Part shown: positions 1-61,748 of the stretch, one piece after another | Layout of the letters: every line of letters starts with the position of its first letter | Position numbering within the stretch: the first letter of the stretch is position 1 | Source: an uncultured Acidimicrobiales bacterium | Lineage (GTDB): Bacteria; Actinomycetota; Acidimicrobiia; Acidimicrobiales; Hopanoidiivorantaceae | NCBI GenBank assembly: GCA_964514465.1 | Contig: CAZERQ010000192.1 | Span: 1 to 61,748, forward strand | Direction: 5' to 3' | Length of the DNA: 61,748 nucleotides | The notes under the pieces: model-generated | The model's input: only the letters and a program-made list of their open reading frames with translations | Told to the model about the DNA's origin: nothing | Databases searched by the model: none | Translations under genes and position numbers: made by a program

Positions 1-1
1 G

Positions 2-2080
2 GATTGCACAGCCAGGAGTTCAACGACATACCGCGTTGACGACGATGGAGATGCGAACCTCACCGGCACGAGTGTCGTGCTGAAAGGCAAGGTCAAAGTC
101 GCCGGCACCAACGGCAAAGCAGATAGATATGTGACCTGCTCATATGATCTCGTGCTGTCAGATAATTCGGATAACCTAGAGGAGCAGCCTCCGCCCGATG
201 ATGGAAATGTCCATGATGCTCCTTTGGCTTCTGCGAACAAGCAGGTTGCTGTGAACTTCCGGTCGTTGTTCGCACCGGGGGTAGATATTGATGTGCCGTC
301 TGATTTGGACAGCGCTTTCGTGGGTGCACCATTTAAGGTTGAGTTCTATCGTGTGGGCAACGACAACGAGTTTTGCACAAAATTCGGTCTTGTGACTTAT
401 GTGCTTCGGTCCGGGGGGTCTGTGACGATTGAAGGCGATAGGGTTTCCTTGGTGGGTAAATATATTGATTCCGGAGAATCTGTGGCGTGTTCTTATACAG
501 TGGTGTTCCCAAGTGGCATCAAGCCTCCCACTTCGGCCGGGGATCCTGCGGGCAGTGCAGTCAGAGTAAGGGCACTGCAACCGGGTGCTGACGCTGACAG
601 CCATGTGGGAGTCGCCTCGCCCGATGTCGAAGCGGATTATGATTTTCCGAGTTATTTTTCCCCCATCGTCAGTTTCGCTGGCGCGGGCATTGCTGAGATG
701 GCAGGCCTGGTTTCTGTTGAGGTCAGCTTTGGGAATGACACGGCAGCAGGCGCGCAGTCGGGCTGTTCTGAGCCTGCATCAGCAGTCTATGTGCTAACTG
801 GAGGCAGTTGGGGGTTGCAGGACAGCACCTTTGAGCTGGTCAACAGCCCCACAGGTTCGGATCTTGGGTGTTCATATTCAGTGAGCTTGCCCAAAGTTGT
901 TGAATCAGGCGACAGTGTCTTCGTCCAGCAGACTAGAGGCGACATCTCGGTGAGTTCCACCAGCCCGCTGGAAGCTGTTTATGCACCCGGGTATACTCTC
1001 CCTACCACTGTGTCGGTGCCCCAGATTGACGGGGAAACCGCAGGCATAAAGAAATTTGCAAACTCCAATATTGCGCTTGATTTTGAGATTGAGCCTGGGT
1101 CGCCGGGTTGCCCAGACGAGGAAAAATTCAGATATACTGTCAATGATGAGGGCACCGTGGTTGCGGCTAATGGAACTGAAGTCAGACTGATGAAAGCACC
1201 GCTAGTGCAGATCACCCAAGATTCACAAATTGTCTGGTCCCTAGCTGCGGGCAACTGCCGATATGAAGTCAAGCCAACTTCTGATGCGGAAGAGTTGGCA
1301 TTGTACTTTCCAAGAAAGAAACTAGTTGTAGATCATACGTTTTCTTCGATCACAATAAAGTTTGCAGTGATGTTTGAGGTGGATGTGGACATAGACATTC
1401 CAATGGAACTAAATGCAGGTGTCAACATTTTCTCTGGAGCCACCATAACCGTTGATTTCGAAACTGTATCTGACCTTAATCCTGGATGTGAAAACTCAAG
1501 TGCAACTTTCACGGTGCAAAACGACGGAAGTTTCTCTAGTTTAAGTATTGATTTGGTTGACTATCCTGCAGGGGGAAGTTCACGGTGCTTCTACATAGTT
1601 AAATTTATGGATGTGGTAACAATTAATGAATATAGACTTGAACTTCAGATAAATTCGACAGTGGCAATTGATAATACAGTGCAATCACCGGAGATAGAAG
1701 CCGATTATGCTAGTGTGTTTGCTCTCCAAATCACGTTTGAATTACCTGATAGGGATGGTGCAAATAGCTTAGCGGGCACACTTTTGGTTGCAACATTTGA
1801 TCGAGATCCAAGATCACCTTCTGGATGCATTTCACGGACACTAGTTTATCAAGTGCAGAGCAATGGAGATGCAGAACGGTTGTCTGGTCAAAACAATTAT
1901 CTACTGGATCGACCGACCGAGCAACTCTTCACACCAGGGACGCTGACGACATGTGAATACATTCTGTCTAGCTTTGTGTCTAGTAGCGCTAGCATAGTTT
2001 TCGTGAAAAATGAAGCCTTTAGATTCAGTGCTTTGACACCAAGTGGAATCGCTGAATTCAGGGATACTAACACCGGATAA
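2..2080 (+). CDS. Secreted or surface tandem-repeat protein, 5-prime truncated by the window edge; divergent paralog of the downstream giant repeat protein
   Basis: The frame of ORF 77..2080 has no stop back to nt 2 (DCTARSSTTYRVDDDGDANLTGTSVVLKGKV precedes the listed GTG). About 6 degenerate ~110-aa units each carry a Cys pair (CTKF..CSYTVVFP, CSEP..CSYSVSLP, CPDE..CRYEV, CENS..CFYIVKF, CISR..CEYILSS). Composition is very AT-rich. Stop TAA at 2078-2080. Confidence 0.7.
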   Translation, partial: DCTARSSTTYRVDDDGDANLTGTSVVLKGKVKVAGTNGKADRYVTCSYDLVLSDNSDNLEEQPPPDDGNVHDAPLASANKQVAVNFRSLFAPGVDIDVPSDLDSAFVGAPFKVEFYRVGNDNEFCTKFGLVTYVLRSGGSVTIEGDRVSLVGKYIDSGESVACSYTVVFPSGIKPPTSAGDPAGSAVRVRALQPGADADSHVGVASPDVEADYDFPSYFSPIVSFAGAGIAEMAGLVSVEVSFGNDTAAGAQSGCSEPASAVYVLTGGSWGLQDSTFELVNSPTGSDLGCSYSVSLPKVVESGDSVFVQQTRGDISVSSTSPLEAVYAPGYTLPTTVSVPQIDGETAGIKKFANSNIALDFEIEPGSPGCPDEEKFRYTVNDEGTVVAANGTEVRLMKAPLVQITQDSQIVWSLAAGNCRYEVKPTSDAEELALYFPRKKLVVDHTFSSITIKFAVMFEVDVDIDIPMELNAGVNIFSGATITVDFETVSDLNPGCENSSATFTVQNDGSFSSLSIDLVDYPAGGSSRCFYIVKFMDVVTINEYRLELQINSTVAIDNTVQSPEIEADYASVFALQITFELPDRDGANSLAGTLLVATFDRDPRSPSGCISRTLVYQVQSNGDAERLSGQNNYLLDRPTEQLFTPGTLTTCEYILSSFVSSSASIVFVKNEAFRFSALTPSGIAEFRDTNTG

Positions 2081-2084
2081 TCTG

Positions 2085-5000
2085 ATGTTTGAGGGAAATG
2101 TGCAGTGCTGCTCAAGAGTTGCTGGCTGGGTGTGGGCAGGCGCGATATTCATCGCAGGGGTTCTGGCAGTGTTATTTTGGCTGGGATTTGGTGTTGGTTC
2201 TGCCTCAGCTCAGGAACAAACAGGTGAGCCTGATGTTGCCACCACGTTTATTCCTGAAATTACAATTACCGTGCCCCAAGTGGATATCAATGGAGATGGA
2301 ATAAATGATTTCAGTGGCACATTTTTTAGACATAGGATTATGGTAGCGCAAGATTCTGATGCTGGCTGTGGCGGGCTTCTTCATGGTGAGCGTTTTTCTT
2401 CGCTCAGTTGGTCGCTCAAAGTGGTGCCCAGCGGTTTGGTCGAATCTCATGGTCTCAATTGGCGCCAAAGTTTAATTGGTCGTCCTGCTGGGGTGGAGAA
2501 GGAGTGTATTTATGAAATTAGATGGCCGACTTTTCAAGCAGGTGAAGCAGTTATGGTGCGACGGTCTGGTCCTGTTGCGACGGTAAGCTATTCTAATAGG
2601 GTGGTTAGTGCAGATTATGTGGCTGGGACTGTTGCGTCGTTTAGTCCCGAAGTTAATATTTCAGTGCCTGATGTTGATACCAATGGTGATGGTGTGAATG
2701 ATTTTTCTGGCACAAATTTTGAGGTGTTTTTCCGCCGGTTGGCCGGCTCCAACTCTGCTTGCTCCCATAGTGAGTACGGAATGTATACAGTTCAAAGTGA
2801 TGGCAGTGTGGCCGTGCATGGTGAGGCGCCTGTGCTGGTGGATCGTACAGTTGAAATGTCTTCAGAAGGATGTTCATACAGTGTAAGATGGCCGACGGTG
2901 GTTGGTTTCGTTCTCCAGCCCGGTGCCAGCGATGCAGTGAACTACACCGCCAGGAGCATCTCTGCTTCTTATGCATCTGGTACGGTACTATCGTTTAGTC
3001 CCGAAGTTAACATCTCAGTGCCTGAAGTCGATGTTGACAACGATGGAGTGAATGATTTATCTGGGACAGAGTTTGTCATAAAGTTTGATGGATCAGGTTC
3101 AATCGCAGATGGCTGCTATTCTTTTGCGAACGCGACTTATGTTGTGCAGGATAGTGGGGCAGTTGAAGTGTCTGGCGAAGTGCCTGTGCTGGCATTCAAA
3201 ACAGTGGGCGAAGACTGGCATTGTAGCTATGAATTGACTTGGCCGACTGTTCCTGGTTTGGTGCGGAAATCTGGCTACACGACTGAGGTGACAAGTGAAC
3301 GTTATGGTCGTTACTCAAGTATTGCGTCTGCAAGTTATGTGGCTGGTTCTGTGGTTTGGTTTAGTCCAGATGTTGACATTTCGGTGCCCAATTTGGATGC
3401 AGATGGCAACAGTGAGAACGACTTTGCAGGGACTCAGTTTTTGGTGCAATTTAGGCGATCACCAAAATCTGGAGCTGAATGCACTGCCTTTGCAGGCGGG
3501 ACTTACGTGGTGCAAAATAGCGGTGATGTAACTGTATCTGGCGATGAACCTGTCTTAGTGGATCGCTCAATAGGGATGAGTGCACTGTGGTGTGAGTATA
3601 ATGTGTCGTGGCCGACTGTTGCTGGTTTAGTATTGGATATACATGAGCGAAAAATTGTGGGCTTTAGTTCTCTAAATTCACTTGGGTTCCCGAGACCAGC
3701 CTCTGTGGCTTCTGCTAACTACAGAGCGGGAGATGTTATTTCGTTTAGCCCTGATGTCAATATTTCGGTGCCTGCTTGGGATGCCAACAACGATGGTGCG
3801 AATGACTTAGCCGGCACACTATTTGCTGTTGAGTTTAGACGTGCTTTCGGCCATGGTGATCGGTGCACATTATCTGCGAACGGGGTTTATGTTGTGCAGG
3901 ACAATGGTGAGGTTGTGGTGTCGGGAGCAGAGCCTGTCTTGGTGGATCGCACAGTTGGAGAGACTGAAGGGTGTGAGTACGAAGTGATTTGGCCCAATAT
4001 TGGGGGTTTGGAACACTATTATATTTGGCAGCCAAACACGACACGTGTGCATGCGGCTAGAAAAACAGTTTCCATCAGATATAATTTATCAACAAGAACA
4101 ATATTTTTTCCTAGAATAACGATTACAGTTCCACGAACAGATGCTGATAGTGATGGAACAAATGATTTTTCGGGGACTCGATTTGTGGTGGAGTTCAGTC
4201 CAGCGACTGGTTCGCCCAGTGGCTGTTCGGGTTCGCAAGAAAATCATTTAAGTGGAAGTTATACGGTCCAAGATAGCGGGTTGGTAACTAGGGATCAAAC
4301 TGGGTCTGGCTGGCTAAATTCTGGTACTGGTTGGATGGTGGACCGTCCGGGGGGGTTGACATCCAGGTGTTCATATGATGTTATGTGGCCGACAGTTGAA
4401 GGTTTGGCGCGCCAATCTGGTGCCACAATGATTCTAAAAGCTGCAGGCAGGGAAATTTCAGCAGTTTATGTTGCTGGGTCAGAATCTACTTCCTTGGTTG
4501 AAGAGTTGGAAGAGCAAACTTCAAGCTCTAGTGATGCTACAGTTGCATCAAGTTTTAGTCCCATTGTGGAAATAAATATTCCATGGTTGGACGCAGACAA
4601 TAACAATGTAAGCGACTTTTCTGGCACTCAGTTTATGGTTTCGTTTAAGCGGGTGTTTGGTACCAATGCTGTGTGCACCGATTCTTTGAATGGAATTTAT
4701 GTGGTGCAAGATGACGGTGATGTGATGGTGGCTGGCACGGACCCGATCTTGGTGGACCGCCCAGTTGGTGTTACTACAAATTGCATTTATGTGGTTGGGT
4801 GGCCTGCGGTGGAAGGTTTGATATATTCACATACAATTTTTTCCGCATCTTCGGTGAATGCTTTCTCAAAAACTGCAAGGGCCACTTACCAATCTACTGT
4901 GGACACGACGTTTAGCCCAATTGTTAATATCATGGTCCCACAAGTAGATGCTGACAGTGATGGGGAAAATGATTTCGCTGGAACTCAGTTTGTGGTGAAA

Positions 5001-8000
5001 TATACACTTACCATTAATAGCAATTGGCGTTGCGGCAACAGTGCGCTAACAGGGACTTATGTGGTCAGAGATAATGGTCAAGTTACGGTGTTAGCTGCTG
5101 AACCAGTGTTAATCAACCGCCCAGCTAGGCAGCATAGCGATTGCGAATATAATTTAACCTGGCCAGTTGCGCCTGGTCTAGAACTCCAAATAGGTGCTTC
5201 AACTTCAGTGAGTGCATCCAACAGGGCCATTTCTGCAAGTTATGTGGCATATGTGGCACCGGCCACAACATTTAGTCCTAAAGTGGTCATTACAGTTCCG
5301 CAATTGGATGCTGGAAACGGTGGAGTCAATGATTTTTCTGGCATCAGGTTTGTTGTATTGTTCAGGCGTGTGTTTGGTACTAGCGCAGAATGCACAAACT
5401 CCGCGAGTGCGACATATGAGGTTCAAAATAGCGGTGATGTGTCTGAGACCAGCGCAGCTGTGCTGGTGGATCGTCCTGCCGGGTTGGCCTTAAGCTGCAT
5501 CTATGCTGTGACATGGCCTAGTTTTGTTACTTTGGTGCCACTATCTGGAGCCACCACTTCGGTAAGCGCTTCTGCTAGAACTGTTTCGGCTAGCTATGGG
5601 GCGCTGTTAAATTACGACAGTTTTTTTCCGACTGCCATCATTTCTGTGCCTCAGATAGATGCAAATGCTGATGATGCCAATGATTTTGCGGGCACTGAAA
5701 TTCCAATATCTTTCTCTCCCACAGCTTTGTCCCACCGAGAATGTGGTTATACCTCGAATTATATTGTTGGGTTTCAAATTCCGACAGGAAAATATGTGGT
5801 CAAAGAAAGCGGCACAGTGGCAGTTGTCAGTGCACATGTGCGTCATGACCTGGTGAGTTATGTCACCGGGGCAAGTTCTATTTGTGTGTATGATGTAATC
5901 TGGCCCGACGTGGCTGGCTTAGTATTGCAGCCTGATGCCACAGCCACAGTGAGCTACACGGTGGAGACTATCTCTGCCAGTTATGTGGCCGCCACTGTCA
6001 CAACGTTTAGCCCCACTGTGAACATTTCAGTTCCGCAAACGGATGCTGGAGGGGATGGTGTGAACGATTTTGCGGGAACAAGTGTTGCTGTGACGTTCAG
6101 TCGCGTATCTGACTCCAGTTCTGATTGCTCTGCTTCAGTGAGCGGGGTTTATGTTGTGCAAAACAATGGGGATGTGGAGTTAACTGGAACGGCACCCATG
6201 TTAGTGGATTATCCGGCCAGGTCGGCGGATGGTTGTGTTTATGATGTGGCATGGCCAGATGTGACTGGTTGGGACATTCAACCTGGGGCATCCAACACTG
6301 TGCAAGGTTCTGCCAGAATTGTTTCTGCTGGCTTTGCGGTTTCTGAGGAGACTGCTGCCACCACGTTTAGCCCGATGGAAGATATCACGGTTCCCCAGTT
6401 AGATGCTGATGGAGATGGCGTGAATGATTTTTCTGGAGTTAAGTTTCAGGTGGGATTTGCTCAAAATTGGCAATTGAGTGGTGGGTCAGGCCATTGTTCA
6501 GATACCATAGTGAAAACGTATGTAGTGCAGGACAGTGGTGATGTGGTGGTTTCGGGTACTAAACCTGTATTGATTGATCGCTCGGCAGGAGCAACTTTAG
6601 GCTGTGTCTACAATGTGGTATTATTGGCACCTGATGGCTTAACTCGTCCAAACCTTTATCCATTTAGTTTTTTGAGTGCTGCGAACAGGACTCTTTCGGT
6701 GCATTTTCTTGCGACTCCTGCATCGACATTCATCGCAGATGTGTCTATTTCAGTTCCGCAGACTGATGCCAATGGGGACGGTAACAATGATTTTTCTGGC
6801 ACCAGATTTGAAGTGACGTTCAGGCGTGTTTTCGGATCAAATGTGGGATGCACAGATTCTGCGAGCGGGACCTATGTCGTCAGAGACAACGGCGTCGTGA
6901 CGGTGGCTGGCGCAGAACTAGTTTTGGTTAATCGCCCGGTTGGTGGAATAGTGAGGAAGTGCGAGTATGCGGTTGTTTGGCCGACAATTGCTGGGTTTAC
7001 TCGTAAGCCTGGTTCCACCACAACGGTTTCTTCCTGGTTGTCCTATGTCAACTCTGTAGTGGCAGCTGACAAGACTGCTTCAGCATCGTATGAAGCAACT
7101 GATCCTGTGGTTGACACTGCTGCCACTTCGTTTAGCCCGACTGTTGATATTTCGGTTCCGCAGCTGGACGCCGATGGTGATGGTGTGAATGATTTTGCGG
7201 GGACTGGGTTTGTGGTGACGTTTAGGCGTGTGTTTGGTTCTGATGTTGGTTGCACGAGTTCGGCTAGTCGCACCTATGTTGTGCAGAATGACGGCACGGT
7301 GTCGGGGGCAGATTTGTCTTTGGTGGATCGCCCTGCTGGCGTGAGCTCTGGGTGTTCGTATGCTATAACTTGGCCTTCTGTTGCTGGTTTGGTGCGCCAG
7401 ACCGGGGCGACCTCGAGGGTGAGCGCATCAACGAAATCTGCTTCTGCAAGTTACAGTGCGATTGCTGCAACTTCGTTTACGCCTGATGTGGTGATTTCGG
7501 TTCCGCGGTTGGATGCTGACAGGGATGGTGTGAATGACTTCTCTGGCAGGCGTTTTGTGGTGACGTTTAGGCGGGTGTTTGGCTCTGATGCTGGTTGCAC
7601 GAGTTTGTCCAGCCGCACCTATGTTGTGCGGAGTGACGGCACGGTGTCCGGGGCCGGCCCGTCTTTGGTGGATCGCCCTGCGGGTAGTACCACGGGTTGC
7701 ATCTATGTTGTGGGTTGGCCGGCTGTGACTGATTTGGTGCGCCAATCCGGTGCCACCGCTACGGTGAGCGCGTCGGCCAGGTCCGCTGCGGCGACATATC
7801 AGACCGGCTCTACCTATGTTGCGCCTGTGCCTGCAGCGGAGGAACCTGAAGTTGAGGAGCCAGAGGTCGGGGAGCCTGAGACTGAGGAACCCGAGCCAGA
7901 GTCGCAGGAGCCTGCCCCCGCGGAGCCTACCCCGGGGGTTGAGGAGCCAGTGGTTGAGCAGGCGCAGAGTCCGGTCGCGGTCGGTTCGGCAGGTGGTGGC

Positions 8001-8699
8001 GCAGTTGGCGGAGGCGGTAATGCTGGCACCGCAAACGCTGGTGTCGGGGCATCTGGTGGCGGCGTGAATGCCGGAATTGGATCTGGCTCCGGTACTGTGG
8101 CCGATTCGGGCGTGGGTGTGTCTGGTTCGGTTCCGGGTGCGCCCGTGCCCGAAGTCGGTGTGATTCAGTTGTCGCGGGGTTGGGTGATGTTGCCGTTCAA
8201 TGGGCCGTCAGGGATGACGCCGGCTGATTTCGCCTCGGCATTGGAGGGCGCGATCAATAGTGTGTGGGTTTGGGATCTGTCTGCTCAGCAGTGGCAGGGC
8301 TGGACAGCCAGCCGGGGTTCCTTTGGTTTGACGGGTTTGGTGCCTGGTGATGTGGTGATGGTTTATGCGCCTGCTGGCGGGACGGTGGTGTATAGCCCGG
8401 CTGACCTGTTGGGCCACCGGGTTGGTGTGAACAGCTGGACTTTGGCGCCGACCGGGATTTCGCTGGTGGTCTATGGCGGCGGCACTGCAACCTCGGCTTC
8501 TGATGTGTTTGCTAGCTATGCGAATTCTGCTGTGGTGGTGTATCTGTGGGACAGCCAGAACCAGCGCTGGGAGTATCACCTGCCCGGCCGCCAGCCGCTG
8601 TCGTCTGTTCAGGTGCCGTGGTTCTCAGACATCAACCCGGGCGATGCCATGTTCGTCTATAACATCTCACCCACAGCGGTCACCATCCCCTGGGAGTAG
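2085..8699 (+). CDS. Giant secreted tandem-repeat protein: signal peptide, 15 repeats of ~115-125 aa with DxDxDG-like loop and Cys pair, Pro/Glu-rich and Gly-rich linker, Trp-rich C-terminal double module
   Basis: One uninterrupted 6.6 kb ORF. The N-terminus is WVWAGAIFIAGVLAVLFWLGFGVGSASA|QEQ, signal-peptide-like. The motif FSPxVxISVPQxDAxGDGVNDFAGTxFxVxFRRVFGSxxxCTxSASxTYVVQxxGxV....LVDRPxGxxxxCxYxVxWPxVxGL recurs 15 times. Start is ambiguous: ATG 2085, GTG 2100 preceded by GAGGGA, or the listed GTG 2043, which overlaps the upstream gene. Confidence 0.85.
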   Translation: MFEGNVQCCSRVAGWVWAGAIFIAGVLAVLFWLGFGVGSASAQEQTGEPDVATTFIPEITITVPQVDINGDGINDFSGTFFRHRIMVAQDSDAGCGGLLHGERFSSLSWSLKVVPSGLVESHGLNWRQSLIGRPAGVEKECIYEIRWPTFQAGEAVMVRRSGPVATVSYSNRVVSADYVAGTVASFSPEVNISVPDVDTNGDGVNDFSGTNFEVFFRRLAGSNSACSHSEYGMYTVQSDGSVAVHGEAPVLVDRTVEMSSEGCSYSVRWPTVVGFVLQPGASDAVNYTARSISASYASGTVLSFSPEVNISVPEVDVDNDGVNDLSGTEFVIKFDGSGSIADGCYSFANATYVVQDSGAVEVSGEVPVLAFKTVGEDWHCSYELTWPTVPGLVRKSGYTTEVTSERYGRYSSIASASYVAGSVVWFSPDVDISVPNLDADGNSENDFAGTQFLVQFRRSPKSGAECTAFAGGTYVVQNSGDVTVSGDEPVLVDRSIGMSALWCEYNVSWPTVAGLVLDIHERKIVGFSSLNSLGFPRPASVASANYRAGDVISFSPDVNISVPAWDANNDGANDLAGTLFAVEFRRAFGHGDRCTLSANGVYVVQDNGEVVVSGAEPVLVDRTVGETEGCEYEVIWPNIGGLEHYYIWQPNTTRVHAARKTVSIRYNLSTRTIFFPRITITVPRTDADSDGTNDFSGTRFVVEFSPATGSPSGCSGSQENHLSGSYTVQDSGLVTRDQTGSGWLNSGTGWMVDRPGGLTSRCSYDVMWPTVEGLARQSGATMILKAAGREISAVYVAGSESTSLVEELEEQTSSSSDATVASSFSPIVEINIPWLDADNNNVSDFSGTQFMVSFKRVFGTNAVCTDSLNGIYVVQDDGDVMVAGTDPILVDRPVGVTTNCIYVVGWPAVEGLIYSHTIFSASSVNAFSKTARATYQSTVDTTFSPIVNIMVPQVDADSDGENDFAGTQFVVKYTLTINSNWRCGNSALTGTYVVRDNGQVTVLAAEPVLINRPARQHSDCEYNLTWPVAPGLELQIGASTSVSASNRAISASYVAYVAPATTFSPKVVITVPQLDAGNGGVNDFSGIRFVVLFRRVFGTSAECTNSASATYEVQNSGDVSETSAAVLVDRPAGLALSCIYAVTWPSFVTLVPLSGATTSVSASARTVSASYGALLNYDSFFPTAIISVPQIDANADDANDFAGTEIPISFSPTALSHRECGYTSNYIVGFQIPTGKYVVKESGTVAVVSAHVRHDLVSYVTGASSICVYDVIWPDVAGLVLQPDATATVSYTVETISASYVAATVTTFSPTVNISVPQTDAGGDGVNDFAGTSVAVTFSRVSDSSSDCSASVSGVYVVQNNGDVELTGTAPMLVDYPARSADGCVYDVAWPDVTGWDIQPGASNTVQGSARIVSAGFAVSEETAATTFSPMEDITVPQLDADGDGVNDFSGVKFQVGFAQNWQLSGGSGHCSDTIVKTYVVQDSGDVVVSGTKPVLIDRSAGATLGCVYNVVLLAPDGLTRPNLYPFSFLSAANRTLSVHFLATPASTFIADVSISVPQTDANGDGNNDFSGTRFEVTFRRVFGSNVGCTDSASGTYVVRDNGVVTVAGAELVLVNRPVGGIVRKCEYAVVWPTIAGFTRKPGSTTTVSSWLSYVNSVVAADKTASASYEATDPVVDTAATSFSPTVDISVPQLDADGDGVNDFAGTGFVVTFRRVFGSDVGCTSSASRTYVVQNDGTVSGADLSLVDRPAGVSSGCSYAITWPSVAGLVRQTGATSRVSASTKSASASYSAIAATSFTPDVVISVPRLDADRDGVNDFSGRRFVVTFRRVFGSDAGCTSLSSRTYVVRSDGTVSGAGPSLVDRPAGSTTGCIYVVGWPAVTDLVRQSGATATVSASARSAAATYQTGSTYVAPVPAAEEPEVEEPEVGEPETEEPEPESQEPAPAEPTPGVEEPVVEQAQSPVAVGSAGGGAVGGGGNAGTANAGVGASGGGVNAGIGSGSGTVADSGVGVSGSVPGAPVPEVGVIQLSRGWVMLPFNGPSGMTPADFASALEGAINSVWVWDLSAQQWQGWTASRGSFGLTGLVPGDVVMVYAPAGGTVVYSPADLLGHRVGVNSWTLAPTGISLVVYGGGTATSASDVFASYANSAVVVYLWDSQNQRWEYHLPGRQPLSSVQVPWFSDINPGDAMFVYNISPTAVTIPWE
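2241..7800 (+). repeat. Array of 15 in-frame coding tandem repeats (period ~345-390 nt)
   Basis: Repeat heads: TTFIPEITITVPQVDINGDGINDFSGT, ASFSPEVNISVPDVDTNGDGVNDFSGT, LSFSPEVNISVPEVDVDNDGVNDLSGT, through TSFSPTVDISVPQLDADGDGVNDFAGT and TSFTPDVVISVPRLDADRDGVNDFSGR. An acidic/Ser-rich spacer (SESTSLVEELEEQTSSSSDATV, ~nt 4480-4560) splits units 1-6 from units 7-15. Confidence 0.9.
7131..7800 (+). repeat. Two most similar adjacent repeat units (units 14 and 15), exact 345-nt offset
   Basis: TTT of FSP at 7131 and of FTP at 7476. Long identical nucleotide runs are shared, e.g. gtggtgacgtttaggcg, ggttgcacgagtt, cgcacctatgttgtgc, gacggcacggtgtc, tctttggtggatcgccctgc. Confidence 0.85.
8160..8699 (+). 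repeat. Dispersed direct repeat, copy A (coding: C-terminal W-rich double module of the giant protein)
   Basis: LSRGWVMLPFNGPSGMTPADFASALEGAINSVWVWDLSAQQWQGW...WEYHLPGRQPLSSVQVPWFSDINPGDAMFVYNISPTAVTIPWE. Pairs with 10063-10602. Confidence 0.85.
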
Positions 8700-8784
8700 C
8701 CGCCCCTGCAGTGCCGCAGCGTTGCTCGGCAATCTGTCTGAGCCAGAGGTGTCTGGTCGGGGAATATATTGTGGGGGAGGGGAA

Positions 8785-10602
8785 ATGTTTTTTACGAATT
8801 TTAGGTGCCAAGCATCTTGGACTACACTATTTTCTTTGAAATTACTGGCCCACAAAATCATCTCGGAAATCACCATGAAAAACACAGAGAACACAAACAA
8901 TGTCACCCGGCAAAACCAAATCTGGCCGAAGCTCAAAACTTTTTGGCATCCCACGAAGCGTTGTGCGCTGGTCACCCCCGCACTGGCATCGGCGCTCGTG
9001 TCGTTGCTCGCACTGGCGCTGGTGGCAATCGGGCTGTCGGCCAATCCCGCTTCGGCCCAAGACCAACCAGCCGACACAACCTTTGACCCCGTCATACGTC
9101 TCAGGTTCCCGTCATTCAACGACAACGGCGACACCACCAACGACTTGGCGGGCACCCAGTTCACGATCTCCTTCAGCCCGGTGACCGGCTCCCACCCCGA
9201 CTGCACAGAATCAGCGAGCCGAACCTACACGGTGCCCAACCAGGGCCTGCTGGAGCCGTCATCAAGCACGGGATTTCCCCTGGTGGATCGCCCCGCCGGG
9301 GTCGCTTTTGACTGCGTTTATGCCGTGGCTTGGACGGATCTGCCCGAGCTGGATGTCAGCGTGTCGCTCGGCAACAACTTTCCGCAAAACTCTGTGAGCG
9401 CATCGGCCGAGACGATTGCGATCATCTATATGTCGGCCGCCAACCGGAGCTTCACTCCGTCCGTGAGCATTGGCGTCCCCCAGTCGGGCGGCGTTGGTGG
9501 CGGCGGCGTTGGCGGCGGTGCTGGCGTGAACGATTGGGCTGGCACCCGCTTTGAGGTCATGTTCGAGTCGGCTTCGCCGGCAAATCCCGATGGTTGCTCG
9601 GAAGCGATGGTCGGTGCCTATGTGGTGCGAGATGACGGCGAAGTGGTGCCGGATGGGACGGAGCCCAGTTTGGTGTATCTGGCTGAGGGGGAATACAGCT
9701 CGTGTTCCTATGATGTGATTTGGCCGGATGTGGCCGGTTTGGTGCGCCAGCCCGGGGCCACGACTGGAGTGAGGACTTTGCGACAGACGGCTGCTGCGGT
9801 TTATGAGGCTGAGGCGCCGGAGCCCGACACCGAAGCTGATGCCGCCGAGCCCGAGGCTGGGTCAGAGCCCGAACCCGAAACCGCCGACCCCGAGACTGCT
9901 AGCCCCGAAACCGCTGCCGACCCTGAAACCGAAACCGCCGCCCAACCCGAAAGCAACGGAGCCCAGACGGTCGCGCCAGCCCAGACAGCCGTGCCGACCC
10001 AGCTGGCCATGCCCGCCCAGCAGACCGAACCCCAGCCCGAATCGCCAGCGTTTGACATCGCAATGTTGCAGCTGCCGCGGGGCTGGACGATGTTGCCGTT
10101 CAACGGGCCTTCGGGGATGACTCCGGCCGAGTTCGCTCTGGCGCTCGAAGGTGCGGTCAACAGCGTGTGGGTGTGGGACATCGCGGGTCAGCAGTGGCAG
10201 GGCTGGGCGGCATCCCGGGGTTCGCTGGGTCTGGCGAGCCTGGAGCCGGGCGATGTGGTGATGGTCTATGCGCCGGTCGGCGGCGTGGTGGTGTATCGTC
10301 CGTCTGATTTGCTGGGCCATCCGCCCGGGACGAACAGCTGGACTTTGGCGCCGTCAGCCATCTCGCTGGCGGTCTATGGCGGCACGAGCGCGGTGGCGGC
10401 GGCCGATCTGTTGGGCGACTTTGCCGGCTCGGTGGTGGCGGTCTATCTGTGGGATGCAGACAACCAGAGCTGGGAATATCACCTTCCGGGGCGCCAGCCC
10501 CTGTCGGGCGTGCAGGTGCCGTGGTTCTCCGACATCAACCCCGGCGACGCCATGTTCGTATACAATATCTCACCCACAGCGGTCACCATCCCCTGGCAAT
10601 AG
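8785..10602 (+). CDS. Secreted 2-repeat paralog of the giant repeat protein with the same Trp-rich C-terminal double module
   Basis: Signal peptide ALVTPALASALVSLLALALVAIGLSANPASA|QDQ. Two repeat units follow (TTFDPVIRLRFPSFNDNGDTTNDLAGTQF... and RSFTPSVSIGVPQSGGVGGGGVGGGAGVNDWAGTRF...), then a Pro/Glu/Thr-rich linker and a C-terminal domain closely similar to nt 8160-8699. ATG 8785 has a GGGGGAGGGG Shine-Dalgarno 2 nt (core GGAGG 5 nt) upstream. ATG 8875 (MKNTENT...) is an equally plausible start. The listed 8473 start overlaps the previous gene and is rejected. Confidence 0.8.
   Translation: MFFTNFRCQASWTTLFSLKLLAHKIISEITMKNTENTNNVTRQNQIWPKLKTFWHPTKRCALVTPALASALVSLLALALVAIGLSANPASAQDQPADTTFDPVIRLRFPSFNDNGDTTNDLAGTQFTISFSPVTGSHPDCTESASRTYTVPNQGLLEPSSSTGFPLVDRPAGVAFDCVYAVAWTDLPELDVSVSLGNNFPQNSVSASAETIAIIYMSAANRSFTPSVSIGVPQSGGVGGGGVGGGAGVNDWAGTRFEVMFESASPANPDGCSEAMVGAYVVRDDGEVVPDGTEPSLVYLAEGEYSSCSYDVIWPDVAGLVRQPGATTGVRTLRQTAAAVYEAEAPEPDTEADAAEPEAGSEPEPETADPETASPETAADPETETAAQPESNGAQTVAPAQTAVPTQLAMPAQQTEPQPESPAFDIAMLQLPRGWTMLPFNGPSGMTPAEFALALEGAVNSVWVWDIAGQQWQGWAASRGSLGLASLEPGDVVMVYAPVGGVVVYRPSDLLGHPPGTNSWTLAPSAISLAVYGGTSAVAAADLLGDFAGSVVAVYLWDADNQSWEYHLPGRQPLSGVQVPWFSDINPGDAMFVYNISPTAVTIPWQ
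10063..10602 (+). repeat. Dispersed direct repeat, copy B (coding: C-terminal W-rich double module of the 2-repeat paralog)
   Basis: LPRGWTMLPFNGPSGMTPAEFALALEGAVNSVWVWDIAGQQWQGW...WEYHLPGRQPLSGVQVPWFSDINPGDAMFVYNISPTAVTIPWQ. The run atctcacccacagcggtcaccatcccctgg, the last 30 nt before the final sense codon, is identical in both copies. Confidence 0.85.
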
Positions 10603-10625
10603 CCCGCAGCCGCTAGCCTCAAATT

Positions 10626-11507
10626 ATGGGGCCTGACCAAAAGCCGCGCGCAAATGCCGACGGCACGCTGGCGGCCGTGATTGGAAGTCCGGTCGGCCAT
10701 TCGCTGTCGCCCGCCATACACAACGCCGCCTTCAGAGCGGCCGGGCTCAGCTGGCTGTTCGTGGCGTGGGAGGTGCCCGATGGGTTGGCCGGCGAAGCCT
10801 TGTCGGCCATGAAGTCGCTTGGCATGGCCGGGCTGTCGGTCACCATGCCGCACAAGACCGCAGTGGCTGAGGCGGTCGACACGCTCAGCCCCCAAGCCAA
10901 AAAACTGCAGGCGGTGAACTGCGTGGCGCGCCAGGGCAACCAGCTGGTCGGGCACAACACGGACGGCATTGGGTTTCTGGCCAGCCTCAGGGCCGATGCC
11001 GATTTTGAGCCGCGGGGCAAGACGGCTCTGGTGGTCGGGGCGGGCGGCGCGGCGCGGGCGGTCGTGCTGGCGCTGGCCGAGGCGGGGGCGGCCGGCATCG
11101 GTGTTTTGAATCGGACACCTGCCCGGGCGCAGGCTGCCGCTGATTTGGCGCCCGAGGTTGCCCGGCCCGCTGCGCCCCGTGAGGTCGGCGGATTTGACTT
11201 GGTGGTGAACGCCACGCCTGTGGGGATGGCCGGCTCAGGCGGCGCGGGTTCGCCGAGAGACTTGCCCCTGCCGGTGGACGACTTGCACCCCGGCCAGCTG
11301 CTGGTGGATCTCATATACGAACCGATGGAGACCCCGCTGCTTCAGGCTGCCCGAGCCAGAGACGTGCCGGCCATCGGAGGGCTCGGTATGCTGGTGCATC
11401 AGGCGGCGGCTGCCTTTGAGATTTGGACGCAGCAGCCCGCGCCGGTCGAGGCTATGACCGAGGCCGTCAAGTCCAAGATGTCGCCCGTGCCCGCCGCCAA
11501 CTTTTAG
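10626..11507 (+). CDS. aroE: Shikimate dehydrogenase
   Basis: GSPVGHSLSPAIHNAAF, SVTMPHK, GHNTDGIGF and a GAGGAARAV Rossmann motif. Confidence 0.9.
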   Translation: MGPDQKPRANADGTLAAVIGSPVGHSLSPAIHNAAFRAAGLSWLFVAWEVPDGLAGEALSAMKSLGMAGLSVTMPHKTAVAEAVDTLSPQAKKLQAVNCVARQGNQLVGHNTDGIGFLASLRADADFEPRGKTALVVGAGGAARAVVLALAEAGAAGIGVLNRTPARAQAAADLAPEVARPAAPREVGGFDLVVNATPVGMAGSGGAGSPRDLPLPVDDLHPGQLLVDLIYEPMETPLLQAARARDVPAIGGLGMLVHQAAAAFEIWTQQPAPVEAMTEAVKSKMSPVPAANF

Positions 11508-11517
11508 ACTTAAAGCC

Positions 11518-12144
11518 ATGGCTTTGCCGACCGACTCTGCCCGGACAGGCCCTGCGCCGTCCGAGCCTCTCGCGCCTCCCGAGCACCCCGAGCCATCCAA
11601 GCATCTCGTGCTCGTGGGGATGATGGGTGCCGGCAAATCCAGGGTGGGCCGCCAAGCCGCCAAGCTGTCGGGGCGCGCATTCGCCGACAGCGACAGCCTG
11701 ATTACCCGCCGTCGTGGTCTGTCCATCGCCGAGATATTCGAGGCGGACGGCGAAGCAGCATTCAGAGACATGGAACACGTCGCCCTGGCGCAGGCGCTGG
11801 CCACCTCGCACCCGGCCATCGTGGCGACCGGCGGGGGAGTGGTGCTGCGCGCCGACAACCGGGAGATGCTGTCGCAAGCCGAAGTGGTGTGGCTGCAGTC
11901 ATCGCCGGCGCAGCTGGCCGACAGGCTGAGCAAGAGCGTCAAGCGGCGGCCGCTGCTGGAACAGGCCCAGAGTTTTGCCGAGCTGGAGGCCAAGCTGGCA
12001 GAGATTCTGACTGAGCGGGCGGGGCTGTATGACGAAGTGGCCGACCGCAAACTGGACGTTGATGAGCTGGGGCTGAAAGCGCTGGTGCACGAAGTGGTGC
12101 GGCTGGCGCAGACGATAGACGGGCGGATGGCACGGGTCGGATGA
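11518..12144 (+). CDS. aroK: Shikimate kinase
   Basis: Walker A GMMGAGKSRVG, DSDSLI, ATGGGVV. Sits between aroE and aroB. Confidence 0.9.
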   Translation: MALPTDSARTGPAPSEPLAPPEHPEPSKHLVLVGMMGAGKSRVGRQAAKLSGRAFADSDSLITRRRGLSIAEIFEADGEAAFRDMEHVALAQALATSHPAIVATGGGVVLRADNREMLSQAEVVWLQSSPAQLADRLSKSVKRRPLLEQAQSFAELEAKLAEILTERAGLYDEVADRKLDVDELGLKALVHEVVRLAQTIDGRMARVG

Positions 12145-12154
12145 GGCGGTTGAT

Positions 12155-13225
12155 ATGACACAGCTTCAAGTTCAGCTCAGCAACCGCTCCTATCCGGTGC
12201 TGATCGGCACGGGCGTGCGCCAGGAGTTGCCGAGTGTGATTCCCGCTGGCGTGTCAAGGGTTGCAGTGGTGAGCCAGAGGAACATTGCCGACATTGCCGA
12301 GGACTGCGCGGCCATTGTCGCAGGCGCCACACCTGAGCGCGCCGTCAAGACCTTCTTCATACCTGACACCGAAGCCGCCAAGTCCACACAGACCATCGAG
12401 CAGCTGTGCCGCCAATTCGCCGACTGGGGCCTGACCCGCGCCGACCTGGTGCTGGGCGTGGGCGGCGGAGTGGTGACCGATGTGGCCGGGTTCGCCGCGG
12501 CGGTGTATCATCGCGGGGTTGCGGTGATCCATGCCGCCACCACCTTGCTGGCCCAGATTGACGCCGCCATCGGAGGCAAGACCGGCGTCAACATTCCCGA
12601 GGGGAAAAACCTGATCGGTGCGTTCTGGCAGCCCCACGCCGTCATCTGCGACACCGACACGCTCAGCACCCTGCCCGAGCGGGAGCTGCGGTGCGGCTAT
12701 GGCGAGATGGCCAAGTATCATTTTCTGGGCGCTGGGCGGATGGACGCTGACGCCGGCCAACTGGACGAACTTCCGCTGGAGCAGCAAGTGGCCCGCTGTG
12801 TCCAGCTCAAGGCCGACATCGTGAGCGCGGACGAACGCGAACAGGGCCAGCGCGCACTGCTCAATTATGGCCACACGCTGGCACACGCGCTGGAGTCGGC
12901 CGGCGGATATGCCATCTCACATGGCGAGGCGGTGGCGGTCGGGCTGGTCTATGCCGCCGAGGTCGCCAAATTTCTGGGCAGAATAGACGATGACAGGCTG
13001 GCCGAGCACCGCCGGGTGGTGTCCGGCTTCGGCTTGGCCACGGATCTGCCCGGCCTGAACCCGTGCTTTTCTGAAATTCCAAGCCAAGACCTGTTAGATT
13101 TCTTTAAGCGTGACAAAAAAGCGACCCAAGGTTTGACGATGATACTGGACGGGCCGGCCGGCCCCGAAGTTGTGAGCGGGCTTGACGGCGACCTGTTGCT
13201 GTCGGCCATGGAGCAGATACGATGA
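12155..13225 (+). CDS. aroB: 3-dehydroquinate synthase
   Basis: GVGGGVVTDVAGFAAAVYHRGV, GEMAKY, LNYGHTLAHALE, HGEAVAVG. Confidence 0.92.
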   Translation: MTQLQVQLSNRSYPVLIGTGVRQELPSVIPAGVSRVAVVSQRNIADIAEDCAAIVAGATPERAVKTFFIPDTEAAKSTQTIEQLCRQFADWGLTRADLVLGVGGGVVTDVAGFAAAVYHRGVAVIHAATTLLAQIDAAIGGKTGVNIPEGKNLIGAFWQPHAVICDTDTLSTLPERELRCGYGEMAKYHFLGAGRMDADAGQLDELPLEQQVARCVQLKADIVSADEREQGQRALLNYGHTLAHALESAGGYAISHGEAVAVGLVYAAEVAKFLGRIDDDRLAEHRRVVSGFGLATDLPGLNPCFSEIPSQDLLDFFKRDKKATQGLTMILDGPAGPEVVSGLDGDLLLSAMEQIR

Positions 13226-13695
13226 GCCCGCGCAAGTCCACCCCACGCCAGTCTGTGCTACTGCTTTCGGGCCCGAACCTGAACCTGCTGGGCGAGCGCG
13301 AACCCGAAATCTACGGCCACCAGACTCTGGAAGACCACCACCGCACCGCCAGCGAACAAGCCGAGGCGAGCGGTCTGGCGCTGGAGCACCTGCAGTCCAA
13401 CTCCGAAGCCGAGCTGATCGATGCCATACAGCAGAGCCGCGCCAAGCACGACGCCATCATCATCAACGCCGGCGCGCTGACGCATTATTCCTGGGGCATA
13501 CACGATGCGCTGGCAGCCTATGAGGGCGTGGTCGTGGAGCTGCATTTGTCGAACCCGTCGGCCCGGGAGGAGTGGCGCCACAGCTCAACCATAGCTCCCG
13601 TGGCGCACGGCACCATCGCCGGTTTCGGCGGCTATGGCTATCGTCTGGCTGTCATGGCAGTGGCCGACTTGCTGGCGGCGCCGAAAGATGACTAG
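13222..13695 (+). CDS. aroQ: Type II 3-dehydroquinate dehydratase
   Basis: LLLSGPNLNLLGEREPEIYG, IINAGALTHYS, ELHLSNPSAREEWRH. ATGA overlap with the aroB stop. Confidence 0.92.
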   Translation: MSPRKSTPRQSVLLLSGPNLNLLGEREPEIYGHQTLEDHHRTASEQAEASGLALEHLQSNSEAELIDAIQQSRAKHDAIIINAGALTHYSWGIHDALAAYEGVVVELHLSNPSAREEWRHSSTIAPVAHGTIAGFGGYGYRLAVMAVADLLAAPKDD

Positions 13696-14845
13696 CCAGG
13701 ACGGGTCGACCCCCGAGATGGCGCCCATGGACGTGCCGGCGCGCCTGGTTCGTCTGCGACAGGCACTGGCCGACCAGCCCTGCGATGCCCTGGTGATCTC
13801 GCACCTGCCGAACATACGCTGGCTCAGCGGCTTCACCGGATCGGCCGGCACAGCCATCGTCACCGACACCGAATGCGTGCTGATCACCGACGGGCGCTAC
13901 AGCTTCCAGGCGCCACGCGAAATCGCCGACGCCAAAGCCGAAGTTGAGGTTCACATATCGGCCAGCGCCAAAGAGCAATCAGCCATGATCGCCGAAGCCC
14001 TCAAAGGCGTGGAGGCTGTCGGGCTGGAGGCCGAGCACATCAGCTGGGCGCGCCAGATTTCGTGGGCCAAGCAGCTGTCGGAGTCTCCAGTGCCAATCGA
14101 GGGACTGGTGGAGGGCCTGCGCCGCCGCAAGGATCCGGGCGAGGTGGCCAGGGTTGCCGCCGCCGCCAGATTGGTGGACGAAGCCATGCGCGAGATATTC
14201 GAACTGCTGTCGCAGCCCGGAGCCAAGCTCGACCTCAGCGAACACGACCTCGCGGCCGAACTGGACTATCGCATCAGGCGCCGGGGAGCCAGCGAGTTGG
14301 CGTTTGAGACCATCGTGGCATCGGGCGAGAACTCGGCGCTGCCGCACGCCCGTCCCAGCCGTCGCCAGATCCGCCCCGGCGAGCTGTTGCTGATTGATGT
14401 GGGCGCGGTCTATGACGGCTATCGCTCCGACATGACCCGGACATTTTCGCTGGAGCAGCCCAGCCAAAAGGAAGCCGAGATTTGGCAGGTCGTGCGGGAG
14501 GCACAGCAGCTGGGAGTCGAAGCGGTGCGCGCCGAGATGTCCGCCGGCGACATCGACCAGGTCTGTCGCCAGAAAATCTCCGAGCGCGGCTGGGGCGACG
14601 ACTTCATGCACAGCACCGGCCACGGCGTGGGCCTGGAGATCCACGAGGCCCCCAGCGTCAGCGCCAAGAGCAAGGACGTCCTGGAGCCGGGCGAGATCAT
14701 CACCGTCGAGCCGGGCATCTATCTGCAGGATCTGGCGGGGGTGCGGCTGGAAGATACGTTGCTGGTTGAGCCAGACGGCTGTCGTCCGCTCACACAGACG
14801 CCCAAGTTCTTGAGCCTGAGCGAGTTCGGCGCCGGTGCCGGATAG
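13688..14845 (+). CDS. Xaa-Pro aminopeptidase/dipeptidase (peptidase M24B)
   Basis: IDVGAVYDGYRSDMTRTF, HSTGHGVGLEIHEAP, EPGIY...GVRLED. Start moved to ATG 13688 (MTSQDG...), which overlaps the aroQ stop. The listed 13634 start lies inside aroQ. Confidence 0.85.
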   Translation: MTSQDGSTPEMAPMDVPARLVRLRQALADQPCDALVISHLPNIRWLSGFTGSAGTAIVTDTECVLITDGRYSFQAPREIADAKAEVEVHISASAKEQSAMIAEALKGVEAVGLEAEHISWARQISWAKQLSESPVPIEGLVEGLRRRKDPGEVARVAAAARLVDEAMREIFELLSQPGAKLDLSEHDLAAELDYRIRRRGASELAFETIVASGENSALPHARPSRRQIRPGELLLIDVGAVYDGYRSDMTRTFSLEQPSQKEAEIWQVVREAQQLGVEAVRAEMSAGDIDQVCRQKISERGWGDDFMHSTGHGVGLEIHEAPSVSAKSKDVLEPGEIITVEPGIYLQDLAGVRLEDTLLVEPDGCRPLTQTPKFLSLSEFGAGAG

Positions 14846-14962
14846 GTTGGGTGCCGGATAGCTTCGCTGCCGGGTAGCCTTAACCAAAGCCCGCACACGC
14901 AGCCCGCGCCTGCAGACCGCGCACTGCGCCCACAAAACCACACAGCACACACCGGAGAAAAA

Positions 14963-15526
14963 ATGCCAGCCATCACCACCAACGACCTCAAAAACGGAAT
15001 GACCCTGAACCTGGAAGGCGACCTGTTCCAGGTGGTCGAGTTCCAGCACGTCAAGCCCGGCAAGGGCAACGCCTTCGTGCGCACCACGCTCAAGAACGCC
15101 CGCACCGGCTCGGTGCTGGATCGCACATTCCGGGCCGGCGAGAAGGTGGAGCGCGCCATCATCGACAAGCGCGAGATGCAGTTTCTCTATCGGGAGGGCG
15201 CCGATTTCGTGTTCATGGACAACCAGAGCTATGAGCAGATGCAGGTCGGCCCTGCGGCGGTGGGCGATGCCGACAAATACATGAAGGAAGGCGATGTGGC
15301 GCACCTGCTGATGTATCAGGGAGAGACGGTGGAGCTGCAGCTGCCGGCGGCGGTGGAGCTGGAGATAACCCACACCGAGCCGGGAGTGCAGGGCGATCGG
15401 GTGTCGGGCGCCACCAAGCCGGCAACGCTGGAGACGGGACTGGTCACGCAGGTGCCGCTGTTCTTGGAGGTGGGCGAAAAAATCAAGGTGGACACCCGCT
15501 CAGGCGACTACATCAGCCGTGCCTGA
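14963..15526 (+). CDS. efp: Elongation factor P
   Basis: [44 protein letters not shown] Shine-Dalgarno upstream. Confidence 0.95.
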
Positions 15527-15534
15527 CCGCCGAT

Positions 15535-17157
15535 ATGTCAGGCACTAGACGACATTCCAGAGAGCTGGCTCTGGCGCTGCTGTATGAAGCCGACAGCAAG
15601 CAGGCCACGCTTTCGGATGTGCTGGCCGGGCAGCTGATGGCGCCGCCCGAGTTTGCCCGAGAGTTGCTTGGCGGAATAGAGGAGAACCTGGATGACATTG
15701 ACGCCAAGATTCAGCGGCACACACAGGGCTGGGACATCGACCGTCTGGCGCGGGTGGATCTGGCGCTGCTGCGGCTGGGGGTGTTCGAGGTGTGCTTTTG
15801 TGATGACACTCCGCACGCGGTGGCCATGGATGAGGTGGTCGAGCTGGCCAAGCAGTATTCCACGGCTGAGTCGTCGCGCTATATTAATGGGGTGCTGGCC
15901 GGCGTGTTGGCCGAGAGCCGTTCGACAACTGACGGTGGCGCGATGACCGACGGCCGTGCGATGACTGCCAGCCGCGCGATGACCGACGGCGGCCTGACGA
16001 CCGACGGCCAACTCGTCCTGCGCGACGGCACCAGTTTCTCCGGCAAACTTTTCGGCGCGGCCAGCCCGACCGGATTCGCCACGGGCGAGGTCGTGTTCAA
16101 CACCTCCATCGTGGGCTACCAGGAGATCATCACCGACCCGTCATATGCCGGCCAGATCATCGCCTTCACCTATCCCCACATCGGCAACTATGGCATCACC
16201 GCCCACGATGACGAAAGCCAGACGCCGGCCTGCCGTGGCATCATCGTGCGCAACTTGACCCTGCGCCCCAGCAACTGGCGCGCCGAAGGCAGCTTGTCCG
16301 AGCAGTTGGCCGCGGCGGGGCTGGCGGCCATAGCCGACATCGACACCCGGAGGTTGACCCGCCACATCCGCCAGTTCGGTTCGATGGTGGGGGCGTTCGG
16401 CGCGCTCACCCAAGCCGAGCTGCTGGAAGCTACCCAAGCCGAGCCGGGCACCGACGGGGTGGATTTGATTTCGCAGGTGACCTGCGCCGAGCCGTATATG
16501 GCAGACGAAGTGTTGGCAGCCGACGGGGCCGCGCCGCCCGGGCAACCTACCGAGACAGGCAAGCCCACCGAGACAGGCGCGCCGCCCGAGCCGCGGCCGT
16601 GGCGGGTGGTGGCCTATGACTTCGGCATCAAGCGCACCATACTGCGACAGCTGGCCAGCTTCGCCGAGGTCGAGGTGGTGCCCGCGTCAACTCCGTATGA
16701 CGAGGTGCTGGCGCGCCAACCCCACGGGGTGTTTTTGTCCAACGGCCCGGGCGACCCCAGATGCAGCCCAAAAGTGTCGCAGAACATCGCCAAGCTGCTT
16801 GGCAAGCTGCCGGTGTTTGGCATTTGTCTGGGGCATCAGATTCTGGCGCAGGCACTGGGAGCCGAGATCGTCAAGCTGCCGTTCGGACATCACGGCGGCA
16901 ACCATCCGGTGGCCAACTGCGCCACGGGCCAAGTGGAGATCACCGCGCAGAACCACAACTTCGCGGTGGCGCATCCGGCCGCGAGCTTTGAGGTTACCCA
17001 CTTGAACCTGAACGACAACACAGTGGAAGGTCTGTGGGCCAAAGATGCGCAGGCCCGGGGAATACAGTATCACCCGGAGGCCGGGCCGGGCCCGCACGAC
17101 AGCCGTTATCTGTTCGGCGAGTTCCGACAGATGATGGAGAGCTTCCACAAGCCCTAA
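15535..17157 (+). CDS. carA: In-frame fusion of NusB (antitermination factor) and CarA (carbamoyl-phosphate synthase small subunit)
   Basis: aa 1-~130 are NusB-like ([12 protein letters not shown]...[17 protein letters not shown]). From ~aa 160 it is CarA ([16 protein letters not shown]...[56 protein letters not shown]). There is no stop codon between the two parts. Confidence 0.85.
15940..16011 (+). repeat. 4 x 18-nt in-frame tandem repeat forming the NusB-CarA linker
   Basis: gcgatgaccgacggccgt / gcgatgactgccagccgc / gcgatgaccgacggcggc / ctgacgaccgacggccaa, encoding [24 protein letters not shown]. Confidence 0.9.
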
Positions 17158-17200
17158 GCCCGCGCCCGCGTCAAGCCGTCACCCCGTCCCACCGCGCAAA

Positions 17201-20434
<3,234 letters not shown>

Positions 20435-20452
20435 GCGCCAGCTAGACGCCAG

Positions 20453-22144
20453 TTAGAACAAGCCGACTATCTCGCCGTCTTCGTCCAGGTCAATGTCAAA
20501 CGCGGCCGGAGCCGAACCCAAACCGGGCATGGTGCGCATGTCGCCGCAGATGGGATACAAAAAGCCCGCCCCGACCGAAGCCCTGACCTCGCGCACCGGC
20601 AGCGTCCAGCCCGTGGGGGCGCCGTTGAGTTTGGGGTCAGACGAAAGCGACAGATGGGTCTTGGCGATGCACACCGGCAGCTTGTCAAAACCGGCCGCGG
20701 TGTAGGTGTCCAACTGGCGCGACGCCGCCGGCGTGTATGACACATCGTCCGCGCCATAGACCTTGGTGGCGACCGCGTGGATCTTGTCTTTCAGCGAGGC
20801 ATCGTCCGGATACAACAGCTCAAAGCTGCTGTCTTCCTGGGCCGCCTCCTCCACGACCTCGGCCAGCCCGGTCGCGCCCGCGCCGCCGTCTGAGAAGTGG
20901 GTGCTGACCGCGCTGCGCACGCCTTCCTCCGCGCAGATCTCGGCGATGGCCGCATGCTCGCTGTCGTGGTCGGTGGGGAAGGCATTGATGGCCACCACGG
21001 GGCTGACGCCATGCAACGCGATGTTTTGGATCTGCTTGCGCAGGTTGGCCGACCCCTCGTGCACCTCGTCTGGATTCTCGGCCAGCATCTCCTCGGGCAG
21101 CGGCCGGCCCGCCACCACGCGGTGCTTGCCCGACTGGCTCTTGAGCGCCCGCACGGTGCACACCAGCACGGCGGCATCGGGCTGCAGACCCGAGACGCGG
21201 CACTTGATGTTGAAGAAGCGCTCGGCTCCCATGTCGGCGCCGAAGCCGGCCTCGGTGATGACATAGTCGCCGCTGTGGATGCCGATCAGGTCGCCCACCA
21301 CCGAAGAGTTGCCGGTGGCGATGTTGCCGAAGGGGCCGGTGTGGACCAGAACGGGGGTCTGCTCCAGGGTCTGCATCAGGTTGGGCTTGAGGGCGTCCTT
21401 GAGGATGACCGCGGCCGAGCCCGCCGCCTTGATGTCTTCGGCCGTAACGGGATCGCCGTCTGGGGTGTAGCCCACCACCACTTGGCCGAGGCGTTGGCGC
21501 ATGTCGGCTTGCGATGTGCTCAGCGCCAGCAGCGCCATGAGCTCGGACGCGGCGGTGATGTCAAAGCCGCTTTGCCGGGGCACCCCGTCCAGGCGAGTCC
21601 CCAGCCCCACCACGATGTTGCGCAGGGCCCGGTCGTTGATGTCGAGCACCCGGCGCCAGGTGATGTTGTGCATGTCCAGGTTGGAGGCGTTGCCGTGATA
21701 GAGGTGGGCGTCGAGCAGGGCGGCGCACATGTTGTGGGCGGCGGTGACCGCATGCATGTCGCCGGTGAGGTGCAAGTTGAGCATCTCCATGGGCACCACC
21801 TGGCTGTGGCCTCCGCCGGCCGCGCCGCCTTTGATGCCAAAGGTCGGGCCCATGGACGGCTGGCGCAAAGTGATCATGGCCGAGCGGTTGATGTGCGAGA
21901 AACCCTGCCCCAGGCCGACGGTGGTGGTGGTCTTGCCTTCGCCGAAAGGGGTGGGGGTGATGGCCGAGACCAGGATGTATTTGGCCCGCGGGCGGTCGGA
22001 CATCTTGTCGATGGCGTCAAGTGAGACCTTGGCGGCGCCTGTGCCGTATGCCTCCAGGCAGTCCTGGGGGATGTTGGCTTTGTCGGCGATCTCAGACAGC
22101 GGGGCGAGCTTGGCCGCCCGGGCGATTTCAAGATCAGATTTCAT
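20453..22144 (-). CDS. fhs: Formate--tetrahydrofolate ligase
   Basis: MKSDLEIARAAKL..., ITPTPFGEGKTTTTVGL, ATGNSSV, LPVCIAKT. Start set at ATG 22144 with GGAGGA 6 nt upstream. The listed 22561 start is an unsupported extension. Confidence 0.92.
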   Translation of the reverse strand: MKSDLEIARAAKLAPLSEIADKANIPQDCLEAYGTGAAKVSLDAIDKMSDRPRAKYILVSAITPTPFGEGKTTTTVGLGQGFSHINRSAMITLRQPSMGPTFGIKGGAAGGGHSQVVPMEMLNLHLTGDMHAVTAAHNMCAALLDAHLYHGNASNLDMHNITWRRVLDINDRALRNIVVGLGTRLDGVPRQSGFDITAASELMALLALSTSQADMRQRLGQVVVGYTPDGDPVTAEDIKAAGSAAVILKDALKPNLMQTLEQTPVLVHTGPFGNIATGNSSVVGDLIGIHSGDYVITEAGFGADMGAERFFNIKCRVSGLQPDAAVLVCTVRALKSQSGKHRVVAGRPLPEEMLAENPDEVHEGSANLRKQIQNIALHGVSPVVAINAFPTDHDSEHAAIAEICAEEGVRSAVSTHFSDGGAGATGLAEVVEEAAQEDSSFELLYPDDASLKDKIHAVATKVYGADDVSYTPAASRQLDTYTAAGFDKLPVCIAKTHLSLSSDPKLNGAPTGWTLPVREVRASVGAGFLYPICGDMRTMPGLGSAPAAFDIDLDEDGEIVGLF

Positions 22145-22316
22145 GGGTGTTCCTCCTGGATGTGTGTGGTTAACTTGTCCAGTTGGCAATTCTAGTGGCT
22201 GGCGCGGACGAGTGCTGGCGCGGACGGGTGCACCGGCGCGGGCGGTGCTGGCGCGGGACGGCTCGGCCACGTTGCGGTTCGGCCACGATGCGCCCACATT
22301 CCTATACGCTGAATTA

Positions 22317-22622
22317 ATGTCTTTATCAAAGTGGCGGGCCGATTGCGACGGCGTGTTCGACAAAGTCAGCCGGCAGCTGGAGCGGCGCGAGCAGTTGTGC
22401 TCCCGGGTGGCAAGCGGCCAGGTTGGGGTGGCCGAGTTGGTGCTGGCGGAGGATCCGGAGCCGCTGGTGTCGGAGACCAAGCTATTGAGTTTGCTGGATT
22501 GCGTGGAGGGGTTGGGCAAGGTGCCGGCGCGCAAGCTGCTGGGCGAAAAGCAGAACCTCAAGGTGGGTCAGTTCTCCCGCCAGGAGCTGCAGCAGTTGAT
22601 GGAAGGGGCCAGTCTTGTCTAG
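22317..22622 (+). CDS. mihF: Integration host factor, actinobacterial type (mIHF-like)
   Basis: ~100 aa, lies immediately upstream of gmk as in other Actinomycetota. SETKLLSLLDCVEGLGKVPARKLL...FSRQELQQL resembles the mIHF helix-hairpin-helix region. It is the in-frame tail of ORF 21729..22622, whose upstream part overlaps fhs. Confidence 0.65.
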   Translation: MSLSKWRADCDGVFDKVSRQLERREQLCSRVASGQVGVAELVLAEDPEPLVSETKLLSLLDCVEGLGKVPARKLLGEKQNLKVGQFSRQELQQLMEGASLV

Positions 22623-23226
22623 CTCGGCTGAAGATCTGGCCGGCCCGCCCGACGGCTCGGCTGTCCCGTCCGGCCCGTCTGAAATCGTGGTGCTGTTCGG
22701 CCCCAGCGGTGTCGGCAAAAGCACCATCGCCAACGAGCTGGCCGAGCAGTGCCCGGATCTGTGGCTGAGCCGCTCATGGACAACCCGCCAGCGCCGCTCG
22801 CAGGAGTCGCCGCAGAGCTACAAGTTCGTTACCGAAGCCGAGTTCCTGGCCCACCGCGATGCCGGTGGATTTTTGGAGTGGGACGAATTCCTGGGCAACT
22901 ATTACGGCACGCCCATGCCCCACGCCCCGGACGGCCAGGATGTGCTGTTGGAGATAACCCTGCACGGGGCCGAACAGATTGTGAAGCAACACCCGGAGGC
23001 GCTGCTGATTTTCGTTGACACGCCGTCCAAGCGGGAGCAAAAGTTCCGGCTCAGACAGCGCGGCGGTTCGGCGTCCAACAGGCGCCGGCGTGTGCGGCGA
23101 AGCAGACAGGAGCGCCAGCAGAGCCAAAAGCTCACCGAAACCCGTGTCATCAACGACGACTTGGTGGAGACGGTGGCACGCATATGTGAGATCATCCAGA
23201 CCTTCCGACTGAACCGATCGCAGTGA
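22615..23226 (+). CDS. gmk: Guanylate kinase
   Basis: VVLFGPSGVGKSTI, SRSWTTR, GNYYGTP. The TTG start at 22615 is uncertain; GTG 22687 is possible. Confidence 0.88.
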   Translation: MSSSAEDLAGPPDGSAVPSGPSEIVVLFGPSGVGKSTIANELAEQCPDLWLSRSWTTRQRRSQESPQSYKFVTEAEFLAHRDAGGFLEWDEFLGNYYGTPMPHAPDGQDVLLEITLHGAEQIVKQHPEALLIFVDTPSKREQKFRLRQRGGSASNRRRRVRRSRQERQQSQKLTETRVINDDLVETVARICEIIQTFRLNRSQ

Positions 23227-23266
23227 TGGCCGGCGGCTGGCGGCTGGCACGCCGGGGCGGGCCGTG

Positions 23267-23295
23267 TGCCAAAATCTCTGATTTGCCTGTATAAT
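23267..23295 (+). promoter_or_regulatory. Candidate promoter for rpoZ
   Basis: Perfect TATAAT at 23290-23295, 56 nt upstream of the rpoZ ATG. The -35 is weak (TGCCAA, 17 nt upstream). Confidence 0.3.
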
Positions 23296-23351
23296 GACAT
23301 CTGCCCCTTTCCCGTCCAATCCAAACGACCCCACTCCCAAAAGGAACAACC

Positions 23352-23690
23352 ATGGCCGAACGCAGCACAATATCCACCCACCAGCTTGAGGAACTGCTGG
23401 ACAAGACCGACTCCAAATTCCTGCTGGTCAGCCTGGCCGCCAAGCGAGCCCGCCAGCTGAACGACTATGCCAACGGTCTGGGCCGCGGCACCGGCAAGAC
23501 CATTCCGCCGCAGGTGGAGGACATCGCCCACAAGCCGCTGACCATCGCCTTCACCGAGATAGCGGCCGACAAGATCAAGGTGGGCGACCCCGAGACGGTC
23601 ACTGCCGAGCCGGTCGCCGCCCCGACCGACACCGCAGACGAAGTGTTCGACATACAGGCTGACTTGGAGAGCCTGGACATCTTCGAATAA
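23352..23690 (+). CDS. rpoZ: DNA-directed RNA polymerase subunit omega
   Basis: LLDKTDSKFLLVSLAAKRARQLNDY. AAGGA Shine-Dalgarno. Conserved gmk-rpoZ order. Confidence 0.9.
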   Translation: MAERSTISTHQLEELLDKTDSKFLLVSLAAKRARQLNDYANGLGRGTGKTIPPQVEDIAHKPLTIAFTEIAADKIKVGDPETVTAEPVAAPTDTADEVFDIQADLESLDIFE

Positions 23691-23753
23691 AATGCGGGCC
23701 CGGCTGGCTGCGTTAGCGTGTCGCCAGTCCAGCCGCACCACTTGAGCCACCCC

Positions 23754-24962
23754 ATGACTCCCCAATCGGTAAACGGCAAATTCATCGTCCTCGGAGTCAG
23801 CGGGGGCATTGCGGCCTACAAAGCCGTGGAGGTCTGCCGCCGGCTGGTTGACCAGGGCGCCCATGTCGCAGTGGCGACCACGCAGGCAGCCCTGCGGTTC
23901 GTGGGCGAAGCCACCTGGCGGGCGCTGTCGTCCGAGCACGTCCACCAAAGCCTGTGGGACGACCCCGACCCGATACCCCACACCCGTCTGGGACAGCAAG
24001 CCGATGCCGTGGTGGTCTGTCCGGCCACCGCCCGGGTCATCGCGGCCTATGCCAACGGGCTGTCCGACGATCTGCTGTCGGCGGTGCTGCTGGCCACGCG
24101 GGCACCGGTGGTGGTCTGTCCGGCCATGCACACCGAAATGTGGGAGCACCCCGCGCTGCAGGCGAACCTGTCGGTGCTGGCCGACCGGGGAGTGCGCATC
24201 ATCCCGCCCGGAGTCGGCAAGTTGGCGGGACAAGACAGCGGAGTGGGGCGACTGGCCGAGCCGGATGAGATTGTGCGCGCCACCGCCGAACTGCTGGCCA
24301 CCGGCAACTCGCTGCGCGGCAAGAAGGTTCTGGTGACGGCCGGCGGCACCCGTGAGCCCATGGATGCCGTCAGGTTCATCGGCAACCGCTCATCGGGCAA
24401 GCAGGGTTATGCCCTGGCCGAAGAAGCCCTGGCGCGCGGCGCCGAAGTCACCCTGGTGGCCACCACCCGGCGCCAGCTGTCGCACGGCATCGAGCTGCGC
24501 CTGGTCGAGACCGCCCAGCAGATGGAAGCGCAGGTGCTGGAGCAGTCGGCCGGCAGCGACATAATGCTGATGGCCGCGGCCGTGGCCGACTTCAGGCCCA
24601 GCCAACCGATCACCCAAAAGCACAAGAAGCGAGACGGCCTGCCCCGCATCGAGCTGGAACCCACGCCCGACATACTTGAGGCTCTGGGGCGCGCCAAGCG
24701 GCCGCACCAGCTGCTGGTCGGGTTCGCGGCCGAGAGCGGCGACGGCGAGCTGTTGGCGGCAGCCGAGGTGAAACTGGCCGCCAAGAACCTGGACATGATC
24801 GTGGCCAACGACATCACCCAGCCCGATGCCGGCTTTGACGCCGACACCAACCAGGTGCTGATCCTCACCCGTCTGGGCGAACGCCAGAACGTCCCGCTTG
24901 GCTCAAAGCGCGAGGTCGCCTCGGTAATATTTAATTCGCTGGAAAAACTCATGGGCGCATAA
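23754..24962 (+). CDS. coaBC: Bifunctional phosphopantothenoylcysteine decarboxylase / phosphopantothenate-cysteine ligase
   Basis: GKFIVLGVSGGIAAYK, PAMHTEMW, VTAGGTREPMDAVRFIGNRSSGKQG, AAAVADFRP. Start is ATG 23754, or GTG 23718 as listed. Confidence 0.9.
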   Translation: MTPQSVNGKFIVLGVSGGIAAYKAVEVCRRLVDQGAHVAVATTQAALRFVGEATWRALSSEHVHQSLWDDPDPIPHTRLGQQADAVVVCPATARVIAAYANGLSDDLLSAVLLATRAPVVVCPAMHTEMWEHPALQANLSVLADRGVRIIPPGVGKLAGQDSGVGRLAEPDEIVRATAELLATGNSLRGKKVLVTAGGTREPMDAVRFIGNRSSGKQGYALAEEALARGAEVTLVATTRRQLSHGIELRLVETAQQMEAQVLEQSAGSDIMLMAAAVADFRPSQPITQKHKKRDGLPRIELEPTPDILEALGRAKRPHQLLVGFAAESGDGELLAAAEVKLAAKNLDMIVANDITQPDAGFDADTNQVLILTRLGERQNVPLGSKREVASVIFNSLEKLMGA

Positions 24963-25001
24963 GGCTCAAAAGACTAGACACAAACCACAAAGGACACTGC
25001 T

Positions 25002-26222
25002 TTGCGAAAATACACCTTCACCTCCGAATCAGTAACCGAAGGCCACCCCGACAAGATGGCCGACCAGATCTCAGACGCGATCCTGGACGCCATGCTGAGC
25101 GACGACCCGATGAGCCGCGTGGCTTGCGAGACTTTTTTGACCACCGGCCTGTGTCTGATTTCAGGCGAGATCACCACCGACACCTGGGTTGACATTCCCA
25201 AGCTGGTGCGCAAGACCATCTGCGACATCGGCTATGACAAGGACGACCTGGGATTTGACGGCAACGTCTGCGGCGTGCTGGTCAGCATCGGCGAGCAGTC
25301 CCCGGATATTGCCCAGGGAATCGCGCATGGAAAGGACGGTGCCCGCGGCGGTGACGGCGACGCCCGCAAAGACGCCGCAGCAGAAGACAGCGAACTGGGC
25401 GCCGGCGACCAGGGCATGATGTTCGGCTTTGCCACCAACGAGAATGAGGAGCATATGCCTGGCGTCTACATGCCCCTGCCGATCCAGCTGGCCCACCGCC
25501 TGGCAGAATGTCTGGCCGAGGTGCGCCGCTCGGGTGTCATTCCGTATCTGCGGCCCGACGGCAAGGTGCAGGTCAGCGTGGATTATGAGGACGGCGTTCC
25601 CAAGTCGGTCTCCAAGGTGCTGATATCCACCCAGCATCTGCCCGGCATCAGTTTGGACAAGTCCATCAAACCCGACCTGTTGGAGTATGTCATCCGCCCG
25701 ACCTTGGGGGAGCGCTTTGCGGTTACGGACGACCAGGTGCTGGTCAACCCCACGGGCAAGTTCGAGATCGGCGGGCCCGTGGCTGACGCCGGGCTGACCG
25801 GCCGCAAGATCATTGTCGACACCTATGGCGGCATGGCCCGGCACGGCGGCGGCGCGTTCAGCGGCAAGGATCCCACCAAGGTTGACCGCTCGGCTGCCTA
25901 TGCTGCGCGCTGGGCTGCCAAGAACCTGGTGGCGTGCGGGGCGGCGGATCGGTGTGAGCTGCAGCTGGCCTATGCCATCGGCAAGGCCGAGCCGTTCTCG
26001 GTGATGATCGAGACGTTCGGCACCGAAAAGGTTGACCCCACCAGGATTGAGCAGGCGCTGTTGGAGGTGTTCGACCTGCGCCCGGCCGCCATCATCGAGC
26101 AGTTGGGTCTGCGCCAGGTCAAATATCAGCAGACCGCGGCCTATGGACATTTCGGGCGAGACATCTTTCCATGGGAGCAGCTCAACCGGACAAAGGAACT
26201 GCGCCGGGCCTTGGGTCTCTAG
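25002..26222 (+). CDS. metK: S-adenosylmethionine synthase
   Basis: [58 protein letters not shown] start. Confidence 0.95.
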
Positions 26223-26253
26223 CGCGCAGGCCGACTCTGGGGCGCAAGCCAAC

Positions 26254-28089
26254 TTGAACGAGGCAGTCGAACCCCAGGCGGTAAATGTCGCACTCAAGCC
26301 GGCGGGTCTGGGCAAGTCGCTGACCTACTGGCTGCCCGAGTTGCTCATATCTGATCCCCGCTCAGCTGTCATCCAGCGCGGCACGATGGTGCGGGTGCCG
26401 TTGCAGGGCCGACAGGAGCAGGGCTGGGTGGTGGAGCTGGGGGTTGAGCAGCCGGCTGGGGTGAATCTTTTGAACGTGGGGCGAATCTGGGGGCTGGGCC
26501 CGAGCCGGGAGACAATGGATTTGGCCGACTGGGCCGCGTGGCGCTGGCAGGCCAGCCCGTCCGTGTTCTATTCGCTGGCGTCTCCGCCCAGACGGATAAT
26601 CGGCCTGCCCAAGCCGCTTGGCTCGCGCCCGTCCGGCTCACGCCCAACCCATCCAGACGACAGCCAGCCGCTACGCCGACACTTTGCCCAACCCAAAGAG
26701 ACACTTCTGCAGCTGCCTCCCACCGCCGAGAACTGGAGCCTGATCCACACCGCCTTGTCAACCCGAGCGGCGCTGGTGCTGATGCCCGACAAATGGCGCG
26801 CCGAACGGCTGGTTCAGTTCGCCCGCAGTCAGGGCCACGACTGCGTGCTTTGGCCACAGCAATGGGAGGCAGCCGCCGCCGGAGGTTGTTCGGTGATTGG
26901 CCATCGTTCGGCGGTCTTTGCCAGCATGCCCGAGCTGTCGTGTGTGCTGATGCTGGATGAGCACGACGACAACTACAAGGAGAGTTGGCGCAAGAGTGCC
27001 TGGCACGCCCGGGATGTCGCCCGGGAACGTGCGCTGCGCCAGCGGGTTCCGTTTGTGATGACTTCGCCGGTGCCGAGTTTGTGGGCGCAAAAAAGTGCCG
27101 AGCTGGTGGTGTTGTCCGCGCCTTCGCCGACCGCTGCGCCTTCGCCGGCCGCCGCGCCAACTCCGACCGCCGCGCCAACTCCGACCACTTCCGGCTGGCC
27201 CAAACTCCTCATCGCCGACCTACGCGAGCGCAGCCACGTGGGTCTGTTCTCCCATGAGCTGACCGCAGCTTTGTCGTCCGCCACCAAAGCCGTCTGCGTG
27301 CTCAACCGGGTCGGCCGGGTGAAGCTGCTGGCCTGCGCCGAGTGCCACAATCTGGCCGCCTGCCAAAAATGCGGCGCCAACATGCAACAGACACAGCCCG
27401 GTGCCCTCCAATGCAGCCGCTGCTTGCACGAAGCCCCACAAAGCTGCCCCAAGTGCCGGAGCAAGAAACTCAAAAACCTGCGTGTCGGGGTGTCCAAAGC
27501 GGCGCAAGATCTCAGCCGGCTGCTGCGCGAACCGGTGGGGGAGCTGACCGCCAAAAACCAGCAGGCGCTGCAGAACAGGGTGATACTGGGAACCACCGCG
27601 GCGCTGCGACAGGTCGGCAAATGCGAGCTGGTGGCGTTTTTGGAATTCGACCAGTTCCTGTTGGCGCCTAACTATCGGGCACAGGAAAAAGCCCTGGGGC
27701 ATCTGGCGCAGGCCGCGACACTGGTGAGCGCCGCCGGCCGGATTTTGTTGCAGACCAGACAGCCCGACAGCCCTGTCATACAAGCCGCCGCCACGGGCGA
27801 CCCCAGAGATTTTTCGGCGGCCGACCTGGCACTGCGGACACAGTTGCGTCTGCCCCCCGCAATGGCGGTCGCGCAACTGAGCGGCCCCGACTGCGTGCCC
27901 TACATCGAGCAGCTGCAAAAGCTGGCGCAGGAAAAACCTGGCTTGGCCGAATTGTCAGCCCGGGGGCCCGACACCGACGGCAACTGGCTGCTCAGCGCGC
28001 CCGACCATGAGATTTTGCTCGAGGCTCTGGAGTCCGTGCCGCGCCAGGATCTGGACCTGCGTCTGTGCGTTGACCCCGCGGACATCTAG
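26254..28089 (+). CDS. priA: Primosomal protein N-prime (PriA) homolog with a degenerate ATPase core
   Basis: VRVPLQGRQEQGWVVEL, IGHRSAVFASMPELSCVLMLDEHDDNYKE, Cys-rich zinc region CAECHNLAACQKCGANM...CSRCLHEAPQSCPKCRSKKL. No GxGKT Walker A is visible. The start is uncertain: TTG 26254 is the first start after the metK stop, and the listed 26032 overlaps metK. Confidence 0.75.
   Translation: MNEAVEPQAVNVALKPAGLGKSLTYWLPELLISDPRSAVIQRGTMVRVPLQGRQEQGWVVELGVEQPAGVNLLNVGRIWGLGPSRETMDLADWAAWRWQASPSVFYSLASPPRRIIGLPKPLGSRPSGSRPTHPDDSQPLRRHFAQPKETLLQLPPTAENWSLIHTALSTRAALVLMPDKWRAERLVQFARSQGHDCVLWPQQWEAAAAGGCSVIGHRSAVFASMPELSCVLMLDEHDDNYKESWRKSAWHARDVARERALRQRVPFVMTSPVPSLWAQKSAELVVLSAPSPTAAPSPAAAPTPTAAPTPTTSGWPKLLIADLRERSHVGLFSHELTAALSSATKAVCVLNRVGRVKLLACAECHNLAACQKCGANMQQTQPGALQCSRCLHEAPQSCPKCRSKKLKNLRVGVSKAAQDLSRLLREPVGELTAKNQQALQNRVILGTTAALRQVGKCELVAFLEFDQFLLAPNYRAQEKALGHLAQAATLVSAAGRILLQTRQPDSPVIQAAATGDPRDFSAADLALRTQLRLPPAMAVAQLSGPDCVPYIEQLQKLAQEKPGLAELSARGPDTDGNWLLSAPDHEILLEALESVPRQDLDLRLCVDPADI
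27118..27189 (+). repeat. 4 x 18-nt in-frame tandem repeat inside priA
   Basis: gcgccttcgccgaccgct / gcgccttcgccggccgcc / gcgccaactccgaccgcc / gcgccaactccgaccact, encoding APSPTA APSPAA APTPTA APTPTT. Confidence 0.9.
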
Positions 28090-28122
28090 CCGCCATCTCG
28101 TCCGACACTATAGCCTGTATAT

Positions 28123-28647
28123 ATGGAAATACTGACATACGGCAACCCCACATTGCGGGCCTGCGCCACAGATGTCACAGAGATCGACGCCGATTTTGCG
28201 AGGACTTGCGACTATATGTATGAGGCCATGCTCCAGGCCAAAGGCATCGGTCTGGCCGCTTCGCAAGTGGGCATCCAGCAGCGCTTCTTCGTCTATGACC
28301 CGCAGCTGTTTGAGGATCGCAGCACCCCCAGCGGCGCCCCGCAGGTGCTGATCAACCCGCAGATTCTGGAGGCCGGCGGCGAGTGGGAATATGAGGAAGC
28401 CTGCCTGTCGGTGCCGGGCCTGGCGTGGAACATCGTGCGCCCCAAGGAGCTGCTGGTGCGGGCACTGAACTATGACGGCGAGGAGATCACCTTTGAGGCA
28501 GACGAGCTGTTCGCCCGGCTGATCCAGCATGAGATCGACCATATGAACGGACAGCTGCTGATCGACCTTTTGGACGAGGACGAGAAGCGGGCCGCCAAAA
28601 AGCAGCTGCGCCAGTCGCTCCAAAAGAAGAACCGGCTGCTCGCCTAG
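28123..28647 (+). CDS. def: Peptide deformylase
   Basis: GIGLAASQVG, EACLSVPG, HEIDHMNG. Confidence 0.95.
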   Translation: MEILTYGNPTLRACATDVTEIDADFARTCDYMYEAMLQAKGIGLAASQVGIQQRFFVYDPQLFEDRSTPSGAPQVLINPQILEAGGEWEYEEACLSVPGLAWNIVRPKELLVRALNYDGEEITFEADELFARLIQHEIDHMNGQLLIDLLDEDEKRAAKKQLRQSLQKKNRLLA

Positions 28648-28656
28648 CTCGGGATC

Positions 28657-29601
28657 GTGGGCGGCGGGGGCGTGAGCCAGTTTCCGACTTCGGTTTCCAA
28701 GGTGGCTTTTTTGGGCACCCCGGCGATCGCCGTTCCGTTCCTGGATGCCCTGGCTGAGTCGCCCATTGAAGTGGCGGTTGTGGTTACTGGCCCCGACCGG
28801 CAGCGGGGCAGGGGCAACAAGGTCAGCCCGAGTCCGGTCAAGGCGACGGCCCAAGCCCGCGGTCTGCCGGTTTGCCATGAGGTCTCGGACATTTTGGCAT
28901 ATGAGCCCGATGTGGCCGTGGTGGTGGCGTTCGGACAGCTGATCGGGGCCGAGCTGCTGGAGCGGGTGCCGTTTTGCAACATACACTTTTCGCTGCTGCC
29001 GCGCTGGCGCGGGGCGGCCCCGGTGGAATACGCCATCTTGTCAGGCGATGAGCAGACGGGTGTGTGCCTCATGGCGCTGGAGGAGGGACTGGACTCCGGG
29101 CCGGTATTCGGTTCGGTCGCCACCGATATTGCAGAGGACGAAACCGCCGGTGAGTTGTCTGGCCGGCTGGCGCAGCTGGGTGCCGGCTTGCTGTTGGATA
29201 CGCTCACCGGGGGATTCGGGCTGGCCCAGCCACAGACCGGCGAACCCAGCTGGGCGCCCAAGCTGACGAGTGACGACCGCAAGCTGGTGTGGAGCCGACC
29301 GGCTGAGGAGCTGGCGCGGGTGGTGAGGATAGGTCGGGCTTGGACGACATATGACGACAGACGTTTGATTGTTCATCGGGCGCGGCAAGCGGGCGCGGGC
29401 GCGGACGAACTTGGCGCGGGCGCGGATGAACTTGGCGCGGGCGAGCTGCGCGCCACCAAATCGGCTGTGCTGGTGGGCGCCGGAGATCACAGCGCGCTGG
29501 AACTGCTGGAGGTGCAACCCCAGGGACGCAAGACAATGTCGGCCATTCAGTGGGGCCATGGCCTGCAACCGGGCAGCCCCAGACAGCTAGACATAGGCTA
29601 G
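28657..29601 (+). CDS. fmt: Methionyl-tRNA formyltransferase
   Basis: VAFLGTPAIAVPFL, NIHFSLLPRWRGAAPVEYAI, LEVQPQGRKTMS. Alternative GTG starts at 28657, 28672 and 28702. Confidence 0.9.
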   Translation: MGGGGVSQFPTSVSKVAFLGTPAIAVPFLDALAESPIEVAVVVTGPDRQRGRGNKVSPSPVKATAQARGLPVCHEVSDILAYEPDVAVVVAFGQLIGAELLERVPFCNIHFSLLPRWRGAAPVEYAILSGDEQTGVCLMALEEGLDSGPVFGSVATDIAEDETAGELSGRLAQLGAGLLLDTLTGGFGLAQPQTGEPSWAPKLTSDDRKLVWSRPAEELARVVRIGRAWTTYDDRRLIVHRARQAGAGADELGAGADELGAGELRATKSAVLVGAGDHSALELLEVQPQGRKTMSAIQWGHGLQPGSPRQLDIG

Positions 29602-29626
29602 TTTGCAGCCGAAAGGCAGAACTGAT

Positions 29627-30175
29627 ATGGCAGATTCACATTCCCGCGACCCGGCGCACTCCCACGACCCGGCGCACGCCCAGGCCCACCCGCACGCCCA
29701 AGACCCGGCAGCAACCGGTCTGTCCGCCAAAATCCTGACCGTCTCAGACGGAGTGGCAGCAGGAACCCGAGATGACGCATCCGGTGACGTGCTGGAACAA
29801 CTGCTGAGCGAGCACGGCTATGAGATCGCCGAGCGCAAAATCACATCGGACGGCACCGAGCCCGTCGCCGAAGCGCTGGCAAAAATGGCAGACGGCTTTG
29901 CGGGGCTCATAGTCACCACCGGAGGCACCGGTTTTGGCCCCCGGGATCTGACTCCCGAAGCCACCAGGCAGGTGATACAGCGAGAAGCCCCGGGTCTGGC
30001 AGAAGCCATGCGTCTGGTCAACCCGCTGGGTCGGCTGTCGCGCGCCACTGCCGGCACCTGCGGCACGGCGCTGATTGTCAACACGCCTGGCTCACCCAAA
30101 GGCGCCCGGGAATGTCTGTCGGCCGTTTTGGATGTTTTGCCCCACGCGCTGAAGCTGCTGGCCGGCGAAAGCTAG
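29627..30175 (+). CDS. mog: Molybdenum cofactor biosynthesis protein MogA/MoaB family
   Basis: ILTVSDGVAAGTRDDASGD, IVTTGGTGFGPRDLTPEA, NTPGSPKGARE. His/Pro-rich repetitive N-terminal tail HSRDPAHSHDPAHAQAHPHAQDP. Confidence 0.85.
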   Translation: MADSHSRDPAHSHDPAHAQAHPHAQDPAATGLSAKILTVSDGVAAGTRDDASGDVLEQLLSEHGYEIAERKITSDGTEPVAEALAKMADGFAGLIVTTGGTGFGPRDLTPEATRQVIQREAPGLAEAMRLVNPLGRLSRATAGTCGTALIVNTPGSPKGARECLSAVLDVLPHALKLLAGES

Positions 30176-30204
30176 CCGGCGAAATCCAGTCCATCCCAAT
30201 CCAG

Positions 30205-31281
30205 ATGACCGACAAGTCGCACACCCACTGGATGCTGGCCGCCGCCGAGCTGGCCCACAACGTGCGCATGCTGACATCGCCGCGGCCCTGGGTGGGCTGT
30301 GTGATTGTCGCCACCGACGGCACAACCCACCAAGGCGCCACCGACGGCAAGACCGGTCCGCACGCAGAACAGGTCGCCCTGCAGTCAGCCGGCGACAAAG
30401 CGGCCGGCGCGACGCTGTATAGCACGCTGGAGCCGTGCGCCCATCAGGGCCAGACCCCGCCCTGCACCCAGGCCATCATCGATGCCGGCATCGCCCGGGT
30501 GGTGGTGGCCATCACCGATCCGGATCCGCGCGTTAGCGGCCAGGGGCTCAAGCAGCTGACCGATGCCGGACTGGACGTCCACACCGGAGTCTGCGCCGAT
30601 GAGATAACCCGCCAGCTGCGTGCCTATATCTGCCACCGCAGCCACAAGCGACCCTACGTCACCCTCAAGCTGGCGGCCACCCTGGACGGCAAGGTGGCGC
30701 TGGCCGACGGCACCAGCCAGTGGCTGACCGGCCCGAAGGCGCGAGCCGATGCGCATCTGCTGCGCGCCGAATCCGATGCCGTGCTGGTTGGCGCCAACAC
30801 AGCCAGGCTGGACGACCCTCAGCTGACGGTGCGCCAGGCCAAGCTGCCTCCGGGTGTGCAACCCCAAGACGTGCAGCCGCGCCGGTTTGTGCTGGGCGAG
30901 ATCCCGGACGGCTCCAACCTGTCCCGCAGCGACCCCGATGCCGGAGTTTCCCCGGCCACCCCGCTCTCCGGGGATGTGGGTGAAATCCTAGCTGAACTGG
31001 CGGGCCAGGGCATCGTCTCGCTGCTGGTCGAGGGAGGGCCTGTCACCGCGGCTGCGTTCCATGAGGCCGGGCTGGTGGATCGCTATGTGTTCTATTTCTG
31101 TCCCGCGCTGGCGGGCGGCGATCAGGCGCGGGGAATGCTGGCCGGCGAGGCGCGGGGAATGCTGGCGGGCCAGGCGGCGGGCGAAATGGCCGAGCTGTGG
31201 CGCGGCGAGATAGCCGATGTCGCGCTGCTGGGCCCCGACCTGCGCATAGAAATTTTGCCCAAGTCGCCAAACCCAAGCTAG
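30205..31281 (+). CDS. ribD: Riboflavin biosynthesis protein RibD (deaminase/reductase)
   Basis: PRPWVGCVIV, HAEQVAL...TLEPCAHQGQTPPC, then the reductase half (YVTLKLAATLDGKVA). Start ATG 30205 follows the mog stop. Confidence 0.9.
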   Translation: MTDKSHTHWMLAAAELAHNVRMLTSPRPWVGCVIVATDGTTHQGATDGKTGPHAEQVALQSAGDKAAGATLYSTLEPCAHQGQTPPCTQAIIDAGIARVVVAITDPDPRVSGQGLKQLTDAGLDVHTGVCADEITRQLRAYICHRSHKRPYVTLKLAATLDGKVALADGTSQWLTGPKARADAHLLRAESDAVLVGANTARLDDPQLTVRQAKLPPGVQPQDVQPRRFVLGEIPDGSNLSRSDPDAGVSPATPLSGDVGEILAELAGQGIVSLLVEGGPVTAAAFHEAGLVDRYVFYFCPALAGGDQARGMLAGEARGMLAGQAAGEMAELWRGEIADVALLGPDLRIEILPKSPNPS

Positions 31282-31292
31282 CTTTAAAGACA

Positions 31293-32168
31293 ATGCTAAA
31301 GCTGGTTTTGCCAAAAGGCTCTTTAGAGAAAGCCACCCTGGAGCTGTTCCGGGAGGCCGATCTGCCCGTCAAGCGATCGTCTGACGTGGACTATCGGGCG
31401 TCGGTCAATGACCCGCGCATCGACAGCATCCAGATTCTGCGTCCCCAGGAGATCCCCAAGTTCGTGGAGCAGGGGCTGTTCGACTGCGGCATCACGGGCC
31501 GCGACTGGGTGGAGGAGACGGCCAGCGATGTCCAGTCGGTGGGCACCTTGCCCTATTCCAAACAGAGCGACCTGCCCATCAGGGTGGTGCTGGCGGTTCA
31601 CGGCGACAGCCCGTATGCACAGGTCAAGGATCTGCCCAACGGCGTCAAGGTCTCAACCGAATACACCCAACTGGCGCGCCGGTTCTTCGAGTCGCACAAC
31701 ATCGAGGCCGAGGTTCAGTTCTCCCACGGGGCCACCGAAGCCAAGGTGCCCGACATCGTGGATTGCGTGGTGGACATCATCGAGACAGGGCGGGCCATGA
31801 AGGCGGCCGGGCTGAAGGTCATCGACACCATTTTGACGTCGCACACCGAGCTGATCGTCAACCGCGAGACGGCCAAGGATCCCGAGAAGCTGCACGCGGT
31901 GGAGCAGATTTTTTTGTTGCTGACTGGTGTGCTGGAGGCGCGTGGGCAGGCGCTTTTGAAGATGAACGTGCCGACCGAAAAGCTGCAGGCGGTCATCGAC
32001 ATTTTGCCTTCCATGAAGTCGCCCACCGTCAATGAGCTGTTCGGCGAGCAGGGCTATGCGGTGGAGTCGGTGGTGTCGAAGTCCGGGATAAATCTTTTGA
32101 TACCGGCGCTGACCGATGCGGGCGCGCGCGACATCCTGGAGCTGTCGGTGTCCAAGATTGTGCATTAG
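31293..32168 (+). CDS. hisG: ATP phosphoribosyltransferase, long form
   Basis: MLKLVLPKGSLEKATLELF, ILRPQEIPKFVEQGLFDCGITGRDW, VDIIETGRAMKAAGLKVI, C-terminal regulatory domain. Start ATG 31293. Confidence 0.88.
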   Translation: MLKLVLPKGSLEKATLELFREADLPVKRSSDVDYRASVNDPRIDSIQILRPQEIPKFVEQGLFDCGITGRDWVEETASDVQSVGTLPYSKQSDLPIRVVLAVHGDSPYAQVKDLPNGVKVSTEYTQLARRFFESHNIEAEVQFSHGATEAKVPDIVDCVVDIIETGRAMKAAGLKVIDTILTSHTELIVNRETAKDPEKLHAVEQIFLLLTGVLEARGQALLKMNVPTEKLQAVIDILPSMKSPTVNELFGEQGYAVESVVSKSGINLLIPALTDAGARDILELSVSKIVH

Positions 32169-32245
32169 GCAGAAATTGTGCATTAGGCGGCAGTTGCTGG
32201 TAGGCTAGGATACAACACTTCCCCGAGGCAACAGAGAGGTTTCCC

Positions 32246-32620
32246 GTGCCACTATCTGAGGACGAACAAAAGATCCTCAACGAGATCGAGTCCCAGTTCT
32301 ATGAGTCTGACCCGCGGCTGGCGCGCGAGGTCCAGTCGACCACGGTCTATACGCGCCATGTCAAGATGCTGCGTTGGGCTGCGTTGGCGTTCGTGGCTGG
32401 GATTTTGATCATGATCTTCACGCTGAGCACGCATTTCTTGCTGGCGGCCAGCGGGTTCATCATCATGCTGGTGGCCGCGCTGGTGTTCGAGCACAACTTC
32501 CGCCAGATGAGCAAAGTGGGGCTGGAGCAACGGGCGCAGAAGAGGCGCGGCTCAGATATGTGGAGCATCTTTGGCTCCACCGGAGAAAAAATGCGGGACC
32601 GGTTCCAGCGCGAAAGCTAG
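32246..32620 (+). CDS. DUF3040-like small membrane protein
   Basis: PLSEDEQKILNEIESQFYESDPRLAREV followed by two hydrophobic helices. GTG start. Confidence 0.7.
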   Translation: MPLSEDEQKILNEIESQFYESDPRLAREVQSTTVYTRHVKMLRWAALAFVAGILIMIFTLSTHFLLAASGFIIMLVAALVFEHNFRQMSKVGLEQRAQKRRGSDMWSIFGSTGEKMRDRFQRES

Positions 32621-32633
32621 GGCGGGCCGGGAG

Positions 32634-35018
32634 TTAGGGGCCTTTGGGACGGCCACCCAGAAACAGCGGGCTGGTGATGCCATAGCCCAGCAATCTTTTC
32701 CAGCGCGGAATTCTAAGCAGGGCTTGACGGGTGGTCTGCAGGCGCAGCGCCTCGGCGGTCAGTGCGTCGGGATGGGTCAGCGCGGAAGTGTCGGACAGCG
32801 CGTCGGGAGCGTTCTGCGCGGCGGGTCGCCCATAGGCCACCTCTGCGGTCAAGTCGGCCAGCTGCGTCAGCGCTGCGTCGCCCCGGCTTGACTGGCGCCC
32901 GACCTCGTTGGCAAATTCGTGCAGGGTCATGTCGGCTGTCCTGGCCAGACCAGCGCGCCGCCAGACCAGTTGCGCCCGCTGCCACGACAACAGCACGTGC
33001 TGGCTGGCCGAGTTGCGAATCCGCCTCAGGAACAAGGCACCCCGAGCGGGGAACACGCCCAGCACCAGCCCGACGCCCAGCAAGACCGCCACCGCCAAAA
33101 GCCAAATGTTGCTGCGGCTGCCCTCATCGGCAAGCTCGGGGGCTTCGGGGCTGGCGACAGGGTCGGCTGGTGTCTGTATGTTTTCCGGCAGCAGCGTTTC
33201 CTCGGGCGGCTCGTCCTCGGTTGGAGCAAAGGCTTCCTGTTCGGGCACAAGCTGGCTGTGGCTGGAGTCGGGCGGGGCGCGGGTTGGGGTCGGCTCCATC
33301 AGCACCCAGCCAAAGTTGGGGATGAACACCTCCGGCCAGCTGTGGTAGTGTCGGCCATAGACGCTGAAGGCCCGCTGGTTTGGGTCGGAGGTTGAGTCTG
33401 AGTCCCCGTCTGAACCCAAATCCAAGTGCGCGAAATCCTGGGCCAGCTCTTGCGCCAAATCCCCGGTCAGCTCGTCGGACTCGCCCCAGGTGAAACCCAC
33501 CACCACCCGGGTCGGTAGCCCCAGCATCCGAGCCATCATCGCATAGGTGCTGGCGAACTGCTCGCAATAGCCCTGCCGGATGTCCAAGAAATCCTCAACC
33601 CGATCGATGGAATGGCCCTCCTCAACGTTCAGGTTGTAGGTGAACTCGCGCCTGAACCAGTTCTGCAGCGCCAGCGCGACATCATAGGGCGCCTGCGCAT
33701 CCCCGACCACATTAAGCGCCTCGTTAAAAGCCCGCGGGGAAACATCTTCGGGCAGCGCCAGATATTGCTGCGTCAGCTGAGGATGTGAGCGATAGTCGCT
33801 GAAGCTGACCTGCTGGAGCTGCGCGGCGCTGTAGGCGGGTATGTCAGACGACACGTCATAGGTCAGCCCGCCGACCGACTTGCCGCCGTCATCCACATTC
33901 ACCAGCAGGGTGGACGAGTCCCCGTCGTATAGTATCTCAAAGTCCTGCGGGCTGCGGTTGTCGACCCGGCTGACGTCAAAGGCGGCCGGCAGCCAGTCGG
34001 TCTCAAAACTGTCCAGGGTAAAGTGCTGGTCGAGGCGCACGGTGTAGTCGGCCGAGCTGGGGGACTGGGTCGGGTTGAGGCTGCCGCCGGCAGAGTTGTA
34101 GCTATAGGATGACGACCAGGACTGGCCGTCAAATTCGTCCAGAGCCGTGACCCGCCAGTATTGCGGCCGGGGGCTTATCACCGTGAACAGCTTGGTGTTG
34201 TTCTGGGTCTGCAGCCGGCTTTGGATTCCCACCAGCGGATTCAGCACCACCCGCTGTGTGCCGGTGCCGGTCGACACGCCCTGAAGCGAAGCCAGGTTGA
34301 TTCTGGTGGGGTCGCCTTCGGGTTCCAGATTTGCCCCGCCCACAAAACCCGCTCCCAGCACGAACACGAGCACCACCGCTCCGGTGCCCAACACCGCGGG
34401 CCGGCCGACCGGTGAGCGCCTGCGGTTGGCGAACACCCTGTGGGAGAGGGCGAAGCCCAAACCCAGCGATGCCATCAGGAAGGCCGCCAGCGGTCGGTTG
34501 GCGCCGACACCGAACAGCATGACCGCCAGGAACGCAAAGCTGTATCCCAAAAGTCCGTCCGCCGACGACATCCTGATCCTAAAGGCCGCCCAATCCGCCA
34601 GACCCGACAGCAAAAATATGATCGCCAGCGCGACCAGTAAAAAACCGGTGCTCAAGGTGAGCGGCACGATCTCGTCGCGCAGGGCGGTGGTCATCGTTTC
34701 CCAGTCGGTGGCGTAGTTCTGCCAGAGGTTGCCGTCCAGCTCAGCATCGCTGTCGAAGCGGTGCGCCGAGTTGGAATAGCGCAGATAGCTATAGATGGAC
34801 ATGGCGGCCAGGGCGTTGACCAAGCCGGCTGCCAGCAGCGGAAGTTTGAGCCGGCGCAGGATTGACCAGCCCGCATGGACGACGACGGCCAGGACGACCA
34901 GGTGCGGGTGCAGCAGGCTTTCTGTGAAGATGCTGCCGGCATACCACAGGGTCGTCAGCGTGAGCCCGAGCAGGAACAGCTCGCAGATCAGCTCAAAGGG
35001 GGTGTTCTTGGGGTTCAT
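32634..35018 (-). CDS. Transglutaminase-domain integral membrane protein (TgpA-like)
   Basis: Multi-TM N-terminus. Core GYCEQFASTYAMMARMLGLPTRVVVGF ... YHSWPEVFIPNFGWVLMEPTP (Cys-His-Asp type). A late TM segment WLLAVAVLLGVGLVLGVF. Confidence 0.85.
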   Translation of the reverse strand: MNPKNTPFELICELFLLGLTLTTLWYAGSIFTESLLHPHLVVLAVVVHAGWSILRRLKLPLLAAGLVNALAAMSIYSYLRYSNSAHRFDSDAELDGNLWQNYATDWETMTTALRDEIVPLTLSTGFLLVALAIIFLLSGLADWAAFRIRMSSADGLLGYSFAFLAVMLFGVGANRPLAAFLMASLGLGFALSHRVFANRRRSPVGRPAVLGTGAVVLVFVLGAGFVGGANLEPEGDPTRINLASLQGVSTGTGTQRVVLNPLVGIQSRLQTQNNTKLFTVISPRPQYWRVTALDEFDGQSWSSSYSYNSAGGSLNPTQSPSSADYTVRLDQHFTLDSFETDWLPAAFDVSRVDNRSPQDFEILYDGDSSTLLVNVDDGGKSVGGLTYDVSSDIPAYSAAQLQQVSFSDYRSHPQLTQQYLALPEDVSPRAFNEALNVVGDAQAPYDVALALQNWFRREFTYNLNVEEGHSIDRVEDFLDIRQGYCEQFASTYAMMARMLGLPTRVVVGFTWGESDELTGDLAQELAQDFAHLDLGSDGDSDSTSDPNQRAFSVYGRHYHSWPEVFIPNFGWVLMEPTPTRAPPDSSHSQLVPEQEAFAPTEDEPPEETLLPENIQTPADPVASPEAPELADEGSRSNIWLLAVAVLLGVGLVLGVFPARGALFLRRIRNSASQHVLLSWQRAQLVWRRAGLARTADMTLHEFANEVGRQSSRGDAALTQLADLTAEVAYGRPAAQNAPDALSDTSALTHPDALTAEALRLQTTRQALLRIPRWKRLLGYGITSPLFLGGRPKGP

Positions 35019-36316
35019 GGGGTGGCTCCGGCGGCGGTTTCGGTGGTGGTGGCCCCGGTCGCGGCGGCGGTCTCAGCGACTTTCGCGGCGGCTCCGAAAT
35101 AGCCGTTCCACTGCTGGGCGAAAGGCTCTTGCGGTGTGATATGCAAACTGTCTGTAAATGTGTTCTGCGCCGCCGGCGTCTGTCCGTCCGACGCCTGTGT
35201 GCCGTCTGCGAAGCTCACCAGCAGGTCGCAGCGAAACAGGGAAGTAATGTGGGGCAAGCTCGCCTCGTCGGGCGCCGGCTGGGATGTCTCCGGCCGGGAT
35301 GTCGCGGGCTGGGCCACCGCGGGCTGGGCCACCTCGGGTTGGGCGGTGATGGCAACCACCCGCCCCCGCGGCGCGAGCAAAATATTTTGCCGATCGCCCT
35401 GGGTTAGCCGGGCCAGCTCAACCAGAGCCCTGCGATAGCTGGCCTCGTCCTGTATGACCAGCGTGGGAATCACCTGAGCCTCACTGCCTGCCAAAAACTC
35501 CAGCCTCACCGGAAGCGAGCTGGCGTGGCAGGCGCTGATGATGCTGGCCGCGGCCCCCACCATTTGCTCGAACTCATCTGTCCCCGCGGCGCCCAGCCGG
35601 TTGTCCAGCACAACGGAAATCCCCAACTCCCACTGGTGCTCGTTCTGGCGTATCATAAGCTGTCCCAGCCGGGCGCTGGATTTCCAATGCACATGGCGGG
35701 CGTCATCGCCGGACAGATATTCCCTCAGGGCGTAAAAGTCATGGCCCGAGACGCCCTGCCAGGCCGAGCGGCGATCCTCCTGCCAGGTCTTGGTGCTGAT
35801 GGCGGTGTGCGGTGCCAGTATCTCCTCCCAATGCGGCAGCACCAGCAGCTGACCCGGGCTCCATTGCGTCCAGCGCCGCCGGGCCAGCGCAAACGGGTCG
35901 AGCGCATTCAGCGACAGCAGGCCGAACTCCACCACGCCGCGCTTGGTGGGACGGAAGTCATAGCTCACGTTGTTGCGGTTGGCCACGAAGTCGATCTGGA
36001 ATCGTTCGGTGCTTCCGTTGGGCAGATGCGCCACGATGCTGTCGGTGCCGGAGAACGGCAGCCGCCACAGCCGCCGCGCCAGCGGTTCGAACTCAAGCTC
36101 GACGGCGGCCGAACCGAAAGCCGGAACAAGCGTTGGCTCGATGAGTCGCCGGCAGGCATGGGCGGGACAGAAATATCTGACCGACAGCCAGGCACCGACC
36201 ATCAGCAGAACACCGACCGCGCCCAGCAAAACCAGCTCCTGCAGGGCCAGGGCCCGCCCCACGAAAAAAGCGGTCAGAGCCAGCAGCGCGGTCAGCCACC
36301 CGCTAGCGGTCGGCAT
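35015..36316 (-). CDS. DUF58-family protein (MoxR-associated)
   Basis: GVSGHDFYALREYLSGDDARHVHWKSSARLGQLMIRQNE. N-terminal TM pair. 4-nt overlap with the downstream transglutaminase gene. Confidence 0.85.
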   Translation of the reverse strand: MPTASGWLTALLALTAFFVGRALALQELVLLGAVGVLLMVGAWLSVRYFCPAHACRRLIEPTLVPAFGSAAVELEFEPLARRLWRLPFSGTDSIVAHLPNGSTERFQIDFVANRNNVSYDFRPTKRGVVEFGLLSLNALDPFALARRRWTQWSPGQLLVLPHWEEILAPHTAISTKTWQEDRRSAWQGVSGHDFYALREYLSGDDARHVHWKSSARLGQLMIRQNEHQWELGISVVLDNRLGAAGTDEFEQMVGAAASIISACHASSLPVRLEFLAGSEAQVIPTLVIQDEASYRRALVELARLTQGDRQNILLAPRGRVVAITAQPEVAQPAVAQPATSRPETSQPAPDEASLPHITSLFRCDLLVSFADGTQASDGQTPAAQNTFTDSLHITPQEPFAQQWNGYFGAAAKVAETAAATGATTTETAAGATP

Positions 36317-36361
36317 GGCTCCGGCTCGTCACCCGTCAGCTCCGGCCGCGCCAGCGTCTGC

Positions 36362-37360
36362 CTATGAAGGCACTGACAGCGGCACCGCCACCGAAGCCAG
36401 CACCGAATCCATCACCGAATGCGCGCTGGTGCCCCGGCGCAAGGCATCGCCGGTCAGGATCAGACGATGACCGATGGTGATGTGCGCCATGGCCTTGACG
36501 TCATCGGGCAGCACATAGCCGCGGCCGAACGAAGCCGCCCTGGCCTGCGCGACCGCCTGCAGGTTGAGCGTGGCACGGGGCGACATGCCCAGGGAAACCG
36601 CGCCGTGACCTCTGGTGGCTTCGGCGATGCTGATGATGTATGACTGGACTTCCGGCGCCACCGCCACGGTCTGGCGCACCTTTATCATCTCCAGCAGATC
36701 TTCGCGCGACAGCACCGACGGCAGCGCGGCTATGGTCTCGCTGGGGGAGGCCGAGCCGTGCGTGTTGAGTATTCTCATCTCCTGGTCGGCCGCGGGATAG
36801 CCCACGGTCAGGCGCATCAAAAAGCGATCCAGCTGGCTCTCGGGCAGAGGATAGGTGCCCTCTTGCTCCAGGTGGTTCTGGGTGGCGATGACCATGAACG
36901 GCGGATCGATGCCGTATCTCACGCCGTCGGTGGTCACCTGCCGTTCGGCCATGGCCTCAAGCAGTGCGGACTGGGCCTTGGGCGAGGCGCGGTTGATCTC
37001 GTCCACCAGCAACAGGTTGGTGAAGATCGGGCCGGGCTGATAGCTGAACTTCTGCTCCTGCTGGTTCCACACGGAGACGCCCAGCATGTCGGACGGCAAC
37101 AGATCGGGGGTGGACTGGATCCTGGCGAAGTCCACGCCGATGGAACGGGCCAGGGCTTTTGCCAGGCTGGTCTTGCCGACACCGGGGGCGTCGGCCAGCA
37201 GCAGGTGCCCCTCCGACAGCAGGCACAACACGGCGTGGTAGATGATTTCAGGTTTGCCGTGGATGACCTTTTCCACGTTGGCCACGACTGCCTTGACTTG
37301 CTCGGCAAAGTTTGACTGGGGGACTTGGGATGCTGGGGCTTCGGTTGGGGGGTTGCTCAT
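36362..37360 (-). CDS. moxR: MoxR-family AAA+ ATPase
   Basis: LLLADAPGVGKTSLAKALARS, RIQSTPDLLPSD, LLVDEINRASPKAQSALLEAM. Confidence 0.92.
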   Translation of the reverse strand: MSNPPTEAPASQVPQSNFAEQVKAVVANVEKVIHGKPEIIYHAVLCLLSEGHLLLADAPGVGKTSLAKALARSIGVDFARIQSTPDLLPSDMLGVSVWNQQEQKFSYQPGPIFTNLLLVDEINRASPKAQSALLEAMAERQVTTDGVRYGIDPPFMVIATQNHLEQEGTYPLPESQLDRFLMRLTVGYPAADQEMRILNTHGSASPSETIAALPSVLSREDLLEMIKVRQTVAVAPEVQSYIISIAEATRGHGAVSLGMSPRATLNLQAVAQARAASFGRGYVLPDDVKAMAHITIGHRLILTGDALRRGTSAHSVMDSVLASVAVPLSVPS

Positions 37361-37534
37361 TTTGGGTGGGTGGGTTATGCGGGTTGGATGGTGGCGCGGC
37401 TTTGGATCGCCAAATCTATTTCAGTCTACCGCCACATCGCCCAGCAGCCACATCAGCCTGCTTGTCCGTCCGAAAAATTTCCCCAAAATTCAAAAGCACA
37501 AAAATTGCACAACATACATATAGGCTTAAGGCTT

Positions 37535-38044
37535 ATGAACCGGGCACTTGTGCTAAACGTAACTGATGAGCCGCTGAGCGTCGTCTCAGGGCATCGGGCA
37601 GCCCTGCTCGCCTATGAGGGCAAGGCCGACATCGTGGAATTCGATGGCGAGATGCTTCGCTCCGAGAAGCTGACCTTGACCGTCCCCACGGTCGTGCGGC
37701 TGCGCTATTTCGTGCACATCAGCTATGAGCGAAGCTGCAACATCAGCCGGCGAGGCGTGTTTGCCCGAGACAACCACACCTGCCAATATTGTGGCGGCAA
37801 GGCCGACAGCATCGACCACATCATGCCCAAGAGCCGGGGTGGGGCGCACACTTGGGAGAACGTGGTGGCGGCCTGCCGGGGGTGCAACTCGCGCAAGCGC
37901 GACCGGCTGCCGTCGGAAATCGGACTGCAGCTGCGCCGCCGACCGATTGCGCCGAACCGCACGTCCTGGGTTCTGTCGTTCACCAACGATGTGCCCCACA
38001 TCTGGCGGCCGTATCTCCGAACCAAGATCCGCCAGGCCTCCTAG
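37535..38044 (+). CDS. HNH endonuclease
   Basis: CQYCGGKADSIDHIMPKSRGGAHTWENVVAACRGCNSRK. Start ATG 37535 (MNRALVLNV...). The listed 37325 start runs through the divergent intergenic region. Confidence 0.85.
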   Translation: MNRALVLNVTDEPLSVVSGHRAALLAYEGKADIVEFDGEMLRSEKLTLTVPTVVRLRYFVHISYERSCNISRRGVFARDNHTCQYCGGKADSIDHIMPKSRGGAHTWENVVAACRGCNSRKRDRLPSEIGLQLRRRPIAPNRTSWVLSFTNDVPHIWRPYLRTKIRQAS

Positions 38045-38177
38045 CGGCGGGCAGGGGGGACGGCGAGGCGACCGACAAGGTGGCTGGCAGGTTCGCCAAC
38101 TCCAACTCTCACCCGAGGAATTCCACTCCCGACAGCATCCCGGGTGCCGTGAGGTCTGGGTGCATGATTGGCCTGTT

Positions 38178-38834
38178 ATGGGCGAGGGGCAGTTTGGTGG
38201 CCAGGCGCGAATGGACGAACAGGCGCGGTCGGGCGAACAGGCGCGCACTGCCTGGCTGATTCTGGGCAGCTCACAAGACATTGCGCGAGTTGATGCCGAC
38301 CGCCTGGCCGAACTCGGCATCAGTCTGTTCCGGCGGCGCAGCGGCGGCGGAGCGGTGCTGCTCAAGCCCGGCTCGCAGGTTTGGATTGACGTGCTGATAC
38401 CGCGGGACGACAACCTGTGGCAAGACGACCTATCCAAGTCAAGTTTGTGGCTGGGCGAGATCTGGTGCGGGGTTTTGGCGCAAGCCGGGTTTTCAGCCGA
38501 GGTGCATCCCGGGCCGCATGCCGCCGGCAGATGGGGTGCGCTGGCGTGCTATCTGAGTCGGGCGGCAGGCGAGGTGCTGGTTGACGGGCGCAAGTGTGTC
38601 GGCATTTCACAGCGCAGAGACAAACAGGGTGCCCGCTTCCAGATGAGCCTGGTCTGCCACAGCGATGCCGGCGAGTTTGCCAGCCTGTTTCGTCTGAGCG
38701 AATCGGAGCGCCGGGAGCTGGAGTTGGAATTGGAGCAGGGTGTTCTGCCGCTGGCTGGCGCCACAACTCTTGGGGCAGATGACTTGGCCGGAGACCTTGC
38801 CGGCTGTTTCTTGGAAACCATAGCAGACATCTGA
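38178..38834 (+). CDS. Biotin/lipoate protein ligase (BPL/LplA/LipB) family catalytic-domain protein
   Basis: FRRRSGGGAVLLKPG and VDGRKCVGISQRR resemble the LplA RRxSGGGAV and GxKxxGxAQ motifs. Start is ATG 38178 or GTG 38160. The listed 37725 start overlaps the HNH gene. Confidence 0.6.
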   Translation: MGEGQFGGQARMDEQARSGEQARTAWLILGSSQDIARVDADRLAELGISLFRRRSGGGAVLLKPGSQVWIDVLIPRDDNLWQDDLSKSSLWLGEIWCGVLAQAGFSAEVHPGPHAAGRWGALACYLSRAAGEVLVDGRKCVGISQRRDKQGARFQMSLVCHSDAGEFASLFRLSESERRELELELEQGVLPLAGATTLGADDLAGDLAGCFLETIADI

Positions 38835-38890
38835 TCTGGGCGCGGGCCTAATCTGGCCTGCTTTCACCCACCTCTCCCCACCGCTATTTT

Positions 38891-38911
38891 CCCTGATATT
38901 TCAGGGGTTTT
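38891..38911 (+). terminator. Weak hairpin plus T-run after the BPL/LplA-like gene
   Basis: CCCTGA-tatt-TCAGGG followed by GTTTT. The stem is only 6 bp. Confidence 0.3.
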
Positions 38912-38944
38912 GGCACCCTGTCAGATATTATTCAAAATTAACCC

Positions 38945-38973
38945 TTGACAAGTGGGGAAAAGTGGCATATAGT
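38945..38973 (+). promoter_or_regulatory. dcw-cluster promoter (sigma-70/SigA type)
   Basis: TTGACA (38945-38950), 17-nt spacer, TATAGT (38968-38973). It lies ~100 nt upstream of the mraZ ATG. Confidence 0.7.
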
Positions 38974-38986
38974 GGGGATTTGTGGT
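38952..38986 (+). promoter_or_regulatory. Four 10-bp-phased GTGG boxes, candidate MraZ operator
   Basis: aGTGGGGaaa aGTGGCatat aGTGGGGatt tGTGGTgatt. GTGG at 38952, 38962, 38972 and 38982, spanning the -10 element. Confidence 0.6.
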
Positions 38987-39076
38987 GATTATCACATTCG
39001 CACCGCATTGCAAGCACAAATCAGACAGCCACGCGCAACCCCGCATCCAACCCCACGCACAACCCCGCACCCAACC

Positions 39077-39490
39077 ATGCATCTAGGCAAACACGACCGC
39101 ACCATTGACGACAAGGGCCGACTGGCCCTGCCGGCCGCCTTCAGATCCAGCTTCGGCGACACCGCATATGTGGCCAAAGCCCCGGGCGACAGCTGCATCA
39201 CAGTGTTCTTGCCCAAGGATTTCGAAAGCGCCATCGCCCGGCTGGAGACACTCCTGCGGGAGGGGCAAGCCAGCCAGAACGAATACCGCCAGTTCACCGC
39301 CAGCGCACAGGAGGTCACCTTTGACTCGCAAGGTCGCATCAGGATTCCGCTGGAGCTGCGCAATAGCACTTCCATCGACGACAGGGCTGTCGTTGCCGGC
39401 GTGGGAAGCAGGATCGAGATTTGGAACGACGATGCTTGGCAGGCGGTGGAGGACGACACGACCTCCCTGAAAGGCGAAAGGTGGCTGTAG
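39077..39490 (+). CDS. mraZ: Transcriptional regulator MraZ
   Basis: MHLGKHDRTIDDKGRLALPAAFR ... FDSQGRIRIPLELR (two SpoVT/AbrB-like halves). Start ATG 39077. Confidence 0.9.
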   Translation: MHLGKHDRTIDDKGRLALPAAFRSSFGDTAYVAKAPGDSCITVFLPKDFESAIARLETLLREGQASQNEYRQFTASAQEVTFDSQGRIRIPLELRNSTSIDDRAVVAGVGSRIEIWNDDAWQAVEDDTTSLKGERWL

Positions 39491-39796
39491 CCATGCGGAC
39501 GAAACTCAAAAGACAGACCGGGCCCGTAAAGCGCACCGGCAGGCAAACCAAAAAGCAAGCAGCTGGGTTAGTTGTCCCTCAGCCCGGACAAACCCCTACT
39601 CCAAAAATACAACCATTAGCACGAAATCGGAAGGAAACCCCGAGATGTGCCACCTGGTTGGGGGACAACCAACCTGTCAGCAGCTTTAGCCGGCGACCGC
39701 TGGATTGCCAGGCCTGCCGAGCCCTGCATCCGTCCAGCTGCCGTGCGCTGGATCTCTAGCCACGCCGCCCCCGAAAGCCACGCCCCCGAGGTCATC

Positions 39797-40753
39797 ATGC
39801 ATCAGCCGGTCATGGTGGACGAAGTCGTCCGGATTTTTGACAGCGTTCCGAGCGGAGTGCTGGTGGATGCCACTTGCGGCGGCGGGAGGCATAGCTTGGC
39901 GATCTGGCGGCAGCGGCCCGACCTCAAGATTCTGGGATTGGACAGGGACGCAGAAGCGTTGGAACGCACGGCCCAGGCCTTCGGCAGAAGCGGCGCCGAC
40001 ATCCAACTGCGCCAGGCCGACAGCGATCAGTTGAGCCGCGAGCTGCGCCAACTCAGCATCGCCAGCATTGTCGGTTTCTTGATGGATCTGGGAGTCAGCT
40101 CGCAGCAGTTGGACACCGATGCGCGGGGCTTCAGCTTCCGCAACCCCGGGCCGCTGGACATGAGAATGGATGCCGGCAGCCAACTGAGCGCGCAGGAAGT
40201 CGTCAACGACTATGGACAAGACCGGCTGGAAGATATTCTGCGGCGCTACGGACAGGAACGCTTCGCCAAGAGGGTTGCGGAGGCCATCGTCAAACAGCGG
40301 CCGATCGCAGATACCGTCCAGCTGGCCCAGATTGTTGTTGCGGCCATCCCGGCCCGTCATCGGCGCACGGGCAAGCATCCGGCCAGGCGAAGTTTCCAGG
40401 CCATCCGCATTGAAGTCAACCGGGAGCTTGAGATGCTTGAGCGGACCATACCCCAGGCCATCGCCGCGCTGGAGGAACGCGGCCGGGGTGTTTTCATTTC
40501 GTATCATTCGGGGGAGGACATTATTGTCAAGCAGCAGCTGCGCCTAGCCGAGACAGGGGGGTGCCAGTGTCCGCCACAGTTGCCGTGCCAGTGCGGGGCG
40601 GCTCCGACTGTCAAGCTGTTGCATCGCAAGGCCAAGACGCCGCAGGCTGGCGAGGTGGCCAGGAACTCCCGAGCCCGCAGTGCCAAGCTGCGCAGTTTTG
40701 AAAAGCTGGATTCTGGTTCGGAGCAGCAAGCAGCGCAGGAGGACGACCGATGA
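39797..40753 (+). CDS. rsmH: 16S rRNA (cytosine1402-N4)-methyltransferase
   Basis: HQPVMVDEV, VDATCGGGRHS, FLMDLGVSSQQLD, FRNPGPLDMRMD, ISYHSGEDIIVK. Confidence 0.92.
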   Translation: MHQPVMVDEVVRIFDSVPSGVLVDATCGGGRHSLAIWRQRPDLKILGLDRDAEALERTAQAFGRSGADIQLRQADSDQLSRELRQLSIASIVGFLMDLGVSSQQLDTDARGFSFRNPGPLDMRMDAGSQLSAQEVVNDYGQDRLEDILRRYGQERFAKRVAEAIVKQRPIADTVQLAQIVVAAIPARHRRTGKHPARRSFQAIRIEVNRELEMLERTIPQAIAALEERGRGVFISYHSGEDIIVKQQLRLAETGGCQCPPQLPCQCGAAPTVKLLHRKAKTPQAGEVARNSRARSAKLRSFEKLDSGSEQQAAQEDDR

Positions 40754-41292
40754 ACCCTCCCGCCACAGCCCGTGCGGTTCGCGCCACTGCATCTCGCGCC
40801 GCCGCGCCCCGCGCTAACGCTAGGCCACAGAGCCGAAGGTTGCAGACCGCGCTGGACAACTCCAGGAGCCGTCATCCCAGCGCCAGCATAGGCCAGCGAG
40901 CAGCACCTCGCCCAGCGCCCCGCACAGCGCCCCAAACCAAACCGCGCACCCAACCGGCCGGCAAACCAAACTTGAAGCTGGCGCCCAAGTCGGGCCCGCG
41001 TTTTCGCAAGTTGTATTTCATCAGCTTTTTGACCGGGTTGATCGCGCTGGTCGGGCTGCCGTTCGCCATCGTCATCCTGCATGCTTCTTTGGTCGGCGGG
41101 CAGCGCCAACTGGATGATCTCAGGCAGGATCTGAATCAGCAGCTGGAGTTGCGCCAGGAGTTGCTGTATGAACGTTCGCAGGCGGTCTCGCCCGACAGGA
41201 TCCGATCGGTCGCCACGGAAGTGCTGGGCATGGTGGAGGCAAGCAACATCATCTATCTCCAATCGACCGGGGCTGAGACAGATGGCAACTAG
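40750..41292 (+). CDS. ftsL: FtsL-like cell division protein (Pro/Arg-rich N-tail, single TM, coiled coil)
   Basis: Sits between rsmH and ftsI. TM segment LYFISFLTGLIALVGLPFAIVILHASLV, then QRQLDDLRQDLNQQLELRQELLYE. Confidence 0.6.
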   Translation: MNPPATARAVRATASRAAAPRANARPQSRRLQTALDNSRSRHPSASIGQRAAPRPAPRTAPQTKPRTQPAGKPNLKLAPKSGPRFRKLYFISFLTGLIALVGLPFAIVILHASLVGGQRQLDDLRQDLNQQLELRQELLYERSQAVSPDRIRSVATEVLGMVEASNIIYLQSTGAETDGN

Positions 41293-43219
41293 ATCAAAGT
41301 CTCGTTCCGGTCGGGCGCGCGCCAGTTCCGCCCGCGCCAAACCGGCCCGCGCCAAGCCAGCCCGCCCCAGCCTGTCCAGCCGCCGCCGCGCATTTTTCCT
41401 GAGCTCCATTTTGGTGCTACTGGTGCCGGGGGTGATTATGTATAAGCTGGTGGACTTCCAGCTGCTGGACAACGACGAGCTCATCGCCCGGGGGCAGAAC
41501 CAGCGGATCTACACCCGCGAGCTGCCGGCGCGCCGGGGCGACATATACGACAGCAACAGCGAACTTCTGGCAACCTCGCTCATCAGCTACACCATCTGGG
41601 CCGACCCCGGACGGATAGACAACCCCGACCAGGTAGCCGCACAGCTGTCGCCCATCCTTGAGCTGCCCGCCCCGGAGCTGCATGCTAGGCTGGTGGCACA
41701 GGGAGCGTTCAGCTATTTGAAGCGCAAAGTCTCACAGCAAACCAAGGATGCAGTTGTGGATCTGGACATTGACGGCGTTGGATTCTTCAAGGAATATGCG
41801 CGCCATTATCCGGTCCGGTCGTCGGTGAATAGCTCGTTCGTGGGCTTCGTTGGGTCGGAGGAGCAGGGGCTGGCGGGTGTCGAGTTCTCGCAGAATTCAC
41901 ATCTGGACGGCACGCCTGGGCTGATCTATCTCGAGGGCGATCCCAACGGCAACCCCATTGCGCTGGGCGAGCGCAGCGAACAGCCGGCCGTGCCGGGCGC
42001 TTCGGTGTATCTGACGGTCGACAGCAGGTTCCAGTTCCAGACCGAGAAGATTCTGCTTGAGCAGGTCGAGGCGACCGGGTCGCTGTCGGGCACGGCCATT
42101 GTGTCTGAGCCGGCAACCGGACGGATTCTGTCGATGGCCACCGTGGTGAGGCGCGATGCCGAGGCCGACGGCGCTGACGGAGCCGCTGTCGCTGACGGGA
42201 ACACGGCCGACGCCGGAGCAGACGCCGACTCCGCACCAACCCACACCTATGAAATATCCAACCAGAACAGGGCAACCACCTGGACATACGAGCCAGGCTC
42301 GGCGCTCAAGCCACTCACTTTCGCCGCCATCCTCGACAGCGACACAGCCGACCCGCAAAGCGTCAGGGAGGTGCCGGCATCGCTCAGCCTGTATGACTCG
42401 CTGTTTGAGGATCACGACTGGCACCCGCCCCTGGACATGTCGGTGGCAGAAATCATGAGGGTCTCGTCAAACATCGGCACCATCTTGTGGAGCCAGGATC
42501 TGGGACAGGATCTGCTGCACGAATATCTGCTGCGCTTCGGGGTCGGAAGTCCGCTGTTGAGCGAGGAGTTGCCGGGCGAGTCGGGCGGGCAGCTGCTTGA
42601 CCTCAAGGACTGGTCGGGCACCTCGGCCGCCACCATCTCTTTGGGGCAGGGTGTGGCGCTGACCCCGCTGCAGATGCTGAACATATTCAACATCATCGCC
42701 AACGATGGCGTGATGGTCGATCCGCATCTGGTGGCCGATGTCATTGACGCCGGGGGCCAGCGGGTGGGGCCCGAGGTCAGCGGCCCGACCCAGATCGTCT
42801 CGGCCCAGACCGCCCACGAGCTGACCGACATGCTGGTCAATGTGGTCCGGGCGGGAACCGGCAAGAGCGCGGCGGTGGACAACTATCTGGTGGCAGGCAA
42901 GACCGGCACCGCCCGCAAGCCGCTGCCCACGGGAGGCTATGAGGACGAGGACGGCAACTACAGATACATCACCACTTTTGCCGGTTTTTTGCCGGCCGAT
43001 GATCCGTCTGTGTCGATCATTGTGGTGCTGGAGGAGCCGCAGAACAGCATCTATGCCAGCCAGACCGCGGCGCCGACTTTTGCGCAGCTGGCCACGGAAG
43101 CTGTCAGACATTTCCACATTCCGCCGTCGGTGGCGACGACTGTGGCGACGACGGTGGGGCCGCCTGTGACGACGGCGGGGCTGTCCACGGTGGCGGCCCA
43201 ACCGCAGGGTCAGGACTAG
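41282..43219 (+). CDS. ftsI: Penicillin-binding protein, class B (FtsI)
   Basis: TM segment FFLSSILVLLVPGVIMY, RRGDIYDSN, TWTYEPGSALKP (SxxK), SSN, GKTGTA (KTG). Start ATG 41282 overlaps the ftsL stop. Confidence 0.88.
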   Translation: MATRSKSRSGRARASSARAKPARAKPARPSLSSRRRAFFLSSILVLLVPGVIMYKLVDFQLLDNDELIARGQNQRIYTRELPARRGDIYDSNSELLATSLISYTIWADPGRIDNPDQVAAQLSPILELPAPELHARLVAQGAFSYLKRKVSQQTKDAVVDLDIDGVGFFKEYARHYPVRSSVNSSFVGFVGSEEQGLAGVEFSQNSHLDGTPGLIYLEGDPNGNPIALGERSEQPAVPGASVYLTVDSRFQFQTEKILLEQVEATGSLSGTAIVSEPATGRILSMATVVRRDAEADGADGAAVADGNTADAGADADSAPTHTYEISNQNRATTWTYEPGSALKPLTFAAILDSDTADPQSVREVPASLSLYDSLFEDHDWHPPLDMSVAEIMRVSSNIGTILWSQDLGQDLLHEYLLRFGVGSPLLSEELPGESGGQLLDLKDWSGTSAATISLGQGVALTPLQMLNIFNIIANDGVMVDPHLVADVIDAGGQRVGPEVSGPTQIVSAQTAHELTDMLVNVVRAGTGKSAAVDNYLVAGKTGTARKPLPTGGYEDEDGNYRYITTFAGFLPADDPSVSIIVVLEEPQNSIYASQTAAPTFAQLATEAVRHFHIPPSVATTVATTVGPPVTTAGLSTVAAQPQGQD

Positions 43220-43237
43220 ACACGCGAGGGAAGCGCG

Positions 43238-44764
43238 ATGGCGGACAAGCTCTCACTGAACGAACTGCTGGCTGGCGTGGACATCCCCGCCGTGGGTGCT
43301 TCCACCGCAGACGGCTCAGGCGCGGCGGATGGCTCGGGCGCAGCAGGTGATGTCGTCATCTCCAGGCTGGCATATCACAGCGACCAGGTGCGGCCCGGCG
43401 ACCTGTTTTTCTGTCTGCCCGGACAGACCCACGACGGCCACGACCACGCCAACTCCGCGAAACGAAATGGAGCCGCGGCGGTGGTGTGCGAGCGCCGGTT
43501 GGATCTGGGCATACCCGAGATACAAGTGGCCAACTCCCGCTCAGCTTTGGCCAAGCTGTCGGCGGCATTTTACGGCTGGCCGTCAAATGACATAACAGTG
43601 GTCGGCATAACCGGAACCAACGGCAAGACCAGCACCGCGGCCATGCTGGCTGAGATAATGCAGGCGGCGGGTCAAGCTGTGGCGACCATCGGCACTTTGG
43701 GCGGCATCCCCGACTCCCCGGGCGCTACCCCCGACACCACGCCAACCGCCTCGCTGACCACCCCCCAGTCGCTGGATCTGCAGCGCCAACTCCACCAAGC
43801 CAAAGAGCAGAACCGCGCGGTGGTGATGGAAGTGTCCTCGCACGCCATTGTCCAGCACCGCATCGACAGCATCGAATTCGACGTCTGCGGCTTCACCAAC
43901 CTGAGCCCCGAACACCTCGACTACCACTCGGGCATGGAGCAATACTTCTGTGCCAAGCAGTCCCTGTTCGCGCCCGAGCACACCCAGCGAGCGGTGATCT
44001 GCGTTGACGATGAATATGGCCGGCGGCTGATTGACGGACTGCCCAGGCAAATCCAAGCCACCGCCTGCACAATAGAGGACGTGACCATCGTCAGCCAATC
44101 CCTGCAGGGCAGCCAAATCAAGCTGGCGGGCCAGGACGTCTGGTTGCCGGTGCCGTCTCGGTTTGCGGTTGCCAACGCCAACCTGGCTGCCGGTCTGGCC
44201 AAGCAGTTGGGCTTCGGCGGGCAGGCCATCAAGTCCGGGCTGGAGCAGGTCTCGCCGATTGCGGGCCGCTTTGAGGTGGTGTGGCGAGAGCCCGTGGCGG
44301 TGGTGGTCGACTATGCCCACACGCCCCGGGCGCTCGAACATGCGCTGGTGTCTGCACGGGAGCTGGCGGCGGGGGGCAAGGTGCATGTGGTGTTCGGATG
44401 CGGGGGCGAACGCGACACCTCCAAGCGACCGGAGATGGGGCGCATTGCGGCGCAGCTGGCCGACCACATCTGTCTGACCAACGACAATCCCCGGGGCGAG
44501 GATCCGCAAAGCATCATCAAACAAATCCTGGCGGGGATTGAGGGCGCGCCCGGCCAGCAGCCACAAGTCGAACCCGACCGCCGTCTGGCAATTGCCCTGG
44601 CACTAAAGTCGGCCGACCCCGGTGACTTGGTGCTGGTGGCAGGCAAGGGTCACGAACAGACACAGATCACAGCCGCCGGCACACAGCCGTTTGACGACCG
44701 TCAGACAGCCCGGGAGCTAGCGCAAGAAATATTGCCAGAAGGCCCAGCGGAGGCGCCGGCATGA
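43238..44764 (+). CDS. murE: UDP-N-acetylmuramoyl-L-alanyl-D-glutamate--2,6-diaminopimelate ligase
   Basis: VGITGTNGKTSTAAML, VMEVSSHA, DYAHTPRALE, DNPRGEDP. Confidence 0.92.
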   Translation: MADKLSLNELLAGVDIPAVGASTADGSGAADGSGAAGDVVISRLAYHSDQVRPGDLFFCLPGQTHDGHDHANSAKRNGAAAVVCERRLDLGIPEIQVANSRSALAKLSAAFYGWPSNDITVVGITGTNGKTSTAAMLAEIMQAAGQAVATIGTLGGIPDSPGATPDTTPTASLTTPQSLDLQRQLHQAKEQNRAVVMEVSSHAIVQHRIDSIEFDVCGFTNLSPEHLDYHSGMEQYFCAKQSLFAPEHTQRAVICVDDEYGRRLIDGLPRQIQATACTIEDVTIVSQSLQGSQIKLAGQDVWLPVPSRFAVANANLAAGLAKQLGFGGQAIKSGLEQVSPIAGRFEVVWREPVAVVVDYAHTPRALEHALVSARELAAGGKVHVVFGCGGERDTSKRPEMGRIAAQLADHICLTNDNPRGEDPQSIIKQILAGIEGAPGQQPQVEPDRRLAIALALKSADPGDLVLVAGKGHEQTQITAAGTQPFDDRQTARELAQEILPEGPAEAPA

Positions 44765-45807
44765 TCAGGCTGCTCATCGCCCTGGCAGTGGGCTTCATCT
44801 CGTCCGTCATCTTGACCCGGGTGCTCATCTTCGCCCTGCGCCGGCTCAACATCGGCCAGCCCATCGGCGAGGACGCCCCCGACCGCCACAGCACCAAGAC
44901 CGGCACCCCGACCATGGGCGGTCTGGCGATCGTGGCCGGCGGCACACTGGGCTATGTCCTGAGCCATTCGTATCACGGCATCTACACCAACACCGGTCTG
45001 CTGATTGTGGCATCCATCCTGCTGGCCGCGGGGGTGGGTTTTTTGGACGACCACCTCAAGGTGTCGCGCGAGCACAATGTGGGGCTCAACCGTCGTGCCA
45101 AATTCCTGGGCCTGATCGCGGTGGGGGTGTTCTTCAGCCTGGGGAGCCTGGCGTGGTCAGACCCGCACACCACCTTGTCGTTCATCCGCTTCGACTCGCC
45201 CGGCTGGGAGCTGGGCAGCTGGGGCTGGGCGGCGCTGGCGATTTTGTTGATCGTCTCGGCCGGCAACGCGGTCAACCTGACCGACGGACTGGACGGACTG
45301 ACGGCCGGTTCCTCGGCGTTCAGCCTGGGCGCCTATGTGCTGATCTGTTTTTGGCTGTTCCGCGAGGAGAGCATCTATCAGGTGCCGCACGCGCTGGACA
45401 TGGCTGTCATCGCCGCGGCCTTCGCGGGCGGCTGCGTGGGATTCCTGTGGTGGAACGCGCATCCCGCACACATCTTCATGGGCGACACCGGCTCGCTGGC
45501 GCTGGGCACGGGCTTGGCTTGTCTGGCGTTGGCCAGCAGCACGCAGCTGTTGCTGCCCATCATCGCCGGGCTGTATGTGGTGGAGACCCTGTCGGTGATC
45601 GTCCAGGTGGCCGTCTTCAAGATCACCAAGACTGCCTCGGGAGTTGGCAAGCGGGTGTTCAAGATGGCGCCGATCCACCATCACTTCGAGTTGGTGGGCT
45701 GGGAGGAGACCTGGGTGATTGTCCGCTTTTGGATCTTTGCCATCTTGTTCATCGCGGTGGGGCTGGGGCTGTTCTATGCCGACTACATCACCATCACCGA
45801 TCTCTAG
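44761..45807 (+). CDS. mraY: Phospho-N-acetylmuramoyl-pentapeptide transferase
   Basis: HSTKTGTPTMGG, NAVNLTDGLDGL, IFMGDTGSLALG, APIHHHFE. ATGA overlap with murE. Confidence 0.95.
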   Translation: MIRLLIALAVGFISSVILTRVLIFALRRLNIGQPIGEDAPDRHSTKTGTPTMGGLAIVAGGTLGYVLSHSYHGIYTNTGLLIVASILLAAGVGFLDDHLKVSREHNVGLNRRAKFLGLIAVGVFFSLGSLAWSDPHTTLSFIRFDSPGWELGSWGWAALAILLIVSAGNAVNLTDGLDGLTAGSSAFSLGAYVLICFWLFREESIYQVPHALDMAVIAAAFAGGCVGFLWWNAHPAHIFMGDTGSLALGTGLACLALASSTQLLLPIIAGLYVVETLSVIVQVAVFKITKTASGVGKRVFKMAPIHHHFELVGWEETWVIVRFWIFAILFIAVGLGLFYADYITITDL

Positions 45808-45815
45808 GAGCTGAG

Positions 45816-47306
45816 ATGACGAGTTTTTTGCTGGTTGGTTTTGGGCGGTCAAATCAGGCTTTGGCCAGGGCGCTGCTGGATCTGGGCGCGGACGTCTGTG
45901 TGTTTGACGATCGGCCTGGCGCCGGTGCTGGAGCGACTGCCGCTGCTGGAGCAACTGGTCCCGACGCCAAGACTGCCGCTGACGCCAAGACTGCCGCTGA
46001 CGCCAAGACCGCCGCCCAAAATCTTGGCGTGGAGTTGCATTCCGAAGCCGGCCGGCTCGGGGCGCTGGTTGAGCGATGTGAATATGTGATACCGACACCG
46101 GGGCTGCCCGACTCGCACCGGTTGTTTGAGATCAATGCGGAGGGCAGCAGCATACGCGACAAGTTGCTGAGCGAGCTGGACGTTTTCGCCGCCCACGACC
46201 CGCGGCCCTATGTGGCCATCACCGGCACCAACGGCAAGACGACAGTTACCCATTTGGTTCAAAAAATGCTGGAGCGAAGCGGGATTGCTGTGGTGGCTGC
46301 CGGCAACGCCGACCCGATTGGCGTTCCGTTGGGCGACGCCCTGGCCTACCGGCGCCGCGAAACCGCGACTGGCCAGCCCGCAGATGCTCTGTCTAGCCCG
46401 CCTGCCGAACTGGTCGTCATCGAGGTCTCGTCATTCCAGCTCCGATTTGCCCGGGCCTTTGCTCCTTCCGTGGCGGCGTGGCTGAATTTCGCCCCCGACC
46501 ATCTGGACGTGCATGCCTCACTGCTGGACTATGAAACCAGCAAGTCAAAGATCTGGCAGCACTTGGCCAGCCAACGCCCCGCCGACGATTTTGTGGCGGT
46601 GGCCAACTTCGATGACGATACGGTGATGGGACATCTGCCGTCCGAGGTCAGCGCACTCAAGTTTTCGCACCGCCAAGACCAGGACAACGGGACCAGCGCG
46701 GCTGAGTTTGCTCTGCGAGGCAACTTCCTGACCGCATTTGGCGAACCCTTCGTGGATGTCCAACAGATGCCTAGACGCCAGCCCCACGACATATCCAACG
46801 CGCTGGCAGCCGCGGCGGTGGCCACGGCGGCCGGTGCCAGCCTAGAAGCGGCGGCCGAAGTGCTGCGGGAGTTCGCTGGGCTGAAGCACCGTCTGAACCT
46901 GATCGCCACTGCCGGTGGCATCGAGTTCTATGACGACTCAAAGTCCACCTCTCCGCATTCGGTCATATCCGCGGTGGATGGCTTCGCCTCGGTGGTGCTG
47001 ATTGCGGGCGGGCAGAACAAGGGGCTGGATCTGTCGCCGATGGCGAATATAAGCGACAAACTGCGCGCAGTTGTGACGCTGGGGGAGACGGCAGGTGATC
47101 TGGAGCAGATCTTTGCGGGACAGAGCTTGGTGGTGTCGGCAGATGATATGGCCGCGGCGGTGTCGCAGGCGCAGGAGCTGGCCGAACCGGGCGATGTGGT
47201 GTTGCTGTCGCCGGGGTGCGCGTCGTTTGATATGTTTGAGTCATATAAGCAGCGCGGCGAGGATTTTGTGGCGCAGGTCGAGCGGATCACAGGAGGCGGG
47301 CAATGA
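45816..47306 (+). CDS. murD: UDP-N-acetylmuramoylalanine--D-glutamate ligase
   Basis: ITGTNGKTTVTHL, EVSSFQL, NFAPDHLD, DDSKSTSPHS. AGGAG Shine-Dalgarno before ATG 45816. The listed 45153 start overlaps mraY. Confidence 0.9.
   Translation: MTSFLLVGFGRSNQALARALLDLGADVCVFDDRPGAGAGATAAAGATGPDAKTAADAKTAADAKTAAQNLGVELHSEAGRLGALVERCEYVIPTPGLPDSHRLFEINAEGSSIRDKLLSELDVFAAHDPRPYVAITGTNGKTTVTHLVQKMLERSGIAVVAAGNADPIGVPLGDALAYRRRETATGQPADALSSPPAELVVIEVSSFQLRFARAFAPSVAAWLNFAPDHLDVHASLLDYETSKSKIWQHLASQRPADDFVAVANFDDDTVMGHLPSEVSALKFSHRQDQDNGTSAAEFALRGNFLTAFGEPFVDVQQMPRRQPHDISNALAAAAVATAAGASLEAAAEVLREFAGLKHRLNLIATAGGIEFYDDSKSTSPHSVISAVDGFASVVLIAGGQNKGLDLSPMANISDKLRAVVTLGETAGDLEQIFAGQSLVVSADDMAAAVSQAQELAEPGDVVLLSPGCASFDMFESYKQRGEDFVAQVERITGGGQ
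45963..46016 (+). repeat. 3 x 18-nt in-frame tandem repeat inside murD
   Basis: gacgccaagactgccgct x2, then gacgccaagaccgccgcc, encoding DAKTAA x3. Confidence 0.92.
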
Positions 47307-48628
47307 CGCCGACAGCAGCCCCGCCAGCCACCCGAACAGGCGCTACGACATTGCGCCGCGCGCCCAGCCGCAAGGTGGCCAAATCGCAAGCCAGGCATCC
47401 CTCAAGTGTGGTCGCCCGTCCCGCGCCGAGCCGTGCGGTCAGGCCCTCGTCTGCCGTCAAGTCCGCCCGCCCTGCAACCAAGTCCGCCCGTCCCGCAACC
47501 AAGTCCGCGGCACCCACTCGCAAAACCGCCCCGCCACGCTATGGGCTGGTCGTGCTGCTGGCGCTCATAGTCGCCGCATTCAGCCTGGTGGGTTTGTTGA
47601 TGGTGCTGTCATCGGCCATGGTGCTGGACTACGACAGCCAAGGATCCGCCTGGTTCCACTTCCGCAAGCAACTGATTTGGATGGGCGTGGGCTTGGTGTC
47701 GATGATCGTGGTGTCGCTGATCGACTACCGCAGATGGGCCCGGCTGGCAACGCCCATGCTGGTGGTCTCGCTGGGGCTGCTGGGTCTGGTGCTGGTGCCC
47801 GGCGTGGGCGTGACGGTCAACGGCGCCACCCGCTGGCTGCAGCTTGGGCCGCTGGTGTTCCAACCGTCAGAGATAGCCAAGTTCGCGCTGGTGGTCTGGC
47901 TGGCACGCTTCCTGGCGCTGCGCCACGACAAGATCGACCAAGCCCGTCTGAGTGTCCGTCCGGCCATTTTGCTGCTGTCACTGATGGCGCTTTTGATCCT
48001 GGGCCAACCCAGCCTGGGCAGCACCATCGTCATAGCCACCATTGCCTTCGCCATGCTGCTGATCGCCGGCAGCCCGATCGGGTCGCTGATGCGCTGGGGC
48101 GCGCTGGGAGCCGCGGGCGTGGTTGCGCTGTCCTATAGTGCCGACTATCGCCGCCAGCGCCTGACCGCTTTCTTTGACCCCTGGGACGACCCCTTCGGCA
48201 CCGACTACCAGGCCATCCAGTCGATGGTCAGCATCGCATCGGGCGGAGTGAACGGCGTGGGGCTGGGTGCCGGGCGAGCCAAATGGGGATACCTGCCCTA
48301 TTCGCACACCGACTTCATCTTCTCCGTCATCGCCGAGGAACTGGGCTTTGTGGGGGCGGCGGCCACTGTGTGCCTGTTCATGCTGTTGGGCGGCGTGGGA
48401 ATGTATGTCGCCATGAACGCCCCCAGCAACTTCGCCATGCTGTTGACAGTCGGGTTCACGGTCTGGATCGTGGGGCAGTTCTTCATCAATGTTTGCGCGG
48501 CGGTGGTGCTGTTGCCGATCACGGGGCTGCCCATTCCGTTCCTGTCGTTCGGGGGCTCGGCGCTGGTGCTGAACATGGCCGCCATGGGTGCCATCATGAA
48601 CATAGCCAAGCAGTGCCGAAAGGACTAG
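47303..48628 (+). CDS. ftsW: Peptidoglycan glycosyltransferase FtsW (SEDS family)
   Basis: Multi-TM. RWLQLGPLVFQPSEIAKFALV, HTDFIFSVIAEELGFVG, GLPIPFLSFGGSA. Confidence 0.92.
   Translation: MTPTAAPPATRTGATTLRRAPSRKVAKSQARHPSSVVARPAPSRAVRPSSAVKSARPATKSARPATKSAAPTRKTAPPRYGLVVLLALIVAAFSLVGLLMVLSSAMVLDYDSQGSAWFHFRKQLIWMGVGLVSMIVVSLIDYRRWARLATPMLVVSLGLLGLVLVPGVGVTVNGATRWLQLGPLVFQPSEIAKFALVVWLARFLALRHDKIDQARLSVRPAILLLSLMALLILGQPSLGSTIVIATIAFAMLLIAGSPIGSLMRWGALGAAGVVALSYSADYRRQRLTAFFDPWDDPFGTDYQAIQSMVSIASGGVNGVGLGAGRAKWGYLPYSHTDFIFSVIAEELGFVGAAATVCLFMLLGGVGMYVAMNAPSNFAMLLTVGFTVWIVGQFFINVCAAVVLLPITGLPIPFLSFGGSALVLNMAAMGAIMNIAKQCRKD
47459..47521 (+). repeat. 3 x 21-nt in-frame tandem repeat in the ftsW N-terminal tail
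   Basis: aagtccgcccgccctgcaacc / aagtccgcccgtcccgcaacc / aagtccgcggcacccactcgc, encoding KSARPAT KSARPAT KSAAPTR. Confidence 0.9.
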
Positions 48629-48633
48629 GTTCG

Positions 48634-49848
48634 GTGGCCAGCAGGCGACAGGCGCGACAGGCACGACAATCTGGCTCCGGGCGCGACAGATGCTGGGCGG
48701 TGATCGCAGCCAGCGGCACAGCCGGCCATGTGTATCCTGGGATCGCCGTTGCTCAGGTGTTGCGCGAGCGCGGACTGGATTGCCATTTCGCGTTGTCCAA
48801 GACAGGTGTGGGTGCCGACGGCGTGAGGCAGGCCGGCTTTGACGTCACGCTGGTGTTCGGACGGGGGATAAGACGCAGCCTGCGGCCCGGGGCGATCTGG
48901 GCAAATCTGGGCGCGGTGGTCAAACTGGTGCTGGGGAGCTGGCAGTTGTTCGTTCTGCTGGGGCGGCGGAGGCCCCGGGTGGTGCTGGCCATGGGAGGAT
49001 ATGTGGGTTTGATGGCGGCGGCGGCGGCGTTCGTGTGGCGCATTCGGATTGTTACTGCCGAGCAGAATTGTGTGGCGGGTCTGGCCAACAGTTTGTCGGC
49101 GCGCCTGTCGGTGGCATCGGCGGTGGCTTTCGCGGACACGGATCTGCCGCGGGCTGTGCATACCGGCAACCCCGTGCGCCCGGAGATTGTGGCCGCCGGT
49201 CAGAGTGGTGTTGCCGCCCGCTCGGATTCTGTTTCTGCCTCGCGCCAGGATTGCGTCAAGGTCACGATCATGGGTGGCTCGCTGGGAGCTGGCTGCATTA
49301 ATATAGCCACCGCGGAAATGCTTGAGTTGGCCAGCACGTCAAAATCTGACCCAAAGCTTGACATATTCCACATCGTCGGTCAGCGTCAATGGGAAGACTA
49401 CCGGCACCTGCAAGAGCAAGCCCGACCCGCCGAAGCCCAAACCCGACCCGCCGAAGCCAGCCACAACCCGATCAACTATAGCTCCGTTCCGTTCGCCGAC
49501 AACATGGCAGAGATTTTGTCGGCCAGCCTAATCGTGGTGGGGCGAGCCGGGGCGGGCACGATTGCTGAGTTGGCGGTGCTGGGCCTGCCATCCATTCTGG
49601 TTCCGCTCAAGGGTGCGCCCCGTGACCACCAGAGCGCCAATGCCCGGAAGTTGGAGCAGGCGGGGGCTGCCGTATGCATAGGTGAAGCTGACTTCACCGG
49701 CGCCCGACTGCTGGAAGAGCTACAGAGATTGGCGGGTGATTCCCAACGTCTGCGCCAGATGTCGGCGGCTGCTGCGGGACTGGCCATACCCGAGGCGGCG
49801 CAAAATCTAGCAGAACTGCTGGTGGCCCACGCAAAAAAGGCAAAATAG
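48634..49848 (+). CDS. murG: UDP-N-acetylglucosamine--N-acetylmuramyl-(pentapeptide) pyrophosphoryl-undecaprenol N-acetylglucosamine transferase
   Basis: ASGTAGHVYPGIAVAQ (variant of the GGTGGH loop), GRAGAGTIAELAVLGLPSILVP, HQSANA. Start is GTG 48634 or GTG 48700. The listed 48283 start overlaps ftsW. Confidence 0.85.
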   Translation: MASRRQARQARQSGSGRDRCWAVIAASGTAGHVYPGIAVAQVLRERGLDCHFALSKTGVGADGVRQAGFDVTLVFGRGIRRSLRPGAIWANLGAVVKLVLGSWQLFVLLGRRRPRVVLAMGGYVGLMAAAAAFVWRIRIVTAEQNCVAGLANSLSARLSVASAVAFADTDLPRAVHTGNPVRPEIVAAGQSGVAARSDSVSASRQDCVKVTIMGGSLGAGCINIATAEMLELASTSKSDPKLDIFHIVGQRQWEDYRHLQEQARPAEAQTRPAEASHNPINYSSVPFADNMAEILSASLIVVGRAGAGTIAELAVLGLPSILVPLKGAPRDHQSANARKLEQAGAAVCIGEADFTGARLLEELQRLAGDSQRLRQMSAAAAGLAIPEAAQNLAELLVAHAKKAK

Positions 49849-49853
49849 GAATT

Positions 49854-51320
49854 GTGGCAAATAGTGCTGGGACAAAGAGCCCCGCGGCATATAGCACCGC
49901 GGCAAATTCAGTGGCGGGCAGAGCCGTCCATGTCGTGGGCATCGGCGGGGCCGGCATGTCGGCTGTGGCTGAAGTGCTGCTGGGCCTCAGCTGTCGGGTC
50001 AGCGGCTCGGACATAAAGCAGAACCACAGAACCCAGCGGCTGTCCGACCTGGGCGCCAACATCGCCATCGGCCACAGCCCCAAAAATCTTGGCACAGCCG
50101 AGTTGGTGGTGCACTCGTCTGCCATCGCCTCTGACAATGTTGAGTTGAGCACCGCCCGCGACCGCGGCCTCGATGTGTGGAACAGGGCTGAGATGCTGCG
50201 GGCAATCGGAGCGCTCAAACAGACCATAGCCGTGGCCGGCACGCACGGCAAGACCACCACCGCATCCATGCTTTCGCTCATCTTGTTGCACGACCAGCAC
50301 AAGCCGTCATACATCATCGGCGCCGATGTCAATGAGGTCGGCAGCGGGGCTTGCTGGAACAGCGGACGGCATCTGGTGGTTGAGGCCGATGAGAGCGACG
50401 GATCTTTTTTGGCGCTGGAGCCGGATTGTGCGATCGCCACCAGCGTGGATCCGGATCACCACACCCGCTATGGCAGCTTCGGGGAGTTGTGCCGGGAGTT
50501 CGTCGATTTTTTGGGTCTGGTCAATGATGTGGCAGTTGTGCACACCCAGGCTCTGTCTGTCTTGCGCGACAACCTGCCAGACGATGTGGCGGGGAAGCTG
50601 GACGGGCTTGCTTGCGACATCATCAGCTATGGGACGCAGCCTGAGGCCGACTATCAAATCACCGACTTCGCACAGACAGGTGCAGCCGCCAGCTTCAAGG
50701 TGCAGCACCGAGGCGGGCTCTGGGCTGAAGTGTCGCTGCCCATACCCGGACTTCACAATGCCGAAAACGCTCTGGCTGCATTATTGGCGGCGAGCTCGCT
50801 GGGAGTTTCGCCAGAGACCGCCGCGGGCTCGCTGGAACGTTTTGCGGGCATATCCAGGCGCTTTGAGTTCCGAGGCACCCAGGCTGGCATCGCTTTCATT
50901 GACGACTATGCCCACCTGCCCGCCGAAGTCGCCGCCACGATCGCAGCCGCCGCCCAGTTGGCTGGCTCACAAACTGGTGGCTCGCAAGCTGGCGGCTCTC
51001 GCATCGTCTGCGTGTTCCAGCCACACCGCTATTCGCGCACCAAACATCTCTGGCTGGATTTCGGATCGGCTTTTGAGGGCGCAGATATGCTGGTGCTGAC
51101 AGACGTATACTCAGCTGGTGAGATGCCACTTCCAGGCGTGACCGGAGAGCTGATTGCCCAGGCGGTCGCCAGCCAGCAGCCCCGAGTGCTCTGGGCTCCC
51201 AGACTGGACGACGTGGTCGACACGCTCTCTCGGGAACTAAAGCCCAATGATATCTGTTTAGTGCTGGGCGCCGGCGACATTCACCTGGTGATAGATCAGG
51301 TCAAGCAGAGGCTGTCATAG
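49854..51320 (+). CDS. murC: UDP-N-acetylmuramate--L-alanine ligase
   Basis: VHVVGIGGAGMSAVAEVL, VAGTHGKTTTASM, EADESDGSF, DDYAHLPAEV. Confidence 0.93.
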   Translation: MANSAGTKSPAAYSTAANSVAGRAVHVVGIGGAGMSAVAEVLLGLSCRVSGSDIKQNHRTQRLSDLGANIAIGHSPKNLGTAELVVHSSAIASDNVELSTARDRGLDVWNRAEMLRAIGALKQTIAVAGTHGKTTTASMLSLILLHDQHKPSYIIGADVNEVGSGACWNSGRHLVVEADESDGSFLALEPDCAIATSVDPDHHTRYGSFGELCREFVDFLGLVNDVAVVHTQALSVLRDNLPDDVAGKLDGLACDIISYGTQPEADYQITDFAQTGAAASFKVQHRGGLWAEVSLPIPGLHNAENALAALLAASSLGVSPETAAGSLERFAGISRRFEFRGTQAGIAFIDDYAHLPAEVAATIAAAAQLAGSQTGGSQAGGSRIVCVFQPHRYSRTKHLWLDFGSAFEGADMLVLTDVYSAGEMPLPGVTGELIAQAVASQQPRVLWAPRLDDVVDTLSRELKPNDICLVLGAGDIHLVIDQVKQRLS

Positions 51321-51331
51321 CCAAAGCGACC

Positions 51332-52384
51332 ATGAACCAAGACCAAGCAGACCAGCCTCAAACGGCCCAGCCTCGGAACTTGGGCGAGCACCAGCCCCCG
51401 ATCGAGCGGTTGGCGGCGCAGCTGTCCGAACTGCTCCCCGGCTGCGATCTGGATCTGGACTGGCCGCTGGGCCAGCACACCAGCTATAGGGTCGGCGGAT
51501 CGGCCAGGCTGGCGCTGAAGGTCGACACTCCGCTGCAGCTGGCCCGACTTGCCAGGTTCTGGTCTGGCGAAGACGTAGGTCTGCCTCTGCTGGTGCTGGG
51601 AAGCGGAACGAACATGCTGGTGGCTGACGCTGGATTCAGGGGAGTGCTGGTGCGCTTGGGCGAGCAGTTCTCGGGCATCGAGCTGCCGCATGTGTCCTCG
51701 CACGGCAACTGGAGCAGCACCGACGACACAGCCATGCGGGTCGGAGCGTCTGTGCCGTTGCCCATCGCGGCGCGCCAGTCGGCTGCCGGCGGGCTGGGTG
51801 GATTCGAGTGGGCGGTCGGTGTGCCTGGGTCGGCCGGGGGAGCGGTCAGGATGAACGCGGGCGGGCATGGCTCAGATGTCGCGCAAAGTCTGATCTCGGC
51901 CACCTGCGTTGACCTGTCCAGCGGACTGATGCTGACATTGACTCCGCAGCAGCTGCAGCTCGGCTATCGCACCAGCGCGCTTGCGTCCAGCCAGATTGTG
52001 TGCAGCGCCAGCTTCAGGCTGCATCACGCCAACCCGCTGCACTCCCGCCAGCTGATCGCGGACATCCTGAGCTGGCGGCGCGAGCACCAGCCGGGCGGAC
52101 AGAACTGCGGTTCAGTGTTCGCCAACACCGGCGACCAGGCAGCCGGTGCGCTGGTGGATCGGGCGGGGCTGAAGGGCAAGAGGTTGGGCAGCGCTCGTGT
52201 CTCGGCCAAGCACGCCAACTTCATCATCGCCGACAGGGGAGGCCGGGCACAGGACATCTTTGATCTGATGCGGGAGGTGCATGCGACTGTGCATGCCCAG
52301 ACGGGCATCGGGCTGAAGAGCGAAACTGTGCTGGTCGGCTTTGACGGCCCCGACGCTGATTTGCTCAGGGGGATAAAGAGCTGA
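51332..52384 (+). CDS. murB: UDP-N-acetylenolpyruvoylglucosamine reductase
   Basis: HTSYRVGGSARL, VLGSGTNMLVAD, GVPGSAGGAVRMNAGGHG, GSVFANT. Confidence 0.9.
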   Translation: MNQDQADQPQTAQPRNLGEHQPPIERLAAQLSELLPGCDLDLDWPLGQHTSYRVGGSARLALKVDTPLQLARLARFWSGEDVGLPLLVLGSGTNMLVADAGFRGVLVRLGEQFSGIELPHVSSHGNWSSTDDTAMRVGASVPLPIAARQSAAGGLGGFEWAVGVPGSAGGAVRMNAGGHGSDVAQSLISATCVDLSSGLMLTLTPQQLQLGYRTSALASSQIVCSASFRLHHANPLHSRQLIADILSWRREHQPGGQNCGSVFANTGDQAAGALVDRAGLKGKRLGSARVSAKHANFIIADRGGRAQDIFDLMREVHATVHAQTGIGLKSETVLVGFDGPDADLLRGIKS

Positions 52385-53160
52385 TGTCCGCCCAGATGCA
52401 CCCCAAGATGCAGTCGCGCCGCCGCAAGGTCTCCGGCGCAAAGAACAAGCGACGGCTCCGCTGGAAGCTGTATCCGCCGCTGATCCTGTTGGCGCTGGCG
52501 GGTCTGGCAGTTTGGCTGCTGCTATACAGTCCGTTCTTGGATCTGAACGATGTGCGCATTTCCGGCCTGGGCCAGACCGACCCCGCCAGCATATCTGAGA
52601 TCACCGACCAGCTGCTGGGAGACCCCCTGCTGACCGCCAACATAGACGATGCCCGCAAGCTCATCGCCGACCTGCCGTGGGTGCAAGACGTGGAAATCTC
52701 GCGCTCCTGGAGAAACGGCAGGCTAGACATATCGGTGATCGAACGCACACCCGTTGCCGTGGTGCTGCGCGACGCGGGCTATGATCTGGTGGACATCGAG
52801 GGCAAGATACTGGACAGGCTTGACGACGCCCGGGGCTATCTGGTGGTTGAGGGAATCGGCGAAGCTGGCGCCGACGCAAGCGAGTATCTGAACTCAGAGG
52901 TGGCGCTGGAAGTGGCGCGTGAAGTGGCGCAGGTGCCGCGGCTGAGCCAGCAGGTGGGAGCGGTGGTGCAAGACGAAACCGGCAAGATCTTCTTGCGCCT
53001 GGACAGCGGGGGATGGGTCTATCTGAACGATGCCCGCGAGCTCACATCCAAGCTACGCTCGGCCGAAACAGTGCTGTCGCAAGCCAGTCTGGCTTGTTCT
53101 CAAATGCTAAATGTCGACTCTCCGTTGGCCCCGGTGATCACCGAAGACCACGTCTGCTGA
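52384..53160 (+). CDS. ftsQ: Cell division protein FtsQ
   Basis: Basic tail plus TM segment LILLALAGLAVWLLL. POTRA-like LDLNDVRISGLGQTD...LPWVQDVEISRSW. Sits between murB and ftsZ. Confidence 0.8.
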   Translation: MSAQMHPKMQSRRRKVSGAKNKRRLRWKLYPPLILLALAGLAVWLLLYSPFLDLNDVRISGLGQTDPASISEITDQLLGDPLLTANIDDARKLIADLPWVQDVEISRSWRNGRLDISVIERTPVAVVLRDAGYDLVDIEGKILDRLDDARGYLVVEGIGEAGADASEYLNSEVALEVAREVAQVPRLSQQVGAVVQDETGKIFLRLDSGGWVYLNDARELTSKLRSAETVLSQASLACSQMLNVDSPLAPVITEDHVC

Positions 53161-53233
53161 GGGCTGGCCAGGGCCCACCACGCCAGCGCCAACCTTAACC
53201 CTAAAGTGCAGCTTTAGTGTTGGCAGATTTCAC

Positions 53234-53261
53234 TTGCATCTGTAAACATTTAAGCTAAACT
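53234..53261 (+). promoter_or_regulatory. Candidate ftsZ promoter in the AT-rich ftsQ-ftsZ spacer
   Basis: TTGCAT (53234-53239), 16-nt spacer, TAAACT (53256-53261). The 9-mer TTGCATCTG recurs at 53311-53319. Confidence 0.3.
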
Positions 53262-53345
53262 ACAGGTTTAGGACGCCCAGCGTCATATCCAGAAATTCCA
53301 ACGCAACATTTTGCATCTGAGCAATTCTCACCAAGGAGCATTCCC

Positions 53346-54470
53346 ATGTCTGAACAAAACAACTATCTGGCCGTCATCAAGGTAATTGGTGTTGGCGGGG
53401 GTGGCGGCAACGCGGTAAACCGGATGATCGTAACCGGCTTGCGCGGTGTCGAATTCATCGCCGTCAACACCGACGCCCAGGCCCTGCTCACCAGCGACGC
53501 CGACATGAAGATTTCAATCGGCGGCGACCGCACCAGAGGGCTGGGGGCAGGCGGCGATCCTCAGGTGGGAGCTGAAGCAGCCGAATCCAGCCGCCGCGAG
53601 ATAGAGGAGGCGCTGGCCGGAGCAGACATGATATTCATCACCGCAGGCGAAGGCGGCGGCACAGGCACGGGCGCGGCGCCAATCGTGGCCGAGATAGCCA
53701 AAGGCTCAGGCGCCCTGACCGTGGCCGTGGTAACGAGGCCGTTTGATTTCGAGGGTCGCTCCAGGGCAGTCAAGGCGGATGAGGGCATCCAGAACCTGCG
53801 TGAGAAGGTTGACACCCTGATCGTCATACCCAACGACCGACTGTTGGATGCTGCCGATGAGAACATGCCCATTCTGGAAGCCTTTGCCATGGCCGACAAT
53901 GTCTTGTTGCAGGGCGTCAAGGGCATCTCCGACATCATCACCCGGCCGGGCCAGATCAACGCCGACTTCGCTGACGTAAAGACCATCATGACCGACGCCG
54001 GCTCGGCCATGATGGGCATCGGCACAGCCACCGGCGAGGACCGGGCCATAGCCGCCGCCCGCAAAGCCCTGCGCAGCCCGCTCCTGGAGGATGCAGTGGA
54101 GCAGGCCCGCGGCATTCTTTTGTCCATCAGCGGCGACGCCGACATGACCATCAACGACCTGGAGAAGGCGGCCAATGTCGTCAAGGAGGTCGCCCACAAC
54201 GATGCCAACATCATCATGGGGATGTATCTGGACACCGAGCTTGAGAACGAGATCAGGGTAACGGTGCTGGCGGCCGGCTTTGACCGCAGCGCGCCGCAGA
54301 CTTCTGGCTCAGATGCGGTGGTGCTTGAGATGCCCACCGAGATGGCTGCCGACGACACCTTTGACGGCGCAGGCGAGATGGGCGATGTCGCAGATGATCT
54401 GGTGGACGAGCTGGGGGATCTGCCGGGCCAGAGCGACGACGAATGGGCCGTGCCTGATTTCTTGCAGTAA
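53346..54470 (+). CDS. ftsZ: Cell division GTPase FtsZ
   Basis: [38 protein letters not shown] Shine-Dalgarno. Confidence 0.97.
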
Positions 54471-54496
54471 GGTTTTTCTTGTTGTCGGCCTGAGTC

Positions 54497-55240
54497 TTGA
54501 CGCCGGAGCAAAGTCGCATCCGCCGCGAGTTCCCGCTTGAGTGCCGCGGGCGCATAGTTGTCGCTCAGACCGAGCGGTCAGACGGAGACTTCAGTCCGAA
54601 CTCCAGCAGCGACCTGGCCCAGCACCGACAACAGATTGCGCCGGTTCCCTGGGTGTGGTGCGAGCAGGTGCATGGCGCGCAGGTGGCGGTTGTCCGACAG
54701 ACAGGCCACTTTGAACCATCATCAGCCTCCCAAGCGGACGCTCTGATCACCGCCCAGGCCAACCTCGCGCTGGGCATCACAACCGCAGACTGCGCGCCCA
54801 TAGCTGTGTGGACGACCGAAGGTGCCGTGGCCGCCATTCACGCCGGCTGGCGCGGTCTGGCCGCCGGCATTGTCGGTCAGGCAGTTGCCGAGCTTGTCTC
54901 GCTGCAGCCCACTTCTGCCAGTCCCACTTCCGCCCGACTTAGCGCTTTCGTGGGCCCGCACATCTGCGCCGGGTGCTATGAGTTCTCACCGGCTGATGCC
55001 GCGGGGCTGTGCGCCCAGTGGGGCGAGGACATTTTGCGCGCGGATGGGGCCGGTCGCGGTGGGGAGACTGGACACAACCTGGACCTGCGGCTTGTGATCT
55101 CGCGAGCTCTGACCCAGGCCGGAGTCGCCCAGGTTGAGTATCTGGATTCCTGCAGCAGCTGCGAGGCCGAACGCTGGTTCTCACACAGGGCGCGCTCGGA
55201 AACCCAAAGGAACGCCATGGTAGTCTGGTGGGAGACATGA
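54497..55240 (+). CDS. pgeF: Purine nucleoside phosphorylase / laccase-domain protein (YfiH/PgeF, DUF152)
   Basis: ITTADCAPIAVW, AIHAGWRGLAAGIV, GPHICAGCYE. TTG start is uncertain. Confidence 0.85.
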   Translation: MTPEQSRIRREFPLECRGRIVVAQTERSDGDFSPNSSSDLAQHRQQIAPVPWVWCEQVHGAQVAVVRQTGHFEPSSASQADALITAQANLALGITTADCAPIAVWTTEGAVAAIHAGWRGLAAGIVGQAVAELVSLQPTSASPTSARLSAFVGPHICAGCYEFSPADAAGLCAQWGEDILRADGAGRGGETGHNLDLRLVISRALTQAGVAQVEYLDSCSSCEAERWFSHRARSETQRNAMVVWWET

Positions 55241-56019
55241 GTCAGCTGGAGAATGAGCCGGGTGCAATGACGAACAGGCAGGAGCAACAGCACGCCATGC
55301 AAGGCGACGAGCATGCACGCCAGCTCACCCAACTCGTGGCCGAGCGACTGTCGCACGTCAAGAAGCGACTGCTGGCAGCCACCCCCGGCCGCAATCTGCC
55401 CCAGATCGTGGCGGTGACCAAAGGCTGTTTTGAACAACACATCCAGGCAGCTCTGGCCAACGGCTTGTGTGACTTCGGGGAGAACTACGCCGACGAGCTG
55501 AAGGCCAAATCAGAGAAAATGAAATCGGGGTTGGCCGCGGAATCGACATCACCGGCCGCTGGGTCGACAGCAGACGACATCCGCTGGCATTTCCAGGGCC
55601 GGCTGCAGTCCAACAAGATAGCCCGGCTCGATGGCATCGTCTCGGTGTGGCAAAGCCTTGACAACCTGTCAACAGCCGAAAAGCTGGCCAAGCGCATTGC
55701 CGGAGCAGATGTGTTCGTGGAGGTACGCACCAGCCAAGACGACAGCCGCCCCGGAGTGGAGCCATCGCAGATCCCAGAATTTGTTGAACGCTGCCGACTG
55801 CTGCAGCTGAATGTGCGCGGGCTGATGTGCATCGCCAGCCTGGAGCCGGCCGAGGCAGCCAGGGAGTTCGAGTTGTGCCGTCGGCTGGGCGAGGCTTCGG
55901 GGCTGTCCGAGCTGAGCATGGGCATGTCGCAGGACTACGAGCTGGCCGCCCAAAACGGAGCCACCATGGTTCGTCTGGGCAGGATTCTGTTCGACCCCGA
56001 TTTCCCAATTCGGCACTGA
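55237..56019 (+). CDS. yggS: PLP-binding homeostasis protein YggS family
   Basis: VAVTKG, FGENYADEL, WHFQGRLQSNKI, LSMGMSQDYELA. ATGA overlap with the pgeF stop. GTG 55228 is an alternative start. Confidence 0.88.
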   Translation: MSQLENEPGAMTNRQEQQHAMQGDEHARQLTQLVAERLSHVKKRLLAATPGRNLPQIVAVTKGCFEQHIQAALANGLCDFGENYADELKAKSEKMKSGLAAESTSPAAGSTADDIRWHFQGRLQSNKIARLDGIVSVWQSLDNLSTAEKLAKRIAGADVFVEVRTSQDDSRPGVEPSQIPEFVERCRLLQLNVRGLMCIASLEPAEAAREFELCRRLGEASGLSELSMGMSQDYELAAQNGATMVRLGRILFDPDFPIRH

Positions 56020-56061
56020 AAAATCAAATCCGGCATTAAATCCAAGCAGCGCCGCCAAAAC

Positions 56062-56571
56062 ATGACTATAATGGCAGTGATGTCAAAATTCAAACGGGTC
56101 ATGTATTATCTGGGACTGAGCGCCGACGAGGAGTATGCCGACTACGACGACTTCGGCCAGGCCAGCCCCGAAACTTTCACCTATGGGCAGGAGCCGTCAA
56201 ACGTGAACATGGACCCGGTTCCCGTTGCCTCCACCATGCCGACACAGAACGACGACTTCAGCGTCTATACGCCGCTGTCGCCCTCGTCGCCAACCGTGCG
56301 CCCCATGCCGCAGAGCCAGACCTCCAAGGTGCAGGTGCTGACTCCGAGGTCGTTTCAGGAGGTCAAGGAGATCGGCGAGAACCTGAGGCGTGAGCAGCCG
56401 ATCATCGTCAACCTGCAAGAGACGCAGCAGGATGTCTCGCGCCGCATTGTTGATTTTGCCAGCGGCGTCTGCTTCGCTCTGGGAGGACAGATGGAGCGGG
56501 TGGCGGATTTGGTGTATCTGTTGGCGCCAGCCGATGTTGAGATCAACCCGGAAGACCACACGCAGTTCTAG
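56062..56571 (+). CDS. sepF: Cell division protein SepF
   Basis: VMYYLGL..., RSFQEVKEIGENLRREQPIIVNLQ, RIVDFASGVCFALGGQMERV. Alternative ATG starts at 56071 and 56080. Confidence 0.9.
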   Translation: MTIMAVMSKFKRVMYYLGLSADEEYADYDDFGQASPETFTYGQEPSNVNMDPVPVASTMPTQNDDFSVYTPLSPSSPTVRPMPQSQTSKVQVLTPRSFQEVKEIGENLRREQPIIVNLQETQQDVSRRIVDFASGVCFALGGQMERVADLVYLLAPADVEINPEDHTQF

Positions 56572-56604
56572 TCGGCCTGTCGGTGGACGGGTTGGGGAGT
56601 TCGG

Positions 56605-56856
56605 ATGTTTTTGCTGTGCTGGCTGATTTATCTGCTGTTGATTGTCATTTTTTTGCGGGCCATCCTGAGCTGGTTCCCGATCAGCCCACACTCAATGGCC
56701 GGCACAGCGGTGTATTACCTGAATCGTGTGACCGAACCGCTGATGGCTCCGGTCAGACGTTTTGTCCGCCCGGCCAGCGTGAGCGGCACGGCCATAGATT
56801 TCAGCGCGATGATCGTGATGTTCGTGCTGTTTATTTTGGTTAGGTTTGTCTGCTAG
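56605..56856 (+). CDS. yggT: YggT-family membrane protein
   Basis: LLLIVIFLRAILSWFPISP....YYLNRVTEPLMAPVRR. Lies after sepF. Confidence 0.85.
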   Translation: MFLLCWLIYLLLIVIFLRAILSWFPISPHSMAGTAVYYLNRVTEPLMAPVRRFVRPASVSGTAIDFSAMIVMFVLFILVRFVC

Positions 56857-59800
56857 GACTTGCGGATTGAAAAGCTGAACGCTTGGCCGTCAAGTTCGCC
56901 CTCAGTGATACCCTCGGGCATATCGGCCGCCGCCCCAAAATTAATCGCCACAGCCAGCACCTGGTCGGCCAGATAATCCTGGTGGCTGCGGATGGCTTGC
57001 TCCAACTCCCCGGGCAGCGCCAGGCTCAACTCAATCCGGTCGGAGATATGCAGCCCCGCATCACGCCTGGCCTGTTGCACCAAACGGACCAGACGCCGGG
57101 CCTGTCCCTCCTGGCGCAGCTCGTCCGTAACCTCCATATCCAAGCTGACCACAGAAAGCCCGTCGCCCAAAACTGCGTGGGTGAATGGTGATGGTGCGCT
57201 ATCGCCATCTCCCGGACGCTCGCCGCCCACCAGCGTGACGGTGAACTCGTCGGGCTCAAGGACAACCCCCGCGACTTCCGCCTGGCCGCTGTCGGCAATC
57301 TTCCAGTCGCCCGACTTGGCCGCGGCCATGACCGCCTGCATCTGATCCTTCAGCCGGGGCCCGAGCTTCTTGCCGTCCGGTTTGAGCGACGGAGTGAAGC
57401 TCGCCGGGGCTTCGTCTGCCAGATCAATTGTCTTGACGTTGACCTCATCGGCCAACAGCTCGACATAGGGGCGCAGCGTCTCAGCGCGTGGGCCGGCGAT
57501 GCCCAGATGAGACAGCGGTATGCGCACCGGGACTTTGCCCTGCTCGCGCAGATGCAGCACGGACGAACAGACCTCCCGGGCGTGATCCATGGCCGCCACC
57601 AGATCCGGATCGTCGGGCAGCGCATCGGGTTCGGGCCAGTCGGTGAGGTGGACGCTGACCGGAGCATCGCCGTCGGCATCGCCATCGGCGCCCGCGCCAG
57701 CCACCAGCCCTCGATATATCTCCTCGCTCACCAAAGGCAGAAGCGGCGCCGTCAGTCGGGCAAAAACAGTCAGCACCACAAACAATGTGTCATATGCCTG
57801 CTGCTTGGCTTCGATCGCCTCAGGCGTGCGATCCTCCTTGGGCGCCCAGAAACGGTCACGGCTGCGGCGGATATACCAGTTGTTCAAGGCATCGATGAAC
57901 TCGGTGATGTGCGCGCAGCTCTGGGGCAGGTCATAGTCGTCCAGCGCCGCGGTGACCTCAGCCACAAGCTGGCGGGTCTTGGCCAGAATATATCGGTCGA
58001 GCACATGGCTTGAGCTGGTGCTGTCTCCGGCCCGGATGCTGTCGGCGTTGGCATAGAGGCAAAAGAAGCTGTAGGCATTCCAGATGGGATAAAGCACCAG
58101 TCGGGTAACCGAGTTCATGTCCCCCTCGCTGATTCGCAGATCCCCGCCGCGCACCACCGGCGAAGACATCAGATACCAGCGCAGCGCATCCGAACCCTGC
58201 TGGCTGAACACCTCCTCGGGGTCGGGATAGTTGCGCAGCCGCTTGGACAGCTTGTTGCCGTCGGCCGCCAGCACCACCCCATGCCCGATGGCGTTCTTGA
58301 ACGGAGGCGAGTCAAACAGCGCCACGCCCAGGACATGCAGGGTGTAGAACCAGCCCCGCGTCTGGTTGATGTATTCCACGATGAAGTCGGCCGGGAAGTG
58401 GCTGTCGAACCACTCCTTGTTCTCAAAGGGATAATGCACCTGCGCAAACGGCATCGACCCGGACTCGAACCAGCAGTCCAGCACCTCCGGCACGCGCCGC
58501 ATCACCGACCGGCCGCTGGGGTTGTCCGGGTTGGGCCGGGTCAGCTGGTCGATGTCGGGGCGGTGCAGGCTCTGTGGGCGCACGCCGAAGTCGGCCTCCA
58601 GCTCGGCCAGGCTGCCATAGACGTCCATCCGGGGATACTCGGGGTCGTCGCTGCGCCAGACCGGCAGGGGCGCGCCCCAGAACCGGTTGCGGCTGACGGC
58701 CCAGTCCCGCGCGCCCAAAAGCCAGTTGCCGAACCTGCCGTCTCCGACGTGCTGCGGGATCCAGTTGATCTGGCTGTTCAGCTCCACCAGGCGATCCTTG
58801 ATGGAGGTCACGCTGACATACCACGAATTCATGGCGCGATAGATGATGGGCGTGTCGGTGCGCCAGCAATAGGGATAGTTGTGCTCGATGGTGCGGTGGC
58901 TCCACAGCAGCTTGCGGCGGCGCAGCTCGGCGATGATGTCGCTGTTGGCGTCGAATACGTTGCGGCCCGACCATTGCGACACCTGACCGGTGAAGTTGCC
59001 CTCGTCATCCACCGGAACCACGACCTCGATGTCCGCGGCTTGGCAGGCCGACTGGTCGTCCTCGCCGAAGCCGGGCGCCATATGCACGATGCCAGTGCCC
59101 TCGGCGGTGTCTACGAAGTCTGCGGCCAGCACTTGGTGCGCGTTGGCGGTGCCGGCGAAATAGTCAAACAGCGGCTGATAGCTGCGCCCGACCAGGCTGG
59201 CTCCCTTGACGGTGCCCACGCGCCGGGCTGTCTGGTCGGTGAGGTCCGCGCTCTTGAGCACCTGTTCGGCCAGCGCGCCGGCGAAAATGAACTGTTGGGT
59301 GGCGCCGTTTTTGCCCGCGCCTGAGCTGTCCGCGCCGCGCCCAGCCACCAACTCCGGGCACTCCCAGATGTCATAGTCCACCTCGGGATGAACCGCCAGC
59401 GCCAGATTGCTGGGCAAAGTCCAAGGGGTGGTCGTCCATGCCAGCAAGTTGACCGGGCCGTCGTCGCCGGCCTGAGGAGCCAGACAAAAAGCCACGGTGA
59501 CGGCCGGATCCTGTCGGCTCCTGGTGGCGTCATCCAGTCGTATCTCAAAATTCGACAGCGGGGTCTGCGCGCCCCAGGAATAGGGCATCACCCGATAGGC
59601 CTCATAGATCAGTCCCTTGTCCCACAGCTCTTTGAACGCCCAGATGACGCTTTCCATATAGTTCAGATCCATGGTCTTGTAGTCGTTGTGGAAATCCACC
59701 CAGCGGGCCTGGCGCCCCACATAGCGCTCCCATTCCGCGGTGTAGCGCATGACCGACTCGCGGCAGAAATCGTTGAAGCGGGCCACCCCGAAATCCTGGA

Positions 59801-60185
59801 CGCTCTTGCGGCCCTGCAGCCCGAGCTCCTTTTCGACCTCCATCTCGGCGGGCAGGCCGTGGCAGTCCCAGCCGAACCTGCGCTCGACCTTGCGGCCGCG
59901 CATGGTCTGGTAGCGGGGGATGACGTCTTTGACATAGCCCGTGAGCAGATGCCCGTAGTGTGGCAGGCCGTTGGCGAATGGCGGGCCGTCATAGAATACG
60001 TATTCGTTGCTGCCGCCGGGGCGCTGGGCCACGGAACGCTCAAAGACCTGGTGCTGCTGCCAGAAATCCAGGACGGCTCGCTCTATGCGGGCGAAGTCGG
60101 GTTTCGGCCCCACGCTGGGGTAGCGCGGTTCGGCGTTGGGATGGCGCGGTTCGGCGTTGGGATGGCGGTTGTTTTTATTTTTCAT
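56853..60185 (-). CDS. ileS: Isoleucine--tRNA ligase (type 2, eukaryote-like form common in Actinomycetota)
   Basis: 1110 aa. PPFANGLPHYGHLLTGYVKD (HIGH region), KLSKRL (KMSKS region), WCISRNRFWG-like WAVSRNRFWGAPLPVW. Confidence 0.95.
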   Translation of the reverse strand: MKNKNNRHPNAEPRHPNAEPRYPSVGPKPDFARIERAVLDFWQQHQVFERSVAQRPGGSNEYVFYDGPPFANGLPHYGHLLTGYVKDVIPRYQTMRGRKVERRFGWDCHGLPAEMEVEKELGLQGRKSVQDFGVARFNDFCRESVMRYTAEWERYVGRQARWVDFHNDYKTMDLNYMESVIWAFKELWDKGLIYEAYRVMPYSWGAQTPLSNFEIRLDDATRSRQDPAVTVAFCLAPQAGDDGPVNLLAWTTTPWTLPSNLALAVHPEVDYDIWECPELVAGRGADSSGAGKNGATQQFIFAGALAEQVLKSADLTDQTARRVGTVKGASLVGRSYQPLFDYFAGTANAHQVLAADFVDTAEGTGIVHMAPGFGEDDQSACQAADIEVVVPVDDEGNFTGQVSQWSGRNVFDANSDIIAELRRRKLLWSHRTIEHNYPYCWRTDTPIIYRAMNSWYVSVTSIKDRLVELNSQINWIPQHVGDGRFGNWLLGARDWAVSRNRFWGAPLPVWRSDDPEYPRMDVYGSLAELEADFGVRPQSLHRPDIDQLTRPNPDNPSGRSVMRRVPEVLDCWFESGSMPFAQVHYPFENKEWFDSHFPADFIVEYINQTRGWFYTLHVLGVALFDSPPFKNAIGHGVVLAADGNKLSKRLRNYPDPEEVFSQQGSDALRWYLMSSPVVRGGDLRISEGDMNSVTRLVLYPIWNAYSFFCLYANADSIRAGDSTSSSHVLDRYILAKTRQLVAEVTAALDDYDLPQSCAHITEFIDALNNWYIRRSRDRFWAPKEDRTPEAIEAKQQAYDTLFVVLTVFARLTAPLLPLVSEEIYRGLVAGAGADGDADGDAPVSVHLTDWPEPDALPDDPDLVAAMDHAREVCSSVLHLREQGKVPVRIPLSHLGIAGPRAETLRPYVELLADEVNVKTIDLADEAPASFTPSLKPDGKKLGPRLKDQMQAVMAAAKSGDWKIADSGQAEVAGVVLEPDEFTVTLVGGERPGDGDSAPSPFTHAVLGDGLSVVSLDMEVTDELRQEGQARRLVRLVQQARRDAGLHISDRIELSLALPGELEQAIRSHQDYLADQVLAVAINFGAAADMPEGITEGELDGQAFSFSIRKS
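60123..60164 (-). repeat. Perfect 2 x 21-nt in-frame tandem duplication in the ileS N-terminal tail
   Basis: Plus strand gcgcggttcggcgttgggatg x2, encoding HPNAEPR HPNAEPR on the minus strand. Confidence 0.95.
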
Positions 60186-60249
60186 AAATGCAATTTTTCA
60201 GGTTAGATAGGTAGCCTAAGAAAAGGCAACAATTTCTTTAACTTTACCT

Positions 60250-61032
60250 ATGGCAACCAAAGCAACAACCAAAACCACCGCCAAGGCCAGCAAATCTGTT
60301 AAGGCCGTGAAGACGGTCAAGCCCGCGAAGTCGGCAAAGACGGCCAAGCCCGCGAAAGCGGTTAAGCCCAAGGCGAGCAAGCCGAAGCCAGCCAAGGCGG
60401 CCAAGCCGTCGAAGCCAGCGAAGCCCGCGAAGGCTGCCAAGACGGTGAAGGCGGCCAAGCCTGCCAAAGCCGCGAAGCCAGCGAAGACACCTAAAGTCGT
60501 AAAGGCCACGAAGCTGGCCAAGCCCGCGAAACCAGCAAAGGCCACGAAGCCGGCCAAACCTGCGAAACCAGCAAAGCCGAAAGCCGCCAAGCCAAAAGCC
60601 AAGGCCACCAAACCCAAACCCAAACCCAAAGCCAAACCCCGCGCCAAAGCCAGCCCGTTCTTCGACAAGCAATTTCTGGAGCAGCAGATTAGGCTGCTGA
60701 CGCTGGAGCGAGAGAAATACCTCAAGTCATCGGCATCGCTGGAAAGCGAGGCACAGCAGTTGCTGGAAACCCGCGAGCAAGGCGATGTCCAATTTGACGA
60801 GGAGTCCGCCCAGGGCGACAGCTGGGCCATAGCCAGAGACCAGGATCTGGTGCTGAGCGCCGAAGCCCGTGCCACAGTCTCAAAAATAGACGAAGCTCTG
60901 GCGCGCATCAATGACGGAACCTACGGCATCTGCGTGCGCACCGGCGAGCCCATCCCTAAGGCGCGCCTCAAGGCCATCCCCTGGGCCACCGAAACGGTGG
61001 AACAAAAAGCACACGGATTGCTGCTGCGCTAA
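60250..61032 (+). CDS. DksA/TraR-family regulator with N-terminal Lys/Ala/Pro-rich histone-H1-like tail and no Cys4 zinc finger
   Basis: The first ~130 aa are KAxKPAK repeats. They are followed by a coiled coil (LEQQIRLLTLEREKYL...) and SKIDEALARINDGTYGICVRTGEPIPKARLKAIPWATETVE, in which only one Cys is left in the finger region. Confidence 0.8.
   Translation: MATKATTKTTAKASKSVKAVKTVKPAKSAKTAKPAKAVKPKASKPKPAKAAKPSKPAKPAKAAKTVKAAKPAKAAKPAKTPKVVKATKLAKPAKPAKATKPAKPAKPAKPKAAKPKAKATKPKPKPKAKPRAKASPFFDKQFLEQQIRLLTLEREKYLKSSASLESEAQQLLETREQGDVQFDEESAQGDSWAIARDQDLVLSAEARATVSKIDEALARINDGTYGICVRTGEPIPKARLKAIPWATETVEQKAHGLLLR
60262..60648 (+). repeat. Low-complexity coding repeat (AKPAK/KAAKP units)
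   Basis: Recurrent gccaagcccgcgaa, gccaagccgtcgaagccagcgaagcccgcgaag, aaacccaaacccaaacccaaagcc. Confidence 0.85.
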
Positions 61033-61587
61033 GTGCACAAAACACGCCTCACCCTGCTGCTGTCAATAGCCGCGCTCTGGCTGGCCGCCGACCAGCTGAC
61101 CAAGCACTTTGCGCTGAGCGCATTGGAAGACAACCCCCGCCACATCGTGGGGTTCCTGTGGCTGCGGCTGGCGCGCAACAGCGGCTCCGCATTCGGCATC
61201 GCCAGCAACTATGGGGTCTGGATCGGACTGGTCGGGGTGGCAATCTTGGCGTCATTTTTTTTGGTGGTGCGACAGCTACAGGGCCGCGCCAGCGTTGTTT
61301 TCGTGGCACTGATCATGGGAGGAGCCGTGGGCAACTTGGGCGACCGCATCTTTCGGGCGGACGACGGCTTCATGTCCGGCAAGGTGGTGGACTTCATTGA
61401 CCTGACTTGGTGGCCCATATTCAACTTGGCCGACACGGGGATTGTGGTGGGCTTGTTCGGCACGGCGATATTGTTTTTCCTGAGCCACCGCCGCGAGGAA
61501 ATGGCCGGGGCCGCGGCTGACGAGACGACGGGGACCGGAACGGCAGGGACCGGAACGACGACAGACGAGACAGCAGACGATGAATGA
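61033..61587 (+). CDS. lspA: Lipoprotein signal peptidase (signal peptidase II)
   Basis: LARNSGSAFG, GGAVGNLGDR, VVDFIDL, FNLADTGIVVG. GTG start directly after the preceding stop. Confidence 0.9.
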   Translation: MHKTRLTLLLSIAALWLAADQLTKHFALSALEDNPRHIVGFLWLRLARNSGSAFGIASNYGVWIGLVGVAILASFFLVVRQLQGRASVVFVALIMGGAVGNLGDRIFRADDGFMSGKVVDFIDLTWWPIFNLADTGIVVGLFGTAILFFLSHRREEMAGAAADETTGTGTAGTGTTTDETADDE

Positions 61588-61748
61588 GCAGACCCCCGAG
61601 CCAGCCCCCGAACAGCCACCCGAGTCAGTGCCCGAGTCGCTGGTGGGGGAACGGCTGGACCGCAGCCTGTCGGTGCTGTTCAACCTGAGCCGGTCGCAGT
61701 CCAGCGGTCTGATCGAGTCAGGCGCGGTCACGGTCAACCAAAAGCGCG
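61584..61748 (+). CDS. rluD: RluD-family pseudouridine synthase, 3-prime truncated by the window edge
   Basis: My own translation: MNEQTPEPAPEQPPESVPESLVGERLDRSLSVLFNLSRSQSSGLIESGAVTVNQKR (S4-like N-terminus). ATGA overlap with the lspA stop. Conserved lspA-rluD order. Confidence 0.7.

Follow-up and report, generated by a model that had tools for sequence, protein, structure and literature searches.

RTX adhesins such as MpIBP, LapA and SiiE are built on Ca2+-rigidified arrays of BIg/cadherin-like domains. Fibrillar adhesins and giant repetitive surface proteins with Ig-like stalks have been defined as a class (PMC8286594, PMC9210967), and Dx[DN]xDG is an established class of calcium-binding loop (PMC3123361). 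The group to which the host of the present locus belongs is known as rich in cadherin, fn3 and Calx-beta proteins (PMC11706023). Here we describe three genes of an uncultured Acidimicrobiales bacterium that share a tandem repeat, and compare them with these systems.

Gene layout and the repeat unit

The three genes, g1, g2 and g3, occupy positions 2 to 10602 of the window (the whole 61,748-nt stretch of DNA analyzed), all on the + strand (Table 1). An earlier note, made from the sequence alone, had described them as co-directional and tightly packed before aroE, and the ORF coordinates confirm this: the g1 stop at 2080 is followed by the g2 ATG at 2085, and g3 ends 23 nt upstream of aroE (10626..11507). 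The g3 ORF can open at 8473, 8785 or 8875, and a GGAGG stands just upstream of the ATG at 8785.

Table 1. Features of the three-gene locus (window coordinates, nt; CT, C-terminal module; ↓, cleavage position)
Feature	Position	Strand	Description
g1	2..2080	+	ORF open at contig start, 692 codons, 3' part of a repeat protein
g2	2085..8699	+	2204 aa; ATG 2085 as in NCBI; ORF opens at GTG 2043
g2 signal peptide	2085..2210	+	42 aa, 27-residue hydrophobic core, then SASA↓QEQ
g2 repeat array	2247..7820	+	15 repeats, ~115-130 aa each
g2 repeat starts, 1-8	2247, 2640, 2994, 3360, 3744, 4104, 4554, 4911	+	repeats 1-8
g2 repeat starts, 9-15	5271, 5622, 6006, 6366, 6729, 7131, 7476	+	repeats 9-15
g2 linker	7821..8153	+	111 aa, low complexity: Pro/Glu-rich, then Gly/Ala/Ser-rich
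g2 CT	8154..8696	+	181 aa; ~90-aa lobe duplicated internally
g3	8785..10602	+	605 aa from ATG 8785 (NCBI start) or 575 aa from ATG 8875
g3 signal peptide region	8875..9057	+	ends ...NPASA↓QDQ
g3 repeats	9082..9822	+	repeat 1, 9082-9450; repeat 2, 9451-9822
g3 linker	9823..10050	+	76 aa, Pro/Glu/Thr/Ala-rich
g3 CT	10051..10599	+	183 aa; sequence used for the AF2 model

All three genes are made of one common repeat, as had been proposed. A local HMM recovered it 15 times in g2 (E 1e-38 to 1e-50), twice in g3 (E 1e-27 and 4e-31) and at least six times in g1, where the repeats are divergent, score far more weakly (E 2e-5 to 5e-16) and include one partial copy. Neither the repeat nor CT was found in any other ORF of the window. 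In the alignment of 22 repeats (A1), columns P10, C41, G55, C75 and Y77 are invariant, and among 355 near-complete repeats from 87 proteins, 349 contain exactly two Cys, both positions being at least 99% conserved, so the claim of two invariant Cys per unit holds; g1 contains 12 Cys. DNA identity between repeats is 60-72%, and 77-78% between g2 repeats 14 and 15. At the DNA level the repeats look old, and only this last pair resembles a recent duplication. The dN/dS ratio is 0.2-0.3 in comparisons of repeat pairs and likewise for the two CT copies; the repeats and CT are under purifying selection.

The AF2 model of g2 repeat 14 (nt 7131-7475) is a confident all-beta sandwich of eight strands (pLDDT 95.6), matching the beta-sandwich modules that had been predicted. 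Mature g3 contains no Lys and mature g2 only 22 in 2162 residues; this scarcity makes isopeptide cross-links of the pilin type unlikely and leaves a disulfide as the likely lock, and we infer one disulfide, C41-C75, per repeat. Searched against Pfam at E up to 1, the repeat gave only Excalibur, on the loop alone, and a sub-threshold DUF6968; NCBIfam gave no match and PDB sequence profiles a best E of 0.06. Foldseek on PDB returned nothing at E ≤ 0.001 for the repeat model, the best neighbors, none of them significant, being Ig-like domains of the Gram-positive pilins and adhesins PitA, Spy0128 and FctB (best E 0.05, TM 0.43-0.51, 8-14% identity), and also Calx-beta.

The DxDxDG loop had been presented as a feature of the repeat. 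This stands for g2, where Dx[DN]xDG occurs in 10 of the 15 repeats, in the full pattern D-x-[DN]-x-D-G-x-x-D, but not for g1 and g3, whose repeats have none, nor for about three quarters of the repeats in the family (88 of 355 carry it). In g3 repeat 2, a Gly-rich insert (nt 9487-9526) lies where the acidic loop would be. In the AF2 model the loop joins strand 1 to strand 2, and the Excalibur signal, the repeat's only one in Pfam apart from the sub-threshold DUF6968, comes from profile positions 24-33 aligning on it (10 of 36 positions, with no single stretch passing). Judged from the motif, Ca2+ binding is predicted for g2 only and would not be a family trait.

Matching ASA↓Q sites (...GSASA↓QEQ in g2, ...NPASA↓QDQ in g3) agree with the common cleavage context ascribed to the g2 and g3 signal peptides. 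In 30 of 45 N-terminally complete relatives, an [AVSTG]x[AS]Q site follows the hydrophobic stretch and precedes the first repeat, and these conserved signal-peptidase sites support the extracytoplasmic location that had been expected. The proteins are acidic, with a pI of 4.1-4.5.

The C-terminal module and attachment

The C-terminal module described as shared within the island is present in g2 and g3 and absent from g1. Its two copies share 75% protein identity and 74-79% DNA identity, and that of g2 ends one residue past a conserved Trp. The AF2 model of the g3 copy, built on a 38-sequence alignment, consists of two similar ~90-aa lobes (pLDDT 97.4, pTM 0.90). CT gave no significant match in Pfam, NCBIfam, PDB sequence profiles, Foldseek on PDB or BFVD. 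Sub-threshold Kelch_6 matches occur in 17 of the 38 CT sequences (best E 5e-4), over a ~15-residue W-x-W-D...Q-x-W stretch; an assignment as Kelch or beta-propeller was rejected, the score being below gathering and the model having two ~90-aa lobes, not ~50-aa blades. The Pfam, profile, AlphaFold and Foldseek checks suggested in the earlier note thus yielded confident models and no significant match to a known family, and its remark that the two modules could not be placed in any named family holds for Pfam, NCBIfam, PDB profiles and Foldseek on PDB.

The same is true of its remark that no anchor (LPXTG, C-terminal TM segment, SLH) could be recognized: Pfam and a motif check found no LPXTG, C-terminal TM segment, SLH, LysM, GW or CW_binding_2 (CWB2) in g1-g3. 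Three candidate systems were rejected. For a sortase substrate, the sole near-motif, LAPTG, lies in the folded CT of g2 (LAPSA in g3), with no TM segment or charged tail after it; for an RTX/T1SS adhesin, there is no HemolysinCabind match and Sec-type signal peptides are present; and for an SLH-anchored S-layer protein, Pfam and NCBIfam gave no SLH match.

In each of the 13 close homologues aligned, CT forms the very C terminus, and it also occurs on secreted proteins with CAP, Big_9/cadherin, Kelch plus beta-helix or TSP3 domains; CT is a candidate attachment module. We give an even chance to the reading that g1-g3 are Sec-exported, acidic, rod-forming surface proteins that are attached through CT and mediate contact, the rod geometry and adhesive role being putative. 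A long signal peptide of the Gram-positive type would be cut at A-x-A↓Q, and each ~115-aa repeat would adopt an Ig-like beta-sandwich fold, with the C41-C75 disulfide as its lock. In most g2 units, Ca2+ bound by the Dx[DN]xDG loop that follows strand 1 would stiffen the chain, and the 15 units may form a fibre tens of nanometres long. Beyond a flexible Pro/Glu/Gly linker, the two-lobed, Trp-rich CT would hold the fibre non-covalently, most likely on the cell's own wall polymer, and the projecting array could contact host matrix, particles or other cells.

Alternatively, CT could be a functional head, lectin-like or ligand-binding, with the repeat proteins released or otherwise held and serving as binders or scaffolds, either in solution or embedded in a matrix. 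We consider this possible, if doubtful. In two proteins (P0068, P0143) CT precedes CAP, an arrangement that excludes a strict C-terminal sorting role and suits ligand binding equally well. Its abundant conserved Trp, Gly and Gln are often seen in sugar-binding modules; neither the sequence nor the fold of CT matches a known anchor or lectin. Minimal proteins of one to three repeats plus CT occur (P0047, P0026, P0035 and g3), and no other attachment device is visible after signal-peptide cleavage. However, CT stays constant while its passengers vary across the family, as is usual for an anchor, it is preceded by a long flexible linker of the kind that spans the wall, and P0040, a repeat protein without CT, has the known wall anchor CWB2 in its place. 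Because g1 and many relatives, e.g. P0002, end without CT, attachment through this module cannot be general.

Relatives, composition and the nature of the island

Only 168 relatives emerged when 1.84 billion proteins were searched exhaustively with the HMM, the longest reaching 3957 aa or 31 repeats. They are often grouped with other giant genes, and nearly all of them are singletons from metagenomes, almost each forming a cluster of its own on one contig; several giant paralogues are adjacent here and in the loci L082 and L084. This is a rare family of uncultured Acidimicrobiia, described by no protein-family library. The best match of the IleRS of this genome is to a sponge symbiont MAG (72%).

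The giant-gene clusters in related loci, the singleton relatives and a deviant composition make the locus look like the variable surface-protein island that the earlier note had inferred. Island-like composition, the giant paralogues side by side at the three loci and the extreme diversity of the family would also suit a protective coat or decoy layer (an S-layer-like sheath, or a phage receptor or decoy), its variability driven by phage or host-phagocyte pressure and not by adhesion. This explanation is unlikely, since SLH and other S-layer signatures are absent, a viral contig collection gave no matches and no phage genes lie near the locus. Moreover, g2 draws on codons rarely used in this genome, which counts against very high expression and is ill-suited to an abundant coat protein, and long rods of tandem Ig-like units typically build fibres and not 2-D lattices.

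GC3 rises along g2 from 0.33-0.46 in repeats 1-13 to 0.62-0.71 in repeat 15 and CT, toward the backbone value of ~0.8. This rise, together with the presence of a low-GC relative (L089) in the same run series, could reflect an artefact, either a mis-assembly that joins the low-GC 5' part (~nt 1-7000) and the high-GC rest from two organisms with related genes, or decaying pseudogenes. Such an origin is exceedingly improbable, because the change is gradual, spread over ~2 kb with no step, the 6.6-kb frame of g2 is uninterrupted, and the CT DNA identity to L089 (~75%) is too low for assembler bridging. In an independent assembly (L083), a giant gene of low GC3 is likewise paired with a short gene of native GC3 among neighbors with a GC3 of 0.8, and the dN/dS values and the NCBI annotation of both g2 and g3 as CDS speak against decay.

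At fourfold-degenerate sites, g2 repeats 14-15 have A.04, C.19, G.42 and T.35, and the adjacent same-strand housekeeping genes have A.07, C.43, G.44 and T.07; the same T excess recurs in giant members of the family from two further genomes. In these three genomes, the coding strand of the giant genes is strongly enriched in T at synonymous sites. This skewed synonymous composition is a separate, testable puzzle in the evolution of hypervariable surface genes in high-GC genomes. We regard as very improbable a broader reading drawn from composition, in which C-to-T mutation of the non-template strand would target the giant genes and diversify fibres of two new domains, with CT as a sortase-independent anchor of new fold; the source of such a process could be transcription-linked or enzyme-driven deamination.

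Comparison with known systems

Like the fibrillar adhesins (PMC8286594), g1-g3 contain a tandem array of ~100-aa beta sandwiches with low inter-repeat DNA identity, preceded by a signal peptide in g2 and g3; g2 and g3 further resemble them in the extra terminal module, and g2 in its acidic units of the Ca-loop type. The at least 6, 15 and 2 repeats of g1, g2 and g3 constitute a stalk under that definition, but this stalk matches no Pfam stalk family. No recognized adhesive domain was found in g1-g3 with Pfam and NCBIfam, CT being a candidate only, nor a known anchor, whereas one relative has CWB2. The architecture fits the published definition (PMC8286594) apart from the adhesive domain and the known anchor.

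The nearest, non-significant structural neighbors of the repeat, the CnaB/DEv-IgG pilin domains (PitA 7vcr, Spy0128 3b2m, FctB 3klq), are all-beta sandwiches of similar size with an internal covalent lock. Their lock is a Lys-Asn isopeptide, whereas that of the repeat would be a disulfide (g3 has no Lys), and, unlike pilins, g1-g3 have no LPXTG or sign of sortase-dependent assembly. With the RTX adhesins, g2 shares tandem Ig-like units and acidic Ca loops, which would make a long extender stiffer. However, RTX adhesins have a C-terminal T1SS signal, whereas g2 and g3 have a Sec signal peptide and no RTX repeats, the g2 loop, a Dx[DN]xDG motif, sits inside the domain, and the host is an actinobacterium with a presumed single membrane. 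The motif of g2 is common to the Excalibur/Dx[DN]xDG loops (PMC3123361), but the surrounding domain is unrelated. CT resembles the wall anchors CWB2, SLH, GW, LysM and WxL in being terminal, placed after a flexible linker, aromatic-rich and found on unrelated secreted proteins, but has no sequence or fold similarity to them.

If our reading is true, two confidently modelled domain families, both absent from Pfam and NCBIfam and with no significant fold neighbor in PDB, would be added to the bacterial surface-protein toolkit, and they would give a first handle on surface display without a recognizable sortase signal in uncultured marine, probably sponge-associated Acidimicrobiia. Surveys of symbiosis factors in these bacteria use Pfam domains (cadherin, fn3, Calx-beta) and would therefore miss the repeat/CT family entirely. 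It is a new domain family within a class that is already well known, the giant repetitive surface proteins, and does not amount to a new type of system.

The three-gene island and its host

Three plus-strand genes, g1–g3, fill the first 10.6 kb of the window, which is one entire NCBI contig of 61,748 nt, and both the ORFs and a repeat profile confirmed the earlier note's proposal of an island of three repeat-protein genes upstream of aroE. The g2 start codon chosen by NCBI is located 4 nt past the g1 stop, and aroE begins 23 nt after the end of g3, followed by aroK-aroB-aroQ-pepQ-efp-nusB/carA-carB, a gene order typical of Actinomycetota. By its IleRS, which shares 72% identity with the enzyme of the sponge-symbiont MAG Candidatus Hopanoidivorans cymbastelae (Acidimicrobiales) and ~60% with the IleRS of a large number of other Acidimicrobiales MAGs, of which several are sponge-derived, the organism is an uncultured member of the Acidimicrobiia; it is probably marine and possibly sponge-associated itself, a habitat taken from the names of these relatives only. 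Scans of the window for Rfam families and tRNAs gave no matches, and promoter and terminator scans gave matches at chance level only.

Two further reading frames of the window stood out. The single uninterrupted nusB/carA frame encodes NusB (aa 5-125) and CarA (aa 159-535), joined by a linker with AMTDG-like repeats, and a product of identical length, 540 aa, was called on the independent contig L088; the frame may be a real gene fusion. In the formate-tetrahydrofolate ligase gene the family match runs from residue 140 on, and the listed TTG start is probably too far upstream.

Coordinates of features in the window and in compared loci
Feature	Sequence	Position	Strand	Remark
g1	window	2-2080	+	reading frame open at contig start
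g2	window	ATG 2085 (NCBI); ORF opens at GTG 2043	+	2204 aa from ATG
g3	window	ATG 8785 (NCBI) or ATG 8875, to 10602	+	605 aa or 575 aa
GGC/GGT tandem repeat	window	9487-9526		within g3 repeat 2
nusB/carA	window	15535-17157	+	540 codons
formate-tetrahydrofolate ligase	window	20453-22561	-	longest ORF 702 aa
T-rich, C-poor fourfold sites	window	1-8700		giant repeat genes
T-rich, C-poor fourfold sites	L082	1-21181		giant repeat genes
T-rich, C-poor fourfold sites	L083	8961-14534		giant repeat gene
second locus	L089 (Logan SRR16090827)	88-4660		P0021 (6 repeats), P0026 (3 repeats and CT)
P0040	L090	382-8631		2749 aa, 10 repeats

The repeat unit and the C-terminal module

With a profile made from the g2 units, 15 repeats were detected in g2, 2 in g3, and 6 in g1, the g1 repeats being far more divergent than the g2 and g3 copies, and P10, C41, G55, C75, and Y77 are invariant in an alignment of 22 copies. 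Because the copies are only 60-72% identical in DNA and their pairwise dN/dS is 0.2-0.3, the repeats are old and under purifying selection, and g1–g3 are not pseudogenes, the state that the earlier note had named as counting against its reading; judged from the sequences, mis-assembly or pseudogenes are an unlikely explanation of the arrays, in which repeats 14 and 15 of g2 are the only recent-looking duplication. The DxDxDG loop that had been read as part of the repeat was found, as Dx[DN]xDG, in 10/15 g2 repeats and is absent from g1 and g3. Where this acidic loop sits in the g2 repeats, g3 repeat 2 has a Gly-rich insert, GGVGGGGVGGGAG, encoded by a short GGC/GGT tandem repeat. Across 87 proteins, exactly two Cys are present in 349/355 near-complete repeats and the acidic motif in 88/355, and the defining feature of the family is the Cys pair, with the putative Ca loop as the mark of a subgroup.

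The AlphaFold2 model of the repeat, made from 22 paralogues, is an eight-stranded all-beta domain (pLDDT 95.6). No PDB match to it reached E ≤ 0.001 in Foldseek, where the nearest neighbors were, at scores short of significance (E 0.05-1, TM 0.43-0.51), the Ig-like domains found in pilins and adhesins of Gram-positive bacteria, ester-bond domains, and Calx-beta. The model together with these neighbors suggests that the repeat is broadly an Ig-like sandwich, with membership of any particular family not demonstrable.

The shared C-terminal module (CT) of the earlier note is present in g2 and g3, as a 181-aa Trp-rich module whose two copies are 75% identical and which follows a low-complexity linker of 76-111 aa, and is missing from g1, which stops right after its last repeat. 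CT goes back to an old duplication of one ~90-aa lobe (BLASTP E 2e-4), and in its model, from a 38-sequence alignment (pLDDT 97.4, pTM 0.90), the two lobes look alike, with two strands, one helix, and several more strands apiece. Foldseek with this model against PDB and BFVD returned nothing significant (TM at most 0.24). The sole sequence signal in CT is a sub-threshold, ~15-residue Kelch-like motif, and we rejected Kelch membership because the matches were sub-threshold only. Pfam and NCBIfam matched neither the repeat nor CT, save for Excalibur, which was rejected for the repeat because its alignment is confined to the Ca loop, and profile searches of PDB sequences were negative for both. 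The repeat and CT are unnamed in all libraries searched: as had been supposed, neither has a significant match in Pfam, NCBIfam, the PDB profiles, or Foldseek.

The g2 and g3 proteins begin with long hydrophobic signal sequences and then share the expected cleavage context, SASA|QEQ in g2 and PASA|QDQ in g3. Since 30/45 N-terminally complete relatives have an [AVSTG]x[AS]Q site after the hydrophobic stretch and ahead of the first repeat, the sequences point to signal peptidase I cleavage over an uncleaved membrane anchor. The mature proteins have an acidic pI (4.1-4.5) and almost no Lys. In line with the earlier description, all three proteins lack LPXTG motifs, SLH domains, and TM segments at the C terminus. 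An LAPTG in g2 was considered as a sortase-E signal and rejected because it is unconserved, forms part of a folded domain, and is followed by no TM tail.

Synonymous-site composition of the giant genes

GC3 is ~0.8 in the backbone genes and 0.67-0.81 in g3, falls to 0.33-0.46 at the end of g1 and over g2 repeats 1-13, and climbs gradually through g2 repeats 14-15 and CT. At fourfold-degenerate sites, the same-strand backbone genes (adjacent housekeeping genes) have A.07, C.43, G.44, and T.07, and g2 repeats 14-15 have A.04, C.19, G.42, and T.35; in these repeats only C is exchanged, for T, on the coding strand. Two other genomes have giant family genes with this T excess as well. The giant gene of one of them, L083, is only 32% identical to g2 and has neighbors of native composition, including a short gene with repeat and CT. 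Replication-strand skew was rejected as the source of the T excess because neighboring same-strand genes are unskewed, and a single recent horizontal transfer was rejected for the low GC3 because giant genes with low GC3 share just ~32% identity between genomes. The composition could come from a flexible gene pool of lower GC together with recombination, or from relaxed selection together with transcription-linked deamination, and much less probably from a targeted process. A coat or decoy role of the proteins is possible, but the rare-codon usage of g2 is a poorer match to it.

The second locus, L089, comes from a run series that also contains the exact EF-P of the window organism. It is AT-rich and low in GC without skew (fourfold sites A.32, T.35), and its CT is 78% identical to that of g2, nearer than the CT of g3.

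Relatives and the likely role of the C-terminal module

An exhaustive search of 1.84 billion representatives with the repeat and CT joined in one 297-position model found 168 proteins at E ≤ 0.001, 79 of them at E ≤ 1e-30. Their sources are metagenome assemblies of ENA, Logan, and NCBI; nearly all are singletons, with sizes of up to 3957 aa or 31 repeats. Pattern scans for CT, which reach close relatives only, found none in 185,579 GTDB species-representative genomes or in viral contigs, and one distant match and no close relative in JGI metagenomes. The giant genes of the family tend to adjoin one another. In L082, P0002 (31 repeats, without CT) comes after a 4574-aa gene with 25 or more repeats, then a Cys-rich tail module and CT; a 5318-aa gene, recorded by length only, is located further downstream. 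In L084, an AAA-ATPase gene separates P0006 (3957 aa, 27 repeats) from P0025 (1777 aa, 11 repeats), and a 647-aa partial gene, also recorded by length only, comes next.

Many repeat proteins without CT share an alternative Cys-containing tail. In P0006, P0025, P0031, P0034, P0038, P0041, P0043-P0045, P0048, P0053, and the upstream gene of L082, an unnamed Cys-containing tail module (...RGDQTRDCELRVTLxxAPxGC...DDAGRSYVEL...C) follows the last repeat; in L082 it is N-terminal of CT, and the window has no copy of it. Another group, of ~745-770 aa with a C-terminal CT (P0067, P0078, P0104, P0110, P0111, P0114, and P0134), has a ~580-aa N-terminal region without a Pfam match, and a single repeat was detected in P0067 and none in the other six.

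We favor CT as the attachment module of an exported protein because it is a constant element on varying passengers, is preceded by a linker of the wall-spanning type, and is replaced in one relative by a known wall anchor. CT occupies the extreme C terminus in 13/13 close homologues aligned and also occurs on repeat-less proteins (Big_9/cadherin-like, Kelch plus beta-helix, TSP3, and CAP fusions); the relative with the wall anchor, P0040, lacks CT and has N-terminal CW_binding_2 domains (Pfam E 1.5e-26). The main rival, in which CT is a ligand-binding head, is allowed by the CAP fusions, where CT is N-terminal of CAP, and by the aromatic-rich conservation of the module. The repeats would form a stalk of tandem beta-sandwich domains that are each held by a covalent lock inside the domain, to which g2 would add Ca loops.

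What was found for the family agrees with the description of fibrillar surface proteins in the literature (PMC8286594), with which a g2- or g3-type protein would share export, a stalk of tandem beta-sandwich domains, and a terminal module. The g1–g3 system belongs to the familiar class of giant repetitive secreted or surface proteins; this general class is already known, and what is new is the repeat and CT.

Follow-up and report, generated by a model that had tools for sequence, protein, structure and literature searches.

A tandem C-terminal domain of predicted secreted repeat proteins in an uncultured Acidimicrobiales bacterium, with a putative role in surface retention

RESULTS

Gene layout of the locus

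The window (i.e., the entire 61,748-nucleotide stretch of DNA analyzed here) carries two genes for predicted secreted proteins that end in the same module, together with an upstream paralogue (Table 1). According to a repeat HMM, the upstream paralogue contains at least five divergent copies of the repeat of approximately 118 residues that genes 1 and 2 also carry, and it lacks the C-terminal module. An alternative ATG for gene 1 is located at position 2085, just past the upstream stop codon. The start of gene 2 is either the annotated one at 8785, which has GGGGGAGGGG in front of it, or an alternative ATG at 8875; a mechanically assigned ORF start at 8473 was rejected as not credible, since it overlaps gene 1. 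The N-terminal hydrophobic segment of the gene 1 protein ends in GSASA, followed by QE. Each gene 1 repeat exhibits a D-x-D-x-D-G-x-N-D motif and two conserved Cys residues, and the array as a whole gave a summed, sub-threshold match to Excalibur. GC3 is 0.33 to 0.49 in repeats 1 to 14 and 0.62 in repeat 15. In the second repeat of gene 2, a Gly-rich stretch (GGVGGGGVGGGAGVND) takes the place of the acidic motif. The named sequences nearest to the CarB encoded in the window are from Acidimicrobiales/Acidimicrobiia; a 91%-identical CarB relative comes from a different sample from that of P0002, a metagenomic homologue described below.

Table 1. Features at the two-gene locus (positions are those of the window)
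Feature	Position	Strand	Basis
Upstream paralogue, 667-aa ORF, probably cut by contig end	77..2080	+	ORF list, repeat HMM
Gene 1, 2218-aa secreted giant protein (15 repeats, linker, module)	2043..8699	+	ORF, repeat HMM
Gene 1 N-terminal signal peptide region; predicted SPase I site ASA/QE after residue 56	2043..2210	+	Read from sequence
Gene 1 array, 15 repeats of about 115-130 aa	2247..7820	+	HMM from repeats (E 1e-30 to 1e-50 per copy)
Gene 1 linker, P/E-rich, then G/A/S/V-rich low-complexity	7821..8159	+	Translation; not alignable with gene 2 linker
Gene 1 module half A, residues 1-88	8160..8423	+	Alignment, family profile, AF2, hhalign
Gene 1 module half B, residues 89-179; stop 8697-8699	8424..8696	+	Alignment, family profile, AF2, hhalign
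Gene 2, 605-aa secreted protein (P0001)	8785..10602	+	P0001 identical to translation; GGGGGAGGGG 5' of 8785
Gene 2 N-terminal region, hydrophobic signal segment; predicted cleavage PASA/QD	8785..9057	+	Inferred from sequence and hydrophobicity scan
Gene 2, two copies of ~120-aa repeat (GC3 0.79 and 0.67)	9082..9822	+	Repeat HMM, sequence
Gene 2 linker, P/E/T/A/Q-rich	9823..10062	+	Translation
Gene 2 module half A	10063..10326	+	Alignment, family profile
Gene 2 module half B; stop 10600-10602	10327..10599	+	Alignment, family profile

Two copies of a C-terminal module

The segments at 8160-8699 and 10063-10602 aligned without gaps over 540 nt, with identities of 76.3% (nucleotides) and 76.1% (amino acids), and the motifs of half A and half B are present. 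A tblastn search of the whole window recovered the query (E = 1e-119) and the other copy (5e-94); all further matches had E > 2, so the window holds two copies and no third. The module is rich in Trp (10 of its 179 residues), and both proteins end one residue past a conserved W. In the last 43 residues, 41 positions agree, the exceptions being S/G and the terminal E/Q. Directly before the last sense codon, 30 nt are identical (8664-8693 and 10567-10596). The shared Trp-rich ending, its nearly identical tail of approximately 43 residues, and this 30-nt run, all pointed out in a preliminary description of the locus, thus hold. The linkers upstream of the module, which that description regarded as unrelated, are indeed not alignable with each other, but both are P/E-rich low-complexity sequences.

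Internal duplication and predicted fold

The module had also been described as an internal duplication, in agreement with a blastp match between its halves A and B that spans 52 aa at 29% identity (E = 2e-4) and, at the level of the family alignments of the two halves, with an hhalign probability of 99.2% (E = 2e-19; 77 columns). When distant members of the family are compared with the profile, each of their halves matches its half-A section. An AF2 model built from a 43-sequence alignment reached a pLDDT of 96.5 and a pTM of 0.89, while a model built from the two window copies alone (pLDDT = 42) was discarded. The domain topology in the former is strand-strand-helix followed by four to five strands, with one helix in each half. 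On the basis of this model, a single alpha/beta domain of approximately 85 to 90 residues, folded and present as a tandem pair, makes up the 179-residue ending. The two homologous units carry the motifs G-W...F-N-G...W-x-W-D...Q-x-W...G-D, and both window copies matched the family profile with E values of about 1e-118 (gene 2 being family member P0001).

Searches for a known counterpart gave no clear match to any domain, anchor or other, in Foldseek, Pfam, or the PDB. A Foldseek comparison of the model with the PDB and BFVD returned nothing below E = 0.09; the top PDB match had E = 0.19 and a TM of 0.27. Nothing below E = 0.1 emerged when the PDB was searched at sequence and profile level with the module, the family alignment, or the half-domain alignment as query, and SH3 matches at E of about 1 were rejected as short-motif coincidences. 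NCBIfam models gave no match, and a Pfam-A search (hmmscan, E <= 1) gave only sub-threshold Kelch/FG-GAP noise for either module. A Kelch or beta-propeller blade was rejected, as Kelch_6 scored 13 bits against a cutoff of 25.3 bits, there are two units only, each with a helix, and Foldseek found no propeller. The other sub-threshold candidates (FG-GAP and EPTP) were dismissed together with Kelch on the same grounds (i.e., weak scoring, the helices of the model, and the lack of propeller neighbors). Literature searches for a described domain of this kind yielded nothing relevant.

A rare family with variable passengers

No homologue was recovered by a word-index search that used the module alone as query. 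An exhaustive HMMER search of 1.84 billion cluster representatives identified 60 family members at E < 1e-3, of which 33 had E < 1e-10, and a profile word search added 93 proteins at greater distance, each of which is labeled "hypothetical" and which share no Pfam family. Two candidates (P0055 and P0056) were removed as spurious, being SdrD_B and RTX repeat proteins. No relatives of the module were found in phage genomes, IMG/VR, or JGI metagenome contigs. In these sequence collections, the module is a rare domain family without existing annotation or description. Its close members come from Acidimicrobiia; more remote relatives extend to other bacteria, including Dehalococcoidia, and to archaea. 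The module is present in two Acidimicrobiales genomes (OZ241989.1, "Ca. Hopanoidivoransaceae"; and OY282367.1). The proteins of these genomes and the metagenomic P0002-P0035 are true homologues of the module, with identities of 40 to 78%, a C-terminal location, and two halves, although their passengers differ from those of the window genes; none of them has been annotated or studied.

In most members, 0 to 6 residues are left after the module, and close members mostly end in a conserved aromatic as the last or second-to-last residue (e.g., IPWE, IPWQ, ITWA, and RIYY). The passengers include TSP3_bac, Ig I-set, Peptidase_S8 with Big_1, Peptidase_M23, CAP, cadherin, Big_9, Kelch with a beta-helix, and novel repeat arrays. 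As a C-terminal module, the family is thus promiscuous, being joined to a wide range of unrelated extracellular passengers. Members have a single N-terminal hydrophobic segment, which is signal-peptide-like in both window genes. LPXTG motifs, lipoboxes, and C-terminal transmembrane segments are essentially absent from the members, apart from two isolated, chance-like motif matches. Both window genes share this architecture (i.e., a module at the extreme C terminus, predicted Sec export, and no other recognized anchor). Exceptions in placement are P0004, where the module is N terminal, right after the signal peptide, and P0042 and P0052, where it is near the N terminus or internal. L001 and P0009 lack a long linker between passenger and module; these proteins have Cys-containing domains of another type and lie beside a cytochrome oxidase operon. 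Paralogues form tandem clusters (window genes 0, 1, and 2; L001; and L004), and the neighborhoods of the window, L001/L004, L005, and L006 differ, with no conserved partner gene beside family members.

Constraint and gene conversion

For the modules of genes 1 and 2, the overall dS is 0.86. The last 43 codons have a dS of 0.74 and a dN of 0.03, and the first 136 have a dS of 0.90 and a dN of 0.21. Since dS is similar along the module and dN falls in the tail, the near-identical protein tail and the perfect 30-nt match are attributed to purifying selection rather than to conversion. The 30-nt run arose in 9% of permutations that kept the amino acid pattern (P = 0.09), and in a quartet with outgroups gene 1 paired, over the whole module, with P0002 from another metagenome rather than with gene 2 (89% of bootstraps). 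Of the two explanations offered in the preliminary description, strong constraint thus fits the data, and recent gene conversion or concerted evolution does not. Judged from these codon and residue comparisons, the likeness of the modules is due to common descent and to strong purifying selection that peaks in the last ~40 residues.

An alternative is that gene conversion between the tandem copies keeps the module homogeneous, above all in its last ~130 nt. Residues 141 to 179 group gene 1 with gene 2 in 99% of bootstraps, while residues 96 to 140 group gene 1 with P0002 in 100%; nucleotide site patterns are clustered along the module (runs test, P = 0.001); and conserved residues have identical codons at a frequency of 0.59 in the module, compared with 0.46 in the repeats and 0.39 by chance. 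However, the tail signal consists of six informative amino acid sites only, tail dS is not below that of the rest of the module, and about 13 synonymous differences lie in the 41 identical residues. The states shared by genes 1 and 2 are mostly ancestral-looking, as tallied across the whole module rather than for the tail apart, and P0002 is AT shifted (GC3 = 0.56), which inflates its private synonymous changes. The GC3 of gene 1 climbs from approximately 0.4 to 0.71 toward the module, but this gradient is not specific to the window genome, since P0002 likewise has a higher GC3 in its module than elsewhere in the gene. Homogenization of the module by conversion is improbable; any exchange between the copies would be ancient at most, and an old exchange is still conceivable. 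Deletion or fusion of the two genes through the repeats, also suggested previously, is possible in principle and should be inefficient, given a divergence of 24% and a longest perfect match of 30 nt. A near-identical protein tail can mimic gene conversion until dS is measured, which calls for caution in similar cases.

DISCUSSION

By analogy with known surface-binding domains, the module probably serves to retain exported proteins on the cell surface or to direct them there. The passenger protein would be exported by Sec, and its predicted signal peptide would be cleaved. The double domain may then bind an envelope component non-covalently, probably a wall glycopolymer, via its conserved aromatic residues, and this binding would keep or direct the passenger at the surface. 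In the window genes, the passengers would be putative Ca-binding stalks of 15 and 2 repeats, and the P/E-rich linker may serve as a spacer through the wall. This reading is based on an architecture known from SLH, CWB2, GW, LysM, and SH3b domains, in which the terminal module stays constant and the extracellular passengers, here including M23 and S8 peptidases, vary. The anchoring or export role proposed in the preliminary description is plausible and agrees with the architecture of the whole family. We assign a probability of roughly 0.45 to the joint reading (i.e., an unannotated tandem domain with a putative role in non-covalent surface retention or targeting, the copies of which are alike through descent and purifying selection).

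Known systems offer parallels in arrangement. GW modules, such as those of Listeria InlB and Ami, mediate non-covalent wall attachment to lipoteichoic acid. Like the present domain, GW modules (SH3_8; PF13457) are repeated units of approximately 80 to 90 residues that open with Gly-Trp and are located at the C termini of Sec-exported, LPXTG-free surface proteins. In contrast, the domain described here has a helix in each half, matches neither SH3_8 nor any other SH3 model, and has no SH3-like Foldseek neighbor; the likeness appears to be a functional analogy only. SLH, CWB2 (PF04122), LysM, and SH3b domains are likewise constant terminal modules, often in tandem, with varied passengers that include M23 peptidases, subtilases, and CAP proteins, and the combination of an M23 peptidase with a wall-binding module follows a lysostaphin-like logic. 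The module has no structural match in Foldseek. In Pfam, neither module matched SLH, CW_binding_1, CW_binding_2, LysM, SH3_3, or PG_binding_1 (E <= 1), and the same wall-binding families (SLH, CW_binding, LysM, SH3_3, and PG_binding_1) were absent from 17 family members (E <= 0.01 and E <= 0.001). Against an anchor counts the lack of likeness to known wall-binding domains in Pfam, PDB sequence, and Foldseek searches. The archaeal and Dehalococcoidia relatives imply that no single wall polymer is the universal ligand. The absence of the module from phage proteins such as endolysins, the linker-poor L001 and P0009, and the N-terminal module of P0004 were also counted against the anchor reading.

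The main rival to surface retention is a distal ligand-binding head, in which an uncleaved signal anchor and a repeat stalk would carry a lectin-like adhesive tip for a polysaccharide, a particle, another cell, or a surface. With an N terminus retained in the membrane, the module would lie at the far end of the protein as a tip and would not be the anchor. The Trp-rich domain with its conserved aromatic residues, the flexible linker ahead of it, and passengers of the adhesin-stalk type (cadherin, Big_9, Ig, and TSP3) are consistent with such a tip, and the spread of relatives across very different envelopes, including those of archaea, fits an external ligand better than the self-wall. However, the signal peptides end in a canonical A-x-A followed by Q/A, which suggests cleavage; fusion to enzymes (M23, S8, and CAP) is a context in which a self-targeting domain is the usual logic; and the identified passengers include no glycoside hydrolases, although CBMs usually accompany these. 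We regard an adhesive tip as possible but doubtful.

Self-association, in which the double domain oligomerizes or docks a partner to build a surface lattice or fiber in an S-layer-like or cohesin/dockerin-like manner, is decidedly unlikely: the tandem pair is kept as a pair across the family, the paralogues are clustered, and the distant member P0113 has a cohesin domain (PF00963), but no conserved partner gene adjoins the members and the module does not resemble any known dockerin, cohesin, or S-layer domain. The weakest alternative, a sorting or secretion signal read and perhaps removed by specific machinery as in T9SS, would account for the extreme C-terminal place, the conserved terminal aromatic of most close members, and the diverse passengers, but it is very improbable for proteins that already have Sec signal peptides in presumably monoderm hosts with no outer membrane to cross, given the N-terminal or internal modules of P0004, P0042, and P0052 and the lack both of a match to Por_Secre_tail or another sorting-domain model and of conserved machinery among neighboring genes. 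T9SS C-terminal domains are also folded, beta-rich domains of approximately 80 to 100 residues at the extreme C termini of diverse secreted proteins, whereas the present module is a tandem pair that is sometimes N terminal (P0004), belongs to Acidimicrobiia, and matches Por_Secre_tail/TIGR04183 in neither Pfam nor NCBIfam; T9SS is confined to the Bacteroidota/FCB group.

The surface-retention reading bears on a lineage that is abundant in soils, sediments, and oceans and hardly cultured. Acidimicrobiia belong to Actinomycetota and are presumably monoderm, and to our knowledge no mode of surface attachment for proteins has been established in them. A bolder proposal, which we advance tentatively and consider rather unlikely, is that the module founds both a new fold and a class of non-covalent surface anchor in Acidimicrobiia that has diverged in other phyla and archaea. 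If this is true, Acidimicrobiia would display giant adhesins and exo-enzymes by means of this module, which would be the counterpart of SLH, GW, or CWB2 for a major uncultured actinobacterial lineage. With a confident AF2 model that lacks neighbors in the PDB, the module would be a new fold for structural study, and it would be a candidate tag for surface display. A portable module common to giant repeat proteins, proteases, and wall hydrolases would provide a handle for predicting the surface proteome of these bacteria.

Genomic setting and anatomy of the two genes

The window corresponds to an entire NCBI contig of 61,748 bp, on which the two genes lie in tandem (see the table below). CarB, the large subunit of carbamoyl-phosphate synthase encoded in the window, is 64 to 69% identical to named relatives, all from Acidimicrobiales, Acidimicrobiia or Rhabdothermincola, and up to 91% identical to metagenomic relatives; the host is thus an uncultured bacterium of the Acidimicrobiia (Actinomycetota). 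Each protein opens with a hydrophobic segment that resembles a signal peptide and ends in A-S-A-Q, with a putative cleavage point before the Q. Gene 2 has two credible starts: 8785, which a Shine-Dalgarno-like GGGGGAGGGG precedes, and 8875. The mechanical ORF call at 8473 was rejected; the 312 nt that it adds upstream (8473 to 8784), which run across the 3' end of gene 1 but in a different frame, are an artefact of high GC content.

Features of the locus (forward-strand positions; module coordinates include the stop codon)
Feature	Position	Strand	Description
Upstream paralogue	77-2080	+	At least five divergent repeat copies; no C-terminal module
Gene 1	2043-8699	+	ORF, 2218 aa
Gene 1 repeat array	2247-7820	+	15 copies, ~115-130 residues each
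Gene 1 module	8160-8699	+	C-terminal
Gene 2	8785 or 8875 to 10602	+	605 aa, identical to database protein P0001
Gene 2 repeats	9082-9822	+	2 copies
Gene 2 module	10063-10602	+	C-terminal
aroE-like	10626-11507		Named by eye
aroK-like	11518-12144		Named by eye
aroB-like	12155-13225		Named by eye
aroQ-like	13222-13695		Named by eye
pepP-like aminopeptidase	After aroQ-like, within 10626-14845		Named by eye

The repeat (~118 aa) carries no annotation; against Pfam it matched no family, giving only a summed sub-threshold Excalibur hit. Every gene 1 copy has a D-x-D-x-D-G-x-N-D motif, which is probably Ca-binding, and two conserved Cys. The last two or three gene 1 copies are 60 to 66% identical to one another, compared with about 40 to 45% elsewhere, which suggests a recent 3'-proximal expansion. 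In the second gene 2 repeat (9451 to 9822), a Gly-rich stretch (QSGGVGGGGVGGGAGVNDW) replaces the acidic D-x-D-x-D-G loop, and the putative metal site has probably been lost. The upstream paralogue ends in ...AEFRDTNTG; its ORF opens 77 bp into the contig and is probably truncated by the contig end. Contig L003, from another sequencing run, has the same layout, with a paralogue that lacks the module ahead of a gene that bears it.

The GC3 of gene 1 repeats 1 to 13 is 0.33 to 0.46, compared with 0.77 to 0.82 in neighbouring housekeeping genes, a strong compositional anomaly (window 1 to 7800); it rises toward the 3' end (0.49, 0.62, and then 0.71 in the module). Since a homologous giant gene on a related metagenomic contig (L006, 8961 to 14534) exhibits the same pattern (0.33 to 0.43; neighbours, 0.81 to 0.86) and L003 has a low GC content throughout, the low GC3 looks like a conserved property of this giant repeat gene family and not like the trace of a single transfer. 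Giant genes whose oligonucleotide usage is atypical have reportedly been described (Reva & Tummler 2008). Directly downstream of gene 2 (10626 to 14845) lies what we take to be a shikimate-pathway cluster, on the basis of ORF sizes and translations; the gene order is typical of Actinomycetota.

A duplicated module under strong constraint

The features listed in the preliminary description were all found at the positions given there. The final 540 nt of both genes align without gaps (76.3% nucleotide and 76.1% amino acid identity), with two differences among the last 43 residues and none in the 30 nt preceding the final sense codon. The low-complexity linkers before the module (P/E-rich and then G-rich in gene 1; P/E/T/A/Q-rich in gene 2) could not be aligned. 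Only these two copies were detected in the window (tblastn, all six frames; E values, 1e-119 and 5e-94). The module is itself an internal duplication: half A is 29% identical to half B over 52 residues (blastp E value, 2e-4), and the family alignments of the two halves match with 99.2% probability (hhalign E value, 2e-19; 77 aligned columns). Distant relatives have two units that each match half A of the family profile.

The near-identical tail had been attributed to gene conversion or strong constraint, and the substitution rates separate the two. Nei-Gojobori estimates of dS and dN were 0.86 and 0.16 for the whole module, 0.90 and 0.21 for the first 136 codons, and 0.74 and 0.03 for the last 43 codons. 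Because dS in the tail is as high as elsewhere while dN collapses, strong constraint, i.e., purifying selection on the protein, is supported and recent concerted evolution is not. The terminal identical run is not unusual; ten identical codons occurred in 8.7% of permutations with the amino acid pattern fixed.

An ancient exchange between the two copies is improbable in our estimate, with domain shuffling a conceivable alternative. The fraction of conserved residues with identical codons is 0.59 in the module, compared with 0.46 between gene 2 repeats and the last three gene 1 repeats (a poor control, since these are not one-to-one orthologous) and 0.39 expected from codon usage; thus, the module copies are not saturated, which leaves room for either process. 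The nearest database relative of the gene 1 module is P0002, on the 4.7-kb contig L003 (amino acid identities: gene 1-P0002, 78%; gene 1-gene 2, 76%; gene 2-P0002, 64%). In four-point quartet tests with 13 outgroups, bootstrap support for pairing gene 1 with P0002 was 89% for the whole module and 100% for residues 96 to 140, whereas residues 141 to 179 paired gene 1 with gene 2 at 99%, and the two site patterns were clustered at the nucleotide level (runs test P = 0.001). This mosaic signal is weakened by the six informative amino acid sites behind the tail grouping, by the mostly ancestral look of the states shared by genes 1 and 2 over the whole module (outgroup-polarised), and by the much lower GC3 of P0002 (0.56, versus 0.71 and 0.82), which produces private synonymous changes. 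Recombination between the copies would yield an in-frame gene 1/gene 2 fusion, but inefficiently, because they diverge by 24% and share no perfect match longer than 30 nt; RecA-type recombination requires runs of identity.

Family, predicted fold and architecture

An exhaustive HMMER search of 1.84 billion cluster representatives retrieved 60 proteins at E < 1e-3, of which 33 passed E < 1e-10 and 18 passed E < 1e-30. Another 93 proteins, more distant, came from a profile word search; they are all "hypothetical", have no Pfam family in common and include entries labelled Methanosarcinales archaeon and Dehalococcoidia. Two GTDB species genomes, both Acidimicrobiales, carry relatives (40 to 43% identity); searches of phage genomes, IMG/VR and JGI metagenome contigs yielded none. 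The module matched nothing in Pfam-A (E ≤ 1) beyond sub-threshold Kelch/FG-GAP noise and nothing in NCBIfam, and neither the single sequence, the 43-sequence profile nor the half-domain profile had a significant match among PDB sequences. An AlphaFold2 model from the 43-sequence alignment (pLDDT, 96.5; pTM, 0.89) gives each half a strand-strand-helix followed by four to five strands. Foldseek returned no neighbour of this model in PDB (best E value, 0.19; TM, 0.27) or BFVD, so that the predicted fold appears to be new relative to these two collections. The module defines a new domain family that carries no annotation and is of a kind already known, i.e., the terminal modules of surface proteins.

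In most members, 0 to 6 residues follow the module, and close relatives usually end one residue past a conserved Trp or Tyr; in P0004, P0042 and P0052, the module is internal or right behind the signal peptide. The passengers are mutually unrelated: Ca-motif repeat arrays (genes 1 and 2), Cys-containing domains (L001 and P0009), bacterial TSP3 repeats, Ig I-set, Peptidase_S8 with Big_1, Peptidase_M23, two CAP domains, cadherin, Big_9, and Kelch with a beta-helix. Members of full length carry a single hydrophobic segment, at the N-terminus, no C-terminal transmembrane segment and essentially no LPXTG motif or lipobox, the two isolated matches looking like chance. No conserved partner gene was found in the neighbourhoods. 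On two Acidimicrobiales contigs (L001, 3807 to 12298; L004, 895 to 15737), the gene for the module-bearing protein (762 and 758 aa, respectively) comes immediately after a cytochrome c oxidase operon. Behind it lie one or two secreted paralogues that lack the module and carry a different Cys-containing domain (C-N-W-x-V/M), a type also present in P0019 and, N-terminally, in the giant protein of L006.

Putative role of the module

Modules for surface retention or targeting (e.g., SLH, CWB2, GW, LysM and SH3b) show this pattern, in which a constant terminal module is joined to variable passengers exported by Sec. Given this pattern, the presence of a peptidoglycan peptidase and a subtilase among the passengers, and the lack of another anchor, the best explanation by analogy is a double domain that would bind the envelope non-covalently after signal-peptide cleavage, with the P/E-rich linker as a spacer between passenger and module (probability, about 0.45). 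The predicted fold, the duplication, the distribution and architecture of the family and the selection pattern are results of the analysis; signal-peptide cleavage, the binding and its ligand are inferences. The nearest functional analogue is the Listeria GW module, whose ~80-residue units start with G-W and anchor proteins non-covalently as C-terminal tandem copies; the Pfam and fold tests exclude the module from the GW family. The main rival, a distal ligand-binding tip on an N-terminally tethered stalk, is less likely; in its favour, remote relatives occur across very different envelopes. Self-assembly is improbable, and a sorting signal slightly more so: against the latter stand the Sec signals, a host that is presumably monoderm and the placement of some modules at the N-terminus. 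The eye-catching evolutionary claim does not hold; the family itself, though it adds one more to the domains of unknown function, is a solid finding and of use in a lineage that has been little studied.

Follow-up and report, generated by a model that had tools for sequence, protein, structure and literature searches.

Mycobacterium tuberculosis, a member of the Actinomycetota (a phylum without MutS/MutL), carries tandem repeats with units of tens of bases, whose copy number shifts between close strains and which show an in-frame bias in coding DNA (PMC12817950). These repeats cluster at promoters, at intergenic MIRU loci and within PE/PPE families. A 2005 study by Collins and colleagues, whose title is given in PMC10710844, reportedly described tandem repeats in Ehrlichia ruminantium with actively changing copy number; repeat gain and loss there is lineage-wide, ongoing and well above that of related genomes. 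The repeats lie mostly between the genes of a reduced genome, that of an intracellular organism, and their periods are longer and vary more. Escherichia coli polA 5′-nuclease mutants show the same class of duplication signature as flap-endonuclease deficiency. In yeast, rad27/FEN1 deficiency yields insertion-biased ABA → ABABA indels with units of ~5–100 bp and short flanking direct repeats (PMC5677150). Phase-variable contingency loci are built of tandem DNA that is prone to slippage and changes copy number heritably: units of 1–8 nt form long tracts, which shift the reading frame or the promoter spacing and so turn surface or restriction genes on or off. Housekeeping proteins of Plasmodium falciparum carry low-complexity insertions, and these lineage-specific, repetitive insertions lengthen conserved enzymes at surface loops and are ascribed to slippage. 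We know of no bacterial counterpart of such insertions at the scale described here.

We analysed a MAG contig of an uncultured member of the Acidimicrobiia (the window, that is, the whole stretch of 61,748 nt) together with two sister lineages at ~87% amino-acid identity. Our main reading, to which we assign a probability of roughly 0.7, is that short tandem duplications arise at a raised rate in this genus-level clade and are filtered by selection on reading frame and protein structure. The clade resembles M. tuberculosis in phylum, in unit length, in copy number that shifts between close relatives and in its in-frame bias; unlike those of M. tuberculosis, its arrays are scattered among core enzymes unrelated to one another (Mur ligases, FtsW/FtsI, CarA, Fmt, RibD, PriA and IleS), have mostly 2–3 copies and differ from one sister lineage to the next. 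It shares lineage-wide repeat turnover with Ehrlichia, whereas its arrays are mostly in frame and coding, in a GC-rich genome with a dense and ordinary gene set. Units of 12–24 nt in 2–4 copies, kept in frame within cytoplasmic housekeeping genes, set the clade apart from contingency loci, and the Plasmodium insertions, although similarly placed, are encoded in the AT-rich genome of a eukaryote and are Asn/Lys-rich and often long.

Tandem arrays in the genes and spacers of the window

Gene identities in the window were backed by NCBIfam and Pfam, and arrays were called with Tandem Repeats Finder (TRF; period 9–60, score of at least 50). The 48.8 kb of coding sequence contains 22 arrays, and all 22 periods are divisible by 3. 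Codon shuffles within genes gave an expectation of 0.7 arrays (maximum 3 in 200 shuffles) and shuffles inside 20-codon blocks an expectation of 1.3 (maximum 5 in 200 shuffles); head-to-tail copies therefore exceed what composition predicts (22 versus 0.7–1.3), as is expected of VNTR- or minisatellite-like arrays. The repeats in genes are listed below, with the state of the site in sister loci (L084, L086, L095 and L096) where it is informative; the arrays of mraZ, ileS, mog and the BPL N-tail hinge on uncertain start codons.

15938–16009, + strand: linker of the NusB–CarA fusion protein, TRF 18 nt × 4.0, GAMTDG-like units; copy number varies among the three lineages
16541–16578, + strand: CarA inter-domain loop, TRF 18 nt × 2.2, [12 protein letters not shown]; another, 24-nt array in L095 and no array in L096
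27116–27186, + strand: internal array of priA, TRF 18 nt × 3.9, APSPTA-like units
29392–29443, + strand: fmt, residues 246–263, TRF 21 nt × 2.5, GAGADEL
29643–29709, + strand: N-terminal tail of mog/moaB, degenerate array, TRF 18 nt × 3.7
31123–31181, + strand: ribD near the C terminus, TRF 24 nt × 2.4, ARGMLAGE
33427–33473, − strand: transglutaminase-like gene, TRF 24 nt × 2.0
35303–35344, − strand: DUF58 gene, TRF 15 nt × 2.8, AQPEV/AQPAV; copies 1 and 2 identical
36389–36420, − strand: C-terminal tail of a MoxR AAA ATPase, TRF 12 nt × 2.7
38202–38245, + strand: just N-terminal of an LplA/BPL catalytic domain, TRF 18 nt × 2.4
39029–39076, + strand: start of the mraZ ORF or its leader, TRF 24 nt × 2.0
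40901–40933, + strand: cytoplasmic tail of FtsL, TRF 12 nt × 2.8
41328–41369, + strand: cytoplasmic N-tail of FtsI, TRF 15 nt × 2.8, ARAKP; 5.7 copies in L086
43128–43178, + strand: C-tail of FtsI, TRF 12/24 nt, VATT; missing from L086
43307–43342, + strand: MurE near the N terminus, 2 × 18 nt, ADGSGA ADGSGA (sequence reading, alignment); the copies differ at four sites, all synonymous, and lie below the TRF threshold
45921–46015, + strand: N-domain loop of MurD, two TRF arrays, 18 nt × 2.1 (45921–45957) and 18 nt × 2.9 (45963–46015, DAKTAA × 3), forming a loop insertion of 25–33 aa that is missing from all relatives
47458–47508, + strand: N-tail of FtsW, TRF 21 nt × 2.4, KSARPAT; a different array in each sister lineage
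49417–49458, + strand: internal array of MurG, TRF 21 nt × 2.0, ARPAEAQ/TRPAEA; missing from L084
50963–50998, + strand: internal array of MurC, TRF 15 nt × 2.4, GSQTG/GSQAG; missing from L084
60116–60167, − strand: 5′ end of the ileS ORF, TRF 21 nt × 2.5, RHPNAEP
60372–60652, + strand: N-tail of a DksA-like zinc-finger protein, Lys/Ala/Pro-rich nested repeats, TRF 9, 36 and 54 nt
61531–61560, + strand: C-tail of lspA, 15 nt × 2, GTGTA/GTGTT; below the TRF threshold
61593–61636, + strand: N-tail of the gene after lspA, 12 nt × 3.7, PEPA/PEQP/PESV

In-frame micro-duplications in housekeeping genes had been listed at 17 sites in the original prediction; a TRF array lies at 15 of these, and the other two (murE and lspA) are visible by eye. 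Their regularity had been overstated: the ileS array, called perfect, is 93% matched, several arrays given as threefold have ~2.4–2.9 copies, and the perfection attributed to several arrays is limited to murD and DUF58, in which the first two copies are identical. The array at 61593–61636 had been counted with lspA and belongs to the next gene. Across the clade, units of 12–24 nt are usually present in 2–3 copies. The repeat units are unrelated to one another, so a shared unit or a mobile element as their source was ruled out; Rfam and tRNA scans of the window returned no matches. The priA gene of the clade is divergent, a feature apparently common to at least the related PriA of L097.

Spacers also carry arrays, as follows.

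14833–14931, no strand: pepQ stop and pepQ–efp spacer, two TRF arrays, 16 nt × 2.9 and 13 nt × 3.4, neither period a multiple of 3; identical in Logan contigs L001–L003
20424–20457, no strand: spacer between convergent carB and fhs, TRF 11 nt × 3.1; a perfect 19 nt × 2.5 array at the same place in sister locus L096
22198–22292, no strand: upstream of fhs, two adjacent TRF arrays, 16 nt × 3.9 and × 2.1; 100% identical in L098

Periods divisible by 3 occur in 44/49 coding arrays versus 4/11 intergenic arrays (Fisher p = 0.0005). Intergenic periods include 11, 13, 16, 17 and 19 nt, with no preference for multiples of 3, and intergenic density is about four times higher (27.7 versus 6.9 arrays per 10 kb). 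Arrays within genes are thus filtered by reading frame, in agreement with the selection on frame that had been proposed.

Comparison with sister lineages and other Acidimicrobiia

Array density in the clade is 3.8–10.1 per 10 kb versus a median of 1.3 in 72 other Acidimicrobiia loci, and 4–10 times that of GC-matched Acidimicrobiia; the clade sample comprises ~93 kb, from which genome-wide behaviour is extrapolated. High density is common to the two sister lineages only, which bears out the suggestion that it is lineage-specific: sister loci L084, L086, L095 and L096 are equally dense, with arrays at other sites or with other units, and L097 and L004, next in relatedness at 71% and 54% identity, lack this density. 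A literature search on ‘Hopanoidivorans’, the closest named relative, returned nothing. Across Acidimicrobiia, array density correlates with GC (r = 0.55), and after regression on GC the clade retains residuals of z = 2.0–7.2. Because a handful of Acidimicrobiia loci with very high GC (72–76%; L056, L048, L059 and L073) have raw densities similar to those of the clade, the trait is not unique. GC-driven low complexity as its source was ruled out by the 20-codon block shuffles and the GC-matched controls.

Arrays with a multiple-of-3 period reach 5.06 per 10 kb in the clade versus 0.80 in 25 GC-matched control loci totalling 464 kb (6.3-fold) and those with other periods 0.75 versus 0.17 (4.4-fold); given this difference in enrichment, some added tolerance of, or selection for, insertions is possible. 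Repeat density and unit-length spectrum had both been named as features to compare with related genomes. Density sets the clade apart in the ~93 kb sampled, but the period spectrum, which peaks at 18 nt, is identical to that of control Acidimicrobiia, and the clade differs only in rate and in an excess of ~2.5-copy arrays.

The arrays are of recent origin, as had been supposed, most of them being missing from the sister lineages at dS ~0.55 and one being polymorphic within the species. Segments 12289–17278, 21915–25430, 26719–34991, 51282–53839 and 54774–58263 are represented in Logan assemblies built from short reads of the same species, which reproduce every array there. In the comparison of three independent assemblies with the contig, 14/15 arrays were monomorphic, the sole length difference being a single 18-nt unit in the priA array, which has one unit fewer in all three (as seen in assemblies, not reads). 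On the strength of these independent contigs we reject an assembly artefact, a known hazard of tandem repeats (PMC6868369). Exact-protein look-ups with the FtsZ and MraY of the contig gave no record, and its MurD has no protein cluster at 90% identity or above on record, so the murD–murC arrays stand outside these population data.

Protein insertions and alternative explanations

Indels were compared in the same 9–10 cell-wall and division genes, using pairs matched at dN ~0.08 and dS ~0.55. Within-clade pairs had 16, 15 and 7 internal indels of at least 3 aa versus 0–2 in 17 control pairs, and the dN/dS of the clade is normal (0.13–0.14; 0.07–0.20 in 15 control pairs of comparable divergence). 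Per substitution, duplications are about ten times more frequent in the clade than in its relatives, which points to a duplication-prone mutation process. Polarised against 68 outgroups, the changes are strongly biased towards insertion (3.7–4.2 insertions versus 0–0.8 deletions per 1000 aa), with 8–14 insertions and 0–2 deletions per lineage, an excess like that in flap-nuclease deficiency. In the longer allele, 40–60% of the internal indels overlap a TRF array, as do 13/21 of those of at least 8 aa; this overlap was taken as the link between indel and repeat, as insert-to-flank identity missed most cases owing to gap placement. In an AF2 model of MurD, the insertions fall in loops modelled with low confidence. 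The model is otherwise confident: it has four such segments, of which three coincide with the insertions and the last is short (residues 468–470); pLDDT is <50 at residues 36–49, and block means are 42–66 over residues 41–60. MraY, FtsZ and the FtsW core are 95–98% identical between lineages.

Such conservation bears on the possibility that mutation input is ordinary and that selection is relaxed because the effective population is small, as it might be under a host-restricted lifestyle, allowing slightly deleterious in-frame insertions to drift to fixation. Several relatives are MAGs from hosts or sponges (judged by record titles), in-frame arrays are slightly more enriched than other-period arrays, and only tolerant loops accumulate insertions, all of which would fit drift. 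We nevertheless consider it unlikely, given a dN/dS within or below the control range, the parallel 4.4-fold rise of other-period arrays (mostly intergenic), the lack of any rise in deletions and the near-identity of these core proteins. Still less likely is that the arrays are adaptive, with longer disordered linkers and tails favoured through changes in charge, solubility or interaction: the same permissive sites are reused in all three lineages (FtsW N-tail, FtsI N-tail, NusB–CarA linker and CarA loop) and the murE copies differ only synonymously, but arrays are densest in spacers, where frame is ignored, their peptides are heterogeneous and without a common motif, they decay fast and are replaced by unrelated units, and the affected proteins are unrelated cytoplasmic enzymes. 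A compositional or technical artefact (cryptic repeats from GC-rich low-complexity coding, or MAG assembly and polishing errors) is highly implausible, despite the climb of density with GC and the reputation of tandem repeats for misassembly, because shuffles that keep local composition fall far short of the observed count, density in GC-matched controls is about one sixth that of the clade, three independent short-read assemblies agree over 15 arrays save for one unit, and the separately assembled sister lineages behave alike.

Origin and consequences of the duplications

Under our main reading, duplications of 12–24 nt would arise regardless of reading frame, as the intergenic spacers show, and selection within genes would purge those that break the frame or fall in structured parts. 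The survivors would be in-frame arrays in loops, linkers and tails. Housekeeping proteins would lengthen through this bias towards insertion, and arrays would turn over fast, eroded by point mutation while new ones arise at the same permissive sites. We infer that the duplications stem from replication slippage or are mediated by direct repeats (ABA → ABABA), and that the raised rate may stem from changed replication or lagging-strand processing, with flap removal, single-strand exonucleases and polymerase properties as candidates in place of the MutS/MutL–NucS status of the phylum. The original prediction had invoked the absence of MutS/MutL and reliance on NucS; this trait is phylum-wide and most of the 72 related Acidimicrobiia loci are not dense, so it cannot explain a genus-level effect. 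MutS-type repair acts on loops of a few bases only and would therefore leave duplications of 12–24 nt untouched. In mycobacteria, NucS leaves indels unrepaired (PMC7015689).

A more specific and rather doubtful version is that a heritable alteration of replication or of lagging-strand maturation has produced a natural ‘duplication mutator’, a lineage whose proteins change in length faster than in sequence. Candidates for such a change are altered Pol I 5′-nuclease or flap processing, lost single-strand exonucleases or a property of the replicase, and its signature would be insertion-biased tandem duplications of 12–24 nt, often fixed as ~2.5-copy ABABA arrays. As in flap-endonuclease deficiency, insertions far exceed deletions in the clade. 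Its arrays carry an extra partial copy (median 9 nt across 35 high-identity arrays) that may correspond to the short direct repeat (A) of that signature, but is often about half the unit, longer than typical microhomology; no pre-duplication ABA state was seen. The resemblance may serve as a lead only, the 5′-flap nuclease gene lying outside the 61.7 kb contig.

If the trait is genome-wide, the clade would be a natural experiment on how a mutation spectrum reshapes proteins, with indels raised and substitutions not: conserved enzymes gain 10–50 residues in loops or tails within dS ~0.5, and their cores stay 90–98% identical. It would offer a comparative handle on the replication or repair gene that controls short tandem duplication in bacteria without MutS/MutL, as well as a map of where essential cell-wall and division proteins tolerate insertions. 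In practice, such genomes will be handled poorly by gene callers, by short-read assemblers and by orthology filters based on length. The NusB–CarA fusion itself was rejected as a product of the linker repeat because it is old, being found down to 48% identity.

Tandem arrays and their restriction to one clade

The original prediction listed 17 sites of short in-frame tandem repeats in housekeeping genes of the window. Tandem Repeats Finder (TRF) called an array at 15 of them; at the other two, in murE and lspA, repeats are visible in the sequence but lie under the TRF threshold. The 48.8 kb of coding sequence contain 22 arrays (TRF score ≥50, period 9–60), all 22 with a period that is a multiple of 3, compared with 0.7 arrays expected from within-gene codon shuffling (maximum 3) and 1.3 (maximum 5) from shuffling inside 20-codon blocks, which preserves local low complexity. 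Same-species Logan contigs (independent short-read assemblies) from three sequencing runs covered ~23 kb of the window at 99.3–100% identity and reproduced 15 of its arrays. The sole length difference was the priA array, one 18-nt unit shorter in all three assemblies. This variant has a hybrid unit at its junction, and only ~12 identical bases are common to the two units, which by our reasoning is too short for k-mer collapse to be the cause.

The array excess is a trait of a small clade (the window species and two sister lineages), not of the phylum or class. Array density is 4.7–5.1 per 10 kb in the window; the median is 1.3 in 72 Acidimicrobiia loci around murD, and the 25 loci with a GC content of 0.59–0.68 have a mean of 0.96 (maximum 2.4). 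Two sister lineages found in Logan assemblies from runs SRR23238410 and SRR26493823/25 (loci L084/L095 and L086/L096), with cores of ~87% amino-acid identity to the window, carry 3.8–10.1 arrays per 10 kb. The next relatives, loci L097 (71% NusB–CarA identity; GC 53%) and L004, showed no raised array density. Across Acidimicrobiia loci, density climbs with GC (r = 0.55); raw densities similar to those of the clade occur in a few loci at 72–76% GC. When density is regressed on GC, loci of the clade remain 2.0–7.2 residual SD over the line. The arrays of the sister lineages are mostly elsewhere, or occupy the same permissive position with a different unit or copy number: the FtsI N-tail array has 5.7 copies in L086 versus 2.8 in the window, each of the three lineages has a different array in the FtsW N-tail, and the DAKTAA ×3 array of MurD is found in the window only.

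Repeats in two cell-wall genes deserve separate mention. In murE (43307–43342), two 18-nt copies encode identical peptides (ADGSGA) with mismatches at four of the six third-codon positions, and the duplication is missing from L086, which suggests that the copies may be an older duplication retained through selection on the peptide, or chance. In MurC, near-alike 15-nt units (GGSQA/GSQAG) are repeated at window 50963–50998 and at L084 7521–7564, sites ~100 residues apart that are each empty in the other lineage; the two arrays could have arisen independently where the local sequence offered similar seeds, or by templated, non-tandem copying.

A probable rise in mutation input, and the reading-frame filter

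We compared indels and divergence in the conserved cores of the same 9–10 cell-wall and division genes. The clade pairs (dN 0.072–0.077, dS 0.54–0.57) differ by 16 (window–L084), 15 (window–L086) and 7 (L084–L086) internal indels of ≥3 amino acids, totalling 77–135 residues per pair, compared with 0–2 such indels (0–22 residues) in 17 control Acidimicrobiia pairs (dN 0.03–0.11, dS 0.33–0.67). Indels per substitution are at least ten times those in relatives, with normal dN/dS (0.13–0.14 in the clade; 0.07–0.20 in 15 control pairs of comparable divergence). When polarised against 68 outgroups, the clade showed 3.7–4.2 insertions and 0–0.8 deletions per 1,000 amino acids; other lineages averaged 0.34 and 0.27, respectively. 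Overlap with a TRF array, scored in the longer allele, was seen for 40–60% of the internal indels and for 13 of the 21 that are ≥8 amino acids long. Relative to GC-matched controls, in-frame arrays are elevated 6.3-fold and arrays of other periods, mostly intergenic, 4.4-fold, a similar rise. The array excess probably reflects mutation input, not weak selection.

A reading-frame filter is visible in the coding arrays. Across the clade, 44 of 49 (score ≥40) have a multiple-of-3 period, the five exceptions being weak matches of about two copies, whereas intergenic arrays show the chance proportion (4/11; Fisher p = 0.0005 versus coding). Density is four-fold higher in intergenic (27.7 per 10 kb) than in coding sequence (6.9). 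The structure model of MurD has high confidence over most of its length (mean pLDDT 80), with low-confidence segments at residues 36–49, after which values remain low to about residue 60 (block means 42–66), and at 186–193 and 228–233. These segments are the three clade-specific insertions, placed by the model between regular secondary-structure elements; another short low-confidence stretch lies at 468–470.

Candidate origins and known systems

Given that the period spectrum of the clade (12–24 nt, mode 18) is the same as in other Acidimicrobiia, the arrays look like an ordinary process running at higher speed. Partial extra copies are frequent (median 9 nt). By analogy, the insertion bias and partial copies resemble the ABA → ABABA direct-repeat duplication described in yeast without the Rad27/FEN1 flap nuclease (PMC5677150), and direct-repeat-mediated duplication of this type may be how arrays originate. 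Arrays of ~2.5 copies (ABABA, where A spans roughly half a unit) make up a larger share in the clade than in controls (13/35 versus 9/84; Fisher p = 0.0015), for example:

Window 29392–29443, ~2.5-copy array
Window 31123–31181, ~2.5-copy array
Window 47458–47508, ~2.5-copy array
Window 60116–60167, ~2.5-copy array
L096 (sister-lineage locus) 5267–5314, ~2.5-copy array

This excess is not explained by unique sequence being duplicated in one simple step, and 10-nt direct repeats already present at a spacing of ~10 nt are expected to be too infrequent to have seeded every such array. The lack of MutS/MutL, raised in the original prediction, is an insufficient cause, because it is phylum-wide, in mycobacteria indels escape repair by NucS (PMC7015689) and most sampled Acidimicrobiia are not array-dense.

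In the features tested, the arrays match slippage-type variable tandem repeats and do not match phase-variable contingency loci. Nearest among known cases are M. tuberculosis, with its copy-number variation of tandem repeats (PMC12817950), and Ehrlichia ruminantium, whose repeats vary actively. Also near are the rad27-type duplication signature and the low-complexity insertions in Plasmodium housekeeping proteins. The clade differs from these cases in its targets (many unrelated core enzymes), in its short, young and insertion-biased arrays, and in its scale of at least tenfold more indels per substitution than relatives with normal dN/dS.

Gene content and composition of the window

The gene names of the original prediction agree with NCBIfam and Pfam matches. 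The window encodes a NusB–CarA fusion, carB, fhs, priA, def, fmt, mog/moaB and ribD; a transglutaminase–DUF58–MoxR trio and an LplA/BPL-like gene; the dcw genes in the order mraZ-rsmH-ftsL-ftsI-murE-mraY-murD-ftsW-murG-murC-murB-ftsQ-ftsZ; and sepF, ileS, a DksA-like gene and lspA. The window is a complete MAG contig, as its own NusB–CarA protein is recorded in the protein database on an NCBI contig of 61,748 bases. A scan with one genome per species placed the contig within Acidimicrobiia, with only 54% MurD identity to the nearest species representative, Candidatus Hopanoidivorans cymbastelae. The first part of the window differs in composition:

1–8700, region of 49–50% GC, versus 63–64% elsewhere (range 62–66% from ~8.7 kb on)
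77–2080, very large ORF (667 aa)
2043–8699, very large ORF (2,218 aa)
7118–7771, 345-nt repeat (×1.9) within the low-GC region
8473–10602, low-complexity ORF (709 aa) without family matches

For the two very large ORFs, Pfam gave no family except a marginal Excalibur calcium-binding match (E = 8e-5), in which no single stretch passes by itself. The low-GC locus is probably surface or adhesin-like and gained horizontally.

The PriA homologue (26032–28089) scored 140 bits, far under the NCBIfam cut-offs (≥230), and Pfam matched its 3′-DNA-binding domain only, with no helicase-domain match at E < 0.001. This divergence is probably not clade-specific, since PriA of L097 likewise has only that domain. 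No murF lies between murE and mraY (44761–44764); of the 82 Acidimicrobiia loci inspected, 81 have the two genes directly adjacent or overlapping, so this arrangement of the dcw cluster is class-wide. NusB and CarA form a single 540-aa protein (15535–17157). We ruled out the fusion as a by-product of the linker repeat because it is old: ~28 database clusters, with identity down to 48%, combine NusB, CPSase_sm and GATase in one protein of 517–641 aa, and CarA is stand-alone in more distant Acidimicrobiia. A DksA/TraR-type zinc-finger protein (60250–61032) has a Lys/Ala/Pro-rich N-terminal tail of ~130 residues made of nested 9-, 36- and 54-nt repeats, which we take to be similar to the basic tails that actinobacterial nucleoid-associated proteins carry.

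Follow-up and report, generated by a model that had tools for sequence, protein, structure and literature searches.

The NusB fold (PF01029) has a well-known C-terminal fusion in RsmB/Sun, where an N-terminal NusB-like domain is joined to a methyltransferase. The eukaryotic CAD protein has the order GATase-CPS-DHOase-ATCase, with the glutaminase at the N-terminus and enzymes of the same pathway as its partners. Stand-alone NusB proteins include the one from M. tuberculosis (1EYV) and the one from E. coli, which is seen in the rrn and lambda-N antitermination complexes (6TQN, 5MS0). The locus described here puts NusB and CarA into a single reading frame. It lies in a 61,748-nucleotide stretch of DNA from an uncultured Acidimicrobiales bacterium (contig CAZERQ010000192.1), which was analysed as a whole and is called the window below; coordinates are positions in the window, and all features given are on its + strand. 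No published account of a NusB–CarA fusion was found in the literature searched, and the architecture has no name in the sources consulted. The combination of domains is new, though of an ordinary sort.

The fusion gene is one open reading frame of 540 amino acids, arranged NusB–linker–CarA (15535..17157), recognised by its uninterrupted frame and its Pfam and NCBIfam matches. Its ATG lies 8 nt past the efp stop codon, it has no internal stops, and its TAA is at 17155-17157. A first-pass annotation had described a complete NusB that continues in frame, past no stop codon, into a complete CarA, and this is borne out: the frame is continuous and both parts score above the cut-offs of their family models. 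The NusB domain (residues 1-130, 15535..15924) matches PF01029 over residues 7-124 with 103 bits (cut-off 23.1) and the nusB equivalog TIGR01951 (NCBIfam) with 117.6 bits (cut-off 88.35). With phmmer it matches the solved structures 1EYV (73 bits over residues 5-125), 1TZT, 3R2D, 1EY1 and 3D3B. AlphaFold2 predicts an all-helical domain of seven helices over residues 3-130, with mean pLDDT of 65-93 in 10-residue blocks. An alignment of the fused proteins has 28 invariant NusB columns and conserves the core motif AVA(I/M)DE(A/V)VELAK.YST..S.R(F/Y)(I/V)NGVL. By these matches and by its place, the NusB part is the ortholog of the housekeeping nusB, the gene which follows efp in Actinomycetota.

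The CarA part scores 424.6 bits against the CarA equivalog TIGR01368 (cut-off 307.35) and has two domains. The N-terminal one, the CPSase small chain (16012..16395; CPSase_sm_chain, PF00988, 164 bits over residues 160-287), begins at the conserved LVLRDG strand, and the class-I glutamine amidotransferase domain (residues 360-532, 16612..17130) matches PF00117 GATase with 150 bits. Residues C431, in the motif GICLGHQ, and H513 and E515, in YHPE, are invariant in 29/29 fused proteins; by comparison with E. coli CarA, we take Cys431/His513/Glu515 to be the catalytic triad. Separating the two domains is a lineage-specific insert which, in the alignment, is missing from P0003 and most other relatives. 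Within it Tandem Repeats Finder places a second 18-nt tandem repeat of 2.2 copies (16541..16578), with (T/G)KPTET-like units, and residues 331-350 of the insert have pLDDT below 50.

Between NusB and CarA lies a linker of 29 residues (131-159, 15925..16011), marked by predicted disorder and fast divergence. Residues 130-153 have pLDDT below 50 in the AlphaFold2 model and no secondary structure, so they are predicted to be disordered. Most of the linker is encoded by an 18-nt tandem repeat, which Tandem Repeats Finder reports at 15938..16009 with 4.0 copies, 75% matches and a score of 88. In frame, the repeat is the four units at 15940-16011 that the first-pass annotation had pointed out, and the three in-frame ATG codons it had counted are at 15943, 15961 and 15979. 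Tandem repeats in the window as a whole fill 40 rows, with periods that are mainly multiples of three.

The same annotation had proposed that this repeat could have removed the nusB stop codon. That idea is not supported, because the fusion predates the repeat by far: NusB and CarA are also fused, through unrelated linkers, in a further 28 protein clusters with identities as low as 48%. Linkers across the fused family are 19-71 aa long, with sequences unrelated to the window's, and come in at least 14 distinct lengths among fused lineages, every one in frame. The AM(T/A)xG(R) units are limited to the three closest clusters (the window, P0002 and P0003), where their copy number varies. Compared with the window linker, that of P0002/L092 is longer by 5 aa (15 nt) and that of P0003/L093 shorter by 6 aa, and both keep the frame. 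Since relatives without the repeat are equally fused, a repeat-driven origin of the fusion was rejected, and the alignments indicate that the window's repeat is a later expansion within a pre-existing linker.

The junction is a tandem repeat and the metagenomic DNA is GC-rich, so an assembly or sequencing error was considered, in which a collapsed repeat or a missed base would hide a nusB stop. Logan contigs from three independent sponge-metagenome runs, with depth 44-77, span 15300-16190 and show the same junction, without any indel and without a collapsed repeat. The single difference in the three runs is 15907 T>C, a silent change of the Leu codon 125 from TTG to CTG. The junction of the L005-type species is also spanned gap-free by independent runs of unknown kind, which was counted as confirmation at the DNA level. 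The fused architecture recurs in short-read and megabase-scale assemblies of many samples, and both domains are under selection, as described below. An artefact is almost certainly not the explanation, and the contigs of the three independent runs effectively refute it. The NusB–CarA fusion is genuine, inherited and reproducible, and not a one-off error.

Upstream of the fusion gene is efp (14963..15526; EFP_N, EFP and Elong-fact-P_C domains), and the efp–nusB order is found in the window and in the examined Actinomycetota loci which have an efp match. Downstream is carB (17201..20434; CPSase_L_D1, D2 and D3 domains), encoding the large CPSase subunit, with which CarA pairs; it starts 43 nt past the fusion stop, and it directly follows the fusion in related loci whose contigs extend beyond the fusion gene. 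In the other Actinomycetota examined, nusB and carA are separated by pyrR-pyrB-pyrC, as the first-pass annotation had said. Among the best 80 NusB loci, unfused loci with carA within reach have it 3-8 kb downstream of nusB, and in both annotated outgroup loci, L006 and L014, the gap is filled by pyrR, pyrB and pyrC. L014 also has pyrD and pyrF after carB. The absence of the three genes here, claimed as well, is confirmed by tblastn, which found no match to PyrR, PyrB or PyrC across the window and five related fused loci. The C-terminal allosteric MGS-like domain of CarB has no match in the window and scores 71 bits in L014. As a separate observation, the departure of all pyr genes from around carAB, together with the degenerate CarB allosteric domain, may mean that de novo pyrimidine synthesis is altered or lost. 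An Rfam scan of the window gave 0 matches, no rRNA leader or rpsJ was found within it, and a promoter and terminator scan from efp to carB gave nothing above chance.

The 28 further fused clusters are at 89-48% identity and group together on the CarA tree. They share the synteny efp–[nusB~carA]–carB, with identical neighbours in L001-L005, L089, L090, L092 and L093. On that tree, the lineages that branch off first within the family (P0029, P0028 and the window's subclade) are all fused, and the sampled clusters at 90% identity are 29 fused vs 6 split. Only L005 is fused among the best 80 NusB loci from 185,579 species-representative genomes; this Candidatus Hopanoidivoransaceae MAG (Acidimicrobiales) is the sole named fused genome. 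No paper on Hopanoidivorans was found in the literature searched. Taken together, the clusters and their synteny indicate that the fusion is an inherited trait of a sponge- and coral-associated family, Candidatus Hopanoidivoransaceae and relatives.

To look beyond the family, a query of NusB, linker and CarA N-domain was searched against 1.84 billion representative proteins. No other NusB–CarA fusion lineage was found among them, and only this family's cluster spans both domains. Several candidates were rejected: P0121 is a duplicated CarA fragment, P0147 and P0245 are PyrC–CarA read-throughs, P0133 is a CarA extended at its N-terminus by repeat-rich sequence, and P0206 is a NusB with an acidic tail. 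The fusion had been called unusual at the outset, and as a matter of distribution it is. As a sign of a special coupled function the word is weakened by the split relatives inside the clade.

In two relatives of the fused lineages, L085/L086 and L087/L088, nusB and carA are separate genes in the same synteny, with stop/start overlaps of 4 nt and 1 nt. The overlap reads GTGA or TGATG, and the split-form CarA starts at GTG or ATG to give (M/V)TRPGMLVLRDG. The NusB and CarA of these lineages are 80-90% identical to those of their fused neighbours; the two free NusB proteins share 85% and 80% identity with the fused neighbours' NusB domains, and the split P0030 CarA even shares a 90%-identity cluster with the fused P0313. 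The L085 NusB tail …EETEREGK* is similar to the first half of fused linkers (…EETLGETEEMAK…), the fused L090 retains in frame the GTG at which L085's CarA starts, followed by an ATG, and the subclade P0009-P0027 keeps a Met directly before LVLRDG.

The direction of change was examined on a neighbour-joining tree of CarA only and in the junctions aligned at the nucleotide level. On the tree the split lineages are nested among fused ones: the clades that enclose them have bootstrap values of 98.5% and 100%, and a clade of the fused P0009-P0027 without the split forms has 0%. This nesting implies that the fused and split states interconvert, and it speaks against a special role for coupling the two domains. 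The direction itself is ambiguous: one fusion with at least two fissions would fit, and so would at least four independent fusions.

Comparing the window, L092 and L093 with each other, dN/dS is 0.07-0.16 in NusB and 0.12-0.14 in CarA, against 0.19-0.36 in the linker, and dN in the linker is 5-9x that of the domains. By these ratios both the NusB and the CarA domain are under purifying selection, and the low value for NusB points to a gene that still works rather than a relic.

The reading we prefer, and consider probable, is a near-neutral fusion of translationally coupled neighbours after collapse of the pyr operon, with each domain keeping its own job. Comparison of loci suggests that the ancestral Acidimicrobiales order was efp–nusB–pyrR–pyrB–pyrC–carA–carB–pyrD–pyrF. 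In the ancestor of the family, all pyr genes around carAB would have been removed from the locus, so that nusB came to abut carA, and the fusion most likely arose upon this loss of the pyrimidine genes between them. Two states exist today, one translationally coupled with an overlapping stop and start, the other a single fused frame, and what sets them apart would be an indel that shifts the frame within the NusB tail or the linker. The length of the linker would then be about that of the old NusB C-terminal tail (~15 aa in split forms) plus a CarA N-terminal extension (~5 aa). In the window's lineage the linker would later have been enlarged by in-frame tandem duplication of 18 nt.

The frame would be translated as one polypeptide of ~58 kDa, in which the NusB domain presumably continues to act with NusE/S10 on boxA RNA and the CarA domain, the glutaminase subunit of carbamoyl-phosphate synthetase, presumably still docks on CarB. 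A flexible, disordered linker would allow each domain to enter its own complex. All that the fusion would add is a fixed 1:1 ratio of synthesis, to which the overlapping split form comes close anyway, and a new coupled function would be unneeded. The close split relatives suggest that it adds no new function. As a counterpoint, the fused form may prevail among the clusters because selection favours it and not by neutral retention, and a search for RNA runs holding the window's gene found none.

Other accounts of how the fused frame is used were weighed against the preferred one. It may be that the frame is fused and the working proteins are separate, with CarA made by internal initiation at a linker ATG or released by proteolysis of the linker, or, in relatives, initiated at the conserved Met before LVLRDG. 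The linker of the window does have its three in-frame ATGs, the P0009-P0027 subclade its Met, and L090 the in-frame GTG start of L085; the predicted disorder would make the linker accessible to proteases, and the split relatives show that two proteins suffice. The first-pass annotation had suggested that the ATGs could still allow independent CarA initiation. The ATGs are there, although as start sites they are weak: they are part of the repeat unit, and the linkers of P0004, P0006, P0007 and P0008, from the window's own subclade, contain zero Met. They also have no Shine-Dalgarno core 5' of them, which says little here, as only ~10/31 crude gene starts in the window show the motif. The scan found no promoter-like site within the fusion ORF. 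That at least 14 linker lengths are all in frame is also what would be expected if CarA synthesis needs read-through from nusB. On balance, separately made or released products are unlikely.

It is also conceivable that the fusion is adaptive and physically couples rRNA antitermination to carbamoyl-phosphate supply, for example by sequestering NusB on the large CarAB complex, or releasing it, according to metabolic state. The predominance of fused forms and their hold on the earliest branches would fit. So would the locus, from which pyrR and the other pyr genes are gone and where the MGS domain of CarB is degenerate, since these changes imply that regulation of carbamoyl-phosphate synthetase has been rewired. 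Yet two nested lineages manage unfused with NusB and CarA nearly the same as their neighbours', the linker conserves neither sequence nor length, and the AlphaFold2 model of the fused protein (pTM 0.57) gives no sign of a fixed NusB–CarA arrangement. We regard such coupling as improbable. Slightly less probable still is its more specific form, a functional tether by which sponge symbionts with reduced genomes would couple antitermination of the rRNA operon to the availability of arginine and pyrimidine precursors. Such a tether would be a replacement control after the locus had lost PyrR, the pyr genes and the allosteric domain of CarB, and holding NusB on the enzyme complex, or letting it go, would tune ribosome synthesis. 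If true, antitermination and metabolism would be linked in a way that is new, but the evidence does not favour such a tether.

The main value of the fusion is as a well-documented natural case in which operon decay in a host-associated lineage leads to a composite of functionally unrelated neighbours, with fused and split forms both persisting among close relatives. The gene is a composite of the 'Rosetta-stone' kind in that its components are separate, adjacent and in the same order in L085/L086 and L087/L088. 'Guilt by fusion' predictors and annotation pipelines would wrongly infer from it a functional link between NusB and CarA. For the biology of sponge symbionts, the context of the locus, with its loss of pyr genes and degeneration of the CarB allosteric domain, is more interesting than the fusion.

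Compared with known systems, the NusB part shares with stand-alone NusB the equivalog score, the alignment over the whole domain, the predicted helical fold and the position after efp. It differs in having no stop of its own, with a C-terminus that runs through the linker into CarA. The CarA part is ~60% identical over its entire length to stand-alone Acidimicrobiia CarA (TIGR01368), and has both domains, the Cys-His-Glu residues and carB next to it. Stand-alone CarA has a start 4-8 residues before LVL, whereas the window's CarA has none, with Gln there in the window's subclade; the window's CarA also carries the extra disordered insert with the second repeat, and its partner CarB has no recognisable MGS domain. 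RsmB/Sun resembles the fusion in that the NusB fold tolerates a large C-terminal domain. Membership in that family was rejected (NF011494 gives 37.1 bits vs a cut-off of 319, and there is no methyltransferase domain): the partner here is a glutamine amidotransferase instead of a methyltransferase, and the NusB part is, by its matches, a true nusB ortholog. CAD is similar in holding a CarA-type glutaminase within a longer polypeptide, and different in that the partner in the window is a transcription factor, N-terminal to CarA, while carB stays a separate gene. The split nusB/carA loci (L085/L086 and L087/L088) match the window in gene order and neighbours, and differ in that their frames are offset and encode two polypeptides.

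The nusB~carA fusion ORF runs on the plus strand from 15535 to 17157, and its 540 codons contain no internal stop. Pfam was used to delimit a NusB domain (residues 7-124), a CPSase small-chain domain (CPSase_sm_chain, residues 160-287) and a class-I glutamine amidotransferase (GATase) domain (residues 360-532), and the protein passes the NCBIfam equivalog models for both nusB (117.6 bits, cut-off 88.35) and CarA (424.6 bits, cut-off 307.35). Pfam, NCBIfam and translation agree with the first-pass annotation, which had read NusB and CarA in one stop-free frame. It had also described four 18-nt units with three in-frame ATGs at the junction; Tandem Repeats Finder places this four-copy repeat at 15938-16009, and translating the units in frame gives 24 residues and the same three ATGs. 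Upstream on the plus strand lie aroB, aroQ, an M24 peptidase gene and efp; downstream, carB on the plus strand is followed by the oppositely oriented formate-tetrahydrofolate ligase gene, fhs. A scan of this region found no promoter-like site or convincing terminator between efp, the fusion and carB. A 16-nt tandem repeat (14833-14878, 2.9 copies), with a period not divisible by three, lies across the end of the M24 peptidase gene and the spacer before efp. The longest fhs ORF (20453-22561, minus strand) is 702 aa long versus 563 aa in all relatives; its first ~139 codons are probably untranslated, with translation most likely beginning at the Met of MKSDLEIARAAKL.

The window comes from a sponge metagenome, and 97-98% of its words are present in three runs from three samples. 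Independently built contigs of these runs cover 15300-16190 at a depth of 44-77, with a lone substitution (15907 T>C, TTG to CTG, Leu kept) and no indels in that interval. These contigs reproduce the fused frame, which the first-pass annotation had wanted checked against reads, and an assembly or sequencing artefact such as a collapsed repeat is effectively excluded as the source of the fusion. A fourth run yielded a relative's contig encoding P0002, one of the two nearest fused relatives, with a linker longer by 15 nt and the frame kept. In the species type of L005, a fused locus, contigs from independent runs cross the junction gap-free.

Searching 5.8 billion protein clusters brought up 28 more proteins that combine NusB, CPSase_sm_chain and GATase in a single chain, 89% down to 48% identical to the window protein at full-length coverage; stand-alone CarA proteins of Acidimicrobiia come next in the ranking. 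Gene order at the fused loci is constant, (aroE-aroK-aroB-aroQ-pepP)-efp-[nusB~carA]-carB, and several independent assemblies and contigs up to 2.4 Mb agree on it. On this sequence evidence, the fusion is a family trait and not an accident of the window's genome. When NusB, linker and the CarA N-domain were searched against 1.84 billion 50%-identity representatives, only one cluster, that of the window's family, spanned both domains; the next candidates proved on inspection not to be NusB fusions. A NusB-domain profile was also run against one genome per species (185,579 species). Among the 80 best NusB loci only L005 was fused, a 2.62-Mb chromosome labelled Candidatus Hopanoidivoransaceae bacterium, a family within Acidimicrobiales whose genera include Hopanoidivorans and Poriferisocius. 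As far as these searches reach, the fusion occurs only in a single host-associated family of Acidimicrobiales.

In the other best-80 loci with carA in reach, which include Acidimicrobiales, Ilumatobacteraceae, Microthrixaceae, Microbacteriaceae and Mycobacteriales, nusB has its own stop and carA lies 3-8 kb downstream. The gap is filled by pyrR, pyrB and pyrC in the outgroup locus L006, and the outgroup L014 has the complete order nusB-pyrR-pyrB-pyrC-carA-carB-pyrD-pyrF. Neither the window nor the fused loci searched gave a match to pyrR, pyrB or pyrC, which bears out an earlier remark that they are absent here; in the gene tables of the family loci, carB is not followed by a gene for OMP decarboxylase or dihydroorotate dehydrogenase. 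The fusion-family locus thus retains carAB but none of the five pyr genes (window 14963-22561, L001, L003, L085 and L087 versus L014 and L006), which suggests that de novo pyrimidine synthesis was relocated or lost in these symbionts. In most loci an oppositely oriented fhs follows carB directly, and in L003 it comes after two extra genes. The C-terminal MGS-like domain of CarB, whose usual role is allosteric sensing of UMP, IMP and ornithine, scores 71 bits in L014, is sub-threshold in L001 (14560-15165, 12.7 bits) and was undetectable in the carB C-termini of the window (19901-20431) and L085 (14050-14628). This domain appears to have degenerated in the fusion family.

The next most similar CarA proteins, P0030-P0035, come from loci that share the synteny but carry nusB and carA separately. 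In L085 and L086 the two genes overlap by 4 nt (GTGA); in L087 and L088 they overlap by 1 nt in the sequence TGATGA, whose second TGA is also in frame. CarA begins with (M/V)TRPGMLVLRDG in both split groups. In a bootstrapped neighbour-joining tree of CarA, the whole family (P0001-P0035) has 91% support, the subclade of both split groups and fused P0009-P0027 has 100%, and split P0030-33 with fused P0009-20 and P0022-27, without fused P0021, has 98.5%; fused P0009-P0027 without the nested split groups has 0%. Identity between a free NusB and the NusB domain of a fused protein is 85% for L085 versus P0015 and 80% for L087 versus P0021, and one 90%-identity cluster contains fused and split proteins together. 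Nucleotide alignment shows a start codon homologous between the two split forms, and fused L090 still has GTG ATG in frame at that position. From the nesting and the shared junction it follows that fused and split states interconvert via small indels at the overlapping stop and start. There are two possible histories: one ancient fusion and then at least two fissions (three events), or an adjacent ancestor and then at least four fusions. Given GTGA at the junction, the same stop and start positions are predicted under either. Comparing relatives, another check proposed at the outset, turned up fused, split and pyr-separated arrangements. A HicB-like antitoxin gene sits between aroB and aroQ in fused and split members of one subclade (L001 6975-7325, L085 6578-6928, L090 2999-3349) and is absent from the window.

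In the aligned fused family the NusB and CarA cores are invariant, including CarA Cys431, His513 and Glu515, and the inter-domain segment is hypervariable, with 19-71 residues and at least 14 different lengths. Linkers of different subclades are unrelated in sequence, and several subclades carry private repeats (QVAEN×4 in P0021, for example). The AM(T/A)xG(R) units are confined, in differing copy numbers, to the window and its two nearest fused relatives, P0002 and P0003, so the earlier proposal that the repeat could have removed the nusB stop is not supported; the repeat expanded within a pre-existing linker and is not what created the fusion. Tandem Repeats Finder reports 40 rows in the 61.7-kb window, mostly with periods of 12-24 nt (12, 15, 18, 21, 24), multiples of three (for example 27116-27186, 29377-29443, 45963-46015 and 60372-60639). 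Such in-frame mini-repeats seem habitual in this genome, so the linker repeat does not stand out. P0002, the closest relative, has a NusB N-terminal extension with its own 15-nt repeat (VPEDA×3, L092 5171-5240), another case of repeat growth at disordered ends. A giant 2218-aa ORF (2043-8699, plus strand) has long internal repeats, including a 345-nt tandem repeat at 7118-7771; neither it nor the preceding 667-aa ORF (77-2080) has a Pfam match, and in L003, too, a 2587-aa gene without recognised domains precedes the aro genes. These ORFs may code for proteins at the symbiont surface or for host interaction.

Operon collapse, with subsequent fusion of neighbours that were translationally coupled, is the explanation with the best support. 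The ancestor of this sponge- and coral-associated family would have lost the pyr genes on both sides of carAB from the locus, leaving nusB and carA contiguous. At an overlapping stop and start, a small frame-changing indel could weld or unweld the two frames. In length the linker approximates the former NusB tail (~15 aa in split forms) plus the CarA N-terminal extension (~5 aa), and in-frame tandem duplications lengthened it later.

Selection acts on both domains. For the window against its two closest relatives, dN/dS is 0.07-0.16 for the NusB domain, 0.12-0.14 for CarA and 0.19-0.36 for the linker, whose dN is 5-9 times that of the domains. AlphaFold2, given a 29-sequence alignment, predicted a helical NusB domain at residues 3-130, and the entire domain aligns with M. 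tuberculosis NusB (1EYV) and other solved NusB proteins. Residues 130-153 are predicted to be unstructured (pLDDT <50). A second low-confidence segment, residues 331-350, is a lineage-specific insert between the two CarA domains, predicted disordered, with a second 18-nt repeat (16541-16578, 2.2 copies, (T/G)KPTET-like units); it has a variant form in P0002 and is absent in P0003. We infer that a single 58-kDa protein is made. NusB would act with NusE/boxA and CarA with CarB, each in its own complex; it is chiefly the split relatives that speak for this independence. The tether would be close to neutral, although the predominance of fused forms is the chief sign that it might be mildly advantageous. 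Separate products, through internal initiation or linker cleavage, seem unlikely. No Shine-Dalgarno core precedes the three linker ATGs, but such cores are seldom seen in this genome, so their lack here carries no weight. That the fusion couples antitermination to carbamoyl-phosphate synthesis is less probable still.

No name for the fused proteins was found in the sources matched, and no mention of a NusB-CarA fusion in the literature consulted. The architecture would mislead fusion-based function inference; its main interest is as a clean natural case of toggling between fusion and fission, and as a marker of how the pyr operon has decayed in these symbionts. Taken singly, the two halves are ordinary NusB and CarA proteins. 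The fused protein differs from RsmB-type NusB-domain fusions, scoring far under the NF011494 cut-off, and bears no resemblance to CAD-type CPSase fusions. What is new in NusB-CarA is the domain combination; its kind, the composite protein built from adjacent operon genes, is well known.
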